Assembly (NCBI GenBank): GCA_022703405.1 | Contig: JAKLDT010000002.1 | Location: forward strand, 244 to 64,243 | Direction: 5' to 3' | Length of the DNA stretch: 64,000 bases | Origin: Bacteroidota bacterium | GTDB taxonomy: Bacteria > Bacteroidota > Bacteroidia > Bacteroidales > VadinHA17 | In this document: positions 1 through 64,000 of the stretch, piece after piece | How positions within the stretch are numbered: position 1 is the stretch's first letter | Layout: each line of letters opens with the position of its first letter | Made by a program: the position numbers and the translations under genes | The notes under the pieces: generated by a model | Database searches by the model: none | The model's input: only the letters and a program-made list of their open reading frames with translations | What the model was told of the DNA's origin: nothing

Positions 1-2311
1 CCGGAATAAGTTCTGTAACGGTGTTCTTGTTTTTTGCAAAGTTTAATGCTGTCTTCCATGAGAAATCACCTTTTGTAACAGGCTCAGCATCAACTGTTAA
101 CTCAATACCTTTGTTTATAATCTCACCGGCATTAACATAATATGTTGTGTAACCTGATCCGGCAAGAGCAGGCAGTTCAATAAACTGATCCTGGCTGTTG
201 ATATTATAATATGTAAAGTCGAAGCCGAGTTTTCCTTCAAGGAATCTCCAGTCTGTACCAATCTCAAGGCTCCTGAGCATTTCAGGTTTGGCATCAGCAA
301 ATGGAGCTCTGGTATTCCTGTCAACACCACCACTAACATTGATTGAATGTGTCGGGAAAATTACATTGAAAGGCACCTCGTTGGCAACTGTTGTATATGA
401 ACCCCTTACTTTTGCAAAGCTTACAAATTCAGGAAGAGGGAGCATCTGGCTTAACACACCGCTAAGACCAATAGCAGGATAGAAGTATGAATCATTACCC
501 GTACCAGCCAGTGTTGATGACCAGTCATTCCTTCCTGACAGATCGAGGAAGATCATCTCTTTGAAACCGAGCTGAGCGTTTGCGAAAACACCCTGCTTGA
601 TAACTTTAGAAGCAAGTGTTGAAGATATTACAACGTTTGAAGGTATATTCTGGAAATAGAATTCATTAGGATACATCAGAGAGTTGGTTCCGTTATCAAC
701 TGATACACCGTCACCATAGCGTGTCTGCTGGAAGCTACCACCTGCAAGTGCGTTTACACTGAAATCGCCGAAATAGTTGTTATATGTAAAGATACCATCT
801 ACATAAGCCAGCCAGTCAGTATATTTTTTGTATGCCCACCTGCCGTTTGCTGAAACGTTTGTTGCATTTGAACCTGCCATGTGCTTCTGCTCATAAGATT
901 TGTCAGCATAGTCATAGTTAGCTCTTGCCTGGAATTTAAAACCTTTTGCAATTTCCCACTCAGCATTGACACTTGCGATTGCCCTTTTGCCAAGGTCTTC
1001 TTTTGGTTCATTGTTAAGTATCCAGTATGGGTTCGACTGATGATGGTCTTCCACAAACCAGTTCTGAAGATAGAGGTTCCTGCCAGTATTGAATATCTGA
1101 TATTCATTCTTGTATGTATTGAAATCTTTCTGACGTGGGAAGAAATAAAGACCAGTAAGAGTGTTCAGATAGTAACCGTTTGCAGGCCTGTTGAATGACC
1201 TTTCAGAGGTAAGCATGATATTTGAGCTGATCTTAACCTTATCATTGAATAACTTTGTTGACTGTTTGAAAGTCACGTTATTCTTGTCATAGGTGTTTGT
1301 CGGGATCACACCGCGTGCACTTGTATTAGCATAAGAAAAATAAGCTGTGGTCCTGTTATTGCCACCGCTTATTGAGATGTTGTTTACAAGGTTATAACCT
1401 GTCTGGAAGAAATCCTTAACAAATTTGTCATCATAGCTTGAAAGCGGAGTTTTTGACCAGCTTTCCTTTGCATTACCTATCGCACCATAGTTGTACTGAA
1501 GTTCAGGCCATGTAAGAACACTTTCAAAAATTGTTGCTGAGCTAAGGTTAACATTAACTGCACCTTCTTTACCCTTTTTTGTTGTGATCATAACAACACC
1601 GTTTGCACCCTGGCTACCATAAAGTACTGCAGCGTTTGAACCTTTCAGAACGCTTACGCTTTCGATATCTTCAGGGTTGAGCTGTGACAGACCGTCACCT
1701 TCATCAACACCACCCCACATACCTGCCTGTGAGCCTTTCCTGTTTACCATCGGAACACCGTCGATAACATAAAGAGGTTCACTAAGGCCGCTTAGAGATT
1801 TACTTCCCCTGAGCACTGTTCTTGTTGAACCACCAGCACCAGAAGCTGCTTTCTTAATTTCAAGACCTGCTGTCTTACCACTAAGACTGTTCATGAAGTT
1901 AATATCTTTTGCCTTCATCATTTCTGCTCCTGAAACCTGCTGTGAAGCATAGGTAAGTGTTTTCTTGTCGCGCTGGATACCCAGTGCTGTTACAACAACA
2001 TCGCCGAGTGTAAGAACATCGGGAGTCATTGTGACTTCAAAACTTGTCTGGGTTCCGAGGGGAAGCTCAACAGTTTTGAATCCTATAAACGATACTACGA
2101 TTGTTGTTGCATCAGCCGGAACATTAAGCGTGAATGCACCATCAATGTCAGTGGCTGTGCCAATTGTTGTTCCTTTCACAACAACCGGGACACCTACCAT
2201 ACCAAGACCATCCTCGGAGCTGATAACCTTACCCGTGATGGTTTTTTGCGCGAACGCACCCTGCGATACTGCGAATAGCAGTAAAGCAAGTAGAATTGTG
2301 ATTTTTCTCAT
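1..2311 (-). CDS. SusC/RagA-family TonB-dependent outer-membrane receptor, N-terminal ~770 codons (ORF runs off the left edge, so it is absent from the ORF track)
   Basis: Start codon at 2309-2311 gives MRKITILLALLLFAVSQGAFAQKTITGKV, identical to the N-terminus of the 4325..7384 SusC. No stop-bounded fragment in this frame appears in the track, so the frame is open to nt 1. An in-frame GRNDWSSTL box at 515-535 matches the same box in the neighbouring SusC. Confidence 0.85.
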   Translation of the reverse strand, partial: MRKITILLALLLFAVSQGAFAQKTITGKVISSEDGLGMVGVPVVVKGTTIGTATDIDGAFTLNVPADATTIVVSFIGFKTVELPLGTQTSFEVTMTPDVLTLGDVVVTALGIQRDKKTLTYASQQVSGAEMMKAKDINFMNSLSGKTAGLEIKKAASGAGGSTRTVLRGSKSLSGLSEPLYVIDGVPMVNRKGSQAGMWGGVDEGDGLSQLNPEDIESVSVLKGSNAAVLYGSQGANGVVMITTKKGKEGAVNVNLSSATIFESVLTWPELQYNYGAIGNAKESWSKTPLSSYDDKFVKDFFQTGYNLVNNISISGGNNRTTAYFSYANTSARGVIPTNTYDKNNVTFKQSTKLFNDKVKISSNIMLTSERSFNRPANGYYLNTLTGLYFFPRQKDFNTYKNEYQIFNTGRNLYLQNWFVEDHHQSNPYWILNNEPKEDLGKRAIASVNAEWEIAKGFKFQARANYDYADKSYEQKHMAGSNATNVSANGRWAYKKYTDWLAYVDGIFTYNNYFGDFSVNALAGGSFQQTRYGDGVSVDNGTNSLMYPNEFYFQNIPSNVVISSTLASKVIKQGVFANAQLGFKEMIFLDLSGRNDWSSTLAGTGNDSYFYPAIGLSGVLSQMLPLPEFVSFAKVRGSYTTVANEVPFNVIFPTHSINVSGGVDRNTRAPFADAKPEMLRSLEIGTDWRFLEGKLGFDFTYYNINSQDQFIELPALAGSGYTTYYVNAGEIINKGIELTVDAEPVTKGDFSWKTALNFAKNKNTVTELIP

Positions 2312-2353
2312 GGTTAAAAATTAGGTTAATAATTGTTAAATAAAATCATAAGC
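2163..2353 (-). repeat. Copy A of a near-identical SusC 5' module (42-nt leader plus first ~50 codons); partner at 7236..7426
   Basis: Hand alignment of 2163-2311 against 7236-7384 gives 7 mismatches in 149 nt. The first 21 nt upstream of the ATG are identical and similarity continues to about 42 nt. Identity decays deeper into the genes. Confidence 0.85.
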
Positions 2354-2610
2354 AGACTAAAAGCCGTTAGACATTAGTCCCTAAAAAACTATTATTTAAT
2401 TATTTGACTTCCGTTTATACGCTGGGCAACAAATCCAGTTTGTATAAACTGAGACAGACCAAAATTAACAATATTTATTATCGGAAATCTTAATGAAACC
2501 TTAAGGAAATGTTAAAACAAATAGTCTGAAACCCTTAATTACTGAGGCTCTGCGATTTACGACCTAATAAATCAGAATATTTCTAAAAAATATTCGTAAA
2601 AAAAATTTTT

Positions 2611-2641
2611 ATAAAAAAAGGGTGCCCCGTTTGAGGCACCC
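2611..2641 (-). terminator. Rho-independent terminator downstream of susD-like gene
   Basis: On the minus strand, a 7-bp GC-rich stem gggtgcc/ggcaccc (2620-2626 / 2635-2641) with an 8-nt loop is followed by a T7 run (A-run 2613-2619 on the + strand). It lies 24 nt after the SusD stop. Confidence 0.65.
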
Positions 2642-2664
2642 TCTGCATATTTCAACTAATAAGC

Positions 2665-4296
2665 TTATTTCTTATCCCACCACAGTTTTGTGGTTGCCTT
2701 GTCGCCATTAGCTGCAGTGCTTTCGCCATTAAGAAGTGTGATGGCTTTGTCAACTTCAGCCTTATTGTTTGTATACTCGTTTGTCCAGTAGGTAAGACGT
2801 ACAGGAAGTGAAGTTTTTGCCACATCCGGGTTTTCACTCTCGATACGATCGAAGAGTTTCGGATAGTGAGTCCTTCTTCTTTCAGCATAAGCTTCCTGAC
2901 TGTCAGGGAGAAGACCTATCCATTTCTGGGTAATGATCTGCTCGAGCTGATATTCCTTGCTAGCTGCAGCATCGAATTTAACAGGAATTGTACATACCGG
3001 TACAGATGGAGTTGCCGGAAGAACAGTACTCTTGTCAATACCTGAAGTCATAGGAACAAGTGTACTTGTTGTATAAGGATCGCCTTTCAGGTTAACATCT
3101 GTAAGACCATTCTCAGCAAGTGATGTTGTAATACCCTGGTTATAGAGTGATTCAACAGTTCCGCCTCCCATGTTCCAGCCTTCAAGTACGCCCTCTGCTC
3201 TGAGGAAGTAACCTTCAAAAGCTCTCATGACATACCATTTAGGACCAGCTGCACCAACTACCGTATAAGGAGCTGAATGATCAGAACCAAGTTCGTCCAG
3301 TTTAAAGGTGCTCCTGTCAGCCTTTGTCTGGCCGTTCCTGATACCTTCATAAGGGAAGCTTACACCTGCCGGGTCATCGGTTGGATCCGGAGTTTTTGCA
3401 GCTGAGAAATAAGCTTTAGCCCTCGGATCGAGATAACCTTTAAGTATACTTTCCATATCGGCACTCATCCTGTATTCTGCCCATGGGCTGATGATGTTAT
3501 AGGGGTTCTGGAAGTCGGTTGATGTTGTGATCCAGCCATTGTCAGCGTTGTCAGCAATTATACCTTCTGTTATAGCTTTTTCACACTGTGTTTTTGCAAG
3601 AGCAGCATCAACATATTTAACCCTCATACCAAGCCTGAGCCTTAATGAAGCACCGAATTTTCTCCATTTGTCATAACTTCCGCCATAGATCATGTCATAC
3701 TTTGAAAGTGTGGCAGATGTTCCGCCTGCAACACCTTTCAGAAGTGTATTTGCTGAATCTAATTCTGCGAAGAAAGCTTTGTAAATATCCTGCTGCTTGT
3801 CATAAGGAACAGTTTTCTGCATGTTTCCATACTGTGAGTAAGGTATCGGTCCGAGAGCGTCGGTGTATCTGTGATAACACCATACTTTCCAGATCTTAGC
3901 CATTCCAAGTTCACCATTAATACCTGCTGATCTTGCAAAATCCTCTGAATACTTAAGCTGTGCAGCTTCACTTGCATAAAATGAGTTGAAAGCGCCGTTA
4001 AGCCAGCTGCCAACCATTACATACCTGTCGGACAGGAAGTTGGGAGTTGTTGTTGCCCAATAGTTGGCATACACATCGAAATACAGCGAATGAAGAAGCT
4101 GCATCCCGTTACCCGCTGATTGCAGGTATGATGGACCCATAACAGATTTCTTAAACACGAAACCATAAGAAGGCTGACCAAGGCTGGCAAGGGTAAGAGC
4201 CTTCGGATTTGTGTTTATATCATTAAACTCTTTTGTACAACTGCTGAGAAAAACAGCAATCAACAAAACAATAAACAACTTTGTTAGATTTTTCAT
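2665..4296 (-). CDS. SusD/RagB-family nutrient-binding outer-membrane lipoprotein
   Basis: 543 aa. Lipoprotein signal MKNLTKLFIVLLIAVFLSSC. Sits immediately downstream of a SusC gene (28-nt gap). Size and composition are typical of SusD-like proteins. Confidence 0.88.
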   Translation of the reverse strand: MKNLTKLFIVLLIAVFLSSCTKEFNDINTNPKALTLASLGQPSYGFVFKKSVMGPSYLQSAGNGMQLLHSLYFDVYANYWATTTPNFLSDRYVMVGSWLNGAFNSFYASEAAQLKYSEDFARSAGINGELGMAKIWKVWCYHRYTDALGPIPYSQYGNMQKTVPYDKQQDIYKAFFAELDSANTLLKGVAGGTSATLSKYDMIYGGSYDKWRKFGASLRLRLGMRVKYVDAALAKTQCEKAITEGIIADNADNGWITTSTDFQNPYNIISPWAEYRMSADMESILKGYLDPRAKAYFSAAKTPDPTDDPAGVSFPYEGIRNGQTKADRSTFKLDELGSDHSAPYTVVGAAGPKWYVMRAFEGYFLRAEGVLEGWNMGGGTVESLYNQGITTSLAENGLTDVNLKGDPYTTSTLVPMTSGIDKSTVLPATPSVPVCTIPVKFDAAASKEYQLEQIITQKWIGLLPDSQEAYAERRRTHYPKLFDRIESENPDVAKTSLPVRLTYWTNEYTNNKAEVDKAITLLNGESTAANGDKATTKLWWDKK

Positions 4297-4324
4297 AGTT
4301 TATATTGCTTTACTTATTTTATAA

Positions 4325-7300
4325 TTAAAAGCCGAAGTTAAGTGATACCCCATAAGTACGTGTTGTAGGTAATGGGAAAGCGTTCTCACCCTCGTAGGTA
4401 TTCGAAGTACCGATCATGATCTCCGGGTCGCAGTATTCAGCCTTGTTCTGGAAGAAGAAAAGGTTACGGCCAACAAGAGATACCCTTGCAGATCTGAAGA
4501 ATGTTTTCTGAACGAGTTCTTTTGGCATGTCATATCCAAGAACGATCTCTCTCATACGGATGTTTGATGCATCTCTTACGAAAGCTTCAGCGGTCGGGTT
4601 GTTCCTTCCACCAACGTTGTTCCAGAATGCTTCAGCATTTGTTGTTGCAGCATTTTCACCACCTGTAGGGGTTACACCCTTTTCATTTGTGAATACATCC
4701 CTGCCGAAGAGGAGAGAACCAGCTTCCCTACCAATTGCTGTATAATCCTGGATACCGCTGCCTGCTGATATAGCTTCGGTGAATGCAATAAATGAACCAC
4801 CCTGCCTGATATCAACAAGGAAGCTGAGGTTGAAGTTCTTGTATTTGAAGCTGTTATTGATACCGCCGAGCCAGTCGGGATTGAAGTTTGCAACCCTGAC
4901 AGACATACCGGGAGTGATCCTTGGAAGACCGTTTGCCGGTTCAATTATAACGTTGCCGTTAGCATCTCTCTGGAAACCTTTTCCGTAAACTTCACCAAAA
5001 GGCTGGCCTTTAACAAGCTTGTACTCCCTTATGAAGTCAGAACCGAATGAAAGTACGTCAAAACCTTCAGCAATCTTTGTAATCTCGCTTGTGTTCTTTG
5101 CCCAGTTAAGGTCGATATCCCATGAAAAATCTGAACCCTGAATAATTGCTGCACCTACAGTAATTTCAGCACCTAAGTTCTGAACGTCAGCACCATTCTG
5201 GAAGATACTTGCCACACCTGATGTAGCAGGAACAGGAGTTGCAAACAGCTGATCATAAGTGTTTGTCTTGTAATATGTGAATCCAAGTCTTATCCTGTCT
5301 TCAAGAAGTCTCATGTCGAAACCTGCTTCAAGTGATTTTGTTGTTTCAGGTTTAAGGTTTGCATTGGGTAACTGGTTACTGAGTGTAATAACGCCACCAG
5401 TTCCGACACTTGCTGTTCTGAAAAGTTTATAAGGATCAGTATCATTACCCACAATTGCATAAGATCCCCTGAGTTTCAGGTTTGTTATAAGTTCAGGCAT
5501 TGTGATAAGGTCGCTCAGAACTGCTGTTAAACCGAATGAAGGATAGAAATATGACCTGTTTGCTTCAGGAAGAGTGGAACTCCAGTCATTTCTGCCGGTA
5601 ACGTTCAGGAAGATAGCATTTTTCCATGATACTTCACCGAATCCAAAAACTGAATGAACAGCTTTCTTGCTATAACTTTCATAAGGTCTCGGGTTACCTG
5701 TGTTTGCAAGGGAGAAAAGGTTTTCAATGTTGAATACAACACCTGAACCACCAATCTGCTGGTACTCTGTGAAATAACTGTTAGCACCGGCGTTAACATC
5801 AATTGCTATATCACCCCAGGTATGCTTATAGTTCATGAGAACATCACTGTTCCATCCGTAAGATGAGCTGTTTTGTTTTTCATAACCGCCATTGATAGCC
5901 TGTGTATAGGTATCATTATAATACTTCATTTCGTAAGTATTAAATGTATTGTCAATAGCTGATCTTCCCATTATTGAAAGGTCTTTTGTAATGTTATACT
6001 TAAGACTGAACATACCAACTGTTCTCCATATATTCCTTGGCTGAAGAACGCGGTTCCTTGTCCAGTAAGCATTACCTGTACCGTTGTCGTTCCATCTCCA
6101 GTAGTGCTGTCTCCACTGTCCTGCAGCATTTTTGTATTCAAACTTCTGAATATCCTCTGTGCGGATAGTTCTTGGAAGAACATACAGATACCTCATAGGG
6201 TTGTTGAAACCTTCACCTGTTGAGAAGGTATTTTCGAATTCCTGCTTGATCATTGTGATCTTTGAGTCAAGAACAAGTTTCTCTTTAAAAGTGGTTCCGA
6301 ACCTCAGGTTAAGGTTGTGTCCATGTAGGTTATTTGATTCCACAATACCTCTTGCTTCTGTATTTGTATAGGAGAATACAGTGTTTGAGTTCTTTGTATT
6401 CATTGTAACCTGCAGGTTTGTAGCAAGTTCAAGTCCCTGCTGGAAATAATCCTTAACGTTATCCGGCTGAGCTTCATACTTGTACTGTTTGCCATAGTTA
6501 GGATCATTCGGGTCTGGTGTCCAGTGGTCAACCATCTGTCCGGCAATTTTCGGGCCCCATGAAAGAATGGCATTCGGTCCGTAAACACCGCCACCACCCT
6601 GGCCATACTCATTCTGCATTTTATCAAGGATAAGGGCTGAAGTTCCCTGGAAAGTGAATCCGAGGTCAACAAGAGCGCCTTCACCAAGACCTGCACCAGA
6701 TTTTGTTGTGATAATTATAGCACCGTTGTTTGCGCGGCTGCCATAAAGAGCAGCAGCGTTAGCGCCTTTAAGTACAGATATTGAAGCAATGTCATCAGGA
6801 GAAAGGTTGCTCATACCTCCCATCGGGATACCATCGATTACATACAGAGGCTGGCTGCTTCCTGCGATTGAACGGTTACCCCTGAGGAGAACCTTTACAT
6901 CAGCACCAACACCTGTACTTGCAGTTGTAATTGCCATACCTGCAACCCTTCCGCTAAGGCTGTTGATCGGGTTAATTGACCTTGCCTCCTGAAGCGCTGC
7001 TGTTCCTACGTTCTGTGCTGCATAGGTAAGAGCTTTAGCCTGTCTTGAGATACCAAAGGCTGTTACAACAACATCTTCGAGCGCAAGGATGTTAGGTTCC
7101 AGCGCTACGTTGAATGTTGTCTGAGTTCCAATAGGAAGCTCAACAGTCTTCATTCCAATGAAGGAAATAACAAGTGTTGCTGCATCATTCGGAACACTTA
7201 AGCTAAAGTTACCATCAACATCTGTAGCTGTACCTATTGTTGTTCCTTTCACAACAACCGGTACTCCTACCATACCAAGACCATCCTCGGCACTGGTAAC

Positions 7301-7384
7301 CTTACCCGTGATGGTTTTCTGCGCGAACGCACCCTGCGATACAGCGAATAGCAGTAAAGCAAGTAGAATTGTGATTTTTCTCAT
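4325..7384 (-). CDS. SusC/RagA-family TonB-dependent receptor
   Basis: 1019 aa. Signal peptide, then a carboxypeptidase-regulatory-like N-terminal domain (KTITGKVTSAEDGLGMVGVPVVVKGTTIGTATDVDGNFSL), a plug region (ALYGSRANNGAIIITTK) and a C-terminal beta-barrel ending in F. Confidence 0.93.
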   Translation of the reverse strand: MRKITILLALLLFAVSQGAFAQKTITGKVTSAEDGLGMVGVPVVVKGTTIGTATDVDGNFSLSVPNDAATLVISFIGMKTVELPIGTQTTFNVALEPNILALEDVVVTAFGISRQAKALTYAAQNVGTAALQEARSINPINSLSGRVAGMAITTASTGVGADVKVLLRGNRSIAGSSQPLYVIDGIPMGGMSNLSPDDIASISVLKGANAAALYGSRANNGAIIITTKSGAGLGEGALVDLGFTFQGTSALILDKMQNEYGQGGGGVYGPNAILSWGPKIAGQMVDHWTPDPNDPNYGKQYKYEAQPDNVKDYFQQGLELATNLQVTMNTKNSNTVFSYTNTEARGIVESNNLHGHNLNLRFGTTFKEKLVLDSKITMIKQEFENTFSTGEGFNNPMRYLYVLPRTIRTEDIQKFEYKNAAGQWRQHYWRWNDNGTGNAYWTRNRVLQPRNIWRTVGMFSLKYNITKDLSIMGRSAIDNTFNTYEMKYYNDTYTQAINGGYEKQNSSSYGWNSDVLMNYKHTWGDIAIDVNAGANSYFTEYQQIGGSGVVFNIENLFSLANTGNPRPYESYSKKAVHSVFGFGEVSWKNAIFLNVTGRNDWSSTLPEANRSYFYPSFGLTAVLSDLITMPELITNLKLRGSYAIVGNDTDPYKLFRTASVGTGGVITLSNQLPNANLKPETTKSLEAGFDMRLLEDRIRLGFTYYKTNTYDQLFATPVPATSGVASIFQNGADVQNLGAEITVGAAIIQGSDFSWDIDLNWAKNTSEITKIAEGFDVLSFGSDFIREYKLVKGQPFGEVYGKGFQRDANGNVIIEPANGLPRITPGMSVRVANFNPDWLGGINNSFKYKNFNLSFLVDIRQGGSFIAFTEAISAGSGIQDYTAIGREAGSLLFGRDVFTNEKGVTPTGGENAATTNAEAFWNNVGGRNNPTAEAFVRDASNIRMREIVLGYDMPKELVQKTFFRSARVSLVGRNLFFFQNKAEYCDPEIMIGTSNTYEGENAFPLPTTRTYGVSLNFGF

Positions 7385-7426
7385 GGTTAAAAATTAGGTT
7401 AATAAACGTTAATTGAAATCAAAAGC
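7236..7426 (-). repeat. Copy B of the near-identical SusC 5' module (partner 2163..2353)
   Basis: See copy A. About 95% identity over the first 149 coding nt plus a conserved leader. Confidence 0.85.
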
Positions 7427-7762
7427 TTAAAAAATTTTAATGATTCTTTATGCTTTATATCGTCGTATTCTTTTAATCTATATTGTTTATTATAAGCATC
7501 TTAACTAAGACCACCCACAAAATTTCAAATTCTTAAAATTTAAAAGAATAAATATATGTTAAATTTTTTTAATAAACCAAGAAAACAGGCCTGTATTGTT
7601 AAAAAAACAATACCCCACAAGGTTCAGGTACAGATATAGTATTTTTTTTGAGTACAAGGAATCAGTGCATTTTGAAATAAAATGTCATAAGATTGATTAA
7701 AATCCCAGGAAATGTGAGCCAAATCAGGGAGGACAGGAGTTTTAAAATGTGTCAGCCGGAGA

Positions 7763-8797
7763 TCAGAGATAACAGATCTTTAATTCTGCAGCTGACTTGT
7801 ATGCAGCAAGAACCAGGTCAACAGCCTTTCTTGCCTCAACTGCATCCAGCTCGAAATCGCTTCCGGATTCCACAGCCCTTATAAAAGCTTCAATATTTGC
7901 TGCATGTGGTTCATAAGGCATTGAACCAGGATCGGAGACTCCTCCGCCTCCTTTTATTGTTGAATACCTAGATATAATATCGTTATCGGCTTCAGTCATC
8001 TGTTCGAACTGCCATATCCGGAAACTGTTATCTTCCTGTATCACGGTTCCGCTTGTGCCGGTAATTTCAAGCCGTCTGTACTGACCCGGCCATGAAGCTG
8101 TAGTACCATATATAATACCCAGTGAGCCCTTTTTAAACCGGAGAATAACAGTGGCAGTGTCTTCAGCTTCTATTTCATGTCCCAGTGCAGCAGTATATGC
8201 CTGAACAGATTCCGGAGTTCCCATAAGGTACTGAAGAATATCAATCATGTGAACTGCCTGATTTATCAAAGCTCCTCCCCCGTCCATTCTTAAAGTTCCA
8301 TGCCAGCTGTTATTATAATATGCTGCAGGCCTCCACCAGGGTACAAAAACTGATGCGCAGGTTATTGTTCCGAACCTGCCGTTGTCAACAGCAGACTTGA
8401 TGTGTTTTAACGTATCATGATAGCGGTAATTGAAAATTCCTCCGAGCCTTGTTCCTGCTTTCTCATGAGCTTCTATCATTCTGTCCATGCGCTCAGCGGA
8501 AATTTCGAGTGGCTTTTCACACAAAGCATGCTTTCCGTTCCCTGCTGCTGAAATTGCCGGTTCCATGTGAGCTCCGCTGGGTGTTGCAATTGTTATTATC
8601 TCAATATCGGGTGAGGAGATCATTGAATCACTGTCAGGAAATGCCCTGCAACAGTACTTCAGGGCAAGTGCTTCGGTTTTCATCTTGTTAGTACCGCATA
8701 TCCCGACCAGGTGGGCATTCGGAAGACTTGTTATTGCCCTGGCATGAAAATCAGCAATCAGGCCAGATCCGGCTATTCCAAAATTCCAGATTTTCAT
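7763..8797 (-). CDS. Gfo/Idh/MocA-family NAD(P)-dependent oxidoreductase (cytoplasmic, no signal peptide)
   Basis: 344 aa. N-terminal Rossmann motif NFGIAGSGLIADFH, the EKPL motif (CEKPLEIS) and a C-terminal alpha/beta domain. Confidence 0.85.
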   Translation of the reverse strand: MKIWNFGIAGSGLIADFHARAITSLPNAHLVGICGTNKMKTEALALKYCCRAFPDSDSMISSPDIEIITIATPSGAHMEPAISAAGNGKHALCEKPLEISAERMDRMIEAHEKAGTRLGGIFNYRYHDTLKHIKSAVDNGRFGTITCASVFVPWWRPAAYYNNSWHGTLRMDGGGALINQAVHMIDILQYLMGTPESVQAYTAALGHEIEAEDTATVILRFKKGSLGIIYGTTASWPGQYRRLEITGTSGTVIQEDNSFRIWQFEQMTEADNDIISRYSTIKGGGGVSDPGSMPYEPHAANIEAFIRAVESGSDFELDAVEARKAVDLVLAAYKSAAELKICYL

Positions 8798-8803
8798 CTT
8801 AAG

Positions 8804-9697
8804 CTATTTCAATGCATTAACCGGTTCAATTCCAAATACTTTTGCAATTGTGAGACCATAACATTTAGCCCTGGTCTCATCCGAAACCCTGCATGCATCA
8901 AGCGCCTTATTGAAACGTCTTATATTTTCTTCAAGGGCTTCAGGTCCTTCATCAGTTGCAAAAAGTATCTTCTCCCATGCAGGCACAGCATCTTTTGGTA
9001 TATGCGCCTTACCCAGGGACTTTGTCCACCACAGGTACTGATCCCAGTAAGCGGGATCATCCTCCTTCTTGATCAGAGAAGACCCGGAAAGGTCGAAATA
9101 CAGGTTTTTGTTTCTTCTTGTTGCCTCGGCAGCCTCTTCATACCAGGGATTTCCAAAATGTGCAGCATGGATGAAAAGATCAGGATGCCTCGAGGCAATG
9201 TCAGCAAGGAAGGCAGGGCGCATGTTTGCCATTGAGCCGTCTGACAGTATCCCTGTATGCGGTGCAACCGGCATTCCAAGCTTTTCTGCCATGGCCCATA
9301 TTGTGTCATATTTCGGATCACTGTAATCCTTGCGGCCACGCGCAAAAAGTTCTCCAAGGCCTTTGAATCCCATTCTGTAAACCATGCTGATATCATCTGT
9401 CACTGTTGGACTGTCAATGTCAATCTCTGCATAAGGTATTACCCTGTCAGGATGTGCTTTAGCAAAAGCAATTCCTCTCTCAAGATCCTCCATTGGTATA
9501 AGCAGGCAGGCCATTGCATTGTGCTTTGAGTATATATCAAGAAAGGCCTTTTCCCACTCATCCGTTGCATCATAATGGACATGCGAATCTATTATGAAAG
9601 GAGGCGTTGACTTGTTGATTTTGCTATTTTCTGAGCTGCAGCTGTAAGCAAATAACAGAAACAGGGCGGAGATTATCAGGAATACTTTTCTTTTCAT
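8804..9697 (-). CDS. Amidohydrolase-family (TIM-barrel metal-dependent hydrolase) lipoprotein
   Basis: 297 aa. Lipoprotein signal LLFAYSCSS. HxH metal motif (IIDSHVHYD), and later PHTG and HAAHFGNPW motifs typical of the amidohydrolase_2-like fold. Confidence 0.7.
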   Translation of the reverse strand: MKRKVFLIISALFLLFAYSCSSENSKINKSTPPFIIDSHVHYDATDEWEKAFLDIYSKHNAMACLLIPMEDLERGIAFAKAHPDRVIPYAEIDIDSPTVTDDISMVYRMGFKGLGELFARGRKDYSDPKYDTIWAMAEKLGMPVAPHTGILSDGSMANMRPAFLADIASRHPDLFIHAAHFGNPWYEEAAEATRRNKNLYFDLSGSSLIKKEDDPAYWDQYLWWTKSLGKAHIPKDAVPAWEKILFATDEGPEALEENIRRFNKALDACRVSDETRAKCYGLTIAKVFGIEPVNALK

Positions 9698-9746
9698 ATA
9701 GTGTACTTTTTACACTTATTACTACTATTTATAATTATTTTTGCCA

Positions 9747-9784
9747 CCAAGACTCTAAGGCACAAAGGATTCACAAAGTCTTGC
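9747..9784. repeat. Inverted pair of a caagact unit (7-bp stem, 22-nt loop) just after the stop codon of the 9791..11164 gene
   Basis: caagact at 9748-9754 pairs with agtcttg at 9777-9783. The unit gcaagact is the same as the 8-mer unit of the array at 25636..25699. Confidence 0.45.
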
Positions 9785-9790
9785 TAAAAT

Positions 9791-11164
9791 TTAAGCAACA
9801 GGATTGTCGGTAATTTCTTCTTTCACCCTGTCCCAATATAGCTTTTTACACTCCCTGTAGGCCCTTGTTGCCATAATTGCCGCAACAGAATGCCAGAAAC
9901 CTGTATGAATATTTCCGTTAGGAATCCTGCTCCTGTCACGCATGCAGTCAATCCAGTTGTCAAGGTGGTACTTGCTGTCGTCACTAAGGCTTACTGGCCC
10001 CATTTTCATGTCATACTCCGGAGTTGTGACTATCTCTGCCTTCTTTGTCCGAAGGGCTTCCTTCATTCCCTCATAGAAATCAAAGCCTCCGGGGAGATCC
10101 TGATGTTCATGAATAAAGAACCACCTGGGACTTCCTTCACCTCCATGAGCGAAGAGCGTTCCTTCCTTTCCCCTGATACAGGTATAATCACCGAATTTAT
10201 TTGCGTAGTTTGAAGTATATGAATACAGGAATTTCTTTTCATCATATGATGCAAGTGCCTGGAAGGTATCTGGATTCTGGCGGATATCCGGCCAGCCGAA
10301 AATACCTCCGTGAGCAACAACAGAATCAGGGATTGCAGTATCGGTGTAAAAATGCACCAGACCGGCTCCATGGCTCATCCATTGTGAGGTAATCCCGCCT
10401 GAGTAATCCCTGAAGATCCTGAATTCAAAATACTTCCACGGATCAAACGGGACATAAGGTTTACCCAGCAGCCAGCGTTTCCAGTCAGTATCCTCCTCCC
10501 TTATTGCAGCAACATCAGGATCGTCAGGTACATGCCACCGGGGACCGTTGTCGTTCCATACCTGTTCTATCTTTGTAATCTGTCCCAGCTTTCCCGATCT
10601 TATTATGTCCCTGACCTTTATCTGCATCGGATCGCTTAGCCATTGTGATCCCATCTGAACAACCTGGTTTGATTCCAGGACTGCCTTCCGTGCTAATTTT
10701 GCCTCATCAACATCAGTTGCCATAGGCTTTTCACAATAACAGTCCTTGCCTGCCCTTACAACTTCTGCAAGAAGTTTTGCATGCTGATGGTCACCAGTTG
10801 CTATCATCACGGCATCAAGTTCAGTCATGGCCAGAAAATCTTCGGAATATTTGAACTGCTTTACTTCAGTTCCGAAATTCGCCCTGCATGCTGTTGCTGC
10901 TTTTTCCCTGTTGATTTTCCAGATGTCACAAACGGCAACAACTCCCAGGTTTTTGTCCTTTGCCGACATTTTAACCATGTTCTGATGTCCCGATCCGCGG
11001 GCTCCGCAGCCCAGGAAGCCAATGTTTATCCTGTCATTGGCACCTTTGATCCTGTTGTAAGAGGCGGCACTAAATGCAACCGGGGATGAAGCCAGGGCTG
11101 TTCCGGCAATGGCAGTTGTTGTTTTCCCGATGAAATTTCTGCGAGTAAGATTTCGTGGTGTCAT
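9791..11164 (-). CDS. Gfo/Idh/MocA-family oxidoreductase with twin-arginine (TAT) signal, predicted periplasmic
   Basis: 457 aa. TAT-like signal LTRRNFIGKTTTAIAGTALASSP, Rossmann motif INIGFLGCGARG and the CEKPMA motif. Confidence 0.85.
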   Translation of the reverse strand: MTPRNLTRRNFIGKTTTAIAGTALASSPVAFSAASYNRIKGANDRINIGFLGCGARGSGHQNMVKMSAKDKNLGVVAVCDIWKINREKAATACRANFGTEVKQFKYSEDFLAMTELDAVMIATGDHQHAKLLAEVVRAGKDCYCEKPMATDVDEAKLARKAVLESNQVVQMGSQWLSDPMQIKVRDIIRSGKLGQITKIEQVWNDNGPRWHVPDDPDVAAIREEDTDWKRWLLGKPYVPFDPWKYFEFRIFRDYSGGITSQWMSHGAGLVHFYTDTAIPDSVVAHGGIFGWPDIRQNPDTFQALASYDEKKFLYSYTSNYANKFGDYTCIRGKEGTLFAHGGEGSPRWFFIHEHQDLPGGFDFYEGMKEALRTKKAEIVTTPEYDMKMGPVSLSDDSKYHLDNWIDCMRDRSRIPNGNIHTGFWHSVAAIMATRAYRECKKLYWDRVKEEITDNPVA

Positions 11165-11175
11165 TAGGTAGGTAG

Positions 11176-12492
11176 TTAAAGTTTGTAGTGACTATTCTTC
11201 ATATACTCCAGGTTATCATCCAGCGGTGTCATCGTTGGCATGAGGAGATGAACAAAGCCCAGTATGATTATATATGATAAGCCCGCAATAACAAAGGCCC
11301 AGAAGTAGCCGGAGTTATTTGCAGTATCCAGAACAGCACCAAGCACCATATCTGCAGCAACTGCCACAATTACTCCCACCATCTTTCCGATACCGATCAC
11401 TGATGCGGTAGCCTTCCTGGGGAAAACATCAGGAACAAGGGTATAACTGTTGATTGACCATGACTGATGGCCTGCAGCTCCCAGACCTATAAGTAAAACA
11501 GCAAGCCATTTATTATCAAGGACCGGTACAAACATTACAGGCAAAATAATTATTGCATTTACAAGAAGGGTAATCTTCCTTGCCTTGTTTATTGTCCATC
11601 CTTTCCTTATTAGAGCTCCGGATGCAAGACCTCCCAGAAGGCTCCCGGAATCTGCCATCAGAAATATCACAAGGTAGGGTAAACCAATACCCTTGATATC
11701 GACACCGAACTGGTCGGCAAGGAATTTTGCTCCCCAGAAAAGATAAAACCACCAAACTGCATCAGTTATAGTGGTAAGGGCGAAAGCCCATGTTTCTCTT
11801 CTGGGAATCAGTTTTATCCATGGAATTTTTTCTTCTGTTTCCGGTTCAGAATCACTGTTTATATATTCAAGTTCTTCTTTTGATAATTTTGGATGAAACT
11901 CAGGCTTCCGGTAAGTTCTGAGCCAGAGGAAGATCCATAAAGAACTGAGGACTCCGGTAATAAGAAATGGAAACTGCCAGTTCTTACCGTCAACTGAAAC
12001 GATTGCTCCAACAATGAAAGGAGCAAGTATTGCACCGACACTTGTTGAAGCATCAAAAATACCGGTTGCAAATGCCCTGTCTTTTTTCGGGAACCATTCA
12101 GCCACTGTTTTTATTGCAGCCGGGAAATTCCCGGATTCCCCTATTCCCAGACCGAAACGAGCGATTAAGAAACCAGGCAGGCTGAAGATGGGCCTTACTA
12201 CGGCATGAAGCATACCGAAAAGGCTCCATATTGCTATCGACAAGGTATATCCTGCCCTTGTCCCGAATCTGTCAATAACACCTCCCATAAATAAAAGGCC
12301 AATCCCATAGGCAACCTTGAAGGACACCATAATTGCTGCATAATCCGAATTGCTCCAGGAAAACAGTCTCTGAAGCGTCGGAGCCATTACACCCACAATA
12401 CTTCTGTCGAAGTAATTTATTGTGGTTGCCATGAAGACCAGGGCAAGAATCCTGTAACGGTAATGCCCTGTTTTATAAGACTGGTCAGCCAT
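11176..12492 (-). CDS. MFS transporter, hexuronate/ACS-family-like
   Basis: 438 aa, about 12 TM segments. The N-terminus YRYRILALVFMATTINYFDRSIVGV is typical of ExuT-like MFS permeases. Confidence 0.8.
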   Translation of the reverse strand: MADQSYKTGHYRYRILALVFMATTINYFDRSIVGVMAPTLQRLFSWSNSDYAAIMVSFKVAYGIGLLFMGGVIDRFGTRAGYTLSIAIWSLFGMLHAVVRPIFSLPGFLIARFGLGIGESGNFPAAIKTVAEWFPKKDRAFATGIFDASTSVGAILAPFIVGAIVSVDGKNWQFPFLITGVLSSLWIFLWLRTYRKPEFHPKLSKEELEYINSDSEPETEEKIPWIKLIPRRETWAFALTTITDAVWWFYLFWGAKFLADQFGVDIKGIGLPYLVIFLMADSGSLLGGLASGALIRKGWTINKARKITLLVNAIIILPVMFVPVLDNKWLAVLLIGLGAAGHQSWSINSYTLVPDVFPRKATASVIGIGKMVGVIVAVAADMVLGAVLDTANNSGYFWAFVIAGLSYIIILGFVHLLMPTMTPLDDNLEYMKNSHYKL

Positions 12493-12504
12493 ATTTCATA
12501 AGGA

Positions 12505-12541
12505 CCCCCTCCCGATAGCTATCGGGACCCCCCAAGGGGGG
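12505..12541. repeat. Two abutting GC-rich palindromes in the spacer between the oxidoreductase and MFS genes
   Basis: Perfect 18-nt palindrome tcccgatagctatcggga (12510-12527), followed directly by ccccccaagggggg (12528-12541). An extra C5 run at 12505-12509 could pair alternatively with the G-run. Confidence 0.8.
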
Positions 12542-12566
12542 CTTAAGGAGTAGCTGGTGACTAAAA

Positions 12567-13967
12567 TTATACATTCTCAGGAACTACATAGGGCTTGCGA
12601 TATTCTTTCCTTGTCAGATACGTGTCTGCTTCAGGATCATTCACAAATCTCTCATTTGCACCGTCAAATGTCACTGACCTTCCGACACGATATGAGATAT
12701 TTGCCAGGTGTGCAAGGTCTGATGAAATGACACCTTCCCTGATCTCACAATGCAGGTCTTCCTTTTTACCTGAGCGTATAGCTTCAATAAAATTCCTGTA
12801 ATGATCTGCTTCATGGTTACCTGTCAGTTCTTTTGACGAAGCAAAGGGATCCTTTTCCCTTCCCCTGAATGCTCTCCATGTATCACCGGCAATTTCGAGA
12901 TATCCGTCTGAACCATAGAAAATATTGCCAACCTCAACGCCCTTGTACCCTTCCTGGTTTGTATACCGTCCGCGTGTTTCAAATTCGAGGAGAGTCCCAT
13001 CCTTGTACCTGTATGAGCAGGTCTGAGTGTTTGGAGTTTCCTGTGAAGTGGCATCTTTGCCATAAGCTTCAACATCGCCGTAGACAAGTTTCCCCGGTGT
13101 TGATGAGCCGGTTTTTCCGAGACCATAAAGGCCTCCGGTGGAATAAACTGAAACAGGGTGTTCATCTTTCCGCAGGCCCCAGCGGGCTATATCGAGCTGA
13201 TGAGGGCCTGTGTTACCTGTGTCGCCATTACCGGTTTCCCAGTACCAGTGCCAGTTATAATGACCTTTCTTTTCATTGTACTGACGCCAGGGTGCCGGAC
13301 CAAGCCACAAGTCATAATGCAAACCGGCTGGCGGTTCACTGTCCTTTGACATTCCATAGGAATCCCTTGCCTTGTAACAGAGTCCCCTTGCCATGAAAAC
13401 CTCTCCGATTCCGCCATCATGGATGAACTTTATAGCCTCTCTTACATTGGGATTTGAACGGTTGTTTTTTCCAACCTGCACAAGAACCTTGTATTTAGCA
13501 GCTGCCTCAATCATTTTCTTTCCCTCCCATATATTATACGAGGCAGGCTTTTCGACATAGACATGCTTGCCAGCCTGGCAGGCCCATATAGTTGCGAGTG
13601 CATGCCAGTGGTTGGGCATTACTATTGAGACTGCATGTATATCCTTGTCATCAAACACTTTACGCAAATCCCATTCGGTTTTTGGTTTAGCACTTCCCTT
13701 TTCAACTGTAAGCTTAAGCCTTGAGTCAAACAACCTCTCATCGGCATCGCAGAGGGTTTTAAGAACCACATTATGGCTGTCTTTTATTGACGACCAGTTC
13801 CCTATATGAACTGCTCCCTGGTTCCTGATACCGATAAGTGCCAGGTTAATGCGATCGTTTGCTCCAATTACCGAATTATATGATTTAGCGCTAAGGCCTA
13901 TTCCGCCAATTGCAATACCTGCAGTGCCTAAAACGCCTGTTTTGATAAAATCTCTTCTTTTTGTCAT
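12567..13967 (-). CDS. Gfo/Idh/MocA-family oxidoreductase with TAT signal, predicted periplasmic
   Basis: 466 aa. TAT-like signal MTKRRDFIKTGVLGTAGIAIGG, Rossmann motif INLALIGIRNQG and the VEKPAS motif. Confidence 0.85.
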   Translation of the reverse strand: MTKRRDFIKTGVLGTAGIAIGGIGLSAKSYNSVIGANDRINLALIGIRNQGAVHIGNWSSIKDSHNVVLKTLCDADERLFDSRLKLTVEKGSAKPKTEWDLRKVFDDKDIHAVSIVMPNHWHALATIWACQAGKHVYVEKPASYNIWEGKKMIEAAAKYKVLVQVGKNNRSNPNVREAIKFIHDGGIGEVFMARGLCYKARDSYGMSKDSEPPAGLHYDLWLGPAPWRQYNEKKGHYNWHWYWETGNGDTGNTGPHQLDIARWGLRKDEHPVSVYSTGGLYGLGKTGSSTPGKLVYGDVEAYGKDATSQETPNTQTCSYRYKDGTLLEFETRGRYTNQEGYKGVEVGNIFYGSDGYLEIAGDTWRAFRGREKDPFASSKELTGNHEADHYRNFIEAIRSGKKEDLHCEIREGVISSDLAHLANISYRVGRSVTFDGANERFVNDPEADTYLTRKEYRKPYVVPENV

Positions 13968-13994
13968 ATCTGAAATAGTTGGTTTAATTTTTTA

Positions 13995-14117
13995 CCACGG
14001 AGTTGCTCTGAGTTTACACTGAATTTCACTGTTTTTGGCACTTAATAATCAGAGTTCTTATTTATATCCTGAAAAAAACTTCGTGTCTTCCTCCGAGTGA
14101 CTCCGTTTACTCTGTGG
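13995..14117. repeat. Inverted pair of degenerate 10-nt-period tandem arrays flanking an AT-rich spacer
   Basis: Left arm 13995-14031: ggagt/tgagt and cactg/cactg recur at a 10-nt period. Right arm 14091-14117: ctccg recurs at a 10-nt period. The outer 9 nt ccacggagt (13995-14003) pair with actctgtgg (14109-14117), with one G-U. Confidence 0.7.
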
Positions 14118-14128
14118 TTAATTATGCT

Positions 14129-15178
14129 TTAATACTTACCTGCAAACTCATCAGCATAATAATTAATCTGCTCATCAGTAAGATCGGCTCCTGAATTGAT
14201 AATAACCCTGTACCTGAAGGTAGCCGATTTACCTGAAGGAATTGAGAAATTGACTGATTCCTTTCCTGCAGTAAAGTCTTTTGCACCAAGGGGGTTAACC
14301 GAAAAAAGCCCATATCCCCTGGCATGCCAGTAAGTCGGGTAACTTTGGTTTTTTGGATGATCACATACAGTCACAGAAATAATCTCACTGCCAATTTTAC
14401 CGGACAGATCCATCCATTTTGCCCTTGTTCCCCATACAGCCTCGCCTGTGATTCCTTCACTGCTTCTGTAATTGCCGGTAATATCATCAGCGCCCTGTGC
14501 CTTTACCGTGGTTGTGCCTCCCTTTTGTTCCTGAAGTGTAATATCTTCATTTGTCGGAAGCTGCAGCTGTTTTGCTACTCTTATACCGAACATGCCTTCC
14601 TTGGTATCATTGAAGAACATGTCTCCACCTGTTGCAGTAAGTGTGGTTATCCTGTCAATTATTCTTGCATTGCCTTTACCCGAGAAATGATATTCCGATT
14701 TTTCTGAAAGCATTTCCTTTCCTGTACTGTCAACCCAGCTTTCATTTGAAATAATTATTCCTTCGCCGTTTTCCTCAGATATCCTGTCAAAACCAAGGTG
14801 TTTAATAACTCCTCCTGCCGGGTTTAATGATCCGCTTGATCCGTTACCCCAAAAATCAACTCCATTGACATTTCCGTAATTAAGCCATATCCCTACATGA
14901 TGTGCATGATCAGTGCTTTCACCTTCCCTTAATTCAAGAGGAAATCCCCTTGTTATAACAGTACCGGCGGAGGTGCAAACGGGATACAGCACGGGTTTGT
15001 AAACGTTTTCGGGCCAGCAGAAAGAAGTAAAGAGTCTGCCGTCAATATTAATATCAATTTTTTTCTCCGAAGACCTGTCAACCAGGGTCACTCCTGCTTG
15101 TTTTCCGGAAGGTCCTGATCCGCAGGAGCTTATTAGTAACAGACTGAGAAAAAGCAGCATCACAGATTTAGAATTCAT
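14129..15178 (-). CDS. DUF6807 / PmoA-family protein, lipoprotein
   Basis: The core KPVLYPVCTSAGTVITRGFPLELREGESTDHAHHVGIWLNYGNVNGVDFWGNG matches the family signature. The track ORF starts at a TTG (15226). The in-frame ATG at 15178 gives a clean lipoprotein signal, MNSKSVMLLFLSLLLISSC. Confidence 0.65.
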   Translation of the reverse strand: MNSKSVMLLFLSLLLISSCGSGPSGKQAGVTLVDRSSEKKIDINIDGRLFTSFCWPENVYKPVLYPVCTSAGTVITRGFPLELREGESTDHAHHVGIWLNYGNVNGVDFWGNGSSGSLNPAGGVIKHLGFDRISEENGEGIIISNESWVDSTGKEMLSEKSEYHFSGKGNARIIDRITTLTATGGDMFFNDTKEGMFGIRVAKQLQLPTNEDITLQEQKGGTTTVKAQGADDITGNYRSSEGITGEAVWGTRAKWMDLSGKIGSEIISVTVCDHPKNQSYPTYWHARGYGLFSVNPLGAKDFTAGKESVNFSIPSGKSATFRYRVIINSGADLTDEQINYYADEFAGKY

Positions 15179-15320
15179 AATCAGATAGTTAAGGTTAAAA
15201 ATCAGTATTTTAACAAATGTATCCAATAAACAATGAACTGCAAAATCTTTTAATGGTTTTCAGGCGGACCTTTAAAGTAATAAGCTAAATTGCCGCTTTT
15301 AAAGCATTAAACAAGAAAAA

Positions 15321-16646
15321 ATGAAATTCCGTATAGCAATCATCCTCATTGTTCTTTTTCAGTTTACCTATTGCACCTTTGCCCAGGAAAAGGCAAAGGA
15401 AAAAATTAAGGATGGCTGGTCCTTTGGTTTCTTTCCTTCATTCGGTTATGATTCAAATACAGGTGCAAAATATGGCGGGATACTTAAACTGTTCGATTAC
15501 GGCGACGGAAGTAAATATCCCCGGTATGACCAGGCATTCAACCTGGAAATCTCAAGAACAACAAAGGGACAGGGGGTCAATCAGCTGACTTATGATTCAA
15601 GGACACTCTTCCCCGGTTACAGGGTGATGGGTGAGATAAGTTACCTGACTGAAAAGACGCTCGACTTCTATGGCTTTAACGGTTACAACGCTTATTACAG
15701 CTCTGACTATACAAGTAAAAGCAATCCTCTTTATATAACTTCCCTGTTCTATAAAATGGAGAGGGAGCTTCTAAAGCTGAGAACAGAAATAATAGGGAAG
15801 CTGTCAGGCGAGAATATAAAGTGGTTTGGCGGAATAGAATACATGAACAACAGGCTGGACACTGTTGATGTGAATAATATTAACAAGGGGAAGGATGAAG
15901 GAAGCAGGCTGCCTTATTCAGACGGCGGACTGTATGGCAGATATATTAAATGGGGGCTCATTGACCCTGAGCAGGCTGATGGTGGTCAGGCCACGCTCCT
16001 GAAAGCCGGTGTGAAATATGACACACGCGACAATGAGGCAAATCCCATGAAAGGATTGTGGACTGACATTCAGCTTATTGTATCACCGGGTTTTATCAGT
16101 GATGGTTATACCTATACCCGTGTTGCCTTTACTCACAGGCAGTACTTTACACTTATCCCGAAAAGAATCAATTTCTGTTACAGGTTATCATACCAGGCAA
16201 AGATTGGCGGAGAAATGCCTTTCTACATGTTGCCTCTTGTATATAATTCTGCTCCTCAGCTGACTCTCAGCGGACTTGGCGGCAGCAGGACAATCAGAGG
16301 CATACTGCGTAACAGGGTTGTCGGGGAAGACTTTGTTTACGGCAATGCCGAGCTGCGCTGCAAGGTGGCCAGAACTGTTCTTTTCAATCAGAATCTGTAT
16401 CTGGCTTTGTCGGCCTATGCCGATGCCGGAATGGTAACAGGAAAGTACAAACTACCTGATACAACTGATCCTGAAGGAATTGCATGGCTTGCAAAAGGAG
16501 AAGAAGAAGAACTGCATACAAGCTATGGCTGGGGCATTCATGGTGCACTTAATGAGAATTTCATTGTGAGCCTGAATTATGCCTGGGCTAGAGATTCGCG
16601 TGACGGAGTAAAAGGAACCTACCTTCAGATGAGCTTCAACTTCTGA
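15321..16646 (+). CDS. Outer-membrane beta-barrel protein, Omp85/bacterial-surface-antigen-like (putative)
   Basis: 441 aa. Signal peptide, alternating beta-strand pattern and a C-terminal ...YLQMSFNF with terminal aromatic residue. Confidence 0.5.
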   Translation: MKFRIAIILIVLFQFTYCTFAQEKAKEKIKDGWSFGFFPSFGYDSNTGAKYGGILKLFDYGDGSKYPRYDQAFNLEISRTTKGQGVNQLTYDSRTLFPGYRVMGEISYLTEKTLDFYGFNGYNAYYSSDYTSKSNPLYITSLFYKMERELLKLRTEIIGKLSGENIKWFGGIEYMNNRLDTVDVNNINKGKDEGSRLPYSDGGLYGRYIKWGLIDPEQADGGQATLLKAGVKYDTRDNEANPMKGLWTDIQLIVSPGFISDGYTYTRVAFTHRQYFTLIPKRINFCYRLSYQAKIGGEMPFYMLPLVYNSAPQLTLSGLGGSRTIRGILRNRVVGEDFVYGNAELRCKVARTVLFNQNLYLALSAYADAGMVTGKYKLPDTTDPEGIAWLAKGEEEELHTSYGWGIHGALNENFIVSLNYAWARDSRDGVKGTYLQMSFNF

Positions 16647-16654
16647 TATCAGGA

Positions 16655-17137
16655 TTACTGCAGATCCAGAAGCATCCAGATATCGCAACCAAAATGTCCT
16701 GAATTTCCCATTGGTTGATTGATCGATCTGAATCCGGCTTTTTCATACATACTGATTGCCTTTCCAAGTTCCGGCATCGATTCAAGATAGATCTGCCTGT
16801 ATCCCATTTCCCGGGCAGATATGATGCTTTTTTCCATCAGCATCCTGCCGATACCTTTTCCCCTGTATTCCGCAGCCAGATAGAATTTTACAAGTTCGGC
16901 GCATCCTTTGGGGAGAGCAGGAGTAGGATAAATGCCACATCCGCCGATTATGACCTCACCATCAAGAGCTATCCAGTAAACTGAACCGGGGGCCTGAAAT
17001 AGTCTGAACAGGTCATCTGTCGTTGGATCAAAGTATACTGTGCCCGGCCTGTCAATCTTAAACTCCCTGAAAACCTTACGGATAAGTGCTGCAATTTCAG
17101 CATTGTCATTTTCTTCAATTTGCCTCAATGAAACCAT
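16655..17137 (-). CDS. GNAT-family N-acetyltransferase
   Basis: 160 aa. Acetyl-CoA binding motif YRGKGIGRMLMEKSI. Confidence 0.85.
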   Translation of the reverse strand: MVSLRQIEENDNAEIAALIRKVFREFKIDRPGTVYFDPTTDDLFRLFQAPGSVYWIALDGEVIIGGCGIYPTPALPKGCAELVKFYLAAEYRGKGIGRMLMEKSIISAREMGYRQIYLESMPELGKAISMYEKAGFRSINQPMGNSGHFGCDIWMLLDLQ

Positions 17138-17170
17138 CCTGAAAAAGTATTAGATCAATAATACAGAGCA

Positions 17171-19837
17171 TCACAAAGAGAACCAGTAATTCAGCTTGAC
17201 AAGGAAAACATTATTCGGAAAAACATCCTTCAGCTGTTTATAAGATTCACTGAAAGAAGCAGAAGATTTTTCATTACTGCCGGTTCTTTCGGCTGACCAT
17301 ACAAAATAAATAAATGATCCAAGTCGATATTCCCACTTCGCTACAAAATTAGATCTGAACTGATGGAAATTAAAGTCGGGATCAGACATGGAATAATCAG
17401 TTACCATGTCATTGTCCTCATCAAGTCTTATGCTTCCGTCGGCAGCCTCATCCCATGAGTATTCTGAAAACCTGCTGTTATATGATTTTGCTTCGGGATC
17501 AGTAACATATTTAAATGAAGAGTATGTACCTCTTGAAATGAAGGGGCTGCCGTAATACTGAATCGAAAATTCAGGAGTTACATTAAGGTTAATCCTTAAG
17601 GTCATTCCTACAGTATTCTGATCTATTGACCCGAGAATATACCTGTTTGCAGACTGGTATCCCATTGTTGTAATATACTGCAGTTCATTCAGATTTTTTT
17701 CATAATCGGCTGAGATGTTGATTTTCAGGTTCCTCAGGGGGCGCAGAGTAATTCCGGGACTAAGCTGGTATCGGCTCATCGAAGAATTGCCTCCATATTC
17801 ATAGCTGTATTCAATACCGGCGGATACTGTTTTTGAATAATCAGTCCTTACTGATCCGAAAGAATAAAGATTATATGGCATCAGCAGGTCATAACCCCCT
17901 CTGAGGGCTTTTGTATCAATGGCCTCTGAATGATATATGGCATTAAGGTTTACTGACCACTGGTTCTTTAATTCTGAATTGAATGCAAGATGACCTCCTG
18001 TTCCAAGGAAACGCCCCTCAAAATTCCAGGTATTGAACTGCTCAAGATTAACTTTATATGTCCTGAAAACGGACACAGGCTTATTTACGAAATAACCTAT
18101 TTCATTTTCATTGTTTATCTCATCCGCAGTCTGCATGTAACCAATATCGTTCAGTTCAAGTCCGGGTGACAGCATTGTGATGCCTGATGAGTATCTCCAG
18201 AATCCCTTCGCTCCCTTTCCGATCCTGAGTTTAGCACCATATCCCGATAAAGATGTCTTCGAAGTATCATAACTCAGATAATCAATTCCCGGCCGTTGAA
18301 AATATCTGGCTGATGATTCCTGCAAACGTGCAATAGACCTGCTTGAACCATTAAGATAACTGCCGAGCACTTTTGCTTCAACAAAGAATTCCTTGTCATT
18401 CCATTGATGTAAAAAATCCAGGCCTCCGGTAAAGGCATTATCTGTCAGGAAATCAAGCTGAGCCTCATCAAGCTTTCTGTTTACCGACGTTACAATACCT
18501 CCCAGTGTTGTTGTAGCTCCGTTATAACCTTTCTGTATTCTGGCGACAGTATAGTTTGTCAGCGGTTCAACTTTCACATGACTTCTGATACCATTTTCAT
18601 CAATTACAGATGCAAACTCGTTTGCGGTAACACTCTGCATTACACCCACGGAAAGTTCATCAGACGTTGTTCCGCTCAGTTTCACGGCGCTCAGGATATT
18701 TGTCATCTCCGGTGATTTAACATAATTATTTCCGGTTTCAGGAACCGAATAAGATGGTGAATGTCCGATACGCCTTGAATAAAAAAGACTCTGATTATCA
18801 AATTCATAATTGAATATTGTACGGCCTTCAAGGAAGAAGGGTCTTTTCTCTTCGTAGAATGTTTCAAAAGCTGTAAGGTTCATAACTGAAGGATCCGACT
18901 CTACCTGTCCGAAATCGGGATTCACAGTCATGTCGACAGTGAAATTACTTGATATACCGATCTTTGCATCAAGACCTGCATTTCCCATCCAGCTTTGTCC
19001 GGATTTCCTGAAAGGATTATCGGGTAATTTTTCTGATATCTTAAGTCCGCCTGAAGCGTAAGGCATTATTTCAAGCCTCTGCGACTTTTTTAATCCTTTT
19101 ATACCTCGTAACTCCCCATAATTATAAAGCACTCCGGCAGTTGTCCTGGTCTGATATTCCCAGTCACTCTCTTCCTGAAAGCGGTTAATCCATCTCCAGA
19201 TATGCAAGCCCCATACCTGTTCATCTTCCCTGCTGAAGCGAAGCTGGCTTAAAGGGATTTCGAATTCAGCAACCCAGGCAGAATCTTCCAGTCCGGTTTT
19301 TCCTTTCCACACAGCATTCCAGTTGATGTCGATTTTCTCAGGATTAGTAAGGATAAGATCCATTTTCTGACCCCATGCAGACAGGTTAAACTCGAATCCT
19401 GTTTTGTGGTCGTGATAACTGTCAAAATTGAATCCGACCATATCTCCGCTGAACTCATCCCGCAAACCTGAATATCTCTGAATCTTATCAGGCTCGCCGT
19501 CAAAAGCCCTTATTGCTCCATAAACGTATTTATCATCATACAGAAGGATGAATTCGGTTGGCCAGGAAGGAGTCGCGCCTTCTTCAGGTATGAACTCATG
19601 AAAATCACCTGCCCAGGTACCTGTTTTCCAGCACTCATCATCCAGTCTGCCATCAATTACAGGTTTTTCAGTTGAAAGTCTTTTTGTATAATATACAGGT
19701 TGTTTTCTCCCTGCGTGCGATTTTAAAGTATCCTGCAAGGCCTGTGAATTTTTAGATGAAGAATACAATGCTCCATTTGAAAAAATCAGAATAAGGGCAA
19801 TAATACAGGTCTTTGTCAGAAAAGAAGTACGATCCAT
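17171..19837 (-). CDS. CBM9-like / DUF5916-family outer-membrane protein
   Basis: 888 aa. Signal peptide. The N-terminal PVIDGRLDDECWKTGTWAGDFHEFIPEEG...ILLYDDKYVYGAIRAFD resembles a carbohydrate-binding family 9 domain, followed by a long beta-rich region. Confidence 0.6.
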   Translation of the reverse strand: MDRTSFLTKTCIIALILIFSNGALYSSSKNSQALQDTLKSHAGRKQPVYYTKRLSTEKPVIDGRLDDECWKTGTWAGDFHEFIPEEGATPSWPTEFILLYDDKYVYGAIRAFDGEPDKIQRYSGLRDEFSGDMVGFNFDSYHDHKTGFEFNLSAWGQKMDLILTNPEKIDINWNAVWKGKTGLEDSAWVAEFEIPLSQLRFSREDEQVWGLHIWRWINRFQEESDWEYQTRTTAGVLYNYGELRGIKGLKKSQRLEIMPYASGGLKISEKLPDNPFRKSGQSWMGNAGLDAKIGISSNFTVDMTVNPDFGQVESDPSVMNLTAFETFYEEKRPFFLEGRTIFNYEFDNQSLFYSRRIGHSPSYSVPETGNNYVKSPEMTNILSAVKLSGTTSDELSVGVMQSVTANEFASVIDENGIRSHVKVEPLTNYTVARIQKGYNGATTTLGGIVTSVNRKLDEAQLDFLTDNAFTGGLDFLHQWNDKEFFVEAKVLGSYLNGSSRSIARLQESSARYFQRPGIDYLSYDTSKTSLSGYGAKLRIGKGAKGFWRYSSGITMLSPGLELNDIGYMQTADEINNENEIGYFVNKPVSVFRTYKVNLEQFNTWNFEGRFLGTGGHLAFNSELKNQWSVNLNAIYHSEAIDTKALRGGYDLLMPYNLYSFGSVRTDYSKTVSAGIEYSYEYGGNSSMSRYQLSPGITLRPLRNLKINISADYEKNLNELQYITTMGYQSANRYILGSIDQNTVGMTLRINLNVTPEFSIQYYGSPFISRGTYSSFKYVTDPEAKSYNSRFSEYSWDEAADGSIRLDEDNDMVTDYSMSDPDFNFHQFRSNFVAKWEYRLGSFIYFVWSAERTGSNEKSSASFSESYKQLKDVFPNNVFLVKLNYWFSL

Positions 19838-19915
19838 CGTGAAACTTAATAATCTCTAAAAATAGAGCATATACCTACAGGTAAATTATTTGCAAGTGTT
19901 AATAAATGTGAAATC

Positions 19916-19946
19916 TGCAATAAACAAAACCAGTTATTGCATTTTT
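19916..19946. terminator. Possible hairpin terminator between the MFS gene and the DUF5916 gene
   Basis: An 8-bp stem tgcaataa/ttattgca (19916-19923 / 19934-19941) with a 10-nt loop. The T5 run lies on the + strand only, so the signal is weak for the minus-strand genes. Confidence 0.3.
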
Positions 19947-19980
19947 CCGAAAGCAACCCTGATAATCTGACAGGCTGAAG

Positions 19981-21300
19981 TCAGTTAACCTCTGATTCTG
20001 ATGCGTTCTGGATTCCCTCTGCAACTTCGGGAATTATCCCCATTTTGACATAGATGGGATGTACAAGTTGCTTCAGTTCAGGCAGCTTACGAAGAAAGAC
20101 AAGCGCACCAGCAACAGAAAGTACTCCTCCTGTAAGAATAGTAAACGGGGTACCAATAACCTTTGCCAGCCAGCCGGCCATGAGGCTTCCGAAAGGCGCG
20201 GTGCCCATTACAGCCATAGTATAGAAGCTCATCACCCTTCCCCGCTTGTCATCATCAGTAATAGTCTGGAGTATAGTATTGCTCGATGCAGCCTGAAGCA
20301 TCAGGCCCATCCCCACAAAGATCATTACAGCCATTGAAAGTAAAAAGATCCTTGAAAATGACAGAATAACAAGACCTACGCCAAATACAATCACTGCAAG
20401 CGGAATTATCCTTCCCAGTTTGAGAACATTCTCCCTTGAAGCCAGGTAAAGGGCACCTGAAAGTGCACCCAGGCCTGCGGCACTCATCAGAAAACCATAG
20501 GTATGAGAATCTCCTCCAAGAACCTCTTTGGCAAAGACCGGCATAAGTGTTGAGTAAAACATTACAAGGATATTTACAAGCCCGAGCAGCAGAATAATAT
20601 GACGTATTGGCAGAAATCCGAAAACATAGGAAAAGCCCTCTCTTATCTCTTTCCTGATATCGCTATTTTTTGCTTCAGGAGCTTTGGTGTTGACCCTCAT
20701 AAGAAGCAGGGACACTATAACACCCATAAAGCTTATTCCGTTAATAAGAAAGCAGACTCCCTCACCGGCGGCTGCAAGCAGCGCGCCAGCTATTGAGGGT
20801 CCTATCAGACGGGCTCCATTGAACATCAACGAGTTAAGGGCTATGGCATTGCCAAGATCCTCCTTCTTCTCCACCATTTCTATTACAAAGGAATGCCGTG
20901 CAGGAACATCAAAGGTATTAATACAGCCTATAACGAAACTAAGCAGGATTATATGCCATACCTGAATGCTTCCCGAAAGAACAAGCCAGGCAAGCAGAAA
21001 GGCATGAATCATGGAAAGAACCTGCGACCATATAAGAACATGGTATCTGTTCCATCTGTCAGTAATGACTCCGGCAAACGGAGAAAGTACCAGGGAAGGA
21101 ATCTGTCCGGCAAAACCCGATATTCCAAGAAGCATTGCCGAACCAGTCATACGGTAAACAAGCCATGGAACGGCTATACGTTGCATCCATGTACCTATAA
21201 GTGAAATGCTCTGCCCGTAGAAGAAAAGTCTGTAATTCCTGTATCCAAGAGAACGGAATATTGTTTTAAACCTGAATATGTATGATAAGTCACCGGTCAC
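19981..21300 (-). CDS. MFS transporter (MFS_3 / enterobactin-exporter-like)
   Basis: 439 aa, about 12 TM segments. N-terminus FRSLGYRNYRLFFYGQSISLIGTWMQRIAVPWLVY. The start is GTG, so it is uncertain. Confidence 0.8.
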   Translation of the reverse strand: MTGDLSYIFRFKTIFRSLGYRNYRLFFYGQSISLIGTWMQRIAVPWLVYRMTGSAMLLGISGFAGQIPSLVLSPFAGVITDRWNRYHVLIWSQVLSMIHAFLLAWLVLSGSIQVWHIILLSFVIGCINTFDVPARHSFVIEMVEKKEDLGNAIALNSLMFNGARLIGPSIAGALLAAAGEGVCFLINGISFMGVIVSLLLMRVNTKAPEAKNSDIRKEIREGFSYVFGFLPIRHIILLLGLVNILVMFYSTLMPVFAKEVLGGDSHTYGFLMSAAGLGALSGALYLASRENVLKLGRIIPLAVIVFGVGLVILSFSRIFLLSMAVMIFVGMGLMLQAASSNTILQTITDDDKRGRVMSFYTMAVMGTAPFGSLMAGWLAKVIGTPFTILTGGVLSVAGALVFLRKLPELKQLVHPIYVKMGIIPEVAEGIQNASESEVN

Positions 21301-21313
21301 TTAAAAATAATTA

Positions 21314-21703
21314 TTAAGATCCTCTGATCATCCGGCAAATATAAGGAAGGAAAATAATAAGACCTGCAATTACTGAGGCAAGGGCTGAAATAAGAACTGC
21401 AGCGGCAGCCATATCCTTTGCTTTTTTTACTTTTTCATTTTGCCCTGGAGATATAAGGTCAGCCAGTTGTTCCAGAGATGTATTAATGGCTTCGGAAATC
21501 ATTACAAGAGCTGAAACAACAATCACGGCTATCCATTCTGCCGGAGATATTCCAAAAAGGAATCCGGCTGCAAGCACCAGAATAAATACAAAAAGGTGTA
21601 TACGGAAATTATGCTCGTTTAATATCAGGTCAGCAAGACCGGTGAAAGCGAAGCGAAACGACCTGATTCTGTCAGTAATGCTGAATTTTTTCCTTTGTTG
21701 CAT
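21314..21703 (-). CDS. dgkA: Diacylglycerol/undecaprenol kinase (DgkA family)
   Basis: SFRFAFTGL...EHNFRIH...SEAINTSLEQLADL...AKDMAAAAVL motifs. The start is set to the in-frame ATG at 21703 to avoid overlapping the upstream gene. Confidence 0.8.
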   Translation of the reverse strand: MQQRKKFSITDRIRSFRFAFTGLADLILNEHNFRIHLFVFILVLAAGFLFGISPAEWIAVIVVSALVMISEAINTSLEQLADLISPGQNEKVKKAKDMAAAAVLISALASVIAGLIIFLPYICRMIRGS

Positions 21704-21714
21704 CGTAGGTTCAA

Positions 21715-22464
21715 TTAACCTGTGCAAATCTTTTGCCTTAGCTCCTTCAGTCTGGCAGTATCGAAACCTGCTGATGACAGGTAGCCCTCAATTCCATTAT
21801 AATGCATCTGGACCCTGTCGATTACCGAGTTTATGTTCCGTTCCTTCACTGCAACAATCTGAAGCATCTGTTCAGCAGGAAATCTTCCAAGTGTCAGGAT
21901 TTTTCTTATCCTCATCATTTTCCTGAACCACGGCAGCAGTTCATCGTTTGATCTCAGAAAATCGTTTCTTATCTGTTCTTTGTCAGCCCCAAGGGCAAGC
22001 AACAGAAGGGCAATAATTATTCCTGTCCTGTCCTTGCCGGCCTGACAATGAACAAGAATGGGTGCGGCATCTTCATTAATAATAAGTTCGACAAGCCTTC
22101 TGAATACCGGAGCGGCGGCATCCAGGATCTCAAGATACAGCTGGTTTGAGATGTCTGCAAGTATCTGCTCTGACCCTTTCCTGTATATGTAAGGCTTTAT
22201 CCTTTCACGTGTTTTATTCTGAAAATCGAGAGAAAGAGTGATCCTGTCAATCCCGGCTATTTTCTTTTTGAAGCGCCTGGCTTCCTGCGGGGTACGCAGG
22301 TCGATAATCGTCCGGATATTCAAATCCCGTAGCAGTTTAATATCCTTCCCGGAAATACTATCCACAGTTGCAGATCTGAACAGGAGTCCCTCCTGTATTT
22401 TTCCGCATCCGTTAATACTAATACCCCCAATATCCCTGAAATTTCTGACAGATTCAATTCTCAT
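21715..22464 (-). CDS. Tyrosine-protein phosphatase (Y_phosphatase3-like, CX5R)
   Basis: Active-site HCQAGKDRTG. N-terminus MRIESVRNFRDIGG. The in-frame ATG at 22464 lies 1 nt after the upstream stop, and the longer track ORF overlaps the upstream gene. Confidence 0.75.
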   Translation of the reverse strand: MRIESVRNFRDIGGISINGCGKIQEGLLFRSATVDSISGKDIKLLRDLNIRTIIDLRTPQEARRFKKKIAGIDRITLSLDFQNKTRERIKPYIYRKGSEQILADISNQLYLEILDAAAPVFRRLVELIINEDAAPILVHCQAGKDRTGIIIALLLLALGADKEQIRNDFLRSNDELLPWFRKMMRIRKILTLGRFPAEQMLQIVAVKERNINSVIDRVQMHYNGIEGYLSSAGFDTARLKELRQKICTG

Positions 22465-22465
22465 A

Positions 22466-23881
22466 TCAGCAGATCCTTTTATACTCAACACCGGTAAGTC
22501 TCGCAAGCTTTTCAATTGCTGAGGCTTTCTTTCCCATACCAATCGCACAATGATGTGAAGGTCCGGCTTTTGACCAGTTGTCAATAAAATCCCGGGCGCT
22601 TATTGTAAACCTGTACCTGCTGTTTGTATTTCCGATCTGAAGGGTTGGACCATCAACTGATTCCCCCTCAGCTGCAAGGAGCGTCACCTTTCCGTCGCCG
22701 CTTTCGCATACTGAAAGAATAGTGACAGGCCCGTTTGCAACTTTCATCTGTATCGATAAACCCTTACCGGGTTTGCCGTGGAAAACCGGCAGGGGAACAA
22801 GTCCCACTTTTCCTTCTGCTATCCGGAAGTGTGCAGGTCCGTCATGACCAAGCAGCACAATATCATCATTAAAATCAACTCCGTAAAATTCTGAAAATGA
22901 ACCGCCTGCATTAAGAGTATCCAGTATTTTCATGGCAAGAACATTCTTTATCTCACATTCACCGGCAGCAGGGATATTATTTCCTGTCAGAAGAGTCATC
23001 CCGGGGATAAGGGTTGTAACTATCTTTTCATATCCCGGATCTCCGTCTCCCTCATAGTAATAAGCCAGGGCGCCCAGCCTGAATTTTTCGGTCAGCCTGT
23101 CGAGAGCGACTGAAGTTTTTGCAGCGTCATCAATATCTGTTTCTGAACAAGCGGCCGAAACATCAAACCAGGTTTTGAACTGTCTGATTTTGGCATCAAG
23201 TTCCTGTTTCTGTAAATTATCTCTCAGACTTTTAAGTGTGCCGAATTCAATGAGTTCAAAATGAGAACCAAATGCGGCAGCAAGTTTTGTGACATCGCTG
23301 TATACATCAAGCATGCCGTTGTAATAATGCCCCATCACTCCAACCCTGCAGGCCATCATTTCTTTTCTTGCCGCGGAGGCTTCAAGCCACTCATTAATTT
23401 CTTTCCATACGTACTCCTCTTCAAGGTACCCTGAAATCAGATGATATTTTATTCCTGCCCTGTTAAATACGCTTGCAAGTTCCGGAGTCACACAACTCTG
23501 ACAGAAGGAGAGCCATTCTCCGGTCATCCTGCCTCTGTCGCCCATCGAATTGAACCTTGCATAATCAATAGCCCTTTCAGGTTGCAGGTTCAAAACTATA
23601 ACCGGACAGTTAATCCTCTGAATAACAGGCAATACGGTGTGAGAGAGCGCATAAGTTGATATGTTAAGGAAAACAATATCAACCTCTGATGAATTGAAAA
23701 GTGCTGATGCTCCGATGGCTTTATCGACATTATCAACAATGCCGGCATTGATTACGGCGGCACCATTATTTCCAAGTTTCTCAGCTATTCTCTCCTGATA
23801 AGCTGTCAGCTTTCCGAGAAGTCCTTCAAACTGACCCCAGTAGGTATCAAGACCTATACCGAATAATCCTGCTTTTATCAT
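22466..23881 (-). CDS. L-arabinose/L-fucose isomerase-family protein
   Basis: 471 aa. The N-terminal MIKAGLFGIGLDTYWGQFEGL and overall layout resemble AraA/FucI-like sugar isomerases. The assignment is at family level only. Confidence 0.55.
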   Translation of the reverse strand: MIKAGLFGIGLDTYWGQFEGLLGKLTAYQERIAEKLGNNGAAVINAGIVDNVDKAIGASALFNSSEVDIVFLNISTYALSHTVLPVIQRINCPVIVLNLQPERAIDYARFNSMGDRGRMTGEWLSFCQSCVTPELASVFNRAGIKYHLISGYLEEEYVWKEINEWLEASAARKEMMACRVGVMGHYYNGMLDVYSDVTKLAAAFGSHFELIEFGTLKSLRDNLQKQELDAKIRQFKTWFDVSAACSETDIDDAAKTSVALDRLTEKFRLGALAYYYEGDGDPGYEKIVTTLIPGMTLLTGNNIPAAGECEIKNVLAMKILDTLNAGGSFSEFYGVDFNDDIVLLGHDGPAHFRIAEGKVGLVPLPVFHGKPGKGLSIQMKVANGPVTILSVCESGDGKVTLLAAEGESVDGPTLQIGNTNSRYRFTISARDFIDNWSKAGPSHHCAIGMGKKASAIEKLARLTGVEYKRIC

Positions 23882-23890
23882 CTTTAGATA

Positions 23891-24790
23891 TTACTTTTTC
23901 ACCTCCCATCCATAATCAATATACTTCCAGCTGATATCATTTTTCCCTGCAGTAAGAAGAAGATATCCTTCTTCTGTTCCGTTCACCGGACCGTTCCACC
24001 ATCCTGAAGACACAGCACCGCCGGTAATGAAATGGATTCCGTCAATATAAATATCCTCGAGTGAATGCAGATGCCCCTGCAGCACAAGTTTGAGATTGTA
24101 ATCATTGAAAAGGTCAAGCACCTCCTTGCCATTGTATATCACAGCTGATGAATCATTTGCAACGGTGGTTCCGACATATTTCTGAGTATTGGCTGTAATA
24201 AACGGAATATGAGTGCTTAACACTATCGGAGTTTCCTTGGCTGTTGAAGCAAGCTCCTTTTTTATCCATTCAATCTGTGCATCATCTATCCTGCCAATAT
24301 ACCTGTCCTTTCCGGTATCCTCAACAGAGTTCAGGATCATGAATTTCCAACCTTTATGATCAAATGAGGTATAAGGATAGCCGAACCTTTTTTCAAACAT
24401 TTTCTCTCCATATTCCGGATTCTGAGGATCAGCGCCGCTTTTTGTATATATTCCATATATCTCATGATTCCCCATGGTGGTGAACACCGGCATTTTAAAA
24501 CTACCGGATGTACTTTTGTAAAGATTATAGAGTGAATCAGCCATAGTATATCGCTGAGCAAGTGCATCCATTACAAGATCACCTCCTGTTATAACGAAGT
24601 CAGGTTTCAGTTCGTTCACTGATTTAATAGCCTGGCTGAATCCTGCAATGGCATTCCTTTCGTATGTAAGATGGATATCTGTCATGAAGGCAAAAGTGAA
24701 CGATTTATCATCATCTTTTCTTTTGCATGAGGTAGCTAGGATAACACCTGTAATAAGAGCAGCTGCAATATAAAGGGAGAATTTTTTCAT
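23891..24790 (-). CDS. Calcineurin-like metallophosphoesterase, lipoprotein
   Basis: Lipoprotein signal ILATSCKRKDD. Motifs DIH, GGDLVMD, GNHE and GHLH. Confidence 0.8.
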   Translation of the reverse strand: MKKFSLYIAAALITGVILATSCKRKDDDKSFTFAFMTDIHLTYERNAIAGFSQAIKSVNELKPDFVITGGDLVMDALAQRYTMADSLYNLYKSTSGSFKMPVFTTMGNHEIYGIYTKSGADPQNPEYGEKMFEKRFGYPYTSFDHKGWKFMILNSVEDTGKDRYIGRIDDAQIEWIKKELASTAKETPIVLSTHIPFITANTQKYVGTTVANDSSAVIYNGKEVLDLFNDYNLKLVLQGHLHSLEDIYIDGIHFITGGAVSSGWWNGPVNGTEEGYLLLTAGKNDISWKYIDYGWEVKK

Positions 24791-24904
24791 TTTAAAAAAA
24801 CTTATTGGTTAATCCTCAAAAATAATAAGAATATATGCCACTCTGACATTGAATGGATTAAAATCAAAATAATTGCTACTTTCGTTACAAAAGAGCGATT
24901 CTGA

Positions 24905-25282
24905 ATGATCAAGACGATTCTTCTTGTCGGAACAGGCGGATTTATCGGCAGTGTTTCGCGTTACCTGCTTTCAAGGTTTATGCAGGCAAGCTTCCCCTCT
25001 GCCTTTCCTTTAGGTACTTTTGCAGTAAACATCCTTGGCTGCCTGCTGATAGGGCTGATATACGGCCTCTCGGAAAAGAGCACAGCCATTACAATGGGAT
25101 GGAGATTATTCCTGGCTGTTGGCTTCTGCGGCGGATTCACAACATTTTCAACCTTTGCCAACGAGAACCTTGCTTTGCTCAGGGACGGAGAGTTCCTGTA
25201 TTTCTTTCTCTACACAGGTTTAAGTGTTCTGCTGGGGATTGCAGCCACTTTTTTTGGAGTGATAATCACTAAAATTTTCTGA
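24905..25282 (+). CDS. crcB: Fluoride ion channel CrcB/FluC
   Basis: 125 aa, 4 TM segments. Motifs GTGGFIGSVSRY and GFCGGFTTFSTF. Confidence 0.9.
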   Translation: MIKTILLVGTGGFIGSVSRYLLSRFMQASFPSAFPLGTFAVNILGCLLIGLIYGLSEKSTAITMGWRLFLAVGFCGGFTTFSTFANENLALLRDGEFLYFFLYTGLSVLLGIAATFFGVIITKIF

Positions 25283-25284
25283 AA

Positions 25285-25638
25285 ATGAAAGCCGGTGACA
25301 AAGCTAAAAGACTGAGGATATATATAAGCTCTACTGATAAGTATGAGCATAGCCCTCTGTATGAAGTAATTGTATATGCTGCCCGTGAAAAAGGGATTGC
25401 AGGGGCCACAGTTCTGAGGGGAATTATGGGTTATGGCTCAAGCAGTGAGGTATATACATCCAAACTATGGGAAATAACGGAAAAAGTACCCCTTGTTGTT
25501 GATATTGTTGATGACCCGGTGAAAATCAGTGCACTTCTTGAGGCACTGGAACCAATTTTCAAAAAAAGCGGGAAAGGTCATATTGTAACTGAAGAGGAGA
25601 CAACTATACTGCTGCACAGGACCGGAATTAAGAAGTGA
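25285..25638 (+). CDS. DUF190 (PII-like) protein commonly paired with crcB
   Basis: 117 aa with RLRIYISSTDKYEHSPLYEVIV...ATVLRGIMGYG. The gap to crcB is 2 nt. Confidence 0.8.
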   Translation: MKAGDKAKRLRIYISSTDKYEHSPLYEVIVYAAREKGIAGATVLRGIMGYGSSSEVYTSKLWEITEKVPLVVDIVDDPVKISALLEALEPIFKKSGKGHIVTEEETTILLHRTGIKK

Positions 25639-25699
25639 TTGGGTGATTGTGACCGCAAGACTGCAAGACCACAAGACTGCAAGACCGCAAGACCAGAAC
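25636..25699 (+). repeat. Degenerate tandem array with an exact 8-nt period, starting at the DUF190 stop codon
   Basis: Units are tgattggg, tgattgtg, accgcaag, actgcaag, accacaag, actgcaag, accgcaag, accagaac. The caag tetramer recurs at 25656, 25664, 25672, 25680 and 25688. Confidence 0.85.
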
Positions 25700-25733
25700 A
25701 AAGTGAACAGATTGTCAATCTTATTAAACAAAA

Positions 25734-26834
25734 ATGAATTCAAAAGAAAGGGTATTGAGGGCTTTCAGGAAGAAAGAGGGCAATCCTGACAGGATTCCTG
25801 TTCAGTTTGATCTCTGCAGGCAGCATATTGAAGCCTTCGGGAAAAAGCTCGGTATAGAACCTGATTATGCCCTGTCGTATTACGAGGATCTGACTTACAG
25901 GATCTCGGCCAACGAAATAAGGACAAGAATGGGCAGCGACGTGGTTGTTGTTGGAGGAACAGTCCCTCATGGCTATAAACCTGTTCCTGTATCAGGAGAC
26001 ATAACTCTCAATGAGTTCGGCATGCACATGAAACCGACTTCACTCTATGTTGAAGTTGTAAAATGTCCCCTTGACAACATCAGCACTGTTAAGGAAGTTG
26101 CGGATTATAAGTTCCCGGATCCTTTTGCATCAGGAAGATTTGACAAGGCTAAAAGAGACATTGACAGATTTGCAGAAAGCTATTTTGTAATCGGGGATGT
26201 TGAGATATCCCTTTTTGAAATGGCATGGCATCTTACAGGGCTTGAGAAGTACATGGTTGGAATGATGTGCGAAGAACCATGGATTGAAGCTTTAAACGAC
26301 TGCGTAGAAGAATGGAGCACCGGACTTGCCCTTCAGCTTGTACGGGCAGGAGTTGATGCAATATGGTTTGGGGAGGATCTGGGAAGCCAGACCTCAACGC
26401 TGATTTCGCCTGATGAATGGAGAGTACGATTCAAACCAAGGCATAAAAGGATGATTGACAAACTAAAGAAGGAAAATCCTGATCTGATTATTATTATGCA
26501 TTCTGACGGGGCTGTTGCTCCTCTTATAGATGATTTCATTGAACTTGGCATTGAAGTCTACAATCCTGTTCAGCCCAACGTTGAAGGATCTGACCCTCAG
26601 GAGCTTAAAGACAGATATGGCGACAGGATAAGCTTTTTCGGAGGCATCGATCAGCAGCTTCTTCTGCCATCCGGTGATGTACCTGTAATACGTAAAGAAA
26701 TAGAAAGAAGAATACGTATACTTGGAAAGGAAAGGGGATATCTTCTGGCACCGGCTCATATAATCCAGACCGATGTAACAACTGTTACAATTGAAGAGAT
26801 GATAAAAGCTGCAAGGGAGCTTGGAGCTTACTGA
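25734..26834 (+). CDS. Uroporphyrinogen-decarboxylase (URO-D) family protein
   Basis: 366 aa. The N-terminal ERVLRAFRKKEGNPDRIPV and the C-terminal GGIDQQ...GYLLAPAHIIQ are typical of URO-D/MtaA-like TIM barrels. Confidence 0.7.
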   Translation: MNSKERVLRAFRKKEGNPDRIPVQFDLCRQHIEAFGKKLGIEPDYALSYYEDLTYRISANEIRTRMGSDVVVVGGTVPHGYKPVPVSGDITLNEFGMHMKPTSLYVEVVKCPLDNISTVKEVADYKFPDPFASGRFDKAKRDIDRFAESYFVIGDVEISLFEMAWHLTGLEKYMVGMMCEEPWIEALNDCVEEWSTGLALQLVRAGVDAIWFGEDLGSQTSTLISPDEWRVRFKPRHKRMIDKLKKENPDLIIIMHSDGAVAPLIDDFIELGIEVYNPVQPNVEGSDPQELKDRYGDRISFFGGIDQQLLLPSGDVPVIRKEIERRIRILGKERGYLLAPAHIIQTDVTTVTIEEMIKAARELGAY

Positions 26835-27406
26835 TTTTTAACGCACCTGACCGAATACCTGTCTCTTTTGTCAGTACCGGGAATATCCTCAATATCTTCC
26901 TTCCGTGAGATATCAGTTACAATCATTTTGTCAATAATAAGGTAGCTGAAATATTCAGCGCTATGCTTGTCATATTCAGTTGAAGTCCAGTAATAGGCGC
27001 TTTCATTCAGCTCAGAAAATGTTCCCTCATGATCCTGCATACCACCAAGACTTATTTCGAATGAGAGAGTGTCTCCGTTCTTCGTTCTCCACGACTCAAG
27101 GTTCTGGAAGTGGTTTGAGAGTTCCCTGAATTCCGAACCGGATGGAAGATGCCAGCCGTCAGGACAGGCTGTTTGTGCAGCTTTCCAGTTGTACAGCATT
27201 CCGAAATCAGCGCTGTTGTTAATATCGTTATCATAAAAAACAGAACCCGTTTTGCTTTTGAACCTCAGATTCTCAGCCATCCAGGTTTTGTTGCTGATTA
27301 TCACTGTTCTGTATTTATTTCCGTCCCTTCTGTCAGTTAGTATTTCCTGGGCAAAAACAGTATAAACTGAAAAAAACAATACTGCTGCACTAATAAACTT
27401 TTTCAT
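26828..27406 (-). CDS. FISUMP (Fibrobacter succinogenes major paralogous) domain protein, secreted
   Basis: Signal peptide, then DGNKYRTVIISNKTWMAENL...LYNW...CPDGWHLPS...YWTST...VRCVKN. Confidence 0.75.
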   Translation of the reverse strand: MKKFISAAVLFFSVYTVFAQEILTDRRDGNKYRTVIISNKTWMAENLRFKSKTGSVFYDNDINNSADFGMLYNWKAAQTACPDGWHLPSGSEFRELSNHFQNLESWRTKNGDTLSFEISLGGMQDHEGTFSELNESAYYWTSTEYDKHSAEYFSYLIIDKMIVTDISRKEDIEDIPGTDKRDRYSVRCVKNQ

Positions 27407-27595
27407 ATCATCTGCAATTTGTCTGCAATAAATCCGGCAACCTGAAATGAAAGTCTGCCTGATGTCAGTTTCAAAATTAGCCTATTCAATACTAAAAAAC
27501 AGTTGAAAAACCATAATGTTATTAACTATTTTGTCATTTCTGCAGAACAAGCATGTCGCATAAATGTTTAAAAGATGAAAGTCTCAGAAAATATA

Positions 27596-27603
27596 TAACT
27601 TTG
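27596..27603 (+). promoter_or_regulatory. Bacteroidota -7 promoter box (TAnnTTTG) for the dCMP deaminase gene
   Basis: taactttg, ending 32 nt upstream of the ATG at 27636. Confidence 0.45.
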
Positions 27604-27635
27604 AGGCCGTTTAAACAATAATAAATAAAGCAGGG

Positions 27636-28106
27636 ATGGCTGAAAAAAAGAACCTGAGGCCTTACGGGGAAAAACAGACAGCCTTTGACAAACGCTATCT
27701 TGAAATGGCTCTCATCTGGGCTCAGAACTCCTATTGCATAAGAAGGCAGGTAGGTGCTCTTATTGTAAAGGAGAAAATGATAATCTCTGATGGTTATAAC
27801 GGTACTCCTGCCGGCTTTGAAAATGTATGTGAGGATGAGAACAATGTAACAAAGCCTTATGTTCTGCATGCTGAAGCCAATGCCATAACAAAAGTTGCAA
27901 AATCAAATAATTCAAGCGAAGGTTCCACTCTCTATGTTACAACATCACCATGCATGGAATGTGCCAAACTGATAATTCAGTCTGGCATAAAAAGGGTAGT
28001 GTACTGCAACCGCTATCATAAGACTGACGGGCTTGACCTGCTGAAGAGAGCCGGAATTGAACTTGTCTTTATTGATCCTGAAAACAATATTTATGAGATA
28101 CAATAA
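27636..28106 (+). CDS. dCMP deaminase (ComEB-type cytidine/deoxycytidylate deaminase)
   Basis: Zinc-binding motifs HAEANAI and PCMECAKLI. Confidence 0.85.
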   Translation: MAEKKNLRPYGEKQTAFDKRYLEMALIWAQNSYCIRRQVGALIVKEKMIISDGYNGTPAGFENVCEDENNVTKPYVLHAEANAITKVAKSNNSSEGSTLYVTTSPCMECAKLIIQSGIKRVVYCNRYHKTDGLDLLKRAGIELVFIDPENNIYEIQ

Positions 28107-29697
28107 TTCAAACTTTAAAATCTATCTTCCGATAATTATTGCCGTTGCAGTGTCAGCAGGCATACTAATAGGCAGAATGCTGCCTGTGAATTCCGATATT
28201 CAGTATCACTCAAATATTAAATCGCGGAACGATAAGCTGAGCAACATCCTGAGCATTATTGAAGCCAGTTATGTTGATACTGTCAACCGTAATCAGCTGA
28301 CCGAAGCGGCAATACCTGCCATTCTTAAAAAGCTCGATCCGCATTCAATCTATATTCCGGCAAAGGATTATGCAAGAGCAAACGAACCACTCAGGGGCAA
28401 CTTTGAAGGCATAGGAATTTCCTTTAATATGATGACAGATACAATACTGGTTATCAGCACTATACCCGGAGGGCCTTCGGAAAAACTCGGACTTCTTCCC
28501 GGGGATAAGATCATATATGTTAATGACTCACTTGTTGCCGGAAGGAAGGTATCTGAGGAAAGAGTAATGGGCATGCTTAAAGGTGCAAAGGGAACAGTTG
28601 TAAAAGTAAAAATCCTCAGAAACGGAAGCAGGGAGCTGATTCCTTTTGAAATAACCCGCGACAAAATACCAATCTACAGCGTTGATGTGGATTATATGGT
28701 AAACGACAACACCGGCTATATAAAGATAAACTCATTTGCAGTAACTACTTATGAGGAATTCATGAAGGGTCTGGCAGATATGAGGGCTAAAGGGATGAAG
28801 AAACTGATTGTTGACCTCAGGGGTAACTCCGGAGGAGTAATGGAAGCCGCAATCAGAATAGCAAACGAATTCCTGAAAGAAGGGCAGCTGATTGTTTACA
28901 CAATGGGAAGAGCTCAGCCAAGAAATGAGGCCAGAGCCACTGGAAAAGGAGTTTTTCAGGATGGTGACCTTGTTGTTCTCATTGATGAATGGAGTGCTTC
29001 AGCAAGTGAAATACTTGCCGGCGCAATACAGGACAACGACCGGGGAACAATTATAGGAAGAAGATCTTTCGGGAAGGGGCTTGTTCAGGAACCCGTTGAT
29101 TTTTCTGATGGTTCCGGACTGAGGCTTACTATTGCAAGATACTACACTCCGACAGGAAGATCAATTCAGAAACCATACGCAGAAGGCTTTGACAAATATT
29201 ACGACGACCTGAATGAGCGTTTTAACCACGGTGAATTTGAAGTATCCGACAGCATCCAGTTTTCTGATTCACTTAAATTCACAACACCGGGCGGAAAGAC
29301 AGTTTATGGAGGAGGTGGCATAATGCCTGACAGGTTTGTTCCTGTTGACACGACAATGATGTCGGCTTACCTGGCCAAGGTAAGAGCTCTTGTATACAGG
29401 TTTGCACTTAAGTACACTGAAACCAACAGGGACAAGCTGAAAGCATATACAGAAGCCGGTGAACTTGAAAAGTATCTCGACAAACAGGCTCTGCTTGATC
29501 AGTTTGTCGCTTTTGCAGAAAGTAATAATATAAGAAAGGATCCGGCCGGTCTGAAAATATCAGGGAAAATAATTCACACTCAGCTGAAAGCTTATATTGC
29601 ACGGAACATACTTGATAACAAGGGTTTCTATCCTATCTGGGAGGAGATAGACACTACACTCCGATATGCTATAGATTATCTTGGGAAAAACAATTAA
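28093..29697 (+). CDS. S41-family C-terminal processing peptidase
   Basis: PDZ-like region GGPSEKLGLLPGDKII, then DLRGNSGG and SASASEILAGA motifs. The in-frame ATG at 28093 (MRYNNSNFKIYLPIIIAV, a TM anchor) is preferred over the track start at 28057. Confidence 0.85.
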   Translation: MRYNNSNFKIYLPIIIAVAVSAGILIGRMLPVNSDIQYHSNIKSRNDKLSNILSIIEASYVDTVNRNQLTEAAIPAILKKLDPHSIYIPAKDYARANEPLRGNFEGIGISFNMMTDTILVISTIPGGPSEKLGLLPGDKIIYVNDSLVAGRKVSEERVMGMLKGAKGTVVKVKILRNGSRELIPFEITRDKIPIYSVDVDYMVNDNTGYIKINSFAVTTYEEFMKGLADMRAKGMKKLIVDLRGNSGGVMEAAIRIANEFLKEGQLIVYTMGRAQPRNEARATGKGVFQDGDLVVLIDEWSASASEILAGAIQDNDRGTIIGRRSFGKGLVQEPVDFSDGSGLRLTIARYYTPTGRSIQKPYAEGFDKYYDDLNERFNHGEFEVSDSIQFSDSLKFTTPGGKTVYGGGGIMPDRFVPVDTTMMSAYLAKVRALVYRFALKYTETNRDKLKAYTEAGELEKYLDKQALLDQFVAFAESNNIRKDPAGLKISGKIIHTQLKAYIARNILDNKGFYPIWEEIDTTLRYAIDYLGKNN

Positions 29698-30473
29698 ATA
29701 AATTTCCTGATAAGATCCGCAGCAAGGTCAGCTTCTTCAATGAATCCCATGTGTCCTGAATTCTCCAGTATAACGGCCTCAGAACCAGATGGAAGATTTA
29801 CAATCCTCAGCATCTCGTCTGCATTGATATGACTGTCATGCCGCCCGAGAATCCAAAGAAACGGAATTGTACCGTCCTCAATCAGACCCGGCCTTGAAGG
29901 TCTTTCAATCATCCCATACAGGTCGGCAATTATCGTCTCATCCTTAGTTTCTAATGATAATAAAACCGAGGCTTCGATCTCCCTGCTGAATTTTTTCTGA
30001 TTATATTGAGAATACAGGGCTGCGACAAAACCCGGTATCATTATACCTTTTTTACCAGCATTCACTATTTCAATATTCATTTTTCTTTTTTCTACAGCTG
30101 CGGGCTTGTCACTGAATGGATGTGAATGAAATAATGAATAAGCAGAAAGATATTCCGGAAACATCTGTCTGAATGCAAGCACAGCATAGCCACCCATCGA
30201 ATGACCCACAATAAAAGCCTTCTTAATTCCAAGGTTGTCGAGCAGATCCTTCATTGATCCGGCAAACAGCTCCATTGAATTGACTGTTCCCCGGCTGTCG
30301 GATTCTCCATGCCCGGGGAGATCGATTGCAATGACCCGGTAATTATCTGTTAACCTTGCTGCAAAATCATCCCAGACATCTTTTGTTTCGAGATATCCAT
30401 GAACCAGAAAAATAACCTGACCCTTGCCTTTATCACTATAGCCTATTTTTCTGTTATTTATTGAAATCTGCAT
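29694..30473 (-). CDS. Alpha/beta-fold hydrolase
   Basis: 259 aa with HG..E and the nucleophile elbow GHSMGG. Confidence 0.8.
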   Translation of the reverse strand: MQISINNRKIGYSDKGKGQVIFLVHGYLETKDVWDDFAARLTDNYRVIAIDLPGHGESDSRGTVNSMELFAGSMKDLLDNLGIKKAFIVGHSMGGYAVLAFRQMFPEYLSAYSLFHSHPFSDKPAAVEKRKMNIEIVNAGKKGIMIPGFVAALYSQYNQKKFSREIEASVLLSLETKDETIIADLYGMIERPSRPGLIEDGTIPFLWILGRHDSHINADEMLRIVNLPSGSEAVILENSGHMGFIEEADLAADLIRKFI

Positions 30474-30486
30474 GCTTATAATTTAT

Positions 30487-30494
30487 TAGTTTTG
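30487..30494 (+). promoter_or_regulatory. Bacteroidota -7 promoter box for sdhCAB
   Basis: tagttttg matches TAnnTTTG and ends 46 nt upstream of the sdhC ATG. Confidence 0.45.
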
Positions 30495-30540
30495 TAAAAG
30501 TAGCTAATTATCTGAACTCTGGTTTTAATATACAAAAGCG

Positions 30541-31185
30541 ATGAGTAAAATCCTTTTTGCATCCATTTCGAAAAAGTTTGTGATGGCACTGGCCGGTTTG
30601 TTTCTTCTTACCTTCCTGCCTGTACATCTGATAATCAATTTCATGCTCCTCAGAAGCGATCCTGTACCATTTAACAGTGCAGCTCATTTCATGGCCACAT
30701 TCCCTCTTATAAAAATATTTGAGGTTGTTCTGATAGCCGCAATTCTGATTCACATAACGTATGGGATAATCCTTCAGGTGGCAAACTGGCTTGCAAGACC
30801 CACCGGGTATGTAAGCGGTAATAAATCAGACACTTCATTCTTTTCAAAATTCATGATCTGGACCGGAGCAAGTGTACTCACTTTTCTTGTACTTCACTTC
30901 TTTAACTTTTACTTTGTCAAGCTTGGTTTTGTGCAGGGTGACCCTGAAGATTTTTATACATTAGCACATAAGCTGTTTAAGATACCGGCATATAATTACA
31001 TTTACCTGGCATGTTTTATTCTCCTGGGATTTCACCTTTACCATGCTTTTTCATCTGCTTTTCAGACCCTCGGACTAAATCACAGGATATGGACTCCTGT
31101 CGTAAAAAAAGCAGCACTGATATATGCAATAGCAATCCCTGCAGGTTTTGCATATATATCAGTTACATTGTGGCTTTTCAGATAG
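30541..31185 (+). CDS. sdhC: Succinate dehydrogenase/fumarate reductase cytochrome b subunit (Bacteroidota type)
   Basis: 214 aa, about 5 TM segments with conserved His residues. Sits directly upstream of the flavoprotein subunit. Confidence 0.8.
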   Translation: MSKILFASISKKFVMALAGLFLLTFLPVHLIINFMLLRSDPVPFNSAAHFMATFPLIKIFEVVLIAAILIHITYGIILQVANWLARPTGYVSGNKSDTSFFSKFMIWTGASVLTFLVLHFFNFYFVKLGFVQGDPEDFYTLAHKLFKIPAYNYIYLACFILLGFHLYHAFSSAFQTLGLNHRIWTPVVKKAALIYAIAIPAGFAYISVTLWLFR

Positions 31186-31206
31186 TAATCAGGAAAACTT
31201 GAAAAT

Positions 31207-33126
31207 ATGGGAAAACTTGATTCCAAAATACCCGATGGTCCTCTTGCTCAGAAATGGACAAGATTCAAGGCGACAACAAAACTTGTAAACCCTGCCAATA
31301 AGAAAAAACTTGAGGTAATTATTGTTGGAACCGGAATATCAGGCGCCGGAGCTGCTTCAGCTCTGGGCGAACAGGGATACAATGTAAAGATATTCTGTTA
31401 TCAGGATTCGCCACGAAGGGCACATTCTGTTGCTGCCCAGGGAGGCATAAATGCCACCAAGAACTACCAGAATGATAATGACAGCACCTACCGTCTCTTT
31501 TATGACATGATAAAGGGAGGAGATTACAGGGCCAGGGAAGCAAATGTGTACAGGGCCGCTGAGGTAAGCAACCAGGTTATAGATCATTTTACGGCTCTTG
31601 GCGTTCCCTTTGCCCGCGATTACGGAGGAACTCTCGACACGAGATCGTTTGGCGGAGTTCAGGTGTCAAGAACTTTTTATGCAAAGGGACAGACAGGCCA
31701 GCAGTGTCTTCTTGGAACCTATTCTTCGCTTAACAGGCAGATTAAAAAGGGCTCAGTAACAATTTTCCCGAGGCGTGAAATGCTTGATATTGTTGTAATT
31801 GACGGAAAAGCAAGAGGCATTATAACAAGAAACCTTATTACCGGTGAGATCGAAAGGCACTCTGCCCATGCCGTCGTTCTTGCTACAGGAGGATATGGAA
31901 CAATTTACTATCTGTCGACACTTGCAGTTAATTCGAATCCTTCTGCAGCCTGGAAAGCTCATAAAAAAGGGGCCTTCTTCGCAAACCCAAGCTTCATACA
32001 GATACATCCCACTAGCGTACCGCAGCTAAACGAATTCCAGTCAAAGCTTACCCTTATGTCAGAGTCCCTGAGGAATGACGGAAGAATATGGGTTCCAAAA
32101 ACTAAAGGAGACAAGCGTCATGCCAATGATATTCCCGAGGAAGACAGGGATTACTATCTTGAAAGAAGGTATCCTGCATTCGGGAACCTCGTCCCGAGGG
32201 ATGTGGCTTCAAGAGCAGCAAAGGAAAGATGCGATGCCGGTTATGGTGTTGGAGAAACAGGACTTGCCGTTAATCTTGACTTCAGGGATGCAATAAAAAA
32301 ACAGGGCAAAAAGGCGATAGAAGGAAAATACGGTAACCTTTTTGATATGTACAGGAACATTACCGGCATTGATCCATATACCCAACCAATGAGGATCTAT
32401 CCTGCAGGACATTATACAATGGGTGGTCTCTGGGTCGATTATGAGCTGATGACAACAGTACCCGGACTTTATTCAATAGGAGAATCAAATTTTTCCGATC
32501 ACGGCGCTAACCGGCTGGGAGCCAGCTCACTCATGCAGGCAGCAGGTGACGGATACTTTATTCTGCCCAACACAATAAATAATTACCTGTCAGATGAAAT
32601 AAGGACAGCTAAAATTTCAACTGACAAGCCGGAATTTGAGGAAGCTGAAAAATCAGTAAGAGAAAGACTTGACAGGCTGATGTCGATAAAAGGCAAACAG
32701 AATGCCGGCTCTTTCCATAAACGTCTGGGAAAGATAATGTGGGACCACTGCGGAATGTCCAGGAATGAGGCAGGATTGAAGGAAGCTCTTAAACTTATTG
32801 CTGAGCTTAAGGAAGAATTCTGGAAAGACCTGAATGTACCGGGAACACAGAATGAGGTTAACCAGGAGCTCGAAAAGGCAGGAAGGGTGGCTGATCTGTT
32901 CGAACTCGCAGAACTACTTGTCAATGATGCACTTAACAGAAAAGAATCTTGTGGCGCTCATTTCCGTGAGGAATTCCAGACACCCGATGGTGAAGCCCTG
33001 CGAAATGATGAGGAATTCACTTATGTTGCTGCCTGGGAATTTGCCGGTGAAGGCAAAGCTCCCATACTTCATAAGGAAGAACTTAAGTTCGAGGAAGTCG
33101 AAATGAAAGTACGGTCATATAAATAA
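31207..33126 (+). CDS. sdhA: Succinate dehydrogenase/fumarate reductase flavoprotein subunit
   Basis: 639 aa. FAD-binding motif [14 protein letters not shown], covalent-FAD His region [13 protein letters not shown] and HPT...HYTMGG motifs. Confidence 0.92.
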
Positions 33127-33160
33127 AGGTTGAAGGCGAAAGGCAAAAGGCGAAAGTTGA
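33126..33160 (+). repeat. Heptamer tandem array (AAGGCGA-type, 5 units) starting in the sdhA stop codon
   Basis: The units aaggttg, aaggcga, aaggcaa, aaggcga and aagttga occur at an exact 7-nt period. Confidence 0.8.
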
Positions 33161-33183
33161 ATAAAATTATACTCATGTCCAGG

Positions 33184-33210
33184 CTCCCCTCTCTGGAGGG
33201 GCTGGGGGAG
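33184..33210. repeat. GC-rich C/G-run hairpin inside the sdhA-sdhB spacer
   Basis: In ctcccctctctggaggggctgggggag, cccctc (33186-33191) pairs with gagggg (33196-33201) across a 4-nt loop. Alternatively ctcccc pairs with ggggag. Confidence 0.7.
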
Positions 33211-33256
33211 GATTAAATGAATAGACTAATAGAACCTGACAAATACAATTAAAAAT

Positions 33257-33991
33257 ATGAATCTTACTCTTAAGATATGGCGGCAGAAGAATGCAGAGGC
33301 CAAAGGCAGTTTTGAGACTTATCAGATGAATAATGTATCTCCTGAAATGGCCTTTCTCGAAATGCTTGATGCCCTGAACAAAAGGCTTGTTGAAGAGGAC
33401 AGGGAACCGGTTGCCTTCGACCATGACTGCCGTGAAGGGATCTGTGGTTCATGTGGCATGTATATAAACGGACATCCTCACGGACCAATTCCCGCAATAA
33501 CCACCTGCCACCTTTCAATGAGGTATTTCAAAGACGGGGAGACAATATGGATTGAGCCATGGCGTGCGAAACCATTTCCGGTAATTAAAGACCTTATTGT
33601 TGACAGGTCAGCTTTTGACAAGATACAGGTTGCAGGAGGATTCATTTCAGTAAATACTGGAAGTGCGCCAGAAGCCAATGCTATTCGTATTCCGAAAAAG
33701 GATTCTGATTCAGCTTTTGATGCAGCTGTCTGCATTGGCTGCGGAGCCTGTGTGGCTGCCTGCAAAAATGCTTCAGCCATGCTGTTTGTTTCAGCCAAGA
33801 TATCACAGTTTGCCCTCCAGCCACAGGGACGCGCAGAGGCCAGGGACAGGGTCAGGGCCATGGTCACAGAAATGGACAAACTTGGTTTCGGCAGCTGCTC
33901 AAACACAGGAGCATGTGAGGCTGAATGTCCCAAACAAATCAAATTAACAAACATAGCCCGTCTTAACAGGGAGTTTTATAAAGCTTTCTGA
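33257..33991 (+). CDS. sdhB: Succinate dehydrogenase/fumarate reductase iron-sulfur subunit
   Basis: 244 aa. Cys clusters [22 protein letters not shown] and [12 protein letters not shown]. Confidence 0.92.
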
Positions 33992-33999
33992 AACAAATC

Positions 34000-35721
34000 A
34001 TGAAACGCAGGAAATTCGTACATCTTGTTGCGGCCGGAAGTGGTTCTGCTCTTGCAGTGCCATTGGTCGGATCACCGCTGATAATAAATAATACAAAACA
34101 TTCAGCTGAAACAGGCACAGGGCAATCAGGCCTTAAGGCAGATCTTGTGATTGCAGGAGGAGGTCTCGGGGCATGTGCAGCTGCACTTGCTTCTCTGAGA
34201 AATGGAATGAAAGTGATAATGACTGAGGAAACTGACTGGCTGGGAGGTCAGATATCCCAGCAGGGAGTTCCGCCAGACGAACACCAGTGGATTGAAACTC
34301 ACGGGGGAACAAAAACTTACAGGGACTTCCGGAATAAGATCCGCGATTACTACTTCCGTAATTATCCTCTTACAGATACGGCAAGAAACAATAAATACCT
34401 AAATCCGGGGGATGGTTCAGTATCAAGATTATGCCATGAACCAGCAGTTGCGGCAGCTGTCCTTGATGAACTTATGGCTCCCTGGATAAGCTCCGGAAAA
34501 CTTATAATTCTCAAAAACAATAAAATAGCGGCAGCCGATGTAAGCGGTGACAAAATAAACGCCCTTGAGACAATCAGCCTTCGCACAGGCATAAAGCAAC
34601 TGCTGTATGCACCAATTTTCATTGATGCAACGGAGCTTGGAACTTTGCTGCCTCTTACTGGTACTGAATATGTTACAGGTTCTGAGGCTAAAAAGGAAAC
34701 AGGTGAATTGCATGCAGCTGAAAAAGCTGATCCGGAAAACAACCAGTCATTTACAGTTTGCTTTGCAATGGATTACATTGAAGGCGAGGACAATACAATT
34801 GACAAACCTGCTGAATATGAGTTCTGGAAAAACCATACTCCTCCCCTGACGCCACCATGGTCGGGCAAGCTTCTCGACTTGCATTATTCAACTCCTTCTA
34901 CACTTGTTCCCAAAGAACTGGGATTCAATCCTTCCGGTGCTGACACATCACCACTGCTAAACCTGTGGAACTACAGAAGGATTATAAATAAGAATAATTT
35001 CAGGTCAGGCACATACAGGAGTGATATAACTATTGTAAACTGGCCCCAGAACGATTACATGCTTGGCAACATTATAACAAGAAATGAGTCTGAATACAAA
35101 CTTCACCTTAACAGGGCCGGGCAACTTAGTCTCTCATTTCTGTACTGGCTTCAGACCGAAGCACCACGGCCCGACAAGGGATATGGATGGAAAGGGCTGA
35201 GACTGAGAAAAGATATAATGGGTACTGATGATGGTCTTGCTAAATTCCCTTATGTCCGTGAATCAAGAAGAATTAAAGCCTTGTTTACAGTACTCGAAGA
35301 GCATGTCGGCAAGGAAAACAGATCTATTGTAACGGGTGTAAAGGAAAACATTAAGGCTGCAGAATTCCACGACAGCGTAGGAACAGGCTATTATCACATC
35401 GATCTTCATCCCTCATCCGGAGGAAATAATTATATCGACTTTCCTTCGCTTCCCTTTCAGATACCCCTCGGGTCTCTTATCCCTCAAAGAGTTGAAAACC
35501 TGCTGGCTGCAAATAAAAATATCGGAACAACACATATAACAAACGGATGCTACAGACTGCATCCCGTTGAATGGAACATAGGTGAATCGGCCGGAATGCT
35601 GAGTGCATTCATCTCATCAAAAGGAATTCCCCCACGGAAAGTCAGGGAAGACAAAAAGCTCCTTGAAGAATTTCAGCAGCTTATCCGCTCACAGGGAATT
35701 GAAACACACTGGCCGGAATAG
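34000..35721 (+). CDS. FAD-dependent oxidoreductase (FAD_oxidored-type) with TAT-like signal
   Basis: TAT-like MKRRKFVHLVAAGSGSALA and a dinucleotide-binding motif DLVIAGGGLGACAAA. 573 aa. Confidence 0.75.
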   Translation: MKRRKFVHLVAAGSGSALAVPLVGSPLIINNTKHSAETGTGQSGLKADLVIAGGGLGACAAALASLRNGMKVIMTEETDWLGGQISQQGVPPDEHQWIETHGGTKTYRDFRNKIRDYYFRNYPLTDTARNNKYLNPGDGSVSRLCHEPAVAAAVLDELMAPWISSGKLIILKNNKIAAADVSGDKINALETISLRTGIKQLLYAPIFIDATELGTLLPLTGTEYVTGSEAKKETGELHAAEKADPENNQSFTVCFAMDYIEGEDNTIDKPAEYEFWKNHTPPLTPPWSGKLLDLHYSTPSTLVPKELGFNPSGADTSPLLNLWNYRRIINKNNFRSGTYRSDITIVNWPQNDYMLGNIITRNESEYKLHLNRAGQLSLSFLYWLQTEAPRPDKGYGWKGLRLRKDIMGTDDGLAKFPYVRESRRIKALFTVLEEHVGKENRSIVTGVKENIKAAEFHDSVGTGYYHIDLHPSSGGNNYIDFPSLPFQIPLGSLIPQRVENLLAANKNIGTTHITNGCYRLHPVEWNIGESAGMLSAFISSKGIPPRKVREDKKLLEEFQQLIRSQGIETHWPE

Positions 35722-35741
35722 AGAATTAAAGAAAAAAAATT

Positions 35742-36830
35742 ATGAAGACTGAACAAACAAGACGTGATTTCCTGAAGAAATCAACTATCACCGGCATGGC
35801 AGCAATGACTGTACCTTTTGCCGGTTGTGCACAAACAGACAACAACCTGCCTGAAGAACAGAGCACAGAATCAAAACTTATTGTACCTAAAGGCAATGCC
35901 CTTCCAATTACAGGTACCTTTCTCGATGAGATCTCGCATGATATTCCTCATCAGAACTGGGGAGAAAAAGAATGGGATGCAGAGTTTGTACACATGAAGG
36001 CAATTGGTATTGATACAGTTATAATGATCCGCTCAGGGTACAGGAAGTTCATAACATTTCCCTCAGAGTACCTTCTGAAAAAGGGCTGTTATATGCCTTC
36101 CGTCGACCTGCTTGAAATGTTTCTGCGCCTGGCAGATAAACACGGCCTTAAATTTTTCTTCGGCCTGTATGATTCAGGCAAATACTGGGATACCGGCGAC
36201 CTGTCCTGGGAAATTGAGGACAATAAATATGTAATTGACGAGGTATGGAAAAATTACGGAAGTAAATTCAAGAGCTTCCAGGGCTGGTATATAAGCGGTG
36301 AAATAAGCAGAAAGACAAAAGGTGCAATCGGGGCATTCCAGGCAATGGGGAAACAGTGCAAGGATGTATCGGGAGGTCTGCCCACATTCATTTCTCCGTG
36401 GATTGACGGGAAAAAAGCTGTCGAGGCTGCCAAGGGATCCCTTACAAAGGAAGCTTCAGTATCGGTCCTTGAACATGAAAAGGAATGGGGAGAAATTTTT
36501 GACGGCATTCATGATGTTGTTGATGCTGTTGCCTTCCAGGATGGCCATATCGATTATAATGAGCTGGATGCATTCTTTTCCGTAAATAAAAAGCTTGCTG
36601 ACAAGTATGGCATGAAATGCTGGACAAATGCTGAAACTTTCGACAGGGATATGCCAATTAAATTTTTTCCGCTTAAATTTGACAAGCTCAGATTGAAACT
36701 TGAAGCGGCAAAAAGAGCAGGCTACGATAAGGCGATTACTTTTGAGTTTTCTCATTTTATGAGCCCCCAGTCAGCATATATCCAGGCAGGACATCTTTAC
36801 AGGCGCTACAGGGAATATTTTAATATGTAA
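35742..36830 (+). CDS. DUF4434-family protein (glycoside-hydrolase-like TIM barrel) with TAT-like signal
   Basis: TAT-like TRRDFLKKSTITGMAAMTVPFAGC. ITGTFLDEISHDIPHQNWG...MKAIGIDTVIMIR is typical of DUF4434. Confidence 0.6.
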   Translation: MKTEQTRRDFLKKSTITGMAAMTVPFAGCAQTDNNLPEEQSTESKLIVPKGNALPITGTFLDEISHDIPHQNWGEKEWDAEFVHMKAIGIDTVIMIRSGYRKFITFPSEYLLKKGCYMPSVDLLEMFLRLADKHGLKFFFGLYDSGKYWDTGDLSWEIEDNKYVIDEVWKNYGSKFKSFQGWYISGEISRKTKGAIGAFQAMGKQCKDVSGGLPTFISPWIDGKKAVEAAKGSLTKEASVSVLEHEKEWGEIFDGIHDVVDAVAFQDGHIDYNELDAFFSVNKKLADKYGMKCWTNAETFDRDMPIKFFPLKFDKLRLKLEAAKRAGYDKAITFEFSHFMSPQSAYIQAGHLYRRYREYFNM

Positions 36831-36835
36831 GATTT

Positions 36836-38248
36836 ATGAAGGAACATTCAAATCAGATGATGTATGTCATCTGGCTCTCACTGGTAGCATCATTAGGTGG
36901 TTTTCTTTTCGGATATGATACCGCTGTTATCTCGGGTACTGTTGATCATGTAAAAACCCAGTTCAGACTGGATGATATGATGACAGGCTGGTATGTTGGC
37001 TGTGCATTGGCCGGGTCAATCGGTGGAGTGCTTTTTGCAGGTTCACTGAGTGATAAATACGGCAGAAAACTGGTTCTTTTCCTGTCAGCATTTCTCTTTT
37101 CAATTTCCGGGCTGGGCTGCATGATTGCGGCTGATGAGGTTCAGCTTGTAATAGCAAGGATACTTGGAGGTGTTGGTATTGGCGTTGCCTCTGTAATTTC
37201 GCCACTATATATCGCTGAGATTTCAATACCAAGCTTCAGGGGACGACTTGTCTCAATGTATCAGCTTGCCATTACAGTTGGTTTCCTTGGAGCTTACCTC
37301 GCAAACTTCGGTCTTCTGAACTATTCTGAAACCTTGCTTGCACAGGGAGCCACAGAAGGATTGTACAACAAGATCTTTGCCACTGAGGCCTGGAGAGGTA
37401 TGCTCGGTATGGAAGCTGTTCCAGCAATTCTTTTCCTTGCAGTACTTTTCTTTATTCCTGAAAGCCCCCGTTGGCTTATTGTTAAGGGACAGGAAGTTAA
37501 AGCATCAGTTATACTTGGTAAAATTTACGGAAAGGATCGCGCGGCAACTGAGATATCTAATGTAAAAAACCTTGTTTCTCAGGAAACTGAATCGAACTGG
37601 AAAATGCTTCTGCAACCAGGCTTCAGGCTTGCCCTGTTTATAGGAGTTGCACTGGCTATGCTGGGACAACTTATGGGAGTAAATGCAGTGCTTTATTACG
37701 GACCTACAATATTTAAGGAAAGCGGACTTTCAAGCGGGGATTCTCTTTTCTACCAGGTAATTGTTGGTCTTGTTAATATGTTAACAACAGTTCTGGCTCT
37801 TATTATTATCGACAAGGTCGGGAGAAAGCAGCTCGTTTACTGGGGTGTCTCCGGAATGATTGTGGCTCTGATACTTATTGGCTTTTATTTTTTAATGGGT
37901 GCTTCAATGAACATCTCCCAGACCTGGCTCCTTATCTTCTTCCTGTTTTACATTTTTGCCTGCGCGATTTCAATATGTGCTGTCATTTTCGTGCTTCTGT
38001 CAGAAATGTACCCTGTGAAAGTCAGGGGAGCTGCTATGTCAATAGCTGGTCTCTCACTCTGGATTGGAACATACCTTATCGGGCAGCTTACACCTGTTAT
38101 GCTCACAACCCTGACACCGGCAGGTACCTTTTTCTTCTTTGCAGTGATGTGTGTTCCTTATATCCTTATAGTATGGAAGCTTCTGCCTGAAACAACAGGA
38201 AAATCACTTGAGGAAATAGAGGAGATGTGGATGAAAAAGAAGGCGTAG
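36836..38248 (+). CDS. Sugar-porter-family MFS transporter
   Basis: Signatures GFLFGYDTAVISG, DKYGRK, PESPRWL and PETTGKSLEEIE. 12 TM segments. Confidence 0.88.
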   Translation: MKEHSNQMMYVIWLSLVASLGGFLFGYDTAVISGTVDHVKTQFRLDDMMTGWYVGCALAGSIGGVLFAGSLSDKYGRKLVLFLSAFLFSISGLGCMIAADEVQLVIARILGGVGIGVASVISPLYIAEISIPSFRGRLVSMYQLAITVGFLGAYLANFGLLNYSETLLAQGATEGLYNKIFATEAWRGMLGMEAVPAILFLAVLFFIPESPRWLIVKGQEVKASVILGKIYGKDRAATEISNVKNLVSQETESNWKMLLQPGFRLALFIGVALAMLGQLMGVNAVLYYGPTIFKESGLSSGDSLFYQVIVGLVNMLTTVLALIIIDKVGRKQLVYWGVSGMIVALILIGFYFLMGASMNISQTWLLIFFLFYIFACAISICAVIFVLLSEMYPVKVRGAAMSIAGLSLWIGTYLIGQLTPVMLTTLTPAGTFFFFAVMCVPYILIVWKLLPETTGKSLEEIEEMWMKKKA

Positions 38249-38295
38249 GGCGAAGGGCGCAGGGCGGAGGGCAGAAGGCGCAGGGCGGAGGGAAA
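38240..38295 (+). repeat. Heptamer tandem array (AGGGCGN-type, 8 in-phase units) spanning the sugar-porter stop codon. It contains a canonical G-quadruplex motif.
   Basis: The units are aaggcgt, agggcga, agggcgc, agggcgg, agggcag, aaggcgc, agggcgg and agggaaa. GGG tracts start at 38248, 38255, 38262, 38269, 38283 and 38290. Confidence 0.9.
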
Positions 38296-38332
38296 AACAG
38301 TAATAAACTGAATATTTATAAAAAAATATAAA

Positions 38333-39493
38333 ATGGATCACAAAGCATTAGCTAAATTATACAGGGATGAACTCCTTGAAAATGTACTGCCTTTCTGGCT
38401 TGAGAAATCACAGGACAAAGAGTACGGGGGATATTTCACCTGCCTCGACAGAAAGGGGAACGTATTTGATACAGATAAATTCATCTGGCTCCAGGGAAGG
38501 GAAGTATGGATGTTCTCCATGCTTTACAACAATCTTGAAAAGAATCCCGAATGGCTGAAATGTGCACAACAGGGCGGTGAGTTTCTCAAGCGTTACGGAC
38601 ACGACGGAAACCTCAACTGGTACTTTTCCCTTACAAAAGAGGGAAAACCTCTTATTGAACCTTATAATATCTTCTCATACACATTTGCCACCATGGCCTT
38701 CGGACAGCTGAGCAAAGCAACCGGAAGCCAGGAATATGCAGAAATAGCAAGAAAGACCTTTGATATTATCCTCTCAAAGGTTAGTAATCCGAAAGGCAAG
38801 TGGAGCAAGGTCCATCCGGGTACAAGGAATCTCAAGAATTTTGCCCTTCCGATGATACTCTGCAATCTTTCACTTGAAATTGAACACCTGCTTGAACCTG
38901 ATTTCCTGAGAAAGACAATTGACACCTGCATACATGAGGTGATGGACAATTTCTACAGACCGGAATTGGGACTTGTAATAGAGAATATAACAGAAGACAA
39001 TAAGCTTTCAGATACTTTTGAAGGACGCCTGCTCAATCCTGGTCATGCAATTGAGGCAATGTGGTTTATAATGGATCTGGGAGTAAGGCTTAATAATAAG
39101 GAGCTGATAGAAAAGGCAGCAAAGATTGCAGTTCAGATGACTGAATACGGCTGGGATGAAAAATACGGCGGTATATTATACTTCAAAGATCTTAAAGGTC
39201 ATCCTCCACAGCAGCTTGAATGGGACCAGAAACTATGGTGGGTACACAATGAGACACTTATATCGATGATTAAAGGGTATCAGCTTACAGGTTCAAAGGA
39301 TTGTCTTAAGTGGTTTGAAATAATTCACGACTACACCTGGGAACATTTCAAGGACAAGGAATACCCTGAATGGTGGGGTTACCTTAACAGGCAGGGTGAA
39401 GTGCTTCTCGACCTGAAGGGCGGCAAATGGAAAGGATGCTTCCATGTGCCACGGGGACTTTATCAGGTTTGGAAGACTCTTGAAAAACTCTGA
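38333..39493 (+). CDS. N-acylglucosamine 2-epimerase (AGE) superfamily protein
   Basis: 386 aa, (alpha/alpha)6-barrel type. N-terminal LYRDELLENVLPFWLEKSQDKEYGGYFTCLDRKG and C-terminal KGCFHVPRGL. Confidence 0.8.
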   Translation: MDHKALAKLYRDELLENVLPFWLEKSQDKEYGGYFTCLDRKGNVFDTDKFIWLQGREVWMFSMLYNNLEKNPEWLKCAQQGGEFLKRYGHDGNLNWYFSLTKEGKPLIEPYNIFSYTFATMAFGQLSKATGSQEYAEIARKTFDIILSKVSNPKGKWSKVHPGTRNLKNFALPMILCNLSLEIEHLLEPDFLRKTIDTCIHEVMDNFYRPELGLVIENITEDNKLSDTFEGRLLNPGHAIEAMWFIMDLGVRLNNKELIEKAAKIAVQMTEYGWDEKYGGILYFKDLKGHPPQQLEWDQKLWWVHNETLISMIKGYQLTGSKDCLKWFEIIHDYTWEHFKDKEYPEWWGYLNRQGEVLLDLKGGKWKGCFHVPRGLYQVWKTLEKL

Positions 39494-39496
39494 TAA

Positions 39497-40906
39497 TCAG
39501 GAGCAGACAGTTTCTATTTCCCTGACTGTTTTTGGTATTGCTTTGCCGAGAACCTTATGGCCTTTGTCGGTAATGAGGACATTGTCTTCTATTCTCACCC
39601 CTCCTACCGGCATGAATTTCAGGACTTTGTCATAACTGATGAAATCCCTGAATTTTCCTTCCATACTCCATTTGGCAACAAGTTCGGGAATAAAATAACA
39701 TCCGGGCTCTATTGTAAATACATGTCCCGGCTTGTACTGAAGCGCAAACCTCAGAAAGGCTGTGCCAAACTGTTTGCTTCTTTTTATTTCGTCACTGTAA
39801 CCCACATTATTTTCTCCAAGGCCTTCCATGTCATGTACATCAAGTCCCATCATGTGACCAATACCGTGAGGCATGAAAAGGGCATGTGCTCCAGCTTCCA
39901 CTGCATCTTCAATACTTCCCTTCATCAGCCCCAGACCCTTCATGCCCTCAGCTATTATCCTGCAGGCTATGAAATGAATATCTCTGTTTGAAATACCCGG
40001 TTTTGTGGCTTTAATAGCTTCGGTATTTGCCTTAAGAACAACCTCATACACATCTTTTTGCATTGAACTGAATTTACCGCCAACAGGAGTTGTACGTGTA
40101 ATGTCAGAGGAATAATGCAGGTTTGTTTCTGCACCAGCGTCGGTAACCATCATCTTATCCTTCTTGAGAATATTACCATGTGAATGATTATGGAGCGTCT
40201 GTCCGTTAATACTGAGAATAACAGGGAATGAGGTTCCGGCACCTTTGGCAAGAGCTATACCCTCTATTGCACCGAAAATCTCCTGCTCCCCGATGCCCAG
40301 CTTGCACATTTTCATTGCAGTTACATGCATATCATAGGCTATCTCCACTGCTTTTTCAATCTCATCAATTTCAATCTTCTCCTTTACCGACCTCATTGAG
40401 ACAACCGCTTTTATAAGCTCTCCGGAAGCCAGTGTTTTCATTTGACAGGGATTCTCTTTCAGGATTGAGCCCAGTAACATTTTCGATTCACCACGATAGG
40501 GAGGGAGAAAATGCACCCTCCTCTTTTTTAAAAGGGCTGCCTGTACCATCTCCTCAAGCTTAGCCATCGGGAATGTTGTTTTAATTCCGGATTTCGCGGC
40601 AAGTTCCTTTACTGTCGGTTGCGGCCCCATCCAGATTATGTCATCCATATCGAAATCGTTACCGAAGATAATATCGGTTCCGGAATCAAAATCTATAAGT
40701 GCTGCAAATCCCGGGAGATCAATCCCGAAGAAGTACAGAAAATCACTATCCTGCCTGAAATGATAGGTATTTGCAGGATAATTGAATGGTGATTCATTAT
40801 TGCCAATAAAAAGAGCAACCCCGCTTTTCATAAGCTTATGGAGTTGCTCTCTTCTTTTAATATATACCTCGCTCTTAAACATCGTCTTCAATATTTGTTG
40901 AAGCAT
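39497..40906 (-). CDS. Xaa-Pro aminopeptidase (M24B)
   Basis: 469 aa with an AMP_N-like N-terminal domain. Metal ligands are in DAGAE...HGIGHMMGLDVHD...TIEPG...RIEDNV. Confidence 0.85.
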   Translation of the reverse strand: MLQQILKTMFKSEVYIKRREQLHKLMKSGVALFIGNNESPFNYPANTYHFRQDSDFLYFFGIDLPGFAALIDFDSGTDIIFGNDFDMDDIIWMGPQPTVKELAAKSGIKTTFPMAKLEEMVQAALLKKRRVHFLPPYRGESKMLLGSILKENPCQMKTLASGELIKAVVSMRSVKEKIEIDEIEKAVEIAYDMHVTAMKMCKLGIGEQEIFGAIEGIALAKGAGTSFPVILSINGQTLHNHSHGNILKKDKMMVTDAGAETNLHYSSDITRTTPVGGKFSSMQKDVYEVVLKANTEAIKATKPGISNRDIHFIACRIIAEGMKGLGLMKGSIEDAVEAGAHALFMPHGIGHMMGLDVHDMEGLGENNVGYSDEIKRSKQFGTAFLRFALQYKPGHVFTIEPGCYFIPELVAKWSMEGKFRDFISYDKVLKFMPVGGVRIEDNVLITDKGHKVLGKAIPKTVREIETVCS

Positions 40907-40927
40907 CTAAGATAGCAAGGATTTTTG

Positions 40928-41019
40928 AGAGTGCCTAGAGTGCCTAAAGTGCCTAGAGTACTTAGAGTTATTATTACAATTCTGGTTCACTCCAAACTCT
41001 AGTTCACTCTAGGCACTCT
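40928..41019. repeat. Inverted pair of 9-nt-period arrays (unit AGTGCCTAG) forming a long hairpin that begins in the qNOR stop codon
   Basis: The left arm has units at 40930, 40939, 40948, 40957 and 40966 (agtgcctag, agtgcctaa, agtgcctag, agtacttag, agttattat). The right arm (40985-41019) carries the reverse-complement units. A perfect 13-bp outer stem joins agagtgcctagag (40928-40940) and ctctaggcactct (41007-41019). Confidence 0.88.
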
Positions 41020-43252
41020 TCTTCAAGCTCCAACCTCCCTTCAGTCCGAAGATAAACCAGGCCAGGGCAACAGTTCCGAGTGCAAAAATTGTATCACCTA
41101 TAACCCTTAACCATTTAAGAGTTGTGATAGACGGTTGCTGCATGAATTCTGCCGATCGGGCATACCATAAACCTTCCCTGACACTGGCGACTGTCTGTGC
41201 AAGACCAATTGGCAGAACACTTATCAGAACCATGGCAGCAAGACCGATATTTATGCTCCAGAATGCAAATTTTATCCATTTCTCGTTCCATACAGCTTCT
41301 TTGTCCATATCCCTGAGCACAAACAGCATAAGCCCAATGCCCAGCATTCCGTAAACTCCGAATAAAGCAGTATGTCCGTGTACCGGTGTTGTATTAAGTC
41401 CCTGCATGTAATAAAGTGCAATTGGCGGGTTAATAAGGAAGCCGAAGATTCCAGCTCCCACAAGGTTCCAGAAGGCCACTGCTATGAAACTGTATACCGG
41501 CCATTTATATGCTTTTATCCATGTTGTGCTTCTGCTCAGCTTCACATTGTCCCATGCTTCAAATCCCATCAGCACAAGCGGCACCACCTCAAGCGCGCTG
41601 AATGTAGCTCCAAGGGCCATAACCGCCGTAGGTGTTCCCGTGAAATACAGATGATGAAAAGTTCCCAGGATTCCGCCGGCAAGAAATACTATTGTTGAGA
41701 ACAGAACAGCAGTTGTTGCTGTTGCTGCCCTGAGCAACTGAAGCCTTACGAAGAGGAATGCCACCACAACAGCTGCAAATACTTCAAAAAATCCTTCGAC
41801 CCAGAGATGAACCACCCACCAGCGCCAGTATTCAGCAACAGCAAGGTTGGTCTGCCTGCCCCACATGAGTCCGGCGCCATAGAAAGCGGCTATTGCAATA
41901 GTTGAAATAAGGAACAGAATAAGCAGATTCCTGTTTTCTGATTTCTGCTTAAGCGCCGGCCAGATAGCCCTTCCCATAAGAAGAAGCCAGATTACAAGTC
42001 CCACAAAAAGGAACAACTGCCAGAACCTTCCCAGATCGACATATTCATAGCCCTGATGTCCGAACCAGAAGTTTGTTACATAACCCATTTTCTGCATCAC
42101 CCCCATCCACTGACCGAACAATGATCCAAGTACGATCACAAGCAGTGCGCTGAAAAGAAAATTCACTCCAAGTTTCTGAAATTTTGGTTCGACGCCTGAT
42201 ATAGCCGGTGCATAGTATAAACCTGTTGCCAGCCACGAGGTTGCAATCCAGAATATTGCTATCTGTATATGCCATGTTCTTGAAACAGAGTAAGGCAGAA
42301 ACTTGGAAAGCGGTATCCCGTACAAAGACTGGCCTTCAACACCATAGTGAGCAGTGATGACACCCATGCCAACCTGAACCAGCAATAAAGCAGAAACAAT
42401 CCAGAAGTATTTTACTGTTGCTTTCTGTGATGGAGTCTGCTTTTCGTTTTTTAAAGGCATTATACTGGGAAAACTACCAGCCTCCTCATTTTTCCTTGTT
42501 GCATAATACCAGGCCATTAATCCAATACCGGCCAGAAGGATTATTACACTGAAACCTGTCCATAATACAAGCGAACCTGTTGGCTTGTTACCCACGAGTT
42601 CATCAGCCGGCCAGTTGTTTGTATACGTTATATCCTGACCGGGACGTTCAGTAACACAGGCCCAGGATATCCAGAAGAAAAAGGAATTAAGATCCGAAAC
42701 CCGTTCAGGATCTCTCAGTGAATTCTCAGGAATACTGTAAGCATCACGCAGTTCTGACTGAGCCGGATCGTTTGTAAAAAGACCAGCATAAAACCTGCTG
42801 TTCGATTCAATAGCCTCTGCTCTCAGACCTGATACCGTAAGCGTTTTGGAATCAGGATTATATGTGTTTTTTCGGAGCTCCTTCTGCAGAAGCACTTTAT
42901 AGTAGGCTTTTCTTTCATCGCTCAAATCATTATATCCTTTACCTTCCTGCTGAACAGCCATTTTGTCAAGCATGTAAACAGCTTCCCTGTGAAGCCAGTC
43001 GGCACTCCAGTCAGGTGCCTGATAGGCTCCATGTCCCCAGACAGTGCCAATTTCCTGGCCACCCATCGACTGCCAGGCATTCTGACCATCCTTTATATCC
43101 TGACCGGAGAAAAGAACAGTTCCGTCACTTTTAAGTACCTTTTCGGGTACAGGTGGTGCCTGCTTATAAATCTCCCTTCCGAAGTACAGAAGGACTGCAA
43201 AAGAAATTGCCATTACGAGAATGAATCCCAGCCATAGTTTTTGTACTTTCAT
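41009..43252 (-). CDS. norB: Quinol-dependent nitric-oxide reductase, single large subunit (qNOR, heme-copper oxidase superfamily)
   Basis: 747 aa. N-terminal TM anchor plus a periplasmic extension, then 12+ TM segments with conserved His ligands (HLWVEGFFE, HHLYF, HGHTALFG). Confidence 0.88.
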   Translation of the reverse strand: MKVQKLWLGFILVMAISFAVLLYFGREIYKQAPPVPEKVLKSDGTVLFSGQDIKDGQNAWQSMGGQEIGTVWGHGAYQAPDWSADWLHREAVYMLDKMAVQQEGKGYNDLSDERKAYYKVLLQKELRKNTYNPDSKTLTVSGLRAEAIESNSRFYAGLFTNDPAQSELRDAYSIPENSLRDPERVSDLNSFFFWISWACVTERPGQDITYTNNWPADELVGNKPTGSLVLWTGFSVIILLAGIGLMAWYYATRKNEEAGSFPSIMPLKNEKQTPSQKATVKYFWIVSALLLVQVGMGVITAHYGVEGQSLYGIPLSKFLPYSVSRTWHIQIAIFWIATSWLATGLYYAPAISGVEPKFQKLGVNFLFSALLVIVLGSLFGQWMGVMQKMGYVTNFWFGHQGYEYVDLGRFWQLFLFVGLVIWLLLMGRAIWPALKQKSENRNLLILFLISTIAIAAFYGAGLMWGRQTNLAVAEYWRWWVVHLWVEGFFEVFAAVVVAFLFVRLQLLRAATATTAVLFSTIVFLAGGILGTFHHLYFTGTPTAVMALGATFSALEVVPLVLMGFEAWDNVKLSRSTTWIKAYKWPVYSFIAVAFWNLVGAGIFGFLINPPIALYYMQGLNTTPVHGHTALFGVYGMLGIGLMLFVLRDMDKEAVWNEKWIKFAFWSINIGLAAMVLISVLPIGLAQTVASVREGLWYARSAEFMQQPSITTLKWLRVIGDTIFALGTVALAWFIFGLKGGWSLKKSA

Positions 43253-43276
43253 AGTATATCGGTTTTAGTTTTTTTT

Positions 43277-43822
43277 TCAGATTCCGTAATAATCAGCAAG
43301 TTCCTTAATCTCAGAGATGTAATTTCTGTTTCCCTTACTTGTGTAATGCAACTTCTCTGCCTCTGAAAAGTTTCCCAGAAGAACCTGGTTATCAGAATCG
43401 GACAAAACATTATCTGCCATCCTGAACAGTATATTATTCTCTTTTGAAATATGGTTCCTGAGCAGTTGGGCATATCCATTCATATTTTCATACACTGCAC
43501 TAATTGCCTCCTCATTACCCTGGCTGAACAAGGCAAGGTTCTCAGCAATTCCCCTTACAAATTCCCTTCCCTGAACATGCTCATGAAGCATTACCGCAAC
43601 TGGTCCCTGCTCCTGTGAGAAACCCCTGTTCGACAGGTATGGAAAATAAAGGTTCTCCTCCTTGGAATGATGGAGGCCATCGGCAAATTCACGGATAAGG
43701 TTTACAATTTTCTCTGCATGACTAACGTTCCTTATATTGTTATTGACCATGTGTAACATTACATCTGTCAGTTTGATGATGTGAACATGATCATCCTCCA
43801 GGTTTTTAGCTGCTGTATTCAT
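43277..43822 (-). CDS. Hemerythrin-like (HHE cation-binding) domain protein
   Basis: 181 aa with H...HHSKEE...MLHEH...H..KEN spacing typical of di-iron hemerythrin folds. Confidence 0.7.
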   Translation of the reverse strand: MNTAAKNLEDDHVHIIKLTDVMLHMVNNNIRNVSHAEKIVNLIREFADGLHHSKEENLYFPYLSNRGFSQEQGPVAVMLHEHVQGREFVRGIAENLALFSQGNEEAISAVYENMNGYAQLLRNHISKENNILFRMADNVLSDSDNQVLLGNFSEAEKLHYTSKGNRNYISEIKELADYYGI

Positions 43823-43824
43823 AT

Positions 43825-44526
43825 TTAATTAATTGATTTAAGAAGTTTCGGGAAAAGGACATTATTTTCAAGGTGGACATGTATATGAAGGTCATCCTCA
43901 AACTGCTGAAGCAACCTGAATGTAACATGATAGGTGTTGCATCCGTCAGCAGGAACTGAGTAAGCTTTCGTGATTATATTGATTTTATCCATTGCTCCAC
44001 CGGCAAATTCGTGTTCAGAGGAAAGGCGCTTAATCTCTGATATAATTGTTTCCCTTGACGATTCTGAAGCTGTTTTTTCAAATTCCTTCACCGCCGGGAA
44101 AAATACTTTTTCTTCATTATCAAGGTGCTGAAGCAACTCCTTGTTTATCTGTGCAAATAGGCTTGCTACTTCCTTAAGTTCACTGTGATTTGCACCATGA
44201 ACATCAGAAATTTTACCTGTGTAAAAGACAAGTTCCGGCAATGTTCTTAAAACATACTTATGATGAGTATTTACGATATAATCGCATAAAAATCCCGGAT
44301 TCCAGTCAATGAAATTATGTGTTGTATTAAGCGGCAGATTACTTAATTCGTCAATCTTTTTACGAAGATCCGCCTCATTAATTCCCTTTTCTGAACAGGT
44401 TTCAGATAGTCCCTTTTTGCCTCCGCAGCAGAAATCAATTCCTGCCTCTTTGAATATTTCAGCAGCCCTGAAGTCAAGCGCTACTATATCTCCGACTGTT
44501 TTATTATCTGATAATTTGTCTTTCAT
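43825..44526 (-). CDS. ric: Iron-sulfur cluster repair di-iron protein (RIC / ScdA / YtfE family)
   Basis: The in-frame ATG at 44526 gives MKDKLSDNKTVGDIVALDFRAAEIFKEAGIDFCCGGKK (DUF542/ScdA N-terminal motif), followed by hemerythrin-like repeats. The track's 5' extension to 44766 overlaps the divergent Rrf2 gene. Confidence 0.8.
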   Translation of the reverse strand: MKDKLSDNKTVGDIVALDFRAAEIFKEAGIDFCCGGKKGLSETCSEKGINEADLRKKIDELSNLPLNTTHNFIDWNPGFLCDYIVNTHHKYVLRTLPELVFYTGKISDVHGANHSELKEVASLFAQINKELLQHLDNEEKVFFPAVKEFEKTASESSRETIISEIKRLSSEHEFAGGAMDKINIITKAYSVPADGCNTYHVTFRLLQQFEDDLHIHVHLENNVLFPKLLKSIN

Positions 44527-44550
44527 GACTATATGTTTTAGTTCATGATG

Positions 44551-44558
44551 CAAAGTTA
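44551..44558 (-). promoter_or_regulatory. -7 promoter box for the ric-hemerythrin-norB operon
   Basis: caaagtta on the + strand is taactttg on the minus strand. It ends 24 nt upstream of the ATG at 44526. Confidence 0.45.
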
Positions 44559-44572
44559 TAAAATTATTTATT

Positions 44573-44592
44573 AAAAGACCAAATGGTCTTTT
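44573..44592. promoter_or_regulatory. Candidate Rrf2 operator: 9-2-9 perfect inverted repeat in the divergent promoter region
   Basis: aaaagacca-aa-tggtctttt. It is centred between the two -7 boxes and overlaps both expected -33 regions. Confidence 0.55.
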
Positions 44593-44613
44593 TGTATTTT
44601 TATAATATTTTTT

Positions 44614-44621
44614 TATTTTTG
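44614..44621 (+). promoter_or_regulatory. -7 promoter box for the Rrf2 / 4Fe-4S gene pair
   Basis: tatttttg, ending 28 nt upstream of the ATG at 44650. Confidence 0.45.
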
Positions 44622-44649
44622 TACCGGTTATTCCAAAAACAAGTGGAAA

Positions 44650-45090
44650 ATGTTCAACAAAGAGACTGAATATGCACTGAGAGGACTGGTCTACATCAGC
44701 CTGCAGAACATACAGGATAAAAGACCTGGCACTGCCGAAGTGGCAAAAGAGATTGATGCACCACATTTTTACACTGCCAAGATCCTGCAGAGGCTTGTCA
44801 GGGCGGGCTTCCTTGAATCAATTAAAGGAAAAGGAGGCGGCTTTTATTTTGACCCCGACAAACCAGAAATTCCTTTAGTTCGCCTGATATCATCAATTGA
44901 AGGAGACAGGTCCTTTTCAGGATGCGGTTTCGGGCTTAAGCATTGTTCTGAATCGAATCCCTGTCCGGTACATGAAAAATATGCTCCGATTAGGGAAGCC
45001 ATTAATAAGATGGTATCTGAGGAAACCGTTCAGAGTCTGGCTCTGAAAGTATATAATAAAAAACACACACCAGAAAAAATCAAAAAATGA
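44650..45090 (+). CDS. Rrf2-family transcriptional regulator with a three-Cys cluster (NsrR/IscR-like)
   Basis: Winged-helix N-terminus TEYALRGLVYISL...AEVAKEIDAPHFYTAKILQRLVRAGFLESIKGKGGG. Cys residues lie in SGCGFGLKHCSESNPCPVH. Confidence 0.85.
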   Translation: MFNKETEYALRGLVYISLQNIQDKRPGTAEVAKEIDAPHFYTAKILQRLVRAGFLESIKGKGGGFYFDPDKPEIPLVRLISSIEGDRSFSGCGFGLKHCSESNPCPVHEKYAPIREAINKMVSEETVQSLALKVYNKKHTPEKIKK

Positions 45091-46061
45091 AATTCAAAAG
45101 ATACAGTCTGCCGCTTTCAGTCTTTCTTCTTGTCTTCTTTCTTCTGGCAATGGTACAGCTCAAAGTTGAAAGGCCTATGCTTATGGCCGAAAGATTTATT
45201 ACAGATGCGGGATGGATTGAAATTCTGATTATCGCACTTTACGGAGCATTTGTTGCTTATAAAATGCAGGATACTGCAAATGTTCCGCAATGGAGAAAAG
45301 TCACCTGGACTATCTTCTCTGTTGTATTCTTCACGCAACTTGCAATTGGTCTGTCTGGTTTCGATAAGTTCCTTATGACAGGCAAGTTACATCTTCCCAT
45401 CCCGATGATGATACTTGCCGGACCGATATACAGGGGGCAGTTGTCCGTAATGACAATTCTGTTTATAAGCACAGTGATCCTTACAGGACCAGCATGGTGC
45501 AGCCATCTCTGCTATTTCGGAGCCTTCGACAACATAGCCTCATCAGGAAAGACAAGCCGTGAGATACTGAAACATAAAGTTGCTATCAAGTCAACAATCA
45601 TTTTCCTTGTAATATTTGGTGCAATTCTTCTCAGGTGGTTCAATGTACCTCATCTTACAGCTACACTTATAGCTGTCGGATTCGGACTTGCCGGTATTGC
45701 AATAATGATCTTTTTCTCACTCAGGCGTAAAAAAATGGTTCATTGCACAATGTACTGCCCAATAGGTACAATTGTAAATGTAACAAAGCATATAAATCCC
45801 TTCAGGATGTACATCGATAAGAGTTGCACTCTTTGCATGCACTGCACACGATATTGCAAGTACGATGCCCTCAATCCGGCTGACATTAAGAAGGGGAAAC
45901 CATCACTCTCCTGCACACTGTGCGGCGACTGCCTGGCAGGATGTCATCACAATTCAATAAAATACAAATTCTTCTCTCTCGATCATGAGAAGGCACGCAG
46001 TCTTTATCTTCTGCTTACAATCAGCCTTCATGCAGCCTGCATAGCTCTTGCAAGGATCTGA
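45087..46061 (+). CDS. Polytopic membrane 4Fe-4S-binding protein (NapH/MauN-like)
   Basis: 324 aa, about 6 TM segments. Cys motifs CSHLCYFG, CTMYCPIG, CTLCMHCTRYC and CTLCGDCLAGC. Overlaps the Rrf2 stop by 4 nt. Confidence 0.7.
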   Translation: MKFKRYSLPLSVFLLVFFLLAMVQLKVERPMLMAERFITDAGWIEILIIALYGAFVAYKMQDTANVPQWRKVTWTIFSVVFFTQLAIGLSGFDKFLMTGKLHLPIPMMILAGPIYRGQLSVMTILFISTVILTGPAWCSHLCYFGAFDNIASSGKTSREILKHKVAIKSTIIFLVIFGAILLRWFNVPHLTATLIAVGFGLAGIAIMIFFSLRRKKMVHCTMYCPIGTIVNVTKHINPFRMYIDKSCTLCMHCTRYCKYDALNPADIKKGKPSLSCTLCGDCLAGCHHNSIKYKFFSLDHEKARSLYLLLTISLHAACIALARI

Positions 46062-46218
46062 TTAGTTCAAAACTTTATTAACACTATTAAATTTTCAAGG
46101 GCACGTATGAAATAATTAATAATGAGTTTCATAAAAATGCGAATAGTCTTGTTTATCAACAAAATTCTTTTATATTCGCATTTGTTATGAACATCTTATT
46201 AACACTCTAACCATCGTT

Positions 46219-47016
46219 ATGCCCTACAGACGACTCCCCAACACAGATGCGGCACGTATAAAAGCCCTGAGGAAAGCCCTTCAGAAAGGACAGGACCTTC
46301 CTCCTCACAAACTTGCATTCCCGGCAAGACATGTTGTAAGTCTACAGAAAGTGCTTCCACAGTTTGAGCACAATATTAGCCAGTACAAACAGTCTGTCAA
46401 TACTCAGAATAATAAAAGCAAGGACTACAATGAAATCCTCCGTAAGGCAAGGATCTATCTTACCCATTTTATCAGAGTAATGAACATGGCGATATTCAGA
46501 GGCGAATTACCGGCTGAAACCAGGACTTATTACGGGATGACAGTAAAAGAATCCACAGTTCCCTCCCTGAATTCTGAAAATGAACTTGTAAGCTGGGGAA
46601 AAAGGGTAATTGAAGGAGAAGAATTCCGGATCAGAAAAGGGGGGAATCCTGTGACAAATCCAACAATAGCTGTTGTGAAAGTAAGGTATGAGAATTTCCT
46701 TCAGGCGCTGCATTACCATAATACCCAGGCCAAAAGGACCTATGATTTCATGGAGAAGAATGTTTCATTAAGGAAGGAGGCGGACGATTTGATACTACAG
46801 ATCTGGAATGATGTAGAAAAGCACCATTCAAACCTGCCTGAAGATGAGAGAAAACTGAAGAACGAAGATTACGGACTAGTATATTTTTACAGAAAAAACG
46901 AATTGGATAAGGTTAAAGCAAATGAAAACCTTATTTCTGAATCACCTGCACTGCAGCCTAAGCATCAGCTTGCTTCACAGGAGAATACTGCATCGGTAAA
47001 TTACCCTGTTTTATAA
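46219..47016 (+). CDS. Hypothetical protein (no family recognised)
   Basis: 265-aa ORF with coding-like composition, its own upstream spacer and a downstream hairpin. No motif that I can place. Confidence 0.5.
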   Translation: MPYRRLPNTDAARIKALRKALQKGQDLPPHKLAFPARHVVSLQKVLPQFEHNISQYKQSVNTQNNKSKDYNEILRKARIYLTHFIRVMNMAIFRGELPAETRTYYGMTVKESTVPSLNSENELVSWGKRVIEGEEFRIRKGGNPVTNPTIAVVKVRYENFLQALHYHNTQAKRTYDFMEKNVSLRKEADDLILQIWNDVEKHHSNLPEDERKLKNEDYGLVYFYRKNELDKVKANENLISESPALQPKHQLASQENTASVNYPVL

Positions 47017-47055
47017 AACCGGGCTTTCCTTCAGATACATAATGTGATAAATATG

Positions 47056-47081
47056 TTGAACAACCAACTTGTTCAATTCTT
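47056..47081 (+). terminator. Hairpin terminator candidate after the hypothetical gene
   Basis: An 8-bp stem ttgaacaa/ttgttcaa (47056-47063 / 47069-47076) with a 5-nt loop, followed by ttctt. Confidence 0.45.
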
Positions 47082-47103
47082 GTCGGCTTTCTGGTCATTT
47101 TAC

Positions 47104-47111
47104 TATTTTTG
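47104..47111 (+). promoter_or_regulatory. -7 promoter box for dusB
   Basis: tatttttg, ending 31 nt upstream of the TTG start at 47143. Confidence 0.45.
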
Positions 47112-47142
47112 CAGCTATTAATCAGTAATAAATAAAACAAAT

Positions 47143-48156
47143 TTGAAATTCTGCGATATCCAGCTGCCTGATTTTCCGCTATTTCTTGCACCAATGGAAG
47201 ATATAACCGACCCTTCCTTCAGGATGGTGTGCAAAATGCAGGGAGCCGATGTTATGTATACTGAATTCATCTCGGCTGATGGTCTCATCAGGGATGGTGA
47301 GAAAAGTGTAAAAAAGCTCGATATCTACGATAATGAAAGGCCCATTGGAATACAGCTTTACGGTCACCTTCTTGATGCAATGGTTGAAGCTGCCCTCATG
47401 GCAGAAGAGGCATCCCCGGAACTTATAGATATCAATTTCGGCTGCCCTGTAAGGAAAATTGCCAACCGAGGCGCCGGAGCCGGGATGCTTAAGAATATTC
47501 CCCTTATGATTGAGATGACTTCTGCAATTGTAAAAGCAGTCAGCTTACCGGTCACTGTTAAAACCCGCCTTGGCTGGGATGACGACAGCAAGATAATTGT
47601 GGAAATCGCTGAAAGGCTGCAGGATGTTGGCATAAAGGCACTTACAATCCATGGAAGGACAAGGGCTCAGTTGTATAAAGGCGTGGCTGACTGGACTTTA
47701 ATAGGCGAAGTGAAAAACAATCCCAGGATGCATATCCCGATAATCGGAAACGGGGATATTGATGGTCCTCTCAAGGCAAAGGAAATGTTTGACAGGTATG
47801 GTGTTGACGGCATTATGATTGGCCGCGCAACAGTCGGCCGGCCCTGGATCTTCAGGGACATAAGGCACTACCTCTCCACCGGTGAGCTGTTGCCGGAACC
47901 TTCCGTCAGTGAGAAAGCTGACCTGGCGCTTTTCCATCTCGACAGATCCCTTGAATATAAGGAAGGCCGGAGAGCGATTTATGAAATGCGCAGGCATCTG
48001 TCGAACTATTTCAAGGGGCTTCCGCATTTTAAGGAAACACGTCTGAAGTTGCTCACAGCAACAGAAGTTGAAGATGTTAAGGCTGTAATTGCCGAAATTA
48101 AGGACAGGTGGGGTGCTTTCAGAAGTGAGGATAAAACCTCTGTTTATAGTGTCTGA
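47143..48156 (+). CDS. dusB: tRNA-dihydrouridine synthase B
   Basis: 337 aa. Motifs LAPMEDITD, DINFGCP and HGRT. TTG start. Confidence 0.88.
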   Translation: MKFCDIQLPDFPLFLAPMEDITDPSFRMVCKMQGADVMYTEFISADGLIRDGEKSVKKLDIYDNERPIGIQLYGHLLDAMVEAALMAEEASPELIDINFGCPVRKIANRGAGAGMLKNIPLMIEMTSAIVKAVSLPVTVKTRLGWDDDSKIIVEIAERLQDVGIKALTIHGRTRAQLYKGVADWTLIGEVKNNPRMHIPIIGNGDIDGPLKAKEMFDRYGVDGIMIGRATVGRPWIFRDIRHYLSTGELLPEPSVSEKADLALFHLDRSLEYKEGRRAIYEMRRHLSNYFKGLPHFKETRLKLLTATEVEDVKAVIAEIKDRWGAFRSEDKTSVYSV

Positions 48157-49097
48157 CCTTCAGGGCCGGCCTTTTCAACCCTCCCGAAGAGATAAGAGAA
48201 ATCCTTCATCCTGAAAATGGCTTTCATTACAAGGATGAAAATCAATCCTGATATCAGAAGTCCAGCAAGTTCCTGCCATGGATTATAGTTCAGCTGCTCA
48301 TACAGTGCTTCAGTCTGAAGCGCTGATGATTTCTGGGTGACCATGATACAAAGGAAAATGTTGTTTGCCGCATGTGCGCCAAGCGCTGTTTCAATGCCGT
48401 CATCGAGTATTGTCACTATGCCAAAGATGAGCCCGAATGTAAGATACTGAGGCATCACTGTCAGAAAGCCGTACTCCTTAACCTCGGGATTGATTGAGTG
48501 CATGAGGGCGAAAAAAACAGATGTTGCCAGAAGTGGAAAAAAGCGTTTCGATACAACAAGTGTAAATCCCTGCATAAGGTATCCCCTGAAAAGGATCTCT
48601 TCAAAAGCTGCCTGAAAAGGGATCAGCAGGAATGAAACAAATACAAGCAGAATAAGGGACGCTGAATTGTTATTTAATCTAAAATTGGATGGATCAATTG
48701 CAAGATAGACAAAGAGATAAATCAACATCAGGAAGATCCATACAGCTCCTGAAACAAACATCCTCTTCCATCTGAAGCTTTCTGATCCTGTTATTGTTGA
48801 GAGAAACTTCCTTTCATGCAGAGGCTTAACTAGAAGCATATAGGCTGCCACTCCCACAATGAAAGGTATAAGCATAAGAACTAGCATGCTGTTCTTGTCA
48901 ATGCCCATCTGAGACAGATTGTTCAGGTTTGAGGAGATCTCCGGAAGCGCCTGGGGATTGCTTCTGGCAGCAATAATACCAACAAGTGCAAAAGGAAGGG
49001 AACCCAGAGTGTTTGCTGCAGCAAATATTGCAGCAATCATTATAATATAGCGCCAGAGATTATTCTTCCCTGTAAATGATGATTCAAGATGTCTCAT
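48144..49097 (-). CDS. CPBP-family intramembrane glutamic endopeptidase (CAAX protease-like)
   Basis: 317 aa, multi-TM. Motifs EEILFRGYL and FALMH. Confidence 0.8.
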   Translation of the reverse strand: MRHLESSFTGKNNLWRYIIMIAAIFAAANTLGSLPFALVGIIAARSNPQALPEISSNLNNLSQMGIDKNSMLVLMLIPFIVGVAAYMLLVKPLHERKFLSTITGSESFRWKRMFVSGAVWIFLMLIYLFVYLAIDPSNFRLNNNSASLILLVFVSFLLIPFQAAFEEILFRGYLMQGFTLVVSKRFFPLLATSVFFALMHSINPEVKEYGFLTVMPQYLTFGLIFGIVTILDDGIETALGAHAANNIFLCIMVTQKSSALQTEALYEQLNYNPWQELAGLLISGLIFILVMKAIFRMKDFSYLFGRVEKAGPEGQTL

Positions 49098-49105
49098 TGT
49101 GAAAT

Positions 49106-50683
49106 TCAGAATTCGGTGATAGCCCTACGCGGATGGTCGATTGAATAGTGCAGTCCCACACTCTCATGCCTGTTCTTGGCCATTTTAATTATAATGTATC
49201 CCACATTTATTATGTTTCTTAATTCACATATCTTCTTGGATACAAGCGATCTTTTATAGAGGCTCTCTGTTTCCTTGAATATTATTTCAAGTCGTACAAG
49301 AGCCCGCTCAAGCCTCAGGTCAGAGCGCACAATGCCAACATAATTGCTCATAATGCTTTGTACCTCCTTGTAGTTCTGAGTTACAAGGATCATTTCCTCA
49401 AGATGAGTCGTTCCCTTGTAATCCCAGTCAGGAATACCCTCTTCATAGCTCAGTTCTTTCAGCCTTGGTCCTGAGTGTTCAGCAGCATTATGAGCATAGA
49501 CAACAGCCTCAATCAGGGAATTTGATGCAAGCCTGTTGGCGCCATGCAGACCTGTTGAAGAAGATTCGCCCAGAGCATACAGCCTGTTTATTGAACTCTG
49601 CCCGTCCATGTCAACTTTAATGCCCCCGCAGGAGTAATGTACTGCCGGAACAACAGGGATCATGTCCTTTGTTATGTCTATTCCCCTGGCGAGGCAGTGC
49701 TCATATACATTCGGAAAGTGATCTTTCAGACCCTCCGGTTCAAGATGAGTGCAGTCGAGCCAAACATGGTCATCACCCCATATCTTCATCTCGTTGTCAA
49801 TTGCCCTTGCAACTATATCCCTGGGGGCCAGCGACTCACGGCTGTCATAACGTTTCATAAAGCTTTCGCCTGACATGTTTTTCAAAATGGCGCCATAACC
49901 ACGGAGCGCTTCTGTTATCAGGAAATTTGGCCTCTTGTTCGGATCCCACAGGGCAGTTGGATGAAACTGAACAAACTCCATGTTCTCAATCACGCCCTTG
50001 GCACGGTATACCATTGCAACGCCGTCGCCTGTTGCAATCTCGGGATTTGTTGTTGTCATGTACACATTTCCCATGCCTCCTGTTGCAATTACAGTCACCT
50101 TTGAAAGCACTGTAATGACTTTCTGGTTTTTAAGGTCAGCTACATAGGCTCCGTAGCAGTTAATGTCAGGGTAATTCTTTTTCAGTATTTCGCCAAGGTG
50201 ATGCTGAGTAAGTATCTCTATTGCAAAATGATGCTCAAATATTGAGATGTTTTTATTGTTCCTCACCTGATCCATCAGCGTATACTGGATGGCCTCTCCA
50301 GTCTTATCCTTATGATGAAGTATCCTGTATTCTGTATGTCCTCCTTCCCTTGCCAGGTCATAAGATCCGTCTCCTGTCTGATCGAATGTTACTCCCAGGT
50401 TTATCAGTTCCTTTATCCTGTCAGGCGCATTCTGGACAACCATTCTTACAACCTCTTCATCACAGAATCCGTCGCCGGCAACTAGAGTATCCTTTATGTG
50501 TTTTTCAAAACTGTCAGGTTCTCTGAATACAGCAGCTATGCCTCCCTGTGCATATCTTGTATTGGAATCCACAAGATTTGCCTTCGTAACAATCGTAACC
50601 TTTCCGTATTTTGCTGCCTTCAATGCAAAAGTCAGACCCGCAATGCCTGATCCTATCACAAGAAAATCCGTATGCTTTCTCAT
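49106..50683 (-). CDS. nadB: L-aspartate oxidase
   Basis: 525 aa. FAD motif DFLVIGSGIAGL plus AQGGIAA...HPT...GGI.VD...GLHGANRLASNSL. Confidence 0.9.
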   Translation of the reverse strand: MRKHTDFLVIGSGIAGLTFALKAAKYGKVTIVTKANLVDSNTRYAQGGIAAVFREPDSFEKHIKDTLVAGDGFCDEEVVRMVVQNAPDRIKELINLGVTFDQTGDGSYDLAREGGHTEYRILHHKDKTGEAIQYTLMDQVRNNKNISIFEHHFAIEILTQHHLGEILKKNYPDINCYGAYVADLKNQKVITVLSKVTVIATGGMGNVYMTTTNPEIATGDGVAMVYRAKGVIENMEFVQFHPTALWDPNKRPNFLITEALRGYGAILKNMSGESFMKRYDSRESLAPRDIVARAIDNEMKIWGDDHVWLDCTHLEPEGLKDHFPNVYEHCLARGIDITKDMIPVVPAVHYSCGGIKVDMDGQSSINRLYALGESSSTGLHGANRLASNSLIEAVVYAHNAAEHSGPRLKELSYEEGIPDWDYKGTTHLEEMILVTQNYKEVQSIMSNYVGIVRSDLRLERALVRLEIIFKETESLYKRSLVSKKICELRNIINVGYIIIKMAKNRHESVGLHYSIDHPRRAITEF

Positions 50684-50774
50684 TTCTAAGCTTAAAATAA
50701 AGGCTAAAGATACAAATAGTTGGTGATTGAAGATTCCATAAAGTGATCTCGTTGTAAAACAGAACTTTTTAATA

Positions 50775-50782
50775 TACTTTTG
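50775..50782 (+). promoter_or_regulatory. -7 promoter box for glyQS
   Basis: tacttttg, ending 26 nt upstream of the ATG at 50809. Confidence 0.45.
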
Positions 50783-50808
50783 CCTTCTTCAATACTTAAA
50801 CAGGAAAT

Positions 50809-52359
50809 ATGGCCCAGGAAGACAATTTCAGGAAATTTGTGGCACATTGCAAGGAATATGGTTATGTATTCCCTTCAAGTGAGATATATGACGGACTCAG
50901 TGCGGTTTACGATTACGGACAGTATGGTGTTGAGCTGAAGAATAATATCAAGAAGTACTGGTGGGACAGCATGGTCCTGCTCAATGACAATATTGTCGGT
51001 ATCGACTCTGCCATTTTCATGCATCCCACTATCTGGAAAGCTTCCGGTCATGTTGATGCCTTCAATGATCCGCTTATCGACAATAAGGATTCAAAGAAAA
51101 GGTACAGGGCTGATGTCCTCATAGAAGATCATATAGCAAAGATCGAGGAAAAGATAAATAAGGAAGTTGAAAAAGCCCGCCAGAGGTTTGGTGAAGCTTT
51201 CGATGAGAAGAAATTCCGCGAGACAAATCAGCGCGTGCTTGAAAACCAGGGAAAGATTGACGAGATAAATGCAAGGTTTGCAAAAGCGCTGAATGAGACC
51301 GACCTCCCCGGAATAAGGCAGATCATTATTGACAATGAGATTGTATGCCCGATATCCGGTACCCGCAACTGGACAGAAGTAAGACAGTTTAACCTTATGT
51401 TCTCAACCGAGATGGGTTCAACATCAGAAGGAGCCAACAAGATCTATCTCCGCCCGGAAACAGCGCAGGGTATTTTTGTGAACTTCCTTAATGTTCAGAA
51501 AACAGGAAGAATGAAACTGCCTTTCGGTATAGCACAGATAGGCAAGGCATTCAGGAATGAGATCGTTGCCCGCCAGTTCATCTTCAGAATGAGGGAATTT
51601 GAACAGATGGAAATGCAATTTTTTGTGCAGCCGGGAACAGAGCTGGAGTGGTTTGCCAAGTGGAAGGAAACAAGGATGAAGTGGCACCAGGCCCTTGGAT
51701 TCGGCAGCGAAAAATATCGGTTCCACGACCATACAAAGCTTGCACATTATGCGAATGCCGCAACCGATATAGAATTCAAATTCCCCTTCGGATTCAAAGA
51801 GGTGGAAGGAATACACTCAAGAACTGATTTTGACCTAAAACAGCATCAGGAATACAGTGGTAAGAAAATCCAGTATTTCGATCCCGAGAAAGGTGAATCT
51901 TATGTTCCTTATGTTATTGAGACATCAATTGGCGTCGACAGGATGTTCCTCCAGGTAATTTCAGCCTCTTATGCTGAGGAAGAGCTTGTTAAGGAAGACG
52001 GAACAAAAGATACAAGGGTTGTCCTTCGTCTTCCGGCATACCTTGCTCCTGTTAAGCTTGCAGTAATGCCGCTTGTGAAGAAAGACGGCCTCCCTGAAAT
52101 AGCAGAGAGAATAGTTCATGACCTGAAGTTCGATTTCAACTGCCAGTATGATGACAAGGATTCAATCGGAAGACGTTACAGGCGACAGGATGCAATCGGT
52201 ACCCCATACTGCATAACAATTGACCATCAAACACTTGAAGATAACAGTGTTACTATACGTTACCGCGATTCAATGGAACAGGAAAGAGTGAATATTTCCC
52301 AGCTTAAGAACATAATTACAGAGAAGGTTTCGATACAGAGTCTGTTGAAAAAGCTATAA
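50809..52359 (+). CDS. glyQS: Glycine--tRNA ligase (dimeric class II type)
   Basis: 516 aa. YGYVFPSSEIYDGL, LRPETAQG, FRNE and the GVDR class II motifs. Confidence 0.92.
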   Translation: MAQEDNFRKFVAHCKEYGYVFPSSEIYDGLSAVYDYGQYGVELKNNIKKYWWDSMVLLNDNIVGIDSAIFMHPTIWKASGHVDAFNDPLIDNKDSKKRYRADVLIEDHIAKIEEKINKEVEKARQRFGEAFDEKKFRETNQRVLENQGKIDEINARFAKALNETDLPGIRQIIIDNEIVCPISGTRNWTEVRQFNLMFSTEMGSTSEGANKIYLRPETAQGIFVNFLNVQKTGRMKLPFGIAQIGKAFRNEIVARQFIFRMREFEQMEMQFFVQPGTELEWFAKWKETRMKWHQALGFGSEKYRFHDHTKLAHYANAATDIEFKFPFGFKEVEGIHSRTDFDLKQHQEYSGKKIQYFDPEKGESYVPYVIETSIGVDRMFLQVISASYAEEELVKEDGTKDTRVVLRLPAYLAPVKLAVMPLVKKDGLPEIAERIVHDLKFDFNCQYDDKDSIGRRYRRQDAIGTPYCITIDHQTLEDNSVTIRYRDSMEQERVNISQLKNIITEKVSIQSLLKKL

Positions 52360-52430
52360 AAGCTTTAAAAGCTGTAGAGGCTGTAAAGGCTGTAAAGGCG
52401 ATAAGGACTATGAAAGTTGTTGAAGCTTAG
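52357..52430 (+). repeat. Left 9-nt-period array (consensus NTARAGGCT, ~8 units) starting at the glyQS stop codon
   Basis: The units are taaaagctt, taaaagctg, tagaggctg, taaaggctg, taaaggcga, taaggacta, tgaaagttg and ttgaagctt. The array is the reverse complement of the array at 52872..52943. Confidence 0.88.
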
Positions 52431-52456
52431 TAGAAATTATTCATAGATTTAATTTT

Positions 52457-52813
52457 ATGGCTCATCCCTGGAAAGACCTGGTTGTATGGCAGAAATCTCA
52501 TAAGCTGGTCATAGAAATATATAAAGCAACTGAGATCTTTCCTGATAAAGAAAGATTCGGATTAACCCAACAATTAAGAAGATCAGCAGTTTCTGTTGCT
52601 GCAAACATTGTTGAAGGTAAATCAAGGAAAACCGATAAAGAATTTGCATCTTTTTTATATAACTCAAGGGGATCTCTTGAAGAAACAAGATATCATTTAC
52701 TCTTGTCGAGAGATTTGAATTACATCAATCCTGAAGACTATGAGGCAATTGAAAAGATGGCTGCTGAGGTCAGCTATTTATTGAATAAACTAATTTCGGT
52801 AACTTTGAAATAA
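52457..52813 (+). CDS. Four-helix-bundle protein (23S rRNA intervening-sequence protein / Avd-like family)
   Basis: 118 aa. LVVWQKSHKLVIEIYKAT..FP..ERFGLTQQLRRSAVSVAANIVEG...EF..FL..S.GSL.E..Y.L.L is the family signature. Confidence 0.85.
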   Translation: MAHPWKDLVVWQKSHKLVIEIYKATEIFPDKERFGLTQQLRRSAVSVAANIVEGKSRKTDKEFASFLYNSRGSLEETRYHLLLSRDLNYINPEDYEAIEKMAAEVSYLLNKLISVTLK

Positions 52814-52829
52814 CATCTTTGCCGAATCC

Positions 52830-54185
52830 ATGATTTCCGAAAACACAAATACCTATTACCCTCATGGTGATGCCCCTTTAGCCCCTGCGTCTTCTAACAC
52901 CTCTATAGCCTCTAAAGCCTCTATTGCCTCTAAAGCTCTAATCATAACATACTACTGGCCGCCAAGCGGAGGTGCAGGAGTACAGCGATGGCTTAAATTT
53001 GCAAAATACCTTCCTGAATACGGGTGGGAACCTGTCATTCTCACTGTCGATCCGGCTTATGCCGCATACCCGGCCACTGACAGTTCTCTTGAAAAGGAAA
53101 TACCAGGCTCTCTGAGAGTATTCAGAACAGCAGCTACAGACTGGTTCAGAATATATTCAGCTGACAAATCGAAGGTTCCTTCAGCAGGTTTTTCAAAGGG
53201 AACAGGCAACTCATTCAAATCGAAACTTAGCAGGTTTATCAGGGGTAATTTTTTTATCCCCGATCCAAGAAGGGGCTGGAACAGACACGCATACACAAAA
53301 GCCTGTGAAATAATAGAAAAGGAGAAAATTGTAACATTTGTTACAACCAGTCCTCCTCATTCCACTCAGCTTATAGGTCTTAAACTGAAGAAAAAATTCC
53401 CGGAACTGAAATGGATTGCCGACCTGAGGGACCCATGGACGGATATATATTACTATGATCAGTTTTTCCCTACAATTTTCTCAAAAAAAATTGATAAGCG
53501 CTACGAACAATCTGTGCTGGAAAAGTCTGACAGAATAATTACTGTTGGCAACATGCTTCTTGACCTGTTTGAAAAGAAGGTTCCCGGGCTGAGATCAAAA
53601 AGCACAGTGATAAGCAACGGATTTGATGAACATGATTTTAATGAGCTTTTAAGCAAAATCCCTGAGGTCTTTACAATTACATACGTTGGCACAATTTCTG
53701 AAAAGTATCCTGTTGACGGACTCATCTCAGCTCTTCATAACCTTACAGGAAAAGGAATACAATTCAGGTTAAGGTTCACCGGAACAATACCTGAAAACAT
53801 AAAGCAGAAAATTTCAGCAGCTGTTAATGTGGATTTCATTGAGTTTATACAATATGCACCACACAATGAAGCTGTCAGTTACATGGCTGATTCATCAATC
53901 CTGGTACTTATTATTCCTGATGCCGGTGATAACAGGCTGATTATTACAGGCAAGCTTTTTGAATACGCTGCAACGCGAAAACCAATTTTGTGCATTGGCC
54001 CGGTTGACGGAGAAGCGGCAAAAATAATCTCTGAGCTTCATGCAGGAGAATGTTTCACTTACTCTGACTCTGCCGGAATCGAAAATTTCATATCAGGTCA
54101 TTTTAATAAACCTGAAATGACTCATTCTGATCCCTCAAAATATTCACGCAGAATGCTTACTGAAAAACTGGCTTCCGTCCTTTGA
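52830..54185 (+). CDS. Glycosyltransferase (GT-B fold, GT4-like); the N-terminal ~38 codons are repeat-derived
   Basis: The conserved core starts at LIITYYWPPSGGAGVQRWLKF. There is no in-frame ATG between 52830 and the core. Codons 15-38 are the 9-nt repeat array. Confidence 0.7.
   Translation: MISENTNTYYPHGDAPLAPASSNTSIASKASIASKALIITYYWPPSGGAGVQRWLKFAKYLPEYGWEPVILTVDPAYAAYPATDSSLEKEIPGSLRVFRTAATDWFRIYSADKSKVPSAGFSKGTGNSFKSKLSRFIRGNFFIPDPRRGWNRHAYTKACEIIEKEKIVTFVTTSPPHSTQLIGLKLKKKFPELKWIADLRDPWTDIYYYDQFFPTIFSKKIDKRYEQSVLEKSDRIITVGNMLLDLFEKKVPGLRSKSTVISNGFDEHDFNELLSKIPEVFTITYVGTISEKYPVDGLISALHNLTGKGIQFRLRFTGTIPENIKQKISAAVNVDFIEFIQYAPHNEAVSYMADSSILVLIIPDAGDNRLIITGKLFEYAATRKPILCIGPVDGEAAKIISELHAGECFTYSDSAGIENFISGHFNKPEMTHSDPSKYSRRMLTEKLASVL
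52872..52943 (+). repeat. Right 9-nt-period array (8 units), the inverted partner of 52357..52430, lying inside the annotated 5' end of the glycosyltransferase ORF
   Basis: The units are gccccttta, gcccctgcg, tcttctaac, acctctata, gcctctaaa, gcctctatt, gcctctaaa and gctctaatc. The reverse complement reads (t/a)tagaggc(t/a). Confidence 0.88.
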
Positions 54186-54193
54186 GATCCATT

Positions 54194-54230
54194 CTATTCC
54201 GGGTTAAATGTCTTCATGAAATTTGACACT
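54194..54230 (-). pseudogene. Orphan duplicate of the last 11 codons plus stop of the flippase gene
   Basis: 54194-54229 matches 54526-54561 at 33/36 nt. Both copies translate to VSNFMKTFNPE*, and all three differences are synonymous third positions. Confidence 0.8.
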
Positions 54231-54525
54231 TTCAGCCTGTAACCTCTACGAGGTATCTGGTCGTTTGTACCATTTATCTTCTACAACACCAGAAGCCCTA
54301 CGGGCTATTTAGAATTTGAGAATATCTCTGATAAACAGTTTCCTGCAATAATTAATAATTATTTACCCATTCAATCGCAAACAGCTTATTCAACTTAAAT
54401 GATTTTCTATTCGCCGTAGGCGATATGGTTCTGTAGCTATAGATTATAAATGATCTGTTTTACCGCGTAGCGGTTACGGATTCAGTAATCTTGTAAAATA
54501 ATTCTTCTATGCTGAAAACACAGGA
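54231..54525. repeat. ~295-nt non-coding element with dyad symmetry and four C-GTA-G triloop hairpins (MITE- or REP/BIME-like, or a structured RNA)
   Basis: The hairpins are acctc-tac-gaggt (54242-54254), agccc-tac-gggct (54294-54306), tcgcc-gta-ggcga (54411-54423) and accgc-gta-gcggt (54462-54474). Spacing within each pair is 51-52 nt. The symmetry centre is at about 54358, in an AT-rich core. The termini are ttcagc...gctgaa. Confidence 0.75.
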
Positions 54526-56001
54526 CTATTCCGGATTAAAGGTCTTCATGAAATTTGAAACAGTAAGCTTATTTGCCAGGATAGCTTTTATTTCATAGAA
54601 AGCTGGTAAACGGAACAAAACAGATATTAAAATTACAAGCGAAGGGAATAAAATCACCTGAAGTCCCAGTAGTAATAATGATACTTTCATAATCAATCCA
54701 AGGCTCCAGGTAATAAGAGCCGGAACAAGGGCAACAAGCATCATGGGAAGAAAGTCATAAAGCTGATTCTTAAGTGAATAGCCGACAAGTTTTTTTGAGT
54801 ATGCAGCAATTACAAGATAACCGGCCCAGTAAAAAATTATAATTCCGGCTATCAGTACTTCAATCCCGAGAATTGCTCCTGCAATAAGTAAAGGAGTGAA
54901 TATTCCATACTTAATTATTTCTGTCTTGAGGAAAAGGTCAGGCCTGCCCTTCGCCTTCATTATATTCTGGTTCACAACATGTATAGGAGAAATTGAATAA
55001 GCGAAACAGAGTGCCTGAAACATAATGACAGACGGGAGCCATTTTTCGCCCAGTATTACACCGAACAATGGCTTTGCCATAGCTGCAAGTCCGAACATAA
55101 CTGTAAATGAAATATAAGCCATGCTTACAGTAATCTTACTTGCATGCTGGCGGAGCCTTTCAGTATCATTTTGCAGTTCAGAAAATACAGGATAGCTGAC
55201 CTTGCTTGTTATTGAAGTAAATGTGCTTGAAGGCATAGTACTGTACTGATCAGCATTTGTATAATATCCAAGTATTTTTTCAGAATAGCTTTTTCCTATT
55301 ATAAGGTTTGAGATATTCCTGTATATAGCTGATATTATAGATATTATAAGAATATTCGATCCAAAGCTGAAATGCTCCATGAAGACCTTCCTGTTCCATG
55401 AAAATACAGGTTTCCAGCGATTATTAGCCCAAAGGACTGCTGACCTTACTGCCTGGTTAATTATGCTCCGCCATACAAGACTCCAGACACCGTACCCGTA
55501 ATATGCAAGGGCCAGGGCTGCAATTCCCGACACTACTGTGCCGGCAAGAGAGGACTTTGTTAGGGTCTTGAAATCTACATCCTTTGTCAGAATTGTCTGT
55601 TGAATAAGTGTAAATGATACAATTATTATTGAAAGAGAGGTAATCCTTGTGATTGGAACAAGTTGCTCATTGTCATAAAATGCTGCAATATAGGGTGATG
55701 CAAACCATATAATCAGATAACAGGCAAGCCCGATTACCATGTTAACCCAGAAAACTGTACTGTAATCAGTTGCAGAGCAGTCCTGCTTCCTGATCAGTGA
55801 CTGACTGAGACCGCTGTCGACAAAAACCTGTGAAATTGAAATGAAGATCGTAATCATTCCAAGAAGGCCGAATTCATCAGGAGACAACATTCGTGCAAGG
55901 AAGATCCCGAATATGACTCCCAGGCCCTGGCTCAGGACACTCTCAATGGAGCTCCAGAAAAATCCCCTGATTGTTCTGCGTTTAAGTTCGCTGTCTGCCA
56001 C
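54526..56001 (-). CDS. Polysaccharide biosynthesis protein / Wzx-like MOP-superfamily flippase
   Basis: 491 aa, about 12-14 TM segments. The N-terminus RRTIRGFFWSSIESVLSQGLGVIFGIFLARMLSPDEFGL is typical of Polysacc_synt proteins. Confidence 0.8.
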   Translation of the reverse strand: MADSELKRRTIRGFFWSSIESVLSQGLGVIFGIFLARMLSPDEFGLLGMITIFISISQVFVDSGLSQSLIRKQDCSATDYSTVFWVNMVIGLACYLIIWFASPYIAAFYDNEQLVPITRITSLSIIIVSFTLIQQTILTKDVDFKTLTKSSLAGTVVSGIAALALAYYGYGVWSLVWRSIINQAVRSAVLWANNRWKPVFSWNRKVFMEHFSFGSNILIISIISAIYRNISNLIIGKSYSEKILGYYTNADQYSTMPSSTFTSITSKVSYPVFSELQNDTERLRQHASKITVSMAYISFTVMFGLAAMAKPLFGVILGEKWLPSVIMFQALCFAYSISPIHVVNQNIMKAKGRPDLFLKTEIIKYGIFTPLLIAGAILGIEVLIAGIIIFYWAGYLVIAAYSKKLVGYSLKNQLYDFLPMMLVALVPALITWSLGLIMKVSLLLLGLQVILFPSLVILISVLFRLPAFYEIKAILANKLTVSNFMKTFNPE

Positions 56002-56161
56002 TTATCTTTATGGAAAGTGAATTACAAACCAAAAGTAACTAAAAATTAAGATACTCTGTGGCTGACTGATCCATATATGGACTTTCTGAGTGTTAAATAG
56101 ATTATCTTTACCATGTAAAACGATTGCATACTCAATCAGAAAAAACATATCCCTGAGAGTA

Positions 56162-57175
56162 ATGGACGGCAAACCGCTTGTATCAATAATATCACCCGCG
56201 TACAACCATGAAAAGTATGTTTCAGATTGCATAAGGTCAGTTCAGGCGCAGGCTTACACAAACTGGGAGCTTTTAATAATTGATGACGGAAGTACAGATT
56301 CAACATTTCATATCGCTGCAGCCTGTGCCTCTGAGGACGACAGGATAAAAGTATTCTCACAGAAGAATATAGGGATATTCAGGCTTGCCGAATCCTACAA
56401 TTTTGCTCTGAGCAAATGCTCGGGAAAGTATATTGCAGTTCTGGAATGTGACGATCTCTGGCTACCCGGCAAGCTGGAGAAGCAGGTAGAACTTCTTGAA
56501 AAAAACCCACAATATGTACTATCCTGGGGCAAGGCATACATCTCTTCTGCCGACCTGTCACAAAACTATTCACTCTCTCCTGAAGACAGTGATGATCCTG
56601 ATCTCTACTTCAACAGGCCTCCTGGTAAATTTCTTGAGAGACTAATGAAATCAGGCATACCGGCACTGACCTTACTTATAAGAAAGGATGCCCTGACAGG
56701 AACAGGGGGATTTTTGCAGGGATTCGGACTTCCTCTAGTGGATATGCCAACACTTGCAGAGCTTGTTATGAAAGGTGAGTTTGGCTATATAAGTGAAGCT
56801 CTGGGGCACTGGAGAATATATCCCACGCAGGTCACAAAAACCTACACAACCGATATGACAAGGGGATTCTGGTCGCTGTTTCTTTCAATCATTGAAAAAT
56901 ATCCTGACTTATGTAACAAGTACCATCTCACAAAGAAAAAAATCAATGACTATTATAAAAACATACTAGTCATAAGCTACTCAAGATCCGGAAGGTACAA
57001 GCTCATAAGAAGAGATTTTAAAGGTGCTCGTGCTGACTATATTTCTTCAATTTTCAATTATGGAATGCGACAACCTCTCTGGAAAACCAGATCAATTATT
57101 GGTTTGATTTTCAGCTACTTGCACACAGACATAGAGTGGCTTGCAAAATTTCTTGGCAGAAAACACTATTCCTGA
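56162..57175 (+). CDS. Family 2 glycosyltransferase
   Basis: The ATG at 56162 gives MDGKPLVSIISPAYNHEKYVSDCIRSVQAQAYTNWELLIIDDGSTDST (GT-A DxD region). Confidence 0.85.
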   Translation: MDGKPLVSIISPAYNHEKYVSDCIRSVQAQAYTNWELLIIDDGSTDSTFHIAAACASEDDRIKVFSQKNIGIFRLAESYNFALSKCSGKYIAVLECDDLWLPGKLEKQVELLEKNPQYVLSWGKAYISSADLSQNYSLSPEDSDDPDLYFNRPPGKFLERLMKSGIPALTLLIRKDALTGTGGFLQGFGLPLVDMPTLAELVMKGEFGYISEALGHWRIYPTQVTKTYTTDMTRGFWSLFLSIIEKYPDLCNKYHLTKKKINDYYKNILVISYSRSGRYKLIRRDFKGARADYISSIFNYGMRQPLWKTRSIIGLIFSYLHTDIEWLAKFLGRKHYS

Positions 57176-57293
57176 ATCACCGCATCTGAATTAAGAAATT
57201 TCAATAAAGAGTGCTTTTTTATCCTTGCATATAAAGAAAAATCTTTTTAATTTAGTATATGCAATCCTAAAATTAACCTTTATTACATTAATT

Positions 57294-58559
57294 ATGAAAT
57301 CATTAAAAAGCCCATCTGAATTATTATTGCTGTTAGTTGCAATAATGTTATTAAGTTCCTGCATAAAGAAGGAAAAACCAGTTGTCAATACAATTATTGT
57401 AACAAACATTACTGGCACCTCTGCTGTTGGAGGTGGTTCAATAACCGATGAGGGTTCAGATCCCATATTATCCAAAGGTGTCTGCTGGAGTAAAAAAGCA
57501 TCACCTACAATCGACAGCACCAAAACCAATGATGGTTCCGGAGCAGAGACTTTTACAAGCAGCCTGACTGGATTATCAGGTGCGACAACCTATTATATAA
57601 GGGCTTATGCCACAAATGCAGCAGGCACTGCTTATGGCTCTGAACTTTCCTTTAAAACACTCGGACAGCTACCTTCAGCCTTACTTCTGCCAGCAACAGA
57701 TATATCCTCAGATGGAGTAAAACTTCATGGTACAGTAAATGCAAATTATCTTTCCACAAATGTATCTTTTGAGTATGGTACAACAGCAAATTATGGCAGC
57801 TCAATAACAGCTGTCCAGAATCCTGTAACTGGGAATAATAATGCAAGTATAGACGTAACTGTCTCAGGATTATCCGGGGGTACTTTATATCATTTTAGAA
57901 TTAAAGCGGAGAACTCATTAGGAATCACATATTCAGACGATCTCACGTTTTTAACACAACTTAAAGATATTGAAGATAATATCTATAAGACTGTAATTAT
58001 CGGAAATCAGACCTGGATGGCAGAAAACCTAAAAACCACAAAATATAATGATGGAAGTTTAATACCGATCTATACTTCAAGTTCTGAGTGGATGAATATT
58101 CAGACTCCCGGATATTGCTGGTATAATAATGACATGTCAGGAAACATAGAAGGTTATGGAACTTTGTATAATTGGTATGCTGTAAATACAGGTAATCTTT
58201 GTCCTACTGGCTTTCATGTGCCAACAAATACTGATTGGAATACACTAATTACATATCTTGGTGGCACAACAGTTGCAGGAGGGAAGCTTAAAGAAACCGG
58301 AATCTCACATTGGATTTCACCTAATTCTGATGCTACAAATGAAAGTGGTTTTTTTGCTATACCGGCAGGTTATAGAAGTTTCAGAGATGGAGCATTCTTT
58401 GGCAAAGGAGAAAATTGTACCTTTTGGAGTTCAACTTCCGATACTTCTGTCGGAGGCGGATCAGTTGCTGTCACCTCATATAATCCAAATGTCATTCTTG
58501 TAGTGACCAATGATAAAAGATATGGTGAATCAGTTCGATGTGTAAAGAATTCCAAATAA
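57294..58559 (+). CDS. Surface lipoprotein with tandem Ig/FN3-like repeats and a C-terminal FISUMP domain
   Basis: The ATG at 57294 gives the lipoprotein signal MKSLKSPSELLLLLVAIMLLSSC. It has repeated ...GTAYGSELSFKT / ...YGTTANYGSSI modules and a C-terminal NIYKTVIIGNQTWMAENL...LYNWYA...CPTGFHVPT...FWSST...VRCVKN. Confidence 0.7.
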   Translation: MKSLKSPSELLLLLVAIMLLSSCIKKEKPVVNTIIVTNITGTSAVGGGSITDEGSDPILSKGVCWSKKASPTIDSTKTNDGSGAETFTSSLTGLSGATTYYIRAYATNAAGTAYGSELSFKTLGQLPSALLLPATDISSDGVKLHGTVNANYLSTNVSFEYGTTANYGSSITAVQNPVTGNNNASIDVTVSGLSGGTLYHFRIKAENSLGITYSDDLTFLTQLKDIEDNIYKTVIIGNQTWMAENLKTTKYNDGSLIPIYTSSSEWMNIQTPGYCWYNNDMSGNIEGYGTLYNWYAVNTGNLCPTGFHVPTNTDWNTLITYLGGTTVAGGKLKETGISHWISPNSDATNESGFFAIPAGYRSFRDGAFFGKGENCTFWSSTSDTSVGGGSVAVTSYNPNVILVVTNDKRYGESVRCVKNSK

Positions 58560-58611
58560 GTATTTACCTGATAATTGCAAACAGAATATTTAGAGTAAAT
58601 AAGAGTATTAG

Positions 58612-58690
58612 AAAAAGGCAACTAACTTTGTGTATTCCTTTAACATGGAGTACTTGCTTAAATTTTAAGAATAGTTATTTGCCTTTTTTT
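58612..58690 (+). terminator. Large hairpin plus T-run downstream of the FISUMP lipoprotein gene
   Basis: aaaaaggcaactaact (58612-58627) and agttatttgccttttt (58673-58688) are complementary at 15/16 positions. The loop is about 45 nt and a T-run follows. The long loop makes this only moderately convincing. Confidence 0.4.
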
Positions 58691-58879
58691 ATTTTAAAAT
58701 TTTTAATAGATAATTCTTTACAAAAACAGACAAAATTCTCATTTAATGGCATTTAGCTTTTATGCATTTTTTTAAATTAATGTGTTTGTCAGAATATTTG
58801 CTATTCATGCCCACTGTAATACAGAAAATGAAACCCGACATTGCTTTTTTTAAAAACCTTTAACAAATTAATAAATTTG

Positions 58880-59836
58880 ATGATCAAGAAAATAGCAACT
58901 GATTATAAATGCAAAATCTGTAATAATGTTAAAGATAATGAACTTGTTACTTTTACCGAACGACATTTTGGTTTTGGTGACAAATTTGAATATGTTGTAT
59001 GTTCCAATTGCAAATGCATTCAAATCAAAACTGTTCCTGAAAATATTGACAAGTATTATCCTAAAGATTATTATTCCTTTGCGGAGCCTCAGTTTCCTAC
59101 CAAACTTAATCCCCTAACCTCCTTTTTAAAGAAAAGTCTTATCAATCATTATCTTGGAAATTTCGATTTATCAGGTTATTTCCTGTCCCTTTTTTTTGAA
59201 CACCCTTTTCCTTGGTTCAGAAAAAAAGAGGTAACTTTTAATTCCAGGATTCTGGATGTCGGAACAGGAACAGGAAGGAAACTTTTATCTCTACGGCGCA
59301 GCGGATTCAAACAACTAACAGGTATTGACCCATATATATCGAAAGATATTAATTATAACAATTTAATGGTTTACAAGAAAAATCTGTCAGAGATTAAAGG
59401 AACCTACGATTGCATTACTCTTCACCATTCATTTGAACACATGCCTGATCCTGAATCGGTATTAGGTGCTCTTGAAAAATTACTTGACCCAAATGGTGTA
59501 ATTATAATCAGAATTCCTGTTGCTGATTGCTATGCATGGTACAAATATGGAGAATTTTGGGTGCAACTTGATGCTCCACGGCATTTTTTCATTCACACTC
59601 AAAAAAGCATTGAAATTCTGCTTCAGAAAACCAATATGTACCTTGATGAAATAGTTTATGATTCAAATGCACATCAATTTATTATGAGTGAAAAATATCT
59701 TCGTGGTCAAACTCTTTTCATGCAAGATAATCACTTTACTAAAAAAGAGATCCATCTATTTGAAAGCCAGGCAATTGAATTGAATGAAGAAAAAAAGGGT
59801 GATTCTGCTTGTTTTTATATTAGAAAGAAAAAATAA
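58880..59836 (+). CDS. Class I SAM-dependent methyltransferase with N-terminal Cys4 zinc-ribbon
   Basis: The ATG at 58880 gives MIKKIATDYKCKICNN...CSNCKC. SAM motif I is ILDVGTGTGRKL. Confidence 0.75.
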   Translation: MIKKIATDYKCKICNNVKDNELVTFTERHFGFGDKFEYVVCSNCKCIQIKTVPENIDKYYPKDYYSFAEPQFPTKLNPLTSFLKKSLINHYLGNFDLSGYFLSLFFEHPFPWFRKKEVTFNSRILDVGTGTGRKLLSLRRSGFKQLTGIDPYISKDINYNNLMVYKKNLSEIKGTYDCITLHHSFEHMPDPESVLGALEKLLDPNGVIIIRIPVADCYAWYKYGEFWVQLDAPRHFFIHTQKSIEILLQKTNMYLDEIVYDSNAHQFIMSEKYLRGQTLFMQDNHFTKKEIHLFESQAIELNEEKKGDSACFYIRKKK

Positions 59837-59844
59837 AAAGTTAT

Positions 59845-60999
59845 TTGCGAATGACTCCAAAGGTTCTGATTTTGTCATTCTGGAATCCGGTCAAAGACAA
59901 TCCCCAACAGGGTATCTTTATCCAGGACCAGGCTGCTGCTGTTTGCAGTTACAGAAAGGATATTCTGTTTGTCAGGGTGAATGTACTGCCCTCCGGATCA
60001 CTCTTTATAAAAAAGGAGATCACTGAATCAGACTTCTTTGGAAATAAGAGTATTACAATAAATATTTCTTCCCTCCTCTGGAAATTTTTGTTTGTGAATC
60101 CATGGTTTCTTGCCCGTACTGTCTTAAAAATACTTACAACAGCATTTCCCGGAATAAAACCGGAAATAATTCACTCGAATGTTATATTTCCATGCGGACT
60201 GGTTGGCTATCTTCTTTCAAAGAAGACAGGGTCACGACTGATTATTTCAGAGCACTGGTCAAAAGCGGTTAAATTTCTTCGGAACCCTGTCCTTGGGAAC
60301 TTCGCATTAAAAGTTTATAACAGGAATGAACAACTGATATGTGTTTCAGGTTTTCTTGCTGAAAAACTCCGTACAGCAACCGGTCATAAAAATGTTATTG
60401 TTATTCCGAACATTGTCGATACAGAGATATTTTCATTCAGCCCGAAAACAAAAAGAGGAAAATATGATTTTACCTGCATTGCATCGTGGAAAGCACCAAA
60501 ACGCCTCGATCTGATAATTGAAGGCCTGTCAGCCTGTGCTGCTGATTCAGAGTTGTTTTTTACTCTGAATGTAATTGGCAATGGTCCCCAGACTGATACA
60601 TTCAAAGCCTGTAAGACTCCGGGCAATCTGACAATTAACTGGCTTGGCTACCTTGATAAGAAAGATATTGCCGGGATACTACATAGAACTGATTTTTTCC
60701 TGCATGCCTCTGACACCGAGACCTTTTCAATAGTAACGGCAGAAGCTCTGTCAACGGGTACGCCGGCTATTGTTTCTGCCACTGGCGCTCTGCCTGAACT
60801 TGTACATAATAAGAACGGGATCCTTGCTGAAAACTCTGTCTCCTCCTGGAGTGAAAAGATCTGTGAAATAATTAACAGAAGCTTTGATAATGAAGTAATT
60901 GCGAGGGAGAACAGGGAAAGGTTTTCAGCATCAGCTGCAGGCAGTTCAATTAATGAAGCCTATAATAAAGTTCTGGCTGATATAGCTAAATCCCGATGA
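59845..60999 (+). CDS. Family 4 (GT-B) glycosyltransferase
   Basis: 384 aa. The C-terminal Glycos_transf_1 signature is FFLHASDTETFSIVTAEALSTGTPAIVSATGALPELV. Confidence 0.8.
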   Translation: MRMTPKVLILSFWNPVKDNPQQGIFIQDQAAAVCSYRKDILFVRVNVLPSGSLFIKKEITESDFFGNKSITINISSLLWKFLFVNPWFLARTVLKILTTAFPGIKPEIIHSNVIFPCGLVGYLLSKKTGSRLIISEHWSKAVKFLRNPVLGNFALKVYNRNEQLICVSGFLAEKLRTATGHKNVIVIPNIVDTEIFSFSPKTKRGKYDFTCIASWKAPKRLDLIIEGLSACAADSELFFTLNVIGNGPQTDTFKACKTPGNLTINWLGYLDKKDIAGILHRTDFFLHASDTETFSIVTAEALSTGTPAIVSATGALPELVHNKNGILAENSVSSWSEKICEIINRSFDNEVIARENRERFSASAAGSSINEAYNKVLADIAKSR

Positions 61000-61037
61000 A
61001 CTGAATATTTTTGTCACTAAACAAAGCATTTATTCAA

Positions 61038-63497
61038 ATGAATATTCCTGAAAAGATAAAGCCCGCGATACCTCATCTGCTGGCTATTGTAATATTTATG
61101 ACACTGTCGCTTGCATACTTCTATCCCCTGCTTGAGGGAAAGGTAATGCATACCAACGATGGAACCGTAGCCCAGAATGCGGCAAAGGAAATAAATGACT
61201 ACCGTGCAAAATATGGAGAGGAAGCTCTCTGGACAAACAGCATGTTCAGCGGCATGCCAGCCTATCTTATTTCAACATTATACAAGGGCAACATAATGAA
61301 CTTTGTCAATAAAGTCCTTCATTTCCTGCGCCATCCAGCATCAGTCATTTTCCTTTCAATGCTTGGATTTTATTTCCTGCTGCTGATGTTCAAATCAGGA
61401 CCACGGCTGGCAATAGCAGGAGCTATCGCTTATGGATTTTCAACATACATCTTCTTCATCCTATCGGCAGGACACAACACAAAGGCACAGGCTATTGCCT
61501 ATATGGCGCCAATGATAGGCAGCATAATCTACACCTACAGGTATGATGCTATAAAAGGCGCGTTGCTTGCTACCTTCTTCCTTACACTGGAAATAATTGC
61601 AAATCATCCGCAGATCACTTATTATGCCCTGTTATGCATCCTTCTCTTTATCCTAATTGAACTTATTTATTCAATCAGGGAAAAGGAACTTGTAAAATTT
61701 GCAAAGAACTCACTGATCCTCATAATACCGCTTGTGCTTACCATAGGAATGAATTTCAGCTCGCTTTACTCAACCTATGAATATGGAAAATATTCAACAA
61801 GAAGCAAATCAGAACTTGGAATAAATGATGGCAACACAACAACCGGACTTGATAAGGATTATATTACCCAGTGGAGTTACGGGATTGATGAAACTTTTAC
61901 TTTTCTGATACCCAACTTTAAGGGCGGTGCCTGCAAGCCTTTTGACAAAAATTCAGAGACAGTCACTACACTGAGAAAAAACAATGCCTCACAATATGTA
62001 AGTCAGTTTCAGCAATACTGGGGAACACAGCCATGGGTTGACGGGCCTGTTTATCTGGGAGCCATAATTGTATTTCTATTTGTCCTGGGTCTTCTTATTG
62101 TCAAAGGTCCTGAAAAATGGTGGCTTCTCAGCGCTACAATACTTTCAATAATGCTGGCCTGGGGCAAGAATTTCATGCCCCTGACGAATCTGTTCCTCGA
62201 TTATTTTCCAGGGTACAATAAATTCAGGGCTGTCACAACAATTCTTGTAGTTGCTGAATTCTGCATTCCCTTTCTTGGCATACTTGCACTCAGGGATGTC
62301 TTCAACGGCGTTCTGGCACGGAAAGAATTGATAAAGAAAATTCAGATTGCTGCCGGAATAACCGGTGGAATTACACTTATTTTCATTCTTTTCCCCGGAC
62401 TTGCAGGTTCATTCATTTCTCCAATGGAGGCTACAATTGAACTGCCCGACTGGCTTTCTTCCACACTTGTGGCTGACAGGCAGAAAATGCTGAGGAGCGA
62501 TGCCTTCAGATCACTGATGCTGATCCTTATGGGCACAGGCGTGATACTTGCATTCATCTATGACAAACTTAAAAAAGAATATGCGATACTCCTTCTGGCA
62601 GTTTTATTCCTCGGCGATATGTGGCTTGTCGACAAACGATACCTTAATACAAGCCAGTTTGTGAGAAAGGAAGCAAAAGCGAAAATGCAGACACCCTCAG
62701 CTGCTGATGAGTTCATCCTTAAGGACAAATCCCATTACAGGGTGCTTAACCTCACTGTCTCAACCTTTAATGATGCATCAACTTCTTATTTTCACAAGTC
62801 AATAGGCGGTTATCACGGAGCAAAACTCAAGAGATATCAGGAGCTTATAGACACATCCCTGAGCATGAATATCGGTCTTATCCAGACAATTGGCAGCAGC
62901 GCAAAAACTATTGAGGATTTTGAATCGGCTTTTAACGGAACCTCTGCTCTTAACATGCTGAATACCAAATATGTGATATATAATCCTGATGCTCCCCCTC
63001 TTGTAAATAACAAAGCTTATGGCAACGCATGGTTTGTTGAAACACCTCAGATTGTTGAAAATGCTGCTGAAGAGATTTCAGGCATTAATAAAACTGACCT
63101 GAGTAAGGTTGCACTTATAGACAGGAAATTCTGTGAACTTCTGTCAAAACCTTCATATCCCGTTCAGCCCGGGGACACAATAAGCCTTGTTTCATACAAA
63201 CCAAACAGACTCGTTTACACCGCCAGTTCAAAAAGCGGAAATCTTGCTGTTTTCTCCGAAATATATTACCCTGCCGGATGGAAATGCTTTATCGACGGAA
63301 AGGAAAGTGACTATTTCAGAGCTGATTACGTACTGAGGGGGATAATAGTTCCTGAAGGCAGCCATGAGATAGAATTCCGTTTTGAACCATCATCATATAT
63401 TAATGGTAACAGGATCTCATACGCCAGCTCAGGCATTTTCATACTTCTGATAGCTGGCTATGTTGTTATGAACCTTCGCAAAAAGAAAACATCCTGA
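61038..63497 (+). CDS. YfhO-family polytopic membrane protein (glycan/lipid-linked sugar transferase-like)
   Basis: About 819 aa from the ATG at 61038 (MNIPEKIKPAIPHLLAIVIF). It has many TM segments, then a C-terminal extracytoplasmic domain and a final TM segment, the usual YfhO layout. Confidence 0.7.
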   Translation: MNIPEKIKPAIPHLLAIVIFMTLSLAYFYPLLEGKVMHTNDGTVAQNAAKEINDYRAKYGEEALWTNSMFSGMPAYLISTLYKGNIMNFVNKVLHFLRHPASVIFLSMLGFYFLLLMFKSGPRLAIAGAIAYGFSTYIFFILSAGHNTKAQAIAYMAPMIGSIIYTYRYDAIKGALLATFFLTLEIIANHPQITYYALLCILLFILIELIYSIREKELVKFAKNSLILIIPLVLTIGMNFSSLYSTYEYGKYSTRSKSELGINDGNTTTGLDKDYITQWSYGIDETFTFLIPNFKGGACKPFDKNSETVTTLRKNNASQYVSQFQQYWGTQPWVDGPVYLGAIIVFLFVLGLLIVKGPEKWWLLSATILSIMLAWGKNFMPLTNLFLDYFPGYNKFRAVTTILVVAEFCIPFLGILALRDVFNGVLARKELIKKIQIAAGITGGITLIFILFPGLAGSFISPMEATIELPDWLSSTLVADRQKMLRSDAFRSLMLILMGTGVILAFIYDKLKKEYAILLLAVLFLGDMWLVDKRYLNTSQFVRKEAKAKMQTPSAADEFILKDKSHYRVLNLTVSTFNDASTSYFHKSIGGYHGAKLKRYQELIDTSLSMNIGLIQTIGSSAKTIEDFESAFNGTSALNMLNTKYVIYNPDAPPLVNNKAYGNAWFVETPQIVENAAEEISGINKTDLSKVALIDRKFCELLSKPSYPVQPGDTISLVSYKPNRLVYTASSKSGNLAVFSEIYYPAGWKCFIDGKESDYFRADYVLRGIIVPEGSHEIEFRFEPSSYINGNRISYASSGIFILLIAGYVVMNLRKKKTS

Positions 63498-63499
63498 AG

Positions 63500-64000
63500 A
63501 TGATTCATCACGAAAGTTGCCCTGTCTGCTATTCTTCTGATTTCCGACACAGCCTGACCTGCACTGATCATTTTAAAAGCCAGGAGGAGTTTAAGCTGTT
63601 CACGTGTTCAGTATGCGGATTCACCTTTACCCAGGACCATCCTGCTGATGACGAAGCAGGAAAATATTATAAATCAGATGATTATATTTCTCACAGCGAT
63701 ACTTCAAGAGGTCTTGTAAACAAGATCTACAGGCTTGTAAGGGGGATGATGCTGAGGAAGAAACGGCGGCTTGTTGTCAAAGCATCCGGAGTTCAGACTG
63801 GCAGAATACTTGATATAGGCACAGGCACCGGTCATTTTGCCTTTGAAATGAAGAAAAACGGCTGGATTACATCCGGAATAGAAATAAACGGAGAAGCACG
63901 TCAGGCATCAATTGAAAGATTCGGACTTGAAATTATTTCACCTGAGCAGATATCGTCTCTGGTTTCGGCTTCTTATGATTGCATAACTCTCTGGCATGTG
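63500..64000 (+). CDS. Class I SAM-dependent methyltransferase with N-terminal zinc-ribbon, 5' part (runs off the right edge)
   Basis: ATG at 63500. MIHHESCPVCYSS...CSVCGF then ILDIGTGTGHFAF. The architecture matches 58880..59836. The frame is open to nt 64000. Confidence 0.7.
   Translation, partial: MIHHESCPVCYSSDFRHSLTCTDHFKSQEEFKLFTCSVCGFTFTQDHPADDEAGKYYKSDDYISHSDTSRGLVNKIYRLVRGMMLRKKRRLVVKASGVQTGRILDIGTGTGHFAFEMKKNGWITSGIEINGEARQASIERFGLEIISPEQISSLVSASYDCITLWHV

Follow-up and report, generated by a model that had tools for sequence, protein, structure and literature searches.

In the window, the whole 64-kb stretch of Bacteroidales DNA analysed here, eight spacers between genes of the same orientation were described in an initial annotation as carrying degenerate short-period arrays or palindromes, mostly anchored at the upstream stop codon. 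This raised the question of what these elements are and why they lie at gene ends. The window belongs to a 3.4-Mb metagenome-assembled genome (MAG; 382 contigs, 75% complete), for which genes were called with a crude ORF model and arrays were detected genome-wide with Tandem Repeats Finder at periods of 6-12. All eight loci were confirmed from the sequence; the gene model used gave 14 same-strand spacers longer than 70 nt, compared to 15 counted before. However, the eight loci had been treated as one set, and they are heterogeneous: three classes had been merged, namely one-armed unstructured arrays, inverted pairs forming hairpins, and unrelated dispersed palindromes.

One-armed arrays were identified at three positions on the plus strand. 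The 8-mer array GACCGCAA/GACTGCAA at 25651-25694 (5.5 copies, period 8, score 67-79) follows the TGA stop codon at 25636-25638 and is unstructured (z = +1.6); it is missing from the sister genome G007, where the spacer is 22 nt. At 33127-33158, a purine-rich heptamer array of AAGGCGA directly follows the sdhA stop codon TAA at 33124-33126 (33133-33156, period 7, 3.4 copies, score 41). Other G-rich heptamers are present at the sdhA stop in G007 and G005, and none in G010. The third array, GGGCGNA with 7.3 copies at 38242-38292 (period 7, score 51-79), contains the TAG stop codon at 38246-38248 of a gene for an MFS transporter, and its centroid fold is essentially unstructured. The same junction has no array in G023, G010 and G013 (8, 17 and 25 nt, respectively) and different arrays in G007 and G005.

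Inverted arrays were found on the minus strand. At 40928-41019, an empty hairpin is formed by inverted 9-mer arrays of the TAGAGTGCC family (40928-40968, period 9, score 61; inverted arm 40996-41019), one arm of which supplies the TAG stop codon of the gene at 41009-43252. It folds with -45.7 kcal/mol (z = -6.86, or -6.9 for the hairpin at 40915-41025), and the array family was also identified at the corresponding junction in G005. The inverted arrays at 13995-14117, 11 nt after the stop of the gene at 14129-15226, belong to the 10-mer family CACRGAGNNN with at least 14 loci in the genome and form a moderate hairpin (-27.6 kcal/mol, z = -2.06); for 14008-14031, a period of 11 was detected (score 34). 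This array was found in G007, and the G005 spacer is 26 nt. At 9747-9784, 6 nt after the stop of the gene at 9791-11164, a weak inverted unit caagact...agtcttg occurs together with degenerate CACAAAGG-like 8-mers. Its fold (-11.8 kcal/mol, z = -0.95) is not significant by itself; G007 has a related sequence, and G005 lacks it.

The pattern of the window extends to the whole genome, and the window is richer in arrays than the genome average. At a score of at least 50, 134 arrays were identified in intergenic and 32 in coding sequence, which is a 44-fold difference in density, and 112 arrays were counted in real spacers versus 0.7 ± 1.1 in 20 dinucleotide shuffles of the spacers. Thus, the earlier claim that the arrays exceed chance is borne out. 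At a score of at least 45, 74 of 579 same-strand spacers longer than 70 nt (12.8%) bear an array. Heptamers are the dominant period, and the units form dozens of families with periods of 6-10 nt; many loci and several species have families in common. Within single arrays the units drift stepwise, for example, from AAGTCGG to AAGACGG to AAGGCGG.

The census, which had been suggested as a check in the initial annotation, revealed an enrichment at gene 3' ends. From 99 same-strand arrays, 42 lie within 5 nt of the upstream stop and 10 at the downstream start, while random positioning of the arrays in 2000 trials gave an expectation of about 22 at the stop and a maximum of 38. The distances described for the eight loci also agree with the sequence. 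The stop codon lies within the array at 38246-38248, 41009-41011 (minus strand) and 52357-52359, the array begins right behind the stop at 33126 and at 25638, and the remaining three loci are 6-7, 11 and 25 nt away. The density per kb was 1.18 in convergent, about 0.7 in same-strand and 0.30 in divergent spacers. Arrays keep their purine-rich strand on the mRNA: the sense strand of stop-proximal arrays was purine-rich in a ratio of 44:10 in same-strand and 32:5 in convergent spacers, compared to 300:324 in array-free spacers, and G exceeded C on the sense strand in a ratio of 41:11. TAG accounts for 54% of the stop codons adjoining arrays versus 21% genome-wide (p = 1e-10). A median of 41 nt remains between the last array and the following start, indistinguishable from the whole length of same-strand spacers without arrays (median 39.5 nt, p = 0.76). 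The upstream ORF is unchanged and has the array at its 3' edge, with a spacer of normal length left before the next gene. Even where the spacer is long, arrays start 0-5 nt from native stops, which tolerance alone is insufficient to explain.

The comparison to sister genomes, proposed along with the census, showed that arrays are absent or different at matching junctions. Because the orthologous spacers in congeners are 1-25 nt long or contain different arrays, the arrays are fast-turnover insertions and not conserved regulators. It was thereby shown that they are insertions or expansions at intercistronic junctions rather than conserved host signals. From the two possibilities offered in the initial annotation, a generative mechanism acting at gene ends is upheld, in that the arrays are insertions, anchored at stops and strand-specific. 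A systematic host function between cistrons finds no support as a general rule, since both the presence and the unit sequence vary between sister species.

A different view of the arrays is given by the element at 52349-52943, which is a cassette of the intervening sequence (IVS) type between proS and a glycosyltransferase gene. On the plus strand, a left purine-rich 9-mer arm AAAGCTGTA/GAGGCTGTA at 52349-52430 overlaps the proS stop codon at 52357-52359 (52349-52396, period 9, score 61). A right pyrimidine-rich 9-mer arm CCTCTAAAG at 52872-52943 (52900-52941, score 56-68) is complementary to it, and both arms pair in the minimum free energy and centroid folds of the cassette. Between the arms, a gene of family PF05635 at 52457-52813 (Pfam E = 4.5e-40) codes for a 23S rRNA intervening-sequence protein (IVP, or S23p), an Avd-like four-helix bundle, which among solved structures is most similar to Xanthomonas XCC0516 (PDB 2GSC, E = 1.6e-21). 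Read in frame, the right arm is an N-terminal extension of the glycosyltransferase ORF at 52830-54185; the ORF is homologous to the glycosyltransferases of relatives from residue 41 onwards, and MNKVLIIT, the native start, is replaced. G007, G005 and G010 lack the arm and the entire cassette, and the gap between proS and the glycosyltransferase gene is TAAaATG there. A metagenome contig with 95% identity contains the cassette, with a left arm that differs in unit number and sequence and a right arm with unit substitutions.

The arrays are the same elements as those bracketing PF05635 genes, a connection which was not seen in the initial annotation. In this genome, complementary arrays flank every one of the five PF05635 genes that could be assessed, and the unit is different for each gene; a sixth lies at a contig end. 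In the genus, nearly all of 56 PF05635 genes are bracketed by complementary arrays, with an inverted-alignment score of at least 20 for 39 of 56 cassettes versus 1 of 56 in the reversed control. Cassettes with more similar proteins also tend to have more similar arms (Mantel r = 0.19, with 0 of 2000 permutations as high). Inverted arms were counted phylum-wide in 9 of 29 cases (control 0 of 29). For Bacteria and Archaea, an array is present on at least one side of the PF05635 gene in 66 of 76 cases, and the inverted score is at least 16 in 38 of 76 versus 2 of 76; among the cassette arms seen across phyla are units rich in AT. In IVP-rich genomes, 20-kb regions chosen at random contained 12 heptamer arrays, in 8 of 20 regions, compared to one array in IVP-free genomes, where 19 regions were used, 17 of them full-length. 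The comparison takes no account of phylogeny, and the two genome sets differ in GC content (0.43 versus 0.49).

Solo arrays are matched by the genome's own cassettes in 35 of 172 cases; with foreign cassettes drawn at random, the number was 14.4 ± 8.6. In the window, the array at 25651-25694 has 6-mers in common with GCAAGACCT, an arm of a congener's IVP cassette (0.30 versus a null 95th percentile of 0.19), and 40928-41019 shares 6-mers (0.39) with the arms of the genome's own cassette on contig C268. In the sample of 56 cassettes, nothing corresponds to the largest solo families, AAGGCGN/GGGCGNA and CACRGAGNNN. Since no remnants of PF05635 were detectable in array spacers, the descent of solo arrays from cassettes is a conjecture. 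The association of PF05635 with arrays joins two unexplained features of bacterial genomes.

On balance, we lean towards the reading that the window samples fast-evolving short-period arrays of the IVS type, which are genome- and genus-wide and are tolerated at gene 3' ends. The arrays, with periods of mostly 7 and also 8-10 nt, would exist in three forms: as a complementary pair enclosing the PF05635 four-helix-bundle gene in an IVS-type cassette (52349-52943), as a complementary pair with a short loop, forming an empty hairpin (40928-41019, 13995-14117), and as a single purine-rich arm directly behind the stop codon (25651, 33127, 38242). They may behave as selfish or near-neutral elements, with the stop-codon edge and the sense orientation being where they are tolerated or targeted. 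Copy number would shift by replication slippage, and the complementarity of the arms might be maintained by selection for the stem or by template switching. By analogy, paired arms would give a long double-stranded RNA stem within polycistronic transcripts. In the Coxiella burnetii 23S rRNA IVS, the ORF is preceded by GACAGAT tandem heptamers, the number of which varies between strains, and RNase III cleaves at the first repeat (PMC4990558). A gene for RNase III is encoded in the genome, and the paired forms are probably RNase III substrates, cut in the stem as this S23p-bearing IVS is at its heptamer repeats; their processing is plausible by comparison with such rRNA intervening sequences. 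Most heptamer arrays are one-armed, with strong inverted complementarity in only 14% of period-7 spacers, and spacers with arrays show no more structure than those lacking them (median z of -1.33 versus -1.29). The one-armed forms probably have no structural role; they might be halves, either newly arising or decayed, or else sites at which cassettes land.

It is possible, if doubtful, that the arrays are ordinary long simple-sequence repeats, generated from polymerase-favoured heptamers by slippage only and unrelated to PF05635, with their position resulting only from purifying selection that removes insertions at other sites and PF05635 genes sharing the permissive sites incidentally. The gradual drift of units, the variation of copy number at 95% identity, the absence of IVP relics and of cassette counterparts for the biggest solo families, and a density ranking of convergent over tandem over divergent, as predicted by tolerance, are consistent with slippage, and both a heptamer excess and the hypothesis of slippage have been published before (Mrazek 2007, as cited in PMC4679880). 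However, slippage is blind to stop codons and to the mRNA strand, and neither the starts at 0-5 nt from native stops nor the sense purine bias of 44:10 would be expected from it. In addition, complementary arrays flank PF05635 genes far above the spacer base rate of 6-13%, heptamers are almost missing from the sampled IVP-free genomes, and identical unit families are present at many loci and in several species. That the whole is due to chance or to an artefact of assembly or ORF calling might be suspected from a fragmented MAG and a crude gene model, but this was refuted by the shuffle and cross-genome controls: the architecture recurs in many species whose genomes were assembled independently, complete genomes included, and stop codons do not depend on the calling of starts.

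Host-selected intercistronic signals, as put forward in the initial annotation, would act in termination or insulation, in processing or stability of the upstream cistron, or in binding of a regulatory protein. The regular position and strand, the G-rich heptamers after the sdhA stop in three species, the transcription of most such repeats in Xanthomonas (PMC4692102) and the very stable hairpin at 40928-41019 would fit this proposal. It is nevertheless improbable, since congener junctions of 1-25 nt lack the element, unit sequence is not conserved, one-armed arrays are unstructured, and neither terminator-like T-runs after the arrays nor Rfam matches to them were found; moreover, arrays lie within obligate operons like sdhA-sdhB, where termination would be harmful. 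Very unlikely is the idea, put forward before for GGGAATC and GGGGATT, that G-rich arrays act by folding into G-quadruplexes, either in the mRNA or in the non-template DNA strand. At 38249-38292, GGG tracts recur every 7 nt with 4-nt loops, the G excess of stop-proximal arrays lies on the sense strand, and related repeats form quadruplexes in vitro (PMC4692102). However, most units contain only GG or no G-run (AAGGCGA, GAAGTCG, CTGATAG), the 8-10-mer families are not G-rich, and AT-rich units occur in cassette arms across phyla.

For the Xanthomonas GGGAATC and Nostoc GGGGAYT tandem heptamers, an over-representation between co-oriented genes and rarity between divergent ones was reported (Rehm et al. 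2015, PMC4692102). These repeats lie mostly within 50 bp of the stop or overlap it, with the G-rich strand as coding strand; convergent (inverted) pairs are frequent, and the length varies between close species (PMC4692102). The arrays described here resemble them in being tandem, commoner between co-oriented than between divergent genes and stop-proximal, in coding-strand polarity, inverted pairs and variable length, and in Xanthomonas and Pseudoxanthomonas GGGAATC-type heptamers bracket the PF05635 gene in the order accB-IVP-accC, a link not drawn by Rehm et al. (2015, PMC4692102). In contrast to the one dominant unit in each of those systems, dozens of families are present here, most of their units are unable to form three-tetrad quadruplexes, and turnover between congeners is much higher; of the Xanthomonas repeats, 83% are common to Xcc and Xac (PMC4692102). 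TAACTGA heptamers of Beggiatoaceae, cyanobacteria and some Bacteroidetes (MacGregor 2015, PMC4679880) are likewise intergenic and tandem and at times overlap stops; unlike the arrays here, they have one unit, are oriented towards start codons just downstream, and were read as sites for translational regulators. In the same study, other heptamer arrays were noted in spacers of Gramella, Aequorivita and Elizabethkingia and were missing from close relatives. Long simple-sequence repeats (Mrazek 2007) and cyanobacterial STRR heptamers (Mazel 1990) are, as far as they are described in PMC4679880 and PMC4692102, similar head-to-tail intergenic repeats of 5-11 nt in scattered lineages, with heptamers commonest and slippage proposed; in these descriptions, stop anchoring, mRNA-strand polarity, inverted pairing and a PF05635 association do not appear, and Bacteroidales are not highlighted. 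Of the same build as 52349-52943 are the ORF-bearing 23S rRNA IVS of Coxiella burnetii and Leptospira (PMC4990558), with a PF05635 ORF in complementary stem-forming termini. However, the cassette lies between protein-coding genes instead of in helix 45, its arms are long 9-mer arrays, and most arrays of the genome carry no ORF.

REP/BIME and REPIN-RAYT elements of Proteobacteria are abundant extragenic repeats at gene 3' ends and inside operons; they form hairpins, can stabilise the upstream mRNA and are associated with a dedicated small gene. The arrays share the siting at 3' ends and in operons, the hairpins and the small gene. Whereas the arrays are tandem and have locus-specific units, each REP is one conserved palindrome of 20-40 nt, and a RAYT has a single family sequence; PF05635 is not a Y1 transposase. 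Better REP analogues are the E1-E3 palindromes of the window. Two locations were rejected as arrays and are copies of these dispersed families, namely 12505-12541 (no strand assigned), with the palindromes TCCCGATAGCTATCGGGA (E2) and CCCCCCAAGGGGGG (E3), and the hairpin at 33176-33212 on the plus strand, an E1 copy of CCCCTCy...GGAGGGG with a CTGGGGG tail. The fold of the whole spacer holding the latter has z = -0.4, and the counterpart of 12505-12541 in G005 is a 42-nt spacer without E2 and E3. The pair of palindromes at 12505-12541 and the CCCCTCC hairpin are thus dispersed REP-like repeats, distinct from the arrays and using the same permissive sites, with about 79 copies of E1 in the genome (68 intergenic), 31 of E2 (30 intergenic) and 28 of E3 (27 intergenic).

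Short-period tandem arrays were collected throughout the source genome of the window (G000; 3.43 Mb, 382 contigs, 42% GC, about 75% complete), whose nearest relatives by proS are uncultured Bacteroidales and Prolixibacteraceae MAGs. Genes were assigned by a crude model in which ORFs were ranked by codon usage, giving 2829 genes and 91% coding sequence; the positions of stop codons are independent of start calling. With Tandem Repeats Finder (TRF) at periods of 6-12 and a score of at least 50 (at least 45 for unit lengths and some of the counts), 134 arrays were identified in 297 kb of noncoding DNA versus 32 in the 3.13 Mb that is coding, which makes them 44 times denser in noncoding sequence. 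At a score of at least 50, the spacers contained 112 arrays, compared to 0.7 +/- 1.1 in 20 dinucleotide-preserving shuffles, and heptamers made up 101 of the 180 intergenic arrays with a score of at least 45. The array pattern is real and general and not a product of chance, and the counts are underestimates, since such repeats break short-read assemblies, which is also of practical concern. Many contigs of G000 terminate within arrays, for example C103, C214, C232, C335 and C268.

The arrays are anchored to stop codons. Their density per kb was 1.18 in convergent, about 0.7 in same-strand and 0.30 in divergent spacers. Among 99 same-strand arrays, 42 overlapped the upstream stop or lay within 5 nt of it, where random placement gave about 22 (maximum 38 in 2000 trials), and 10 were located that near to the downstream start. 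The stretch between the last array and the following start had a median of 41 nt, compared to 39.5 nt for a whole array-free same-strand spacer (p = 0.76). Because this remainder matches the normal spacer length, an array-bearing spacer can be described as an ordinary spacer with an array at its stop-codon edge. That the anchoring stems from tiny ancestral spacers was ruled out by the same normal remainder and by arrays that sit at the stop with 100-500 nt of spacer behind them. Stop-proximal arrays were also purine-rich on the sense strand (44:10 in same-strand and 32:5 in convergent spacers), while the first 40 nt of array-free spacers showed no purine bias (300:324). Of the stops adjacent to arrays, 54% were TAG versus 21% genome-wide (p = 1e-10) and 13% were TGA versus 32%; the TAG excess is due either to an AG(G) context supplied by the first unit or to a preference for genes ending in TAG. 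The initial annotation had proposed that arrays accumulate systematically at gene ends. The opposite case, in which they would be no more frequent there than elsewhere or than in random sequence, is contradicted by the spacer excess, the stop anchoring and the strand bias.

The eight spacers on which that proposal was based, located between 9747 and 52943, were all found as described; for same-strand spacers longer than 70 nt, 14 were counted with the crude gene model instead of 15. The set is heterogeneous. One-armed direct arrays are present at 25651-25694 (period 8, TRF score 79), 33133-33156 (period 7, score 41) and 38242-38292 (period 7, score up to 79), and these do not fold: the z value for 25630-25735 was +1.6, and the centroid structure of 38235-38335 is almost empty. 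TRF further supported arrays at 14008-14031, at 40928-40968 and 40996-41019 (periods 9 and 10), and at 52349-52396 and 52900-52941 (period 9). The inverted arrays of 40928-41019 fold into a strong hairpin (-45.7 kcal/mol, z = -6.9) and 13995-14117 into a moderate one (z = -2.1), and the arms at 52349 and 52900 pair with a gene between them. Three arrays contain the stop codon (at 38246, 41009 and 52357), and two follow it immediately (stops at 33126 and 25638). For the inverted unit at 9747-9784, the fold of the element alone was not significant (z = -0.95). The elements at 12505-12541 and 33176-33212 are dispersed palindromes, from families with about 31, 28 and 79 copies in the genome that are almost all intergenic. 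These families (E1-E3: CCCCTCC..GGAGGGG, TCCCGATAGCTATCGGGA and C6N2-4G6) are scattered through the genome and nested in one another, reminiscent of the nested small repeats dispersed in cyanobacterial genomes; in the same-genus genome G007, the spacer orthologous to 38249-38332 has a TCCCGATAACTATCGGGA unit within a CCCCTCC…GGGGTGGG element. Outside the eight spacers, AT-rich arrays of 11-15 nt units (GGAAATCTTAA, AATATTTCTAAAA) were identified at 2483-2515 and 2576-2619, within a 353-nt spacer upstream of a SusD-like gene; their composition is unlike that of the purine-rich class.

Termination had been among the functions suggested for these elements. Strong inverted complementarity was found in 53% of the period-9 spacers and in only 14% of the period-7 spacers. 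For the heptamer majority, a reading of all arrays as hairpins or terminators was rejected: 24 of 180 arrays passed a strict inverted-partner test versus 10 of 180 in the control, the fold z values are like those of array-free spacers (medians of -1.33 for array-bearing and -1.29 for array-free spacers), and no T-runs follow the arrays. The arrays do not correspond to intrinsic terminators. In the region 25000-42000, 14 terminator-like sites with a GC-rich stem and a T/U run were counted, a number not above that of shuffles, and none was located inside an array spacer. The hairpin reading is kept for the 9-mer class. An Rfam search of the window gave no match, and a G-quadruplex pattern (at least four runs of at least three G with short loops) is present at 38249-38292 and absent from most units.

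The comparison with sister species drew on the same-genus genomes G005, G007 and G010, which are syntenic with the window. At the junction of the MFS and epimerase genes, the spacer is repeat-free in G010 (17 nt) and in the further congeners G023 (8 nt) and G013 (25 nt); in the window it measures 84 nt and contains GGGCGNA units, while G007 has 150 nt with other units and nested palindromes, and G005 has 244 nt with inverted arrays (GTCATT/AATGAC). Behind an identical C-terminus and TAA stop of sdhA, three species contain differing G-rich heptamers that start at +1 to +4 and form a hairpin in G005; G010 has none. The 8-mer array (25651-25694) is missing in G007, where the spacer has 22 nt, and the 10-mer hairpin (13995-14117) is found in G007 and missing in G005, where the spacer has 26 nt, while the 9-mer hairpin (40928-41019) is common to the window and G005. 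Arrays are therefore quickly gained, lost and replaced at the same stops with the upstream protein unchanged. In G005, the junction of the DUF190 and URO-D-like genes (25639-25733 in the window) was found to contain about 1 kb of extra DNA, compared to the 8-mer array of the window and the 22 nt of G007; by this comparison, the junction is a site of recurrent insertion. A metagenome scan over the 38242-38292 array with fixed flanks gave no match.

In the cassette at 52349-52943, the left 9-mer arm and the right arm (52872-52943) enclose an ORF at 52457-52813 for a protein of the PF05635 family, the 23S rRNA IVS protein or S23p (Pfam E = 4.5e-40); within the eight loci, such a gene is present in the cassette only. 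The closest solved structure is that of Xanthomonas XCC0516 (PDB 2GSC). Pairing of the two arms was predicted in the MFE as well as in the centroid fold. In G007, G005 and G010, proS and the glycosyltransferase gene are separated by just TAAaATG, and at this place the window has about 590 extra bases that comprise the two arms and the gene between them. The glycosyltransferase has lost its native start, MNKVLIIT; its ORF begins at a new ATG at 52830 and reads through the right arm. This results in a 40-residue N-terminal extension (52830-52949) absent in the relatives, part of which is encoded by the right arm (…TSIASKASIASKAL…); no alternative in-frame ATG was found upstream of the region homologous to the relatives. 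The replacement of MNKVLIIT accompanied the insertion of the cassette. Since arrays can replace gene starts in this way, annotation is affected. A metagenome scan with the proS 3' end identified one 95%-identical contig with the same cassette, in which the left arm is longer, differing by about two units and in unit sequence. Soon after the proS stop, differing heptamer or 9-mer arrays were also observed in distant Bacteroidales (Prevotella, Prevotellaceae, Bacteroidaceae and Bacteroidales MAGs; loci L015, L022, L026, L029, L034 and L035, at about 4540-4700, for L022 at 5196-5366). Here, L034 has an inverted pair TAGTGAA/ACTATTC just after the stop, and in L022 such a pair (AGCAGACA/GCTTGTCT) is located about 700 nt farther on.

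The association of PF05635 genes with arrays extends beyond the window. In G000, all six PF05635 genes adjoin arrays, and in the five that could be assessed, a purine-rich array on the left faces its complement on the right, with a unit that differs for each cassette. Within the genus (56 genes, 25 genomes), a left-right inverted score of at least 20 was obtained for 39 of 56 genes versus 1 of 56 in the reversed control. Protein identity predicts the similarity of the arms (Mantel r = 0.19, with none of 2000 permutations as high): the share of array 6-mers in common was 0.44 for protein pairs of more than 80% identity and 0.02 for pairs below 50%. Bacteroidota-wide, the inverted arm pattern was found in 9 of 29 cases versus 0 of 29 in the control. 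A wider search with the single 2GSC sequence as query yielded 76 loci from Proteobacteria, Acidobacteria, Planctomycetes, Nitrospirae, CPR, Firmicutes and archaea, of which 66 have a neighbouring array, 37 of them on both sides, with an inverted score of at least 16 in 38 versus 2 in the control. In Xanthomonas vasicola and a Pseudoxanthomonas MAG (L181 and L182), the gene orthologous to XCC0516 lies between accB and accC; GGGAATC-type heptamers begin at the accB stop (about 655-700), and the complementary heptamers run up to the accC start (about 1060-1110). These GGGAATC repeats were described by Rehm et al. without mention of the PF05635 gene (PMC4692102).

On a tie between solo arrays and cassettes, the evidence points both ways. 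By shared 6-mers, the G000 cassettes match 35 of 172 solo arrays, compared to 14.4 +/- 8.6 for random foreign sets (p about 0.02), and 51 foreign cassettes combined match 77 of 172. Of six sites with a cassette in relatives, three to four have a solo array in G000. In random 20-kb regions, 12 heptamer arrays were found in 8 of 20 PF05635-rich Bacteroidota genomes and one in the regions of 19 PF05635-free genomes (17 full-length), in a comparison uncorrected for shared ancestry. That solo arrays are decayed cassettes is unsupported, with no PF05635 remnant detected by a six-frame HMM search of all spacers of at least 90 nt (best E-value 1.4), and among the sampled cassettes none corresponds to the largest solo families (AAGGCGN/GGGCGNA and the 10-mers). 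The idea that complementary arrays also flank other genes from farther away was likewise rejected, since inverted array pairs more than 150 nt apart show no excess except for the PF05635 cassette. Derivation of units from local native sequence was considered for proS, where AAAGCTTTA resembles the unit AAAGCTGTA, and for the MFS tail; at two other empty sites no resemblance was found, and the likeness at proS and MFS is anecdotal.

With respect to known classes, the arrays are a case of long simple-sequence or heptamer repeats (LSSR, unit 5-11 nt): they have head-to-tail units beyond chance (112 versus 0.7) and a slippage-like variability in copy number between close genomes, as seen in the 95%-identical contig and the congeners. 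Stop proximity and strand bias of heptamers have already been reported for Xanthomonas and Nostoc (PMC4692102). With cyanobacterial STRR, which have defined units in heterocystous cyanobacteria, the differing, diverse units of this Bacteroidales MAG have only the general kind in common. REP/BIME-REPIN elements have one conserved palindrome per family, unlike the locus-specific direct-repeat units of the arrays, and their dispersed-palindrome feature fits E1, E2 and E3 (79, 31 and 28 copies). The cassette shares its PF05635 gene and complementary, stem-forming termini with the 23S rRNA IVS that carries an S23p ORF; however, it is not inserted in a 23S rRNA helix, since it sits between proS and the glycosyltransferase gene in a window without an rRNA match. 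MITEs have terminal inverted repeats, a target-site duplication and a transposase-bearing parent; at the cassette, inverted arms and an empty site are documented, and no clear target-site duplication and no transposase were identified. To our knowledge, PF05635 proteins have no transposase activity.

What is new is the large number of unit families and their rapid turnover in a Bacteroidales lineage and a demonstrated tie of arrays to IVS-type PF05635 cassettes. The reading favoured here is that arrays are selfish or near-neutral elements that insert at the edge of stop codons. For the rRNA IVS of Coxiella, strain-variable GACAGAT heptamers and cleavage by RNase III have been described (Warrier et al., PMC4990558). 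By this analogy, the paired forms are favoured to be RNase III substrates, and G000 encodes an RNase III gene. Exact stop anchoring and polarity keep an mRNA-linked mechanism in consideration. In the most far-reaching version, which we regard as rather improbable, the Avd-like four-helix-bundle proteins of PF05635 and the arrays would form one self-propagating system: each PF05635 lineage would recognize a 7-10-nt unit of its own, a mechanism acting via the mRNA would put cassettes precisely at translation stops, which would account for strand polarity and stop anchoring, and solo arrays would be the traces of the system, as footprints or landing pads. Such a system would cover the heptamers of Xanthomonas, cyanobacteria and Bacteroidota.

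Tandem heptamers are the commonest long simple-sequence repeat in prokaryotes, and we know of no accepted origin or function for them since their description in cyanobacteria in 1990, nor of a role for the large PF05635 family with its solved structures. To this, G000 contributes a dense and diverse case with clean empty-site comparisons to sister species and quantitative rules (stop-codon edge, purine strand on the mRNA, TAG favoured, quick turnover), and the finding that these arrays also flank PF05635 genes, in lineages from Bacteroidales to Xanthomonas.

In relatives, PF05635 genes were observed in clusters of three to five copies per 10-25 kb, each with its own array unit, as in L130 (G001:C71:8800-26400), L132/L133 (G009:C1), L134 (G006:C45) and L117 (G004:C8). 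The window cassette also borders a glycosyltransferase-rich region. These observations suggest that PF05635 cassettes prefer surface-polysaccharide loci.

Follow-up and report, generated by a model that had tools for sequence, protein, structure and literature searches.

Open reading frames occur within intervening sequences (IVSs) of the 23S rRNA genes of Leptospira, Coxiella and alpha-proteobacteria, and the known 23S rRNA IVS sites lie in helix 9, 25 or 45. The stems of these IVSs are substrates for RNase III (PMC4990558). Paired short tandem repeats of the kinds described in Geobacter, in Xanthomonas and as cyanobacterial STRR have been interpreted as IHF/HU sites, G-quadruplexes or translational regulators (PMC2700814, PMC4692102, PMC4679880), and homologues of Avd bind both nucleic acid and a reverse transcriptase (PMC10053308). 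The locus described here lies in a 64-kb stretch of Bacteroidota DNA (the window, all 64,000 nt of which were analysed), and has a gene of the 23S rRNA IVS protein family between two inverted arrays of 9-nt units. We propose, with a probability of roughly 0.6, that the gene and both arrays constitute a single heritable and at least formerly mobile cassette of IVS type, as in the ORF-bearing 23S IVSs. A full-text literature search found no description linking PF05635 genes with flanking tandem-repeat arrays.

Gene and arrays at the glyQS-glycosyltransferase junction

The cassette sits inside an operon, exactly between the stop codon of glyQS (50809-52359, + strand), which encodes a 516-residue glycine-tRNA ligase with tRNA-synt_2b and HGTP_anticodon domains, and the start of a GT4-type glycosyltransferase gene (GT; 52830-54185, + strand). 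The 118-residue four-helix-bundle (4HB) protein encoded between the arrays (52457-52813, + strand) belongs to the 23S rRNA IVS protein family, as an earlier note on this DNA had proposed, with full-length scores well above the curated cutoffs (PF05635, E 4.5e-40, 136.6 bits against a cutoff of 33.8, profile positions 1-106 of 106; TIGR02436, E 8.9e-38, 128.9 bits against 24), and contains the conserved N-I-x-E-G motif. It matches PDB entry 2GSC (XCC0516; E 1.6e-21), and a second solved structure, 2RLD, is also similar, in both cases as judged by sequence similarity. The gene is under purifying selection, with omega values of 0.04-0.12 at saturated synonymous sites (pS about 0.74), and no second 4HB paralogue is present in the 64-kb window.

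The left, or entry, array (52351-52431, + strand) is the G-rich arm and consists of seven units of the form AGGCTNTAR (52351-52413) extended to 52431 by two degenerate units; TRF reports 5.3 copies of period 9 at 52349-52396. In the glyQS frame the seven units read, in order, aagctaTAA, aagcttTAA, aagctgTAG, aggctgTAA, aggctgTAA, aggcgaTAA and ggactaTGA, such that every one of them closes with a stop codon, and the first (aag cta TAA, 52351-52359) is itself the last two codons and the stop of glyQS. The right, or exit, array (52872-52943, + strand) has eight 9-nt units resembling GCCTCTAAA, the reverse complement of the left units, of which the first three in the GT frame are degenerate (TRF: period 9, 4.8 copies, 52900-52941). 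The 9-nt consensus and the count of about eight units per side given in the earlier note are correct. The two arms are 75% complementary over 48 nt (52356-52403 with 52895-52942), and the best 38-nt pair (52361-52398 with 52900-52937) has 30 of 38 positions in Watson-Crick register, which makes it the strongest inverted repeat of the window at spacers of 120-1040 nt; the maximum among 12 block shuffles was 25-27 of 38. The inverted-array architecture around the 4HB gene is thus upheld by the TRF periodicity, the complementarity of the arms and the shuffles. Terminal inverted repeats able to form an enclosing stem are an IVS character that the cassette shares, but it lies between glyQS and GT and not within a 23S rRNA gene, and the description of it as an IVS-like cassette outside rRNA is supported. 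No known RNA family was matched in the window, in L027 or in L028 at Rfam gathering thresholds.

The cassette supplies GT with its start codon and a 36-codon N-terminal extension (MISENTNTYYPHGDAPLAPASSNTSIASKASIASKA; 52830-52937, + strand) that is read through the right array. The well-formed part of this array contains stops in the other two frames of the + strand and is open in the GT frame only, where it encodes (A-S/F-K/T/I)n. GT homologues without the cassette are 418-421 residues long and start with MNKVLIITYYW, and an array-encoded extension is found in 13 of the 120 top homologues. In the window and at all 14 related Bacteroidales loci the GT frame is open from the ATG adjacent to the 4HB gene through the right arm, and at each of these related loci translation of the array extends GT at its N-terminus; in 11 of the 12 relatives with a measurable gap, the ATG and the 4HB stop overlap (as ATGA). 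One locus (L013, protein P0095) is a deletion derivative in which the 4HB N-terminus is fused to GT. Since neither a + strand terminator nor a Bacteroidetes-type promoter was found between glyQS and GT, expression by read-through from glyQS, as previously suggested, is plausible. The segment 52799-52806, 24 nt ahead of the ATG of GT, contains a TAACTTTG box that was considered as a promoter and rejected; it is not conserved in relatives and has no properly spaced -33 element.

Filled sites, empty sites and related cassettes

The cassette is present at the glyQS-GT junction in 14 related Bacteroidales loci (12 species-representative genomes together with L013 and L014), with glyQS and GT as the flanks in all relatives, and all 23 same-species contigs carry it. 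In the congeneric L011 and L012, whose GlyRS is 97% identical, the site is empty and the glyQS stop and the GT ATG are 1 nt apart, glyQS ending aag ctt TAA followed by g and the ATG. The presence/absence polymorphism with exact boundaries anticipated at this junction is therefore seen, although a filled site differs from an empty one by the replacement of about 17 nt (TTAAG ATG AAC AAG GTT) and not by a clean duplication. Filled and empty sites are interleaved in the GT and GlyRS trees, which could reflect homologous allelic replacement instead of transposition; a sliding-identity comparison of the window with L011, where the site is empty, revealed no recombination breakpoint. Divergence of the 4HB gene follows that of the host GlyRS (rho 0.73) and thus gives no indication of recent movement at the site. 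The cassette is old at this position and has been inherited mostly vertically, without being a recent insertion, and its distribution indicates long retention in a family-level Bacteroidales clade.

The number of units per arm ranges from 3 to 12 among the relatives, with a weak correlation between left and right (Pearson 0.56, p 0.08). Both arms change together in L023, and the non-coding left array retains its consensus despite the saturated synonymous sites of the 4HB gene. Three loci (L013, L026 and L029) have decayed 4HB genes and have kept their arrays. Scanning the genome contigs for 4HB genes returned only the orthologous cassettes at glyQS-GT and two distant matches.

Beyond the Bacteroidales, inverted arrays of 7-9-nt units bracket all eight sampled plasmid-borne 4HB genes of other phyla, whose products are 33-47% identical to the window protein, and at seven of the eight 3.3-kb loci no other inverted repeat ranks above the bracketing pair. 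One of these eight, L117, lies inside an Azospirillum 23S rRNA and is a bona fide IVS. Inverted arrays also bracket 14 of 15 4HB loci from IMG/VR, and 4HB genes of Cyanobacteriota, Gemmatimonadota and Pseudomonadota are enclosed in this way too. Packaging of 4HB relatives in arrays thus extends to at least four bacterial phyla and about 17 independent contexts, and the family of cassette-like elements postulated in the earlier note is both real and wider than was supposed. In L028, the 4HB gene is enclosed by a 136-nt inverted repeat that is 95% complementary. Nucleotide homology between L124 and L128 is confined to the segment between the outer array edges, the flanks being unrelated, and the unit TTAGCNN is common to three different contexts (L111, L113 and L122). 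Because related 4HB genes in unrelated contexts share their repeat unit, the gene and its arrays move as one; between L124 and L130 both arms differ together.

Two loci in the window had been described as having inverted arrays without a gene, and one of them stands. The region at 40928-41019 (-), between a NorB-like gene (41009-43252, ending agt gcc TAG) and pepP, forms a convincing hairpin with the unit AGAGTGCCT, arrays of period 9 and 10 by TRF, a dG of -45.7 kcal/mol and a z of -5.6, and like the cassette it has units of the 7-9-nt class on opposite strands in an intergenic gap. The other region, at 13995-14117 (-), is a weak third candidate with marginal periodicity and pairing; TRF reports an 11-mer in only 2.3 copies there, and the z of its fold is -2.1. 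The norB-pepP hairpin is present in the relative L135 and absent from L138, which has a 29-nt gap, and no 4HB gene was found at norB-pepP in the four contexts fetched, of which L136 and L137 lack synteny. Its unit differs from that of the cassette (AGAGGCTGT); in L111, a gene-less hairpin with the cassette's own unit adjoins the cassette. Direct arrays starting at stop codons are seen elsewhere in the window (38242, 33133 and 25651) and also downstream of glyQS in gut Bacteroidales without a 4HB gene. Intergenic gaps of Bacteroidales often contain short arrays with stops and no 4HB gene, so that the lineage, and not the element, may account for some of the array character.

A proposed cassette and the alternatives

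Several readings of these arrays can be considered, and we favor the one in which gene and arrays are a single IVS-type cassette. The cassette would lack a promoter and a terminator and depend on read-through transcription from glyQS. In the upstream frame, each 9-nt unit of its G-rich entry arm closes with a stop codon. The 4HB protein is produced, its gene being under strong purifying selection, and translation of GT restarts at the ATG adjoining or overlapping the 4HB stop and traverses the stop-free exit arm. The period of 9 nt, or three codons, preserves the frame at any copy number, and both of these last steps rest on the continuity of the reading frame at the 14 related loci and in the window. 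The arms can form a long, imperfect stem, as RNA or as single-stranded DNA, and the comparisons among relatives show that concerted evolution keeps them complementary. We suppose that the arms act as functional ends that delimit the element in propagation and prevent its insertion from harming the genes on either side. The cassette and its surroundings contain no transposase, recombinase or reverse transcriptase, there is no sign of a target-site duplication, and the differences in unit sequence among cassettes are awkward for a single trans-acting enzyme.

Subterminal repeats, as present in the Ac/Ds and En/Spm transposons, provide the model for another reading, which we consider possible although rather doubtful, in which the arrays are putative binding sites of a pentameric Avd-like 4HB protein and serve autoregulation or cassette propagation, perhaps with a reverse transcriptase acting in trans. 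The association of gene and arrays is near-universal across phyla, and related proteins in different contexts have common units, although common descent equally predicts such co-variation of protein and unit. The concerted evolution of the arms and the conservation of the non-coding array at saturated synonymous distances fit with binding, as does the affinity of Avd homologues for nucleic acid and reverse transcriptase (PMC10053308). The gene-less hairpin beside the L111 cassette has the cassette's unit, as expected of a non-autonomous derivative, but that in the window does not, and the arrays persist where the 4HB gene has decayed.

A further alternative is that the arrays mimic an IVS at the RNA level, forming a stem in the glyQS-4HB-GT transcript from which RNase III excises the 4HB RNA and so splits the operon mRNA. 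Folds of the RNA at 52340-52960 pair the arrays in both the MFE and the centroid structure, with a z for the whole cassette of only -1.7; the z of the arm duplex is between -1.6 and -8.4 among 11 loci, and the homologous cassette L117 lies within 23S rRNA, where stems of this kind serve as substrates for RNase III (PMC4990558). However, the stem is interrupted roughly every 9 nt, and ribosomes on GT would melt it. Moreover, because the start codon of GT falls within the loop and the right arm codes for part of GT, which is so at every related locus, cleavage of the stem would cost GT its start codon and abolish its translation from that transcript. Among arm mismatches, G·U is not in excess on the sense strand (30 G·U to 38 A·C in total; 11 to 23 for Bacteroidales), and the test of this asymmetry for RNA-level selection on the stem is negative. 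The RNase III-type processing envisaged in the earlier note is thus doubtful at the window locus; efficient excision as in rRNA is unlikely there, and we regard the mimic as a whole as unlikely.

It is still less probable that the arrays are products of local mutation, in which replication slippage expanded the 9-nt end of glyQS, a template switch at a quasipalindrome mirrored the expansion on the other side, and the 4HB gene is an ordinary operon member. The first unit is indeed the native glyQS end and is found at empty sites too, copy number varies freely, and direct arrays begun at stop codons do occur elsewhere in the window and after glyQS in 4HB-less gut Bacteroidales. What this leaves unexplained is the presence of bracketing inverted repeats in every one of roughly 17 independent 4HB contexts from four phyla, and the fact that homology between cassettes in unrelated contexts spans exactly the arrays; the plasmid, IMG/VR and L124/L128 comparisons already disfavour it. 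Finally, the 4HB gene is rejected as the remnant of a diversity-generating retroelement (DGR) or as its accessory gene (Avd), as the weak resemblance to models of Avd (PF22296, 29.7 bits; NF033474, 39.9 bits; PHROG 3206, E 2e-11) misses both curated cutoffs (40 and 80 bits respectively), no window ORF of at least 200 residues has a YxDD reverse-transcriptase motif, the check for TR/VR pairs found no such direct repeat in the 64 kb (the only direct repeats of at least 45 nt being paralogous genes at 1.6-2.3 kb and 6.7-7.3 kb), tblastn gave no match in 50,697 phage genomes, and glyQS and GT flank the gene in all relatives.

Implications and comparison with known systems

Three puzzles have been treated separately: the nature and spread of ORF-bearing rRNA IVSs (since 1993), the role of the very widespread PF05635 proteins outside DGRs, and the abundant 7-9-nt repeats, inverted or tandem, found in cyanobacteria, Xanthomonas, Geobacter and Bacteroidetes. 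The present evidence firmly connects the first and second of these, and its link to the third is suggestive, with the 4HB gene and its inverted arrays being one unit in rRNA and operons alike. We tentatively extend this to an "array-hairpin" class spanning phyla, whose autonomous form would encode an Avd-like 4HB protein that recognises the array ends and drives or licenses insertion at gene junctions, possibly via RNA or cDNA and a reverse transcriptase in trans. Such a class would unite ORF-bearing rRNA IVSs, 4HB genes in operons (including cas operons) and gene-less heptamer-nonamer pairs (STRR, Xanthomonas GGGAATC, Geobacter and 40928-41019), and if it exists, the stop-rich entry arm and stop-free exit arm would be an adaptation that spares the flanking genes. 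Cognate pairs of protein and array, exact filled and empty junctions, and gene-bearing and gene-less forms adjacent in one operon offer handles for experiment. For annotation, (A-S-K)n N-terminal 'low-complexity extensions' of downstream proteins and stop-codon arrays after upstream genes are to be read as parts of cassettes.

Like integron cassettes, MITEs and transposons with subterminal repeats, the cassette is a promoterless single gene, expressed by read-through, with structured inverted-repeat ends, and its short gene-less derivatives coexist with gene-bearing forms. It differs from an integron gene cassette, with a single attC and an association with intI and attI, in having no integrase, attI or attC, inverted arrays on both sides and housekeeping neighbours in all relatives, and from MITEs and transposons in that no transposase or target-site duplication is visible and the ends are variable tandem units. 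The likeness to Avd is one of fold, the 4HB protein being a predicted homologue of the four-helix bundle; Avd is pentameric and the XCC0516 homologue is reported to be so, although the cassette has neither reverse transcriptase, TR/VR pair nor phage context, and Avd-specific models score below their cutoffs.

The class 1-3 'global regulator sites' of Geobacter metallireducens resemble the arrays in having tandem units of 7-9 nt in opposite-strand pairs within intergenic gaps of operons, often overlapping upstream stops (PMC2700814), and the class 3 unit (MTYCTGA) resembles that of the Nostoc cassette L110. Convergent GGGAATC pairs of Xanthomonas, cyanobacterial STRR heptamers and TAACTGA repeats have these same properties (PMC4692102, PMC4679880), and the hairpin at 40928-41019 is of this paired type. 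None of the papers on these repeats links the pairs to 4HB genes, whereas the window cassette has a 4HB gene in its loop.

Another close likeness is to the 23S rRNA IVSs. The window cassette departs from them in lying between protein-coding genes and in having one arm translated as part of the downstream protein, so that RNase III excision would be harmful to it, and tandem-array arms are absent from the published description, reviews mentioning only palindromes and 'repeated motifs' (PMC2743711). Nonetheless, the ORF is of the same protein family, the element is of similar size (about 0.45-0.6 kb), its terminal inverted repeats can form a stem and it occurs sporadically among relatives, and the stem of the Azospirillum IVS L117 is likewise composed of tandem units of about 7 nt.

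A four-helix-bundle cassette between glyQS and a glycosyltransferase gene

The cassette lies between glyQS (50809-52359) and a GT4-type glycosyltransferase (GT) gene called from ATG 52830, and its four-helix-bundle (4HB) gene (52457-52813, + strand) encodes a 118-aa product that matches PF05635 (23S_rRNA_IVP; E 4.5e-40, entire profile covered) and TIGR02436 ('four helix bundle protein'; E 8.9e-38). Among solved structures, XCC0516 (2GSC; E 1.6e-21) is the nearest in sequence. The left array, or entry arm (52351-52413, + strand), comprises seven 9-nt units in the glyQS frame (aag cta TAA, aag ctt TAA, aag ctg TAG, agg ctg TAA, agg ctg TAA, agg cga TAA and gga cta TGA), all seven closed by a stop codon, and the natural glyQS end is unit 1. 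The right array, or exit arm (52872-52943, + strand), has eight 9-nt units, GCC TCT AAA and variants, which are the reverse complement of the left-array units; the cassette array unit is given as AGGCTGTAA. Tandem Repeats Finder places 9-nt arrays at 52349-52396 and 52900-52941, and in ungapped alignment, as used for all arms here, complementarity between 52356-52403 and 52895-52942 is 75% across 48 nt. The best 38-nt pair of the cassette (30 of 38 matches) is the top inverted repeat of the 64-kb window at spacers of 120-1040 nt, and twelve shuffles gave maxima of just 25-27 matches. On these grounds, the earlier note's description of a 4HB gene between inverted 9-nt arrays is confirmed as written.

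Most GT homologues are 418-421 aa long with the N-terminus MNKVLIITYYW, but in 13 of the best 120 the N-terminus is extended by a stretch rich in A-S/T-K/T triplets, corresponding to translated right array; in the window GT, the predicted N-terminal peptide from the exit arm is MISENTNTYYPHGDAPLAPASSNTSIASK. The GT frame is open from the ATG across the right array to LIITYYW in all 14 related loci and in the window, with array-encoded extensions of 23-46 codons, and at 11 of the 12 loci with a measurable gap the 4HB stop and the GT ATG share bases in the sequence ATGA. From the open frame we infer that the right array is coding sequence, and the frame together with the ATGA overlap argues that GT translation is coupled to the cassette. 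In three loci (L013, L026 and L029) the 4HB gene is truncated or deleted and the arrays and open GT frame are retained; in the GT homologue P0095, from L013, residues 1-15 of the 4HB protein form the N-terminus and run directly into the array. L013:2930-3170 is a deletion derivative in which only the first 15 4HB codons are left, in frame with the right array and GT, so that GT would now be read from the 4HB start region.

No terminator and no Bacteroidetes-type promoter is seen on the + strand between glyQS and GT. We note a TAACTTTG box at 52799-52806, in the final 4HB codons and 24 nt ahead of the GT ATG, that fits the Bacteroidetes -7 consensus TAnnTTTG; related cassettes do not conserve this box, and a well-spaced -33 TTTG is absent.

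Filled and empty junctions among relatives

The junction, whose comparison among relatives the earlier note had suggested, varies by presence or absence, being empty in L011/L012 and filled in 14 related loci. In the sample, the window genome's nearest relative is L011/L012, of the same genus (GlyRS 97% identical as protein and ~87% as DNA, neighbouring genes ~80% as DNA), and its empty site reads ...aaaaagcttTAA g ATG aac aag gtt..., with 1 nt separating the glyQS stop from the GT start. The filled loci, 12 species-representative Bacteroidales genomes and two metagenome loci, have a 4HB gene (62-81% identical) at exactly the glyQS/GT junction, and all filled junctions have 3-12 AGGCTNTAR-type units on the left, with the reverse complement on the right. 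Filled sites do not have the ATG-AAC of empty sites, and simple deletion thus cannot restore TAA-g-ATG-AAC.

Filled junctions are intermingled with empty ones in the GT tree (26 filled of 132) and the GlyRS tree alike, all trees being neighbour-joining without bootstrap support. The cassette is present in 23 of 23 contigs of the window's own species, an anaerobic-digester member of the Bacteroidales, with few SNPs only, and pairwise 4HB identity follows GlyRS identity (Spearman 0.73). Strong purifying selection acts on the 4HB gene (omega 0.04-0.12), whose synonymous sites are saturated (pS ~0.74), and the non-coding left array retains its consensus across the same lineages, which argues that the arrays are constrained too. 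The filled/empty pattern may reflect repeated gain at one site, allele exchange by homologous recombination via the conserved flanks, or precise excision; comparison of the window with L011 shows no recombination breakpoint.

Inverted arrays with and without a 4HB gene

Other 4HB loci were sampled by protein similarity alone, with flanks ignored. Inverted arrays of short tandem units bracket the 4HB gene in all eight PLSDB plasmid loci examined (Nostoc, Pseudanabaena, Picosynechococcus, two Calothrix, Anabaena 90, Gemmatirosa and Azospirillum), whose proteins are 33-47% identical to the window protein and whose units are of the types CAGGAGT, TTAGCTN, GGAGATAA, AGGTGAC, AGGGTGT, GAGGGCAG and GAGGACG. 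In seven of the eight, every other inverted repeat in the 3.3-kb locus scores below the bracketing pair (21-24 of 24 matches vs 16-19 elsewhere). Several plasmid cassettes lie inside operons, e.g. cas6|cas4 and cas10|cmr3, and the Azospirillum locus lies within 23S rRNA (Rfam LSU, 2529 bits), so a bona fide rRNA intervening sequence (IVS) has the same array-built stem. In IMG/VR, 14 of 15 distinct loci have bracketing inverted arrays of period 7 (one ~15), these and the plasmid samples being modest and in part non-independent. A Gemmatimonadaceae 4HB gene, not in rRNA, is enclosed by a 136-nt, 95% complementary, non-periodic inverted repeat. With orthologous loci counted once, bracketing inverted repeats are found in all of ~17 independent contexts and are periodic in 16, which points to inverted-array packaging as a property of the 4HB protein family.

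The gene and its arrays also travel together. Between L124 and L128, loci with unrelated flanks and proteins 67% identical, nucleotide homology ends at the outer edges of the left and right arrays, and the unit TTAGCNN is common to three loci (61-74% identical) in unrelated contexts (L111, L113 and L122). The units of both arms differ between L124 and L130, which share a context (CCCTACT vs CCCTAAG), and in the Bacteroidales locus L023 both arms have switched to GGG(A/T)TTAG-type units; since both arms are altered together, they evidently undergo concerted evolution.

Some of the cyanobacterial arrays are very long. At L111:1285-1492, 1855-1955 and 2537-2713, the 4HB gene of Pseudanabaena is flanked by ~14 and ~10 AAAAGC(T/C) units, and cas6 terminates within the array there; in Anabaena 90 (L114:1120-1402), cas6 is followed by ~280 nt of AGGTGAC/AGGGAAC heptamers. 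At L112:1440-1495 a 16-nt AGAATTTGAGGAGATA holding the cas10 stop TGA is tandemly duplicated where the left array starts, so that this array, too, opens by repeating the end of the gene upstream.

Arrays without a 4HB gene are also present. The earlier note had listed two gene-less inverted-array loci in the window, of which 40928-41019 is convincing (dG -45.7 kcal/mol, z -5.6, on the sense strand of its neighbours) and 13995-14117 is a marginal candidate (fold z -2.1). The former has pepP on one side and, on the other, a NorB-like gene whose final codons, agt gcc TAG, equal the hairpin unit AGTGCCTAG. It is present in a close relative (L135), whereas the gap is only 29 nt and the NorB end differs in a more distant genome with the same gene order (L138), and it is thus also a presence/absence insertion abutting a stop codon; none of the relatives examined holds a 4HB gene within the hairpin. 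In L111, the cas operon that carries the cassette has a gene-less inverted-array hairpin with the unit of the L111 cassette in its adjoining intergenic gap.

Further window arrays are seen at 38242-38292, 33133-33156 and 25651-25694; unit 1 of the first, GGCGTAG, includes the TAG stop of the gene at 36836-38248, and no inverted partner was seen near 38242. Many gut and rumen Bacteroidales without GT and 4HB here have 7-9-nt stop-containing arrays right after the glyQS stop (L033, L054, L063, L069, L074, L079, L083, L089 and L107), with an inverted partner in L074, L079 and L083; in L063 the gene end, including the stop codon, is duplicated (16 nt). For pepP, the ORF call begins at ATG 40906 (469 aa), but nearly all homologues are 461 aa with the start MFKSEVY; the true start is probably the ATG at 40882. 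Two direct repeats at 1577-2275 and 6701-7348 (300 nt and 75 nt, 73-79% identical, ~5.1 kb apart) are most likely paralogous genes unrelated to the cassette.

The arms as candidate functional ends, and known systems

The entry arm bears in-frame stops, the exit arm is open in the GT frame only, with a 3-codon period, and the cassette places the GT start beside the 4HB stop. The G-rich arm is the 5' arm in 29 of 30 loci; as the arms form an inverted repeat, the 5' arm is G-rich on both strands, so that the polarity belongs to the element and does not depend on gene orientation, giving stops on entry and an open exit whichever way it lies. These stop and open arms, their co-evolving complementarity and the lack of a G·U bias lead us to favor a model in which the cassette is an IVS-type element with the arms as its functional ends. 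The arms would be maintained at the DNA level or through protein recognition, their design would let insertion at a stop/start junction harm neither neighbouring gene, and expression would rely on read-through with translational coupling. Two less likely readings stay in contention. In one, which is compatible with this model, the 4HB protein itself would recognise the arrays. Slightly less probable is the other, RNase III processing of the array stem: RNA folding of 52340-52960 pairs the two arrays in the minimum-free-energy and the centroid structure alike, with a whole-segment z-score of just -1.7, but sense-strand arm mismatches have no G·U bias (30 G·U vs 38 A·C) and a stem cut would separate GT from its start codon. 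That local slippage alone made the arrays is improbable, and a diversity-generating retroelement (DGR) remnant is scarcely credible, DGR-Avd models scoring under their curated cutoffs against the 118-aa product.

ORF-bearing rRNA IVSs are known to have terminal inverted repeats and to undergo RNase III excision, and their origin is unexplained, with transposon-remnant and mobile-element ideas proposed (PMC4990558; PMC2743711). 4HB genes within cas loci have been noted (PMC3936711), and because the plasmid cassettes L110-L112 and L114 lie between adjacent cas genes (cas6|cas4 twice, cas10|cmr3), the reported 'association' of 23S_rRNA_IVP with CRISPR-Cas is explained as insertions and not functional partners. 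Full-text literature searches returned no paper tying paired repeats to the 4HB gene family, and none on IVS-type operon cassettes with a translated arm. Comparable repeats have been described under other headings: tandem octa-, nona- and heptanucleotide sites of Geobacter metallireducens that occur as opposite-strand pairs, catalogued as putative IHF/HU sites (PMC2700814), convergent GGGAATC pairs in Xanthomonas, described as G-quadruplex formers (PMC4692102), and TAACTGA repeats overlapping stop codons in Beggiatoaceae, cyanobacteria and Bacteroidetes (PMC4679880). There is a substantial chance that the cassette marks a broader, undescribed class of elements.

What the first reader, a model, noticed from the sequence alone, without database searches (positions are those of the whole stretch)
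54231..54525. ~295-nt dyad-symmetric non-coding element with four covarying C-GTA-G triloop hairpins between convergent glycan genes
Four 5-bp hairpins share the loop and closing pair c-GTA-g, but their stem sequences differ:
- acctc/gaggt at 54242-54254, in one orientation
- agccc/gggct at 54294-54306, in the same orientation
- tcgcc/ggcga at 54411-54423, in the opposite orientation
- accgc/gcggt at 54462-54474, in the opposite orientation

Spacing within each pair is 51-52 nt. Both pairs are symmetric about an AT-rich centre near 54358.

The two halves align when one is reverse-complemented. Each reads hairpin, T(c/a)TGGT..TGTAG, ATAAATG, hairpin, TTAC(A)GG, and the termini read ttcagc...gctgaa.

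Compensatory stem changes with a fixed loop argue for selection on structure. There are three possibilities:
(a) a MITE with long imperfect terminal inverted repeats
(b) a REP/BIME-like cluster, since enterobacterial REPs also combine a conserved GTAG with a hairpin, occur in inverted pairs at gene 3' ends, and are bound by Y1 transposase-like RAYTs
(c) a structured RNA or bidirectional terminator specific to the glycan locus

No ORF of 60 aa or more lies inside the element.
Basis: partly seen in the sequence, partly recalled or inferred. Interest (0 to 1): 0.62.

Follow-up and report, generated by a model that had tools for sequence, protein, structure and literature searches.

The report
REP-like hairpin repeat module insertion
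The element is a strain-variable, roughly 330-base insertion made of four copies of a small hairpin repeat, and the same repeat fills intergenic DNA in many Bacteroidales and other sludge bacteria, where it flanks a small IS200-like DNA-cutting enzyme gene that a 2018 survey listed as having no such repeats.

Summary
Four perfect 5-bp hairpins with a c-GTA-g triloop lie at the stated coordinates. Only one other such hairpin (AAAAA/TTTTT) occurs in the 64 kb.

The element is an insertion. Five related Bacteroidales genomes keep the same gene order with only 13-26 nt between the two stop codons, and one metagenome contig from a ~95%-identical strain joins 54188 to 54520.

It is not specific to the glycan locus. 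The same units occur in at least 120 loci of Bacteroidales, KSB3 and Neomarinimicrobiota genomes, singly and in arrays:
- B unit: T-stem-GTA-stem-T..GGTATTGTAGAA
- A unit: TACCGCGTAGCGGTT or TACCTCGTAGAGGTT

The stems covary across the family (96.7% paired against 63.6% in shuffles).

The gene found most often beside the repeats is a 157-aa Y1 HUH protein (Pfam Y1_Tnp). It is flanked as B> A> gene <A <B, using the same stem sequences as the window. Its motifs fit "subclass 1.2" of Quentin et al. 2018, which that survey listed without REPs.

Verdict: a REP/BIME-like (REPIN-like) non-autonomous module, and a new variant of a known kind. The terminator, RNA-family and locus-specific readings are not supported.

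One feature remains unexplained: family members are often flanked by long direct repeats of host sequence, 36 nt here, that differ only at synonymous sites.

The parts
52830..54185 (+). Left flanking gene: a glycosyltransferase-like protein (451-aa ORF; the true start is probably further downstream).
   Evidence: Weak Pfam matches to Glycos_transf_1 and Glyco_transf_4, below the curated cut-offs. Orthologues lie in L005-L011 and others at 44-68% identity, aligned from residue 41.
54194..54229 (-). DR1: a pseudo-copy of the last 11 codons plus stop of the flippase gene (...VSNFMKTFNPE*). It lies 8 nt from the glycosyltransferase stop codon.
   Evidence: Direct-repeat family D1. It matches the flippase 3' ends of relatives L005, L006, L007, L021 and L025. 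It matches DR2 at 33 of 36 positions, and all three differences are synonymous.
54189..54519 (.). The stretch missing in the empty-site allele of a related strain (331 nt), which equals the REP-like module plus one repeat copy.
   Evidence: A contig in run X17 joins 54188 to 54520. Relatives have only 13-26 nt between the two stop codons.
54242..54254 (-). A-type hairpin unit (stem ACCTC/GAGGT; the loop reads GTA on the minus strand), followed on that strand by TTAC.
   Evidence: The same stem lies directly 3' of the Y1 gene in L033, L036, L040, L050, L105, L120 and L132. Family consensus TACCTCGTAGAGGTTAAAC.
54281..54306 (-). B-type unit: hairpin AGCCC/GGGCT (54294-54306) plus the tail CTACAACACC (54281-54290), which reads GGTGTTGTAG on the minus strand.
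   Evidence: Family consensus TaGCCCGTAGGGCtT.aGGTATTGTAgaa. This is the outer unit 3' of the Y1 gene in at least 11 loci.
54307..54410 (.). AT-rich spacer between the two tail-to-tail B units.
   Evidence: Spacer length varies between homologous modules, with the commonest B-to-B distance being 71 nt. The alignment to homologues runs across it at only 60-66% identity.
54411..54436 (+). B-type unit: hairpin TCGCC/GGCGA (54411-54423) plus the tail GGTTCTGTAG (54427-54436).
   Evidence: Consensus TTCGCCGTAGGCGATa.GGTattGtAgaa. This is the outer unit 5' of the Y1 gene. Extra metagenome contigs match only 54401-54436 and carry other flanks.
54462..54474 (+). A-type hairpin unit (stem ACCGC/GCGGT, loop GTA), followed by TTAC.
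   Evidence: Consensus TACCGCGTAGCGGTT. This is the inner unit 5' of the Y1 gene in L040, L059, L064 and L105. The core TACCGCGTAGCGGTT is identical in KSB3 bacterium UASB14.
54475..54525 (.). About 50 nt between the last hairpin and the live flippase stop codon. It is not conserved in homologous modules and may include a decayed B tail (TTCTTCTA, 54502-54509).
   Evidence: Repeat D2. Homologue alignments end at about 54476-54488.
54526..54561 (-). DR2: the live 3' end and stop codon of the flippase gene.
   Evidence: It is continuous with the relatives' sequence (AACAGTAAGCTTAT...), whereas DR1 diverges after about 54229.
54526..56001 (-). Right flanking gene: a Wzx-like polysaccharide flippase (491 aa).
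   Evidence: Pfam Polysacc_synt_3, E = 9e-96. Orthologues at 55-77% identity in 21 genomes.

Best explanation
The element is a non-autonomous REP/BIME-like module, equivalent to a REPIN. It has four short hairpin units arranged as two inverted doublets: <A <B, spacer, B> A>. The units belong to a repeat family that has spread through intergenic DNA of Bacteroidales and also occurs in KSB3 and Neomarinimicrobiota.

The family's partner protein is a ~157-aa IS200-like Y1 HUH endonuclease. Its gene is flanked by the same doublets in the order B> A> gene <A <B.

Shown here:
- the family exists, is extragenic and forms arrays
- the stems covary while the GTA loop and the GGTATTGTAG tail stay fixed
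- the Y1 gene is physically associated with the units in a conserved arrangement
- the window copy is a strain-variable insertion

Inferred, by analogy with IS608/ISDra2 TnpA and E. coli TnpA-REP: the hairpins form on single-stranded DNA, for instance the lagging-strand template. The Y1 dimer would bind them, use the fixed loop and GTAG-containing tail to place its cut, and mobilise doublets in trans.

In this window the module is most likely a neutral passenger between two convergent genes. The flippase reading frame stays whole because its last 36 nt are present on both sides of the insertion.
For: Rarity in the window: the four hairpins are unique within 64 kb.

Insertion:
- Five syntenic relatives have 13-26 nt between the two stop codons.
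- A related strain has an empty allele joining 54188 to 54520.

Family:
Nearly all are Bacteroidales, Bacteroidota, KSB3 or Neomarinimicrobiota.
- There are 587 c-GTA-g hairpins in 915 kb, against 79 for the next most common loop. The four window stems are the four commonest: CGCC 156, GCCC 148, CCGC 133, CCTC 73.
- 94% of hairpins lie outside long ORFs.
- Neighbours in the same orientation are 50-53 nt apart, as in the window.
- Whole-module homologues occur in L059, L084, L094, L103 and L145.
- Arrays occur with periods of 28, 52 and 151 nt.

Structure:
- Of units picked by their tail alone, 231 of 268 have GTA at the fixed offset. Five pairs are 88-93% Watson-Crick, and the sixth position is T.T in 236 of 268.
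- On alignment A3, 96.7% of cells are paired against 63.6% in shuffles, and the covariation score is 0.662 against 0.165 (0 of 500 shuffles reach it). Slid registers score 0.05 or less.

Protein:
- The most recurrent ORF near the repeats (20 of 121 loci) matches Pfam Y1_Tnp at E = 6.6e-22.
- Conserved HxH, WQ and Y...Q..HH motifs are present.
- The flanking order B> A> gene <A <B holds in at least 11 loci.
- The same system occurs in UASB14 with a Y1 protein 55-64% identical.
- A Bernardetia homologue at 42% identity has the same 2+2 inverted architecture and the TTGTAGAA tail.
Against: - No Y1 gene and no second copy lie in this 64-kb window, and the window's own genome is not in the genome collection. 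Copy number and a resident enzyme are therefore unproven for this organism. The extra B-unit contigs in the same metagenomes could come from other species.
- No biochemical data exist for this Y1 subclass.
- On any one strand the two ends of the gene-carrying unit show different loops (GTA at one end, TAC at the other). The IS608 single-strand excision scheme cannot be copied directly.
- The window module has the unit order of a right-end/left-end junction, not of an internally deleted gene unit.
- The long flanking direct repeats are not predicted by any known Y1 mechanism.
Confidence: 0.8

Rival explanations
1. The element is a classical MITE: a cut-down DNA transposon moved by a DDE transposase that recognises the ~80-nt inverted arms. 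The hairpins would be incidental.
For: - The arms are inverted (53 of 86 columns).
- Flanking direct repeats are present.
- The element is present or absent between strains.
- Some Y1-carrying relatives are bounded by a separate 15-nt terminal inverted repeat, TCCTGACTTCTGACG, and by direct repeats, as a DDE-type element would be.
Against: - No DDE transposase recurs near the units. The recurrent gene is the Y1 protein.
- The units occur singly, in head-to-head and tail-to-tail pairs, and in tandem arrays with periods of 28, 52 and 151 nt. This is unlike a fixed-ended MITE.
- The stems covary while the loop stays fixed. This points to hairpin recognition rather than recognition of duplex ends.
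- The direct repeats are long, of variable length and imperfect, not a fixed short duplication.
- The window copy lacks the TCCTGACTTCTGACG ends.
Confidence: 0.08
2. The element is a structured RNA or bidirectional terminator/3'-UTR stabiliser serving the two convergent glycan genes.
For: - It sits between convergent genes.
- The region folds better than shuffles (z = -3.0 and -3.7).
- Contigs from runs labelled as RNA cover it at a depth like that of its flanks.
- E. coli REPs are known to stabilise upstream mRNA (my own knowledge).
Against: - No Rfam match even at E = 1.
- No terminator-like site: the stems are 5 bp with no T run.
- Close relatives and a sister strain do without it.
- Family modules lie in tandem (64), convergent (20) and divergent (18) intergenic contexts, so they are not tied to 3' ends.
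- The RNA evidence has no strand information, and DNA carry-over is possible.
Confidence: 0.05
3. The element is a recombination scar. The glycan locus was swapped by homologous or illegitimate recombination, leaving the old flippase 3' end (DR1) and foreign intergenic DNA that happened to carry REP-like units. On this view the module never transposed here.
For: - DR1 and DR2 differ only at synonymous sites (3 of 3), like two alleles.
- The spacer beside DR1 (CCATT) differs from the one beside DR2 and in the empty allele (ACAGGA).
- A second lineage-variable insertion (the IVP gene) lies 1.4 kb away.
- GC content falls further into the locus.
Against: - This explains how the module arrived but not what it is. 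The module is still a member of the Y1-associated family.
- Long host-derived direct repeats flank other family members at unrelated loci about ten times more often than shifted controls. That points to something tied to the element rather than to this locus.
Confidence: 0.05

Closest known systems
REP/BIME elements and REPINs with their RAYT (TnpA-REP) genes in Enterobacteria, Pseudomonas and Stenotrophomonas (Nunvar 2010, PMC2817692; Bertels & Rainey 2011, PMC3116915; Di Nocera 2013, PMC3733652)
   Same: - Short GC-rich extragenic palindromes at high copy number.
- A conserved GTAG.
- Inverted pairs and mosaic arrays.
- More than one unit subtype per system.
- A small Y1 HUH gene flanked by inverted units.
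- Presence or absence polymorphism between strains.
   Different: - The stem is only 5 bp, with a fixed GTA triloop.
- GTAG lies in the loop (c-GTA-g) and again in a 3' tail (GGTATTGTAG), not 0-2 nt 5' of the stem.
- The basic unit is a B+A doublet with 50-53 nt spacing.
- The protein has class-1 motifs (Y...Q..HH), not the class-2 Y...NP motif.
- The E. coli TnpA-REP structure 4ER8 was not among the profile hits at E <= 0.001.
- The Y1 gene can be present in 2-3 copies per genome.
- The family spans several phyla.
IS200/IS605 family TnpA transposases (IS608, ISDra2; PDB 2A6M, 2VJV, 2XM3)
   Same: - These are the closest solved relatives of the associated protein (E = 3e-8).
- Public records name homologues 'IS200/IS605 family transposase'.
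- Small subterminal hairpins are the likely recognition elements.
   Different: - In IS200/IS605 both end hairpins lie on the same strand. Here the two ends are inverted.
- The hairpin units have spread independently of the gene into hundreds of gene-less copies and arrays.
- No tnpB gene is present.
TnpA-Y1 'subclass 1.2' of Quentin et al. 2018 (PMC6006769)
   Same: - Motifs match: DH[IV]H, WQ and Y...Q..HH.
- Length is ~150 aa with a conserved C-terminal tail.
- Copy number is low.
- The taxonomic home is Bacteroidetes.
   Different: [quoted passage not shown] Here the genes are flanked by conserved hairpin doublets that are also dispersed through the genome. Their REP search required a 5' GT[AG]G and stems of at least 7 nt, so it would have missed these units.

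Membership tests
REP/BIME-RAYT system (REPtron) | Short palindromic units, extragenic and at high copy number in the genome | tested here: inconclusive
   Met for the family: at least 120 loci, about 38 8-kb tiles in UASB14 alone, and 94% outside long ORFs. Not testable for the window's own genome, which is absent from the collection. There is only one module in 64 kb. Other copies exist in the same metagenomes.
REP/BIME-RAYT system (REPtron) | A Y1 HUH gene flanked by units in inverted orientation | tested here: met
   The order B> A> gene <A <B holds in at least 11 of 20 Y1 loci. It is also seen in UASB14 and Bernardetia.
REP/BIME-RAYT system (REPtron) | A conserved GT[AG]G tetranucleotide 0-2 nt 5' of the hairpin foot | tested here: not met
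   The 5' foot is a conserved T (T.T mismatch in 236 of 268 units). GTAG occurs in the loop plus closing base, and again 10-13 nt 3' of the stem.
REP/BIME-RAYT system (REPtron) | The protein belongs to class 2 TnpA-REP (Y...NP motif, related to E. coli YafM) | tested here: not met
   The motif is Y-I-x-N-Q-x-x-H-H. PDB profile hits are IS608 and ISDra2 TnpA only. NCBIfam assigns transpos_IS200.
REP/BIME-RAYT system (REPtron) | Units clustered in mosaic arrays with alternating orientation | tested here: met
   The window module is <A<B...B>A>. There are 16 tail-to-tail and 37 head-to-head four-unit groups, and arrays in L033, L049, L094 and L145.
IS200/IS605 insertion sequence (or a PATE-type derivative) | Left- and right-end subterminal hairpins on the same (top) strand; no inverted repeats and no target duplication | tested here: not met
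   The ends are inverted, with GTA loops on opposite strands at the two ends. Direct repeats flank many copies.
IS200/IS605 insertion sequence (or a PATE-type derivative) | A Y1 transposase with HUH and catalytic Tyr | tested here: met
   Pfam PF01797 at E = 6.6e-22. H56, H58 and Y116 are invariant. This applies to related loci only; there is no such gene in the window.
MITE | Terminal inverted repeats, a short fixed-length target duplication, and derivation from an autonomous element by internal deletion | tested here: not met
   Inverted arms are present. But the flanking repeat is 36 nt and imperfect. The unit order is also permuted relative to the gene-carrying unit.
Intrinsic (bidirectional) terminator | A GC-rich stem followed by a T/U run on the transcribed strand | tested here: not met
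   No terminator-like sites in 53900-54900.
Any Rfam RNA family | A covariance-model match | tested here: not met
   No match at gathering thresholds in the window, and none at E <= 1 in 54100-54650.
CRISPR array (considered for the periodic arrays in relatives) | Conserved repeats separated by unique spacers | tested here: not met
   In L049, L032 and L033 the whole period is conserved, including the 'spacer'.

The most novel reading that the evidence does not exclude
Subclass-1.2 IS200-like Y1 proteins, so far regarded as orphan enzymes with neither IS ends nor REPs, may be the enzymes of a previously undescribed REPtron-like system. Its substrates would be c-GTA-g triloop hairpin doublets with a GGTATTGTAG tail. 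The system has spread across at least three phyla living in the same sludge and sediment habitats. Its insertions would arise by a route that leaves long direct repeats of host gene ends that look like two alleles. Two candidate routes are integration of a circle carrying a piece of a donor's flanking gene, or template switching at a stalled fork.
Probability: 0.4. Interest if true: 0.7.

Novelty: new variant of a known kind. Interest (0 to 1): 0.55.

Why it matters
REP elements and their Y1 partner enzymes have been worked out almost entirely in Proteobacteria. How these enzymes copy REPs is still unresolved.

This family offers three things:
- a very compact and sharply defined substrate: a 5-bp stem, a fixed triloop and a fixed tail
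- a partner enzyme from the IS200-like branch rather than the RAYT branch, which would bridge true insertion sequences and domesticated REP systems
- cultured carriers in which to test it (Prolixibacter denitrificans DSM 27267 and Pontibacter ramchanderi LP43 carry the B unit)

It also matters for annotating Bacteroidales genomes assembled from metagenomes. These units break assemblies, mimic periodic arrays, and mark strain-variable sites next to surface-glycan genes.

For this particular locus the practical message is modest. The element is a passenger insertion, not a regulator of the glycan genes.

Tried and rejected
1. A strict two-hairpin arm pattern found nothing in the genome collection. 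This showed that the window's own genome is not held there.
2. A looser pattern gave one real hit (L026) and one chance hit inside a GC-rich coding region (L027), which I discarded.
3. Rfam at gathering and at E <= 1 gave nothing. The terminator scan gave nothing.
4. RNA-labelled runs have contigs covering the element, but without strand or end information. This is inconclusive for transcription or termination.
5. The idea that the periodic arrays are CRISPR was rejected, because the spacers are conserved.
6. I considered that the flanking repeat is a target-site duplication that then decayed neutrally. This does not fit: all 8 differences in coding parts of the window and L152 repeats are synonymous third-position changes, and the spacer beside DR1 differs from that of the empty allele.
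7. The long repeats in L109 and L080 turned out to be tandem paralogous small ORFs, not duplications made by insertion.
8. The flank-repeat test had three artefact rows from modules at locus edges. I removed them before quoting the result.
9. Plasmid and phage collections hold no close homologue of the Y1 protein (best 42% identity), so no vector for cross-phylum spread was identified.
10. Literature searches by term and by literal sequence found no description of this repeat. The library lacks most subscription journals.
Full report
**1. The observation**

The region reads as described. Four perfect 5-bp hairpins lie at 54242-54254, 54294-54306, 54411-54423 and 54462-54474. Each has a three-base loop closed by C-G. 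The loop reads TAC on the plus strand for the left two hairpins and GTA for the right two. Spacing is 52 and 51 nt.

A scan of the whole window for perfect 5-bp stems around GTA or TAC finds these four and one trivial AAAAA/TTTTT case. A B-unit pattern with up to 3 mismatches hits only the two inner units, against 0.03 expected by chance. The arms align at 53 of 86 columns when one is reverse-complemented. No ORF of 60 aa or more lies inside.

A direct repeat flanks the element (54194-54229 and 54526-54561, 33 of 36 identical).

**2. Surroundings, and proof of insertion**

To the left is a glycosyltransferase-like gene (52830-54185, plus strand). To the right is a Wzx-like flippase (54526-56001, minus strand; Polysacc_synt_3, E = 9e-96).

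The right repeat copy is the live 3' end of the flippase. The left copy encodes the same last 11 residues and stop codon, and sits 8 nt from the glycosyltransferase stop.

The organism is an uncultured Bacteroidales bacterium from activated sludge and digesters. Four ENA contigs carry an identical element.

Five related genomes (flippase 70-77% identical) keep the order GT2, flippase, convergent glycosyltransferase, ProRS. They have only 13-26 nt between the two stop codons. In run X17 a contig from a ~95%-identical strain joins 54188 directly to 54520, skipping 331 nt. The element plus one repeat copy is therefore a strain-variable insertion.

**3. It belongs to a large repeat family**

A pattern drawn from the arm hit a cluster of about ten homologous units in KSB3 bacterium UASB14.

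My estimate for chance hits is about 35. Nearly all loci come from Bacteroidales or Bacteroidota, KSB3 (UASB14, UASB270, Vecturithrix, Moduliflexus) or Neomarinimicrobiota. They include the MAG closest to the window.

In 915 kb of these loci there are 587 c-GTA-g hairpins, against 79 for the next most frequent loop. The commonest stems are exactly the four in the window: CGCC 156, GCCC 148, CCGC 133 and CCTC 73.

Two unit types emerge:
- B: T-stem-GTA-stem-T..GGTATTGTAGAA
- A: TACCGCGTAGCGGTT, or TACCTCGTAGAGGTTAAAC

Other properties of the family:
- Neighbours in the same orientation are 50-53 nt apart, as in the window.
- 94% of hairpins lie outside long ORFs.
- Modules sit in tandem (64), convergent (20) and divergent (18) intergenic contexts.
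- Units form arrays with periods of 28, 52 and 151 nt.
- The whole four-hairpin module of the window aligns end to end with modules in L059, L084, L094, L103 and L145.
- In the metagenomes that hold the window, further contigs match only the B unit at 54401-54436 and carry other flanks.

**4. Selection on structure**

To avoid choosing units by their stems, I picked them by the tail alone (GGTRTTGTA).
- 231 of 268 have GTA at the fixed offset.
- The five stem pairs are Watson-Crick in 88-93% of units, with balanced swaps: CG 139 to GC 94, CG 118 to GC 118, and TA 128 to AT 112.
- The sixth position is a conserved T.T mismatch in 236 of 268.

On a 91-sequence alignment (obvious non-family tail hits left out):
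- 96.7% of cells pair, against 63.6% in shuffles.
- 131 cells carry double changes, against 56.5.
- The covariation score is 0.662 against 0.165 (0 of 500 shuffles reach it).
- Sliding the partner by 1-3 columns drops the score to 0.05 or less.

Each hairpin also folds as DNA on its own. From my own knowledge, c-GNA-g triloops are unusually stable DNA mini-hairpins. This fits a single-stranded DNA role but was not tested here.

**5. The partner gene**

I clustered all ORFs of 90 aa or more in the 121 repeat-ascertained loci. The most recurrent family, present in 20 loci, is a ~157-aa protein.

It matches Pfam Y1_Tnp at E = 6.6e-22 and NCBIfam transpos_IS200, just above the cut-off. Eighteen copies align with an invariant HxH, WQ and Y-I-x-N-Q-x-x-H-H.

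The gene is flanked in a fixed way. B lies at about -130, A at about -80, an inverted A at +1 to +13, and an inverted B at +51 to +65. This holds in at least 11 loci. In L036 three of the four stem sequences match the window exactly, and the fourth unit (AL) differs only by a loop change. Several other loci carry CCTC where the window has CCGC in the inner upstream unit.

UASB14 has a homologue at 55-64% identity buried in more than 1 kb of units on each side. A Bernardetia homologue at 42% identity has two plus two inverted units with a different hairpin but the same CGTAG core and TTGTAGAA tail.

The closest solved structures are the ISDra2 and IS608 TnpA proteins (E = 3e-8). E. coli TnpA-REP was not recovered.

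The motifs, size and taxonomy fit 'subclass 1.2' of Quentin et al. 2018. [quoted passage not shown] Their REP search required a 5' GT[AG]G and stems of at least 7 nt, so it would have missed these units. Searches of the held literature by term and by literal sequence found no description of this repeat.

**6. How the window copy relates to the gene-carrying unit**

The gene unit reads B> A> gene <A <B. The window reads <A <B, spacer, B> A>. This is the order found just downstream of many Y1 genes, where the next doublet follows (L033, L059, L076, L119, L144, L145).

It is also the order expected at a right-end/left-end junction. So the window copy is not a simple internal-deletion derivative. 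Both tail-to-tail (16) and head-to-head (37) four-unit groups exist, as in BIMEs.

**7. Most likely mechanism**

Shown:
- a dispersed extragenic hairpin family under structural selection
- physical linkage of the family to a Y1 HUH gene
- insertion polymorphism at this site

Inferred, by analogy with IS608/ISDra2 TnpA and E. coli TnpA-REP: the Y1 dimer binds the hairpins on single-stranded DNA. It would use the invariant loop and GTAG tail to set its cleavage site and mobilise doublets in trans.

One difference from IS200/IS605 was tested. The two ends are inverted, so a single strand does not present the same hairpin at both ends. This is the REP/RAYT arrangement, not the IS608 one.

**8. The unexplained part**

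Host-derived direct repeats flank many family members:

| Locus | Repeat length | Identity |
|---|---|---|
| Window | 36 nt | 33 of 36 |
| L152 | 164 nt | 95% |
| L050 | 97 nt | 100% |
| L040 | 108 nt | 88% |
| L036 | ~60 nt | ~84% |
| L132 | ~70 nt | ~80% |
| L120 | 25 nt | 92% |
| L075 | 28 nt | 93% |
| L063 | 37 nt | 100% |

After removing three edge artefacts, about 10% of modules have such repeats, against 1% of shifted controls.

In two cases the repeat overlaps a real gene 3' end. There, every difference in the coding part is a synonymous third-position change: 3 of 3 in the window and 5 of 5 in L152. The spacer beside DR1 (CCATT) also differs from the one in the empty allele and beside DR2 (ACAGGA).

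A plain target duplication followed by neutral decay does not fit. The two copies look like two alleles of the gene end. Two explanations are possible:
- the element arrived together with a piece of a donor's flanking gene and integrated by recombination
- the live gene was later replaced by a diverged allele

I could not decide between them.

Some Y1-carrying copies are also bounded by a 15-nt inverted repeat, TCCTGACTTCTGACG. These copies are multi-copy in one MAG, where contigs break at the repeat. The window copy lacks these ends.

**9. Rivals**

- A DDE-type MITE is unlikely. No such transposase recurs near the units, the units occur in many arrangements, and the stems covary.
- An RNA element or terminator is unlikely. 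There is no Rfam match and no terminator-like site, relatives and a sister strain lack the element, and the family shows no bias towards 3' ends. Contigs from RNA-labelled runs cover it, but without strand information.
- A pure recombination scar would explain how the module arrived, not what it is.

**10. Verdict**

The finding is real. It is a REP/BIME-like (REPIN-like) module of a family tied to an IS200-like Y1 protein, which makes it a new variant of a known kind.

It fails two defining features of canonical REP/RAYT systems: the position of GTAG and the class of the protein. It also fails the same-strand-ends rule of IS200/IS605. I therefore file it as 'works like a REPtron', not as a member of either family.

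At this locus it is a passenger. As a family, it gives a concrete substrate for an uncharacterised enzyme subclass.

Noticed in passing
window 52457-52813 (+): A 118-aa 23S_rRNA_IVP / bAvd-like four-helix-bundle gene sits between ProRS and the glycosyltransferase. It is absent from that position in the five closest relatives and present in L011. This is a second lineage-variable insertion within 2 kb of the element.
   Followed up: partly
window 52830-54185 (+): Relatives align to the glycosyltransferase only from residue 41, and one metagenome assembly calls a 419-aa product. The true start codon is probably downstream of 52830.
   Followed up: no
L050 1910-3158; L040 2918-4256; L120 1114-2224; L152 3837-5590; L075 1988-2744: A ~1.1-1.4 kb element carries the Y1 gene and its hairpin doublets. 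It is bounded by the inverted repeat TCCTGACTTCTGACG and by host direct repeats of 25-164 nt. Contigs of MAG GL140_3 break at it (L147-L150, L153), so it is multi-copy there.
   Followed up: partly
L032 1642-1777; L049 5400-5980; L033 5500-7200: Tandem arrays of the hairpin units have periods of 28, 52 and 151 nt. They could be mistaken for CRISPR arrays, but the inter-unit sequence is conserved too.
   Followed up: yes
L111 7667-8000 joined to L026 1-180 (UASB14 scaffold_5, about 119,667-120,170): The KSB3 bacterium UASB14 has a Y1 gene 55-64% identical to the Bacteroidales ones. It is embedded in more than 1 kb of near-identical A and B units on both sides, so the system crosses phyla that share the same reactor habitats.
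   Followed up: partly
L154 1380-1470 and 1990-2065 (Bernardetia sp. plasmid NZ_CP147018.1): A tnpA gene annotated 'IS200/IS605 family transposase' (42% identical) is flanked by 2+2 inverted units AAGCTGCGTAGCTGCGTAATATTTGTAGAA. The architecture and TTGTAGAA tail are the same but the hairpin differs.
   Followed up: partly
L109 903-1749; L080 1099-1845: A gene-less head-to-head module (B> A> <A <B) lies between two tandem paralogous small ORFs of about 100-112 aa. The differences between the paralogues are mostly synonymous.
   Followed up: partly
L051 and L082 (UASB14): A separate 29-45-nt dispersed repeat family, unrelated to the GTA hairpins, occurs many times per 8 kb.
   Followed up: no
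window 58001-60000: GC content falls to 0.335 against about 0.42 elsewhere. This suggests that the distal part of the glycan locus is foreign or fast-evolving.
   Followed up: no
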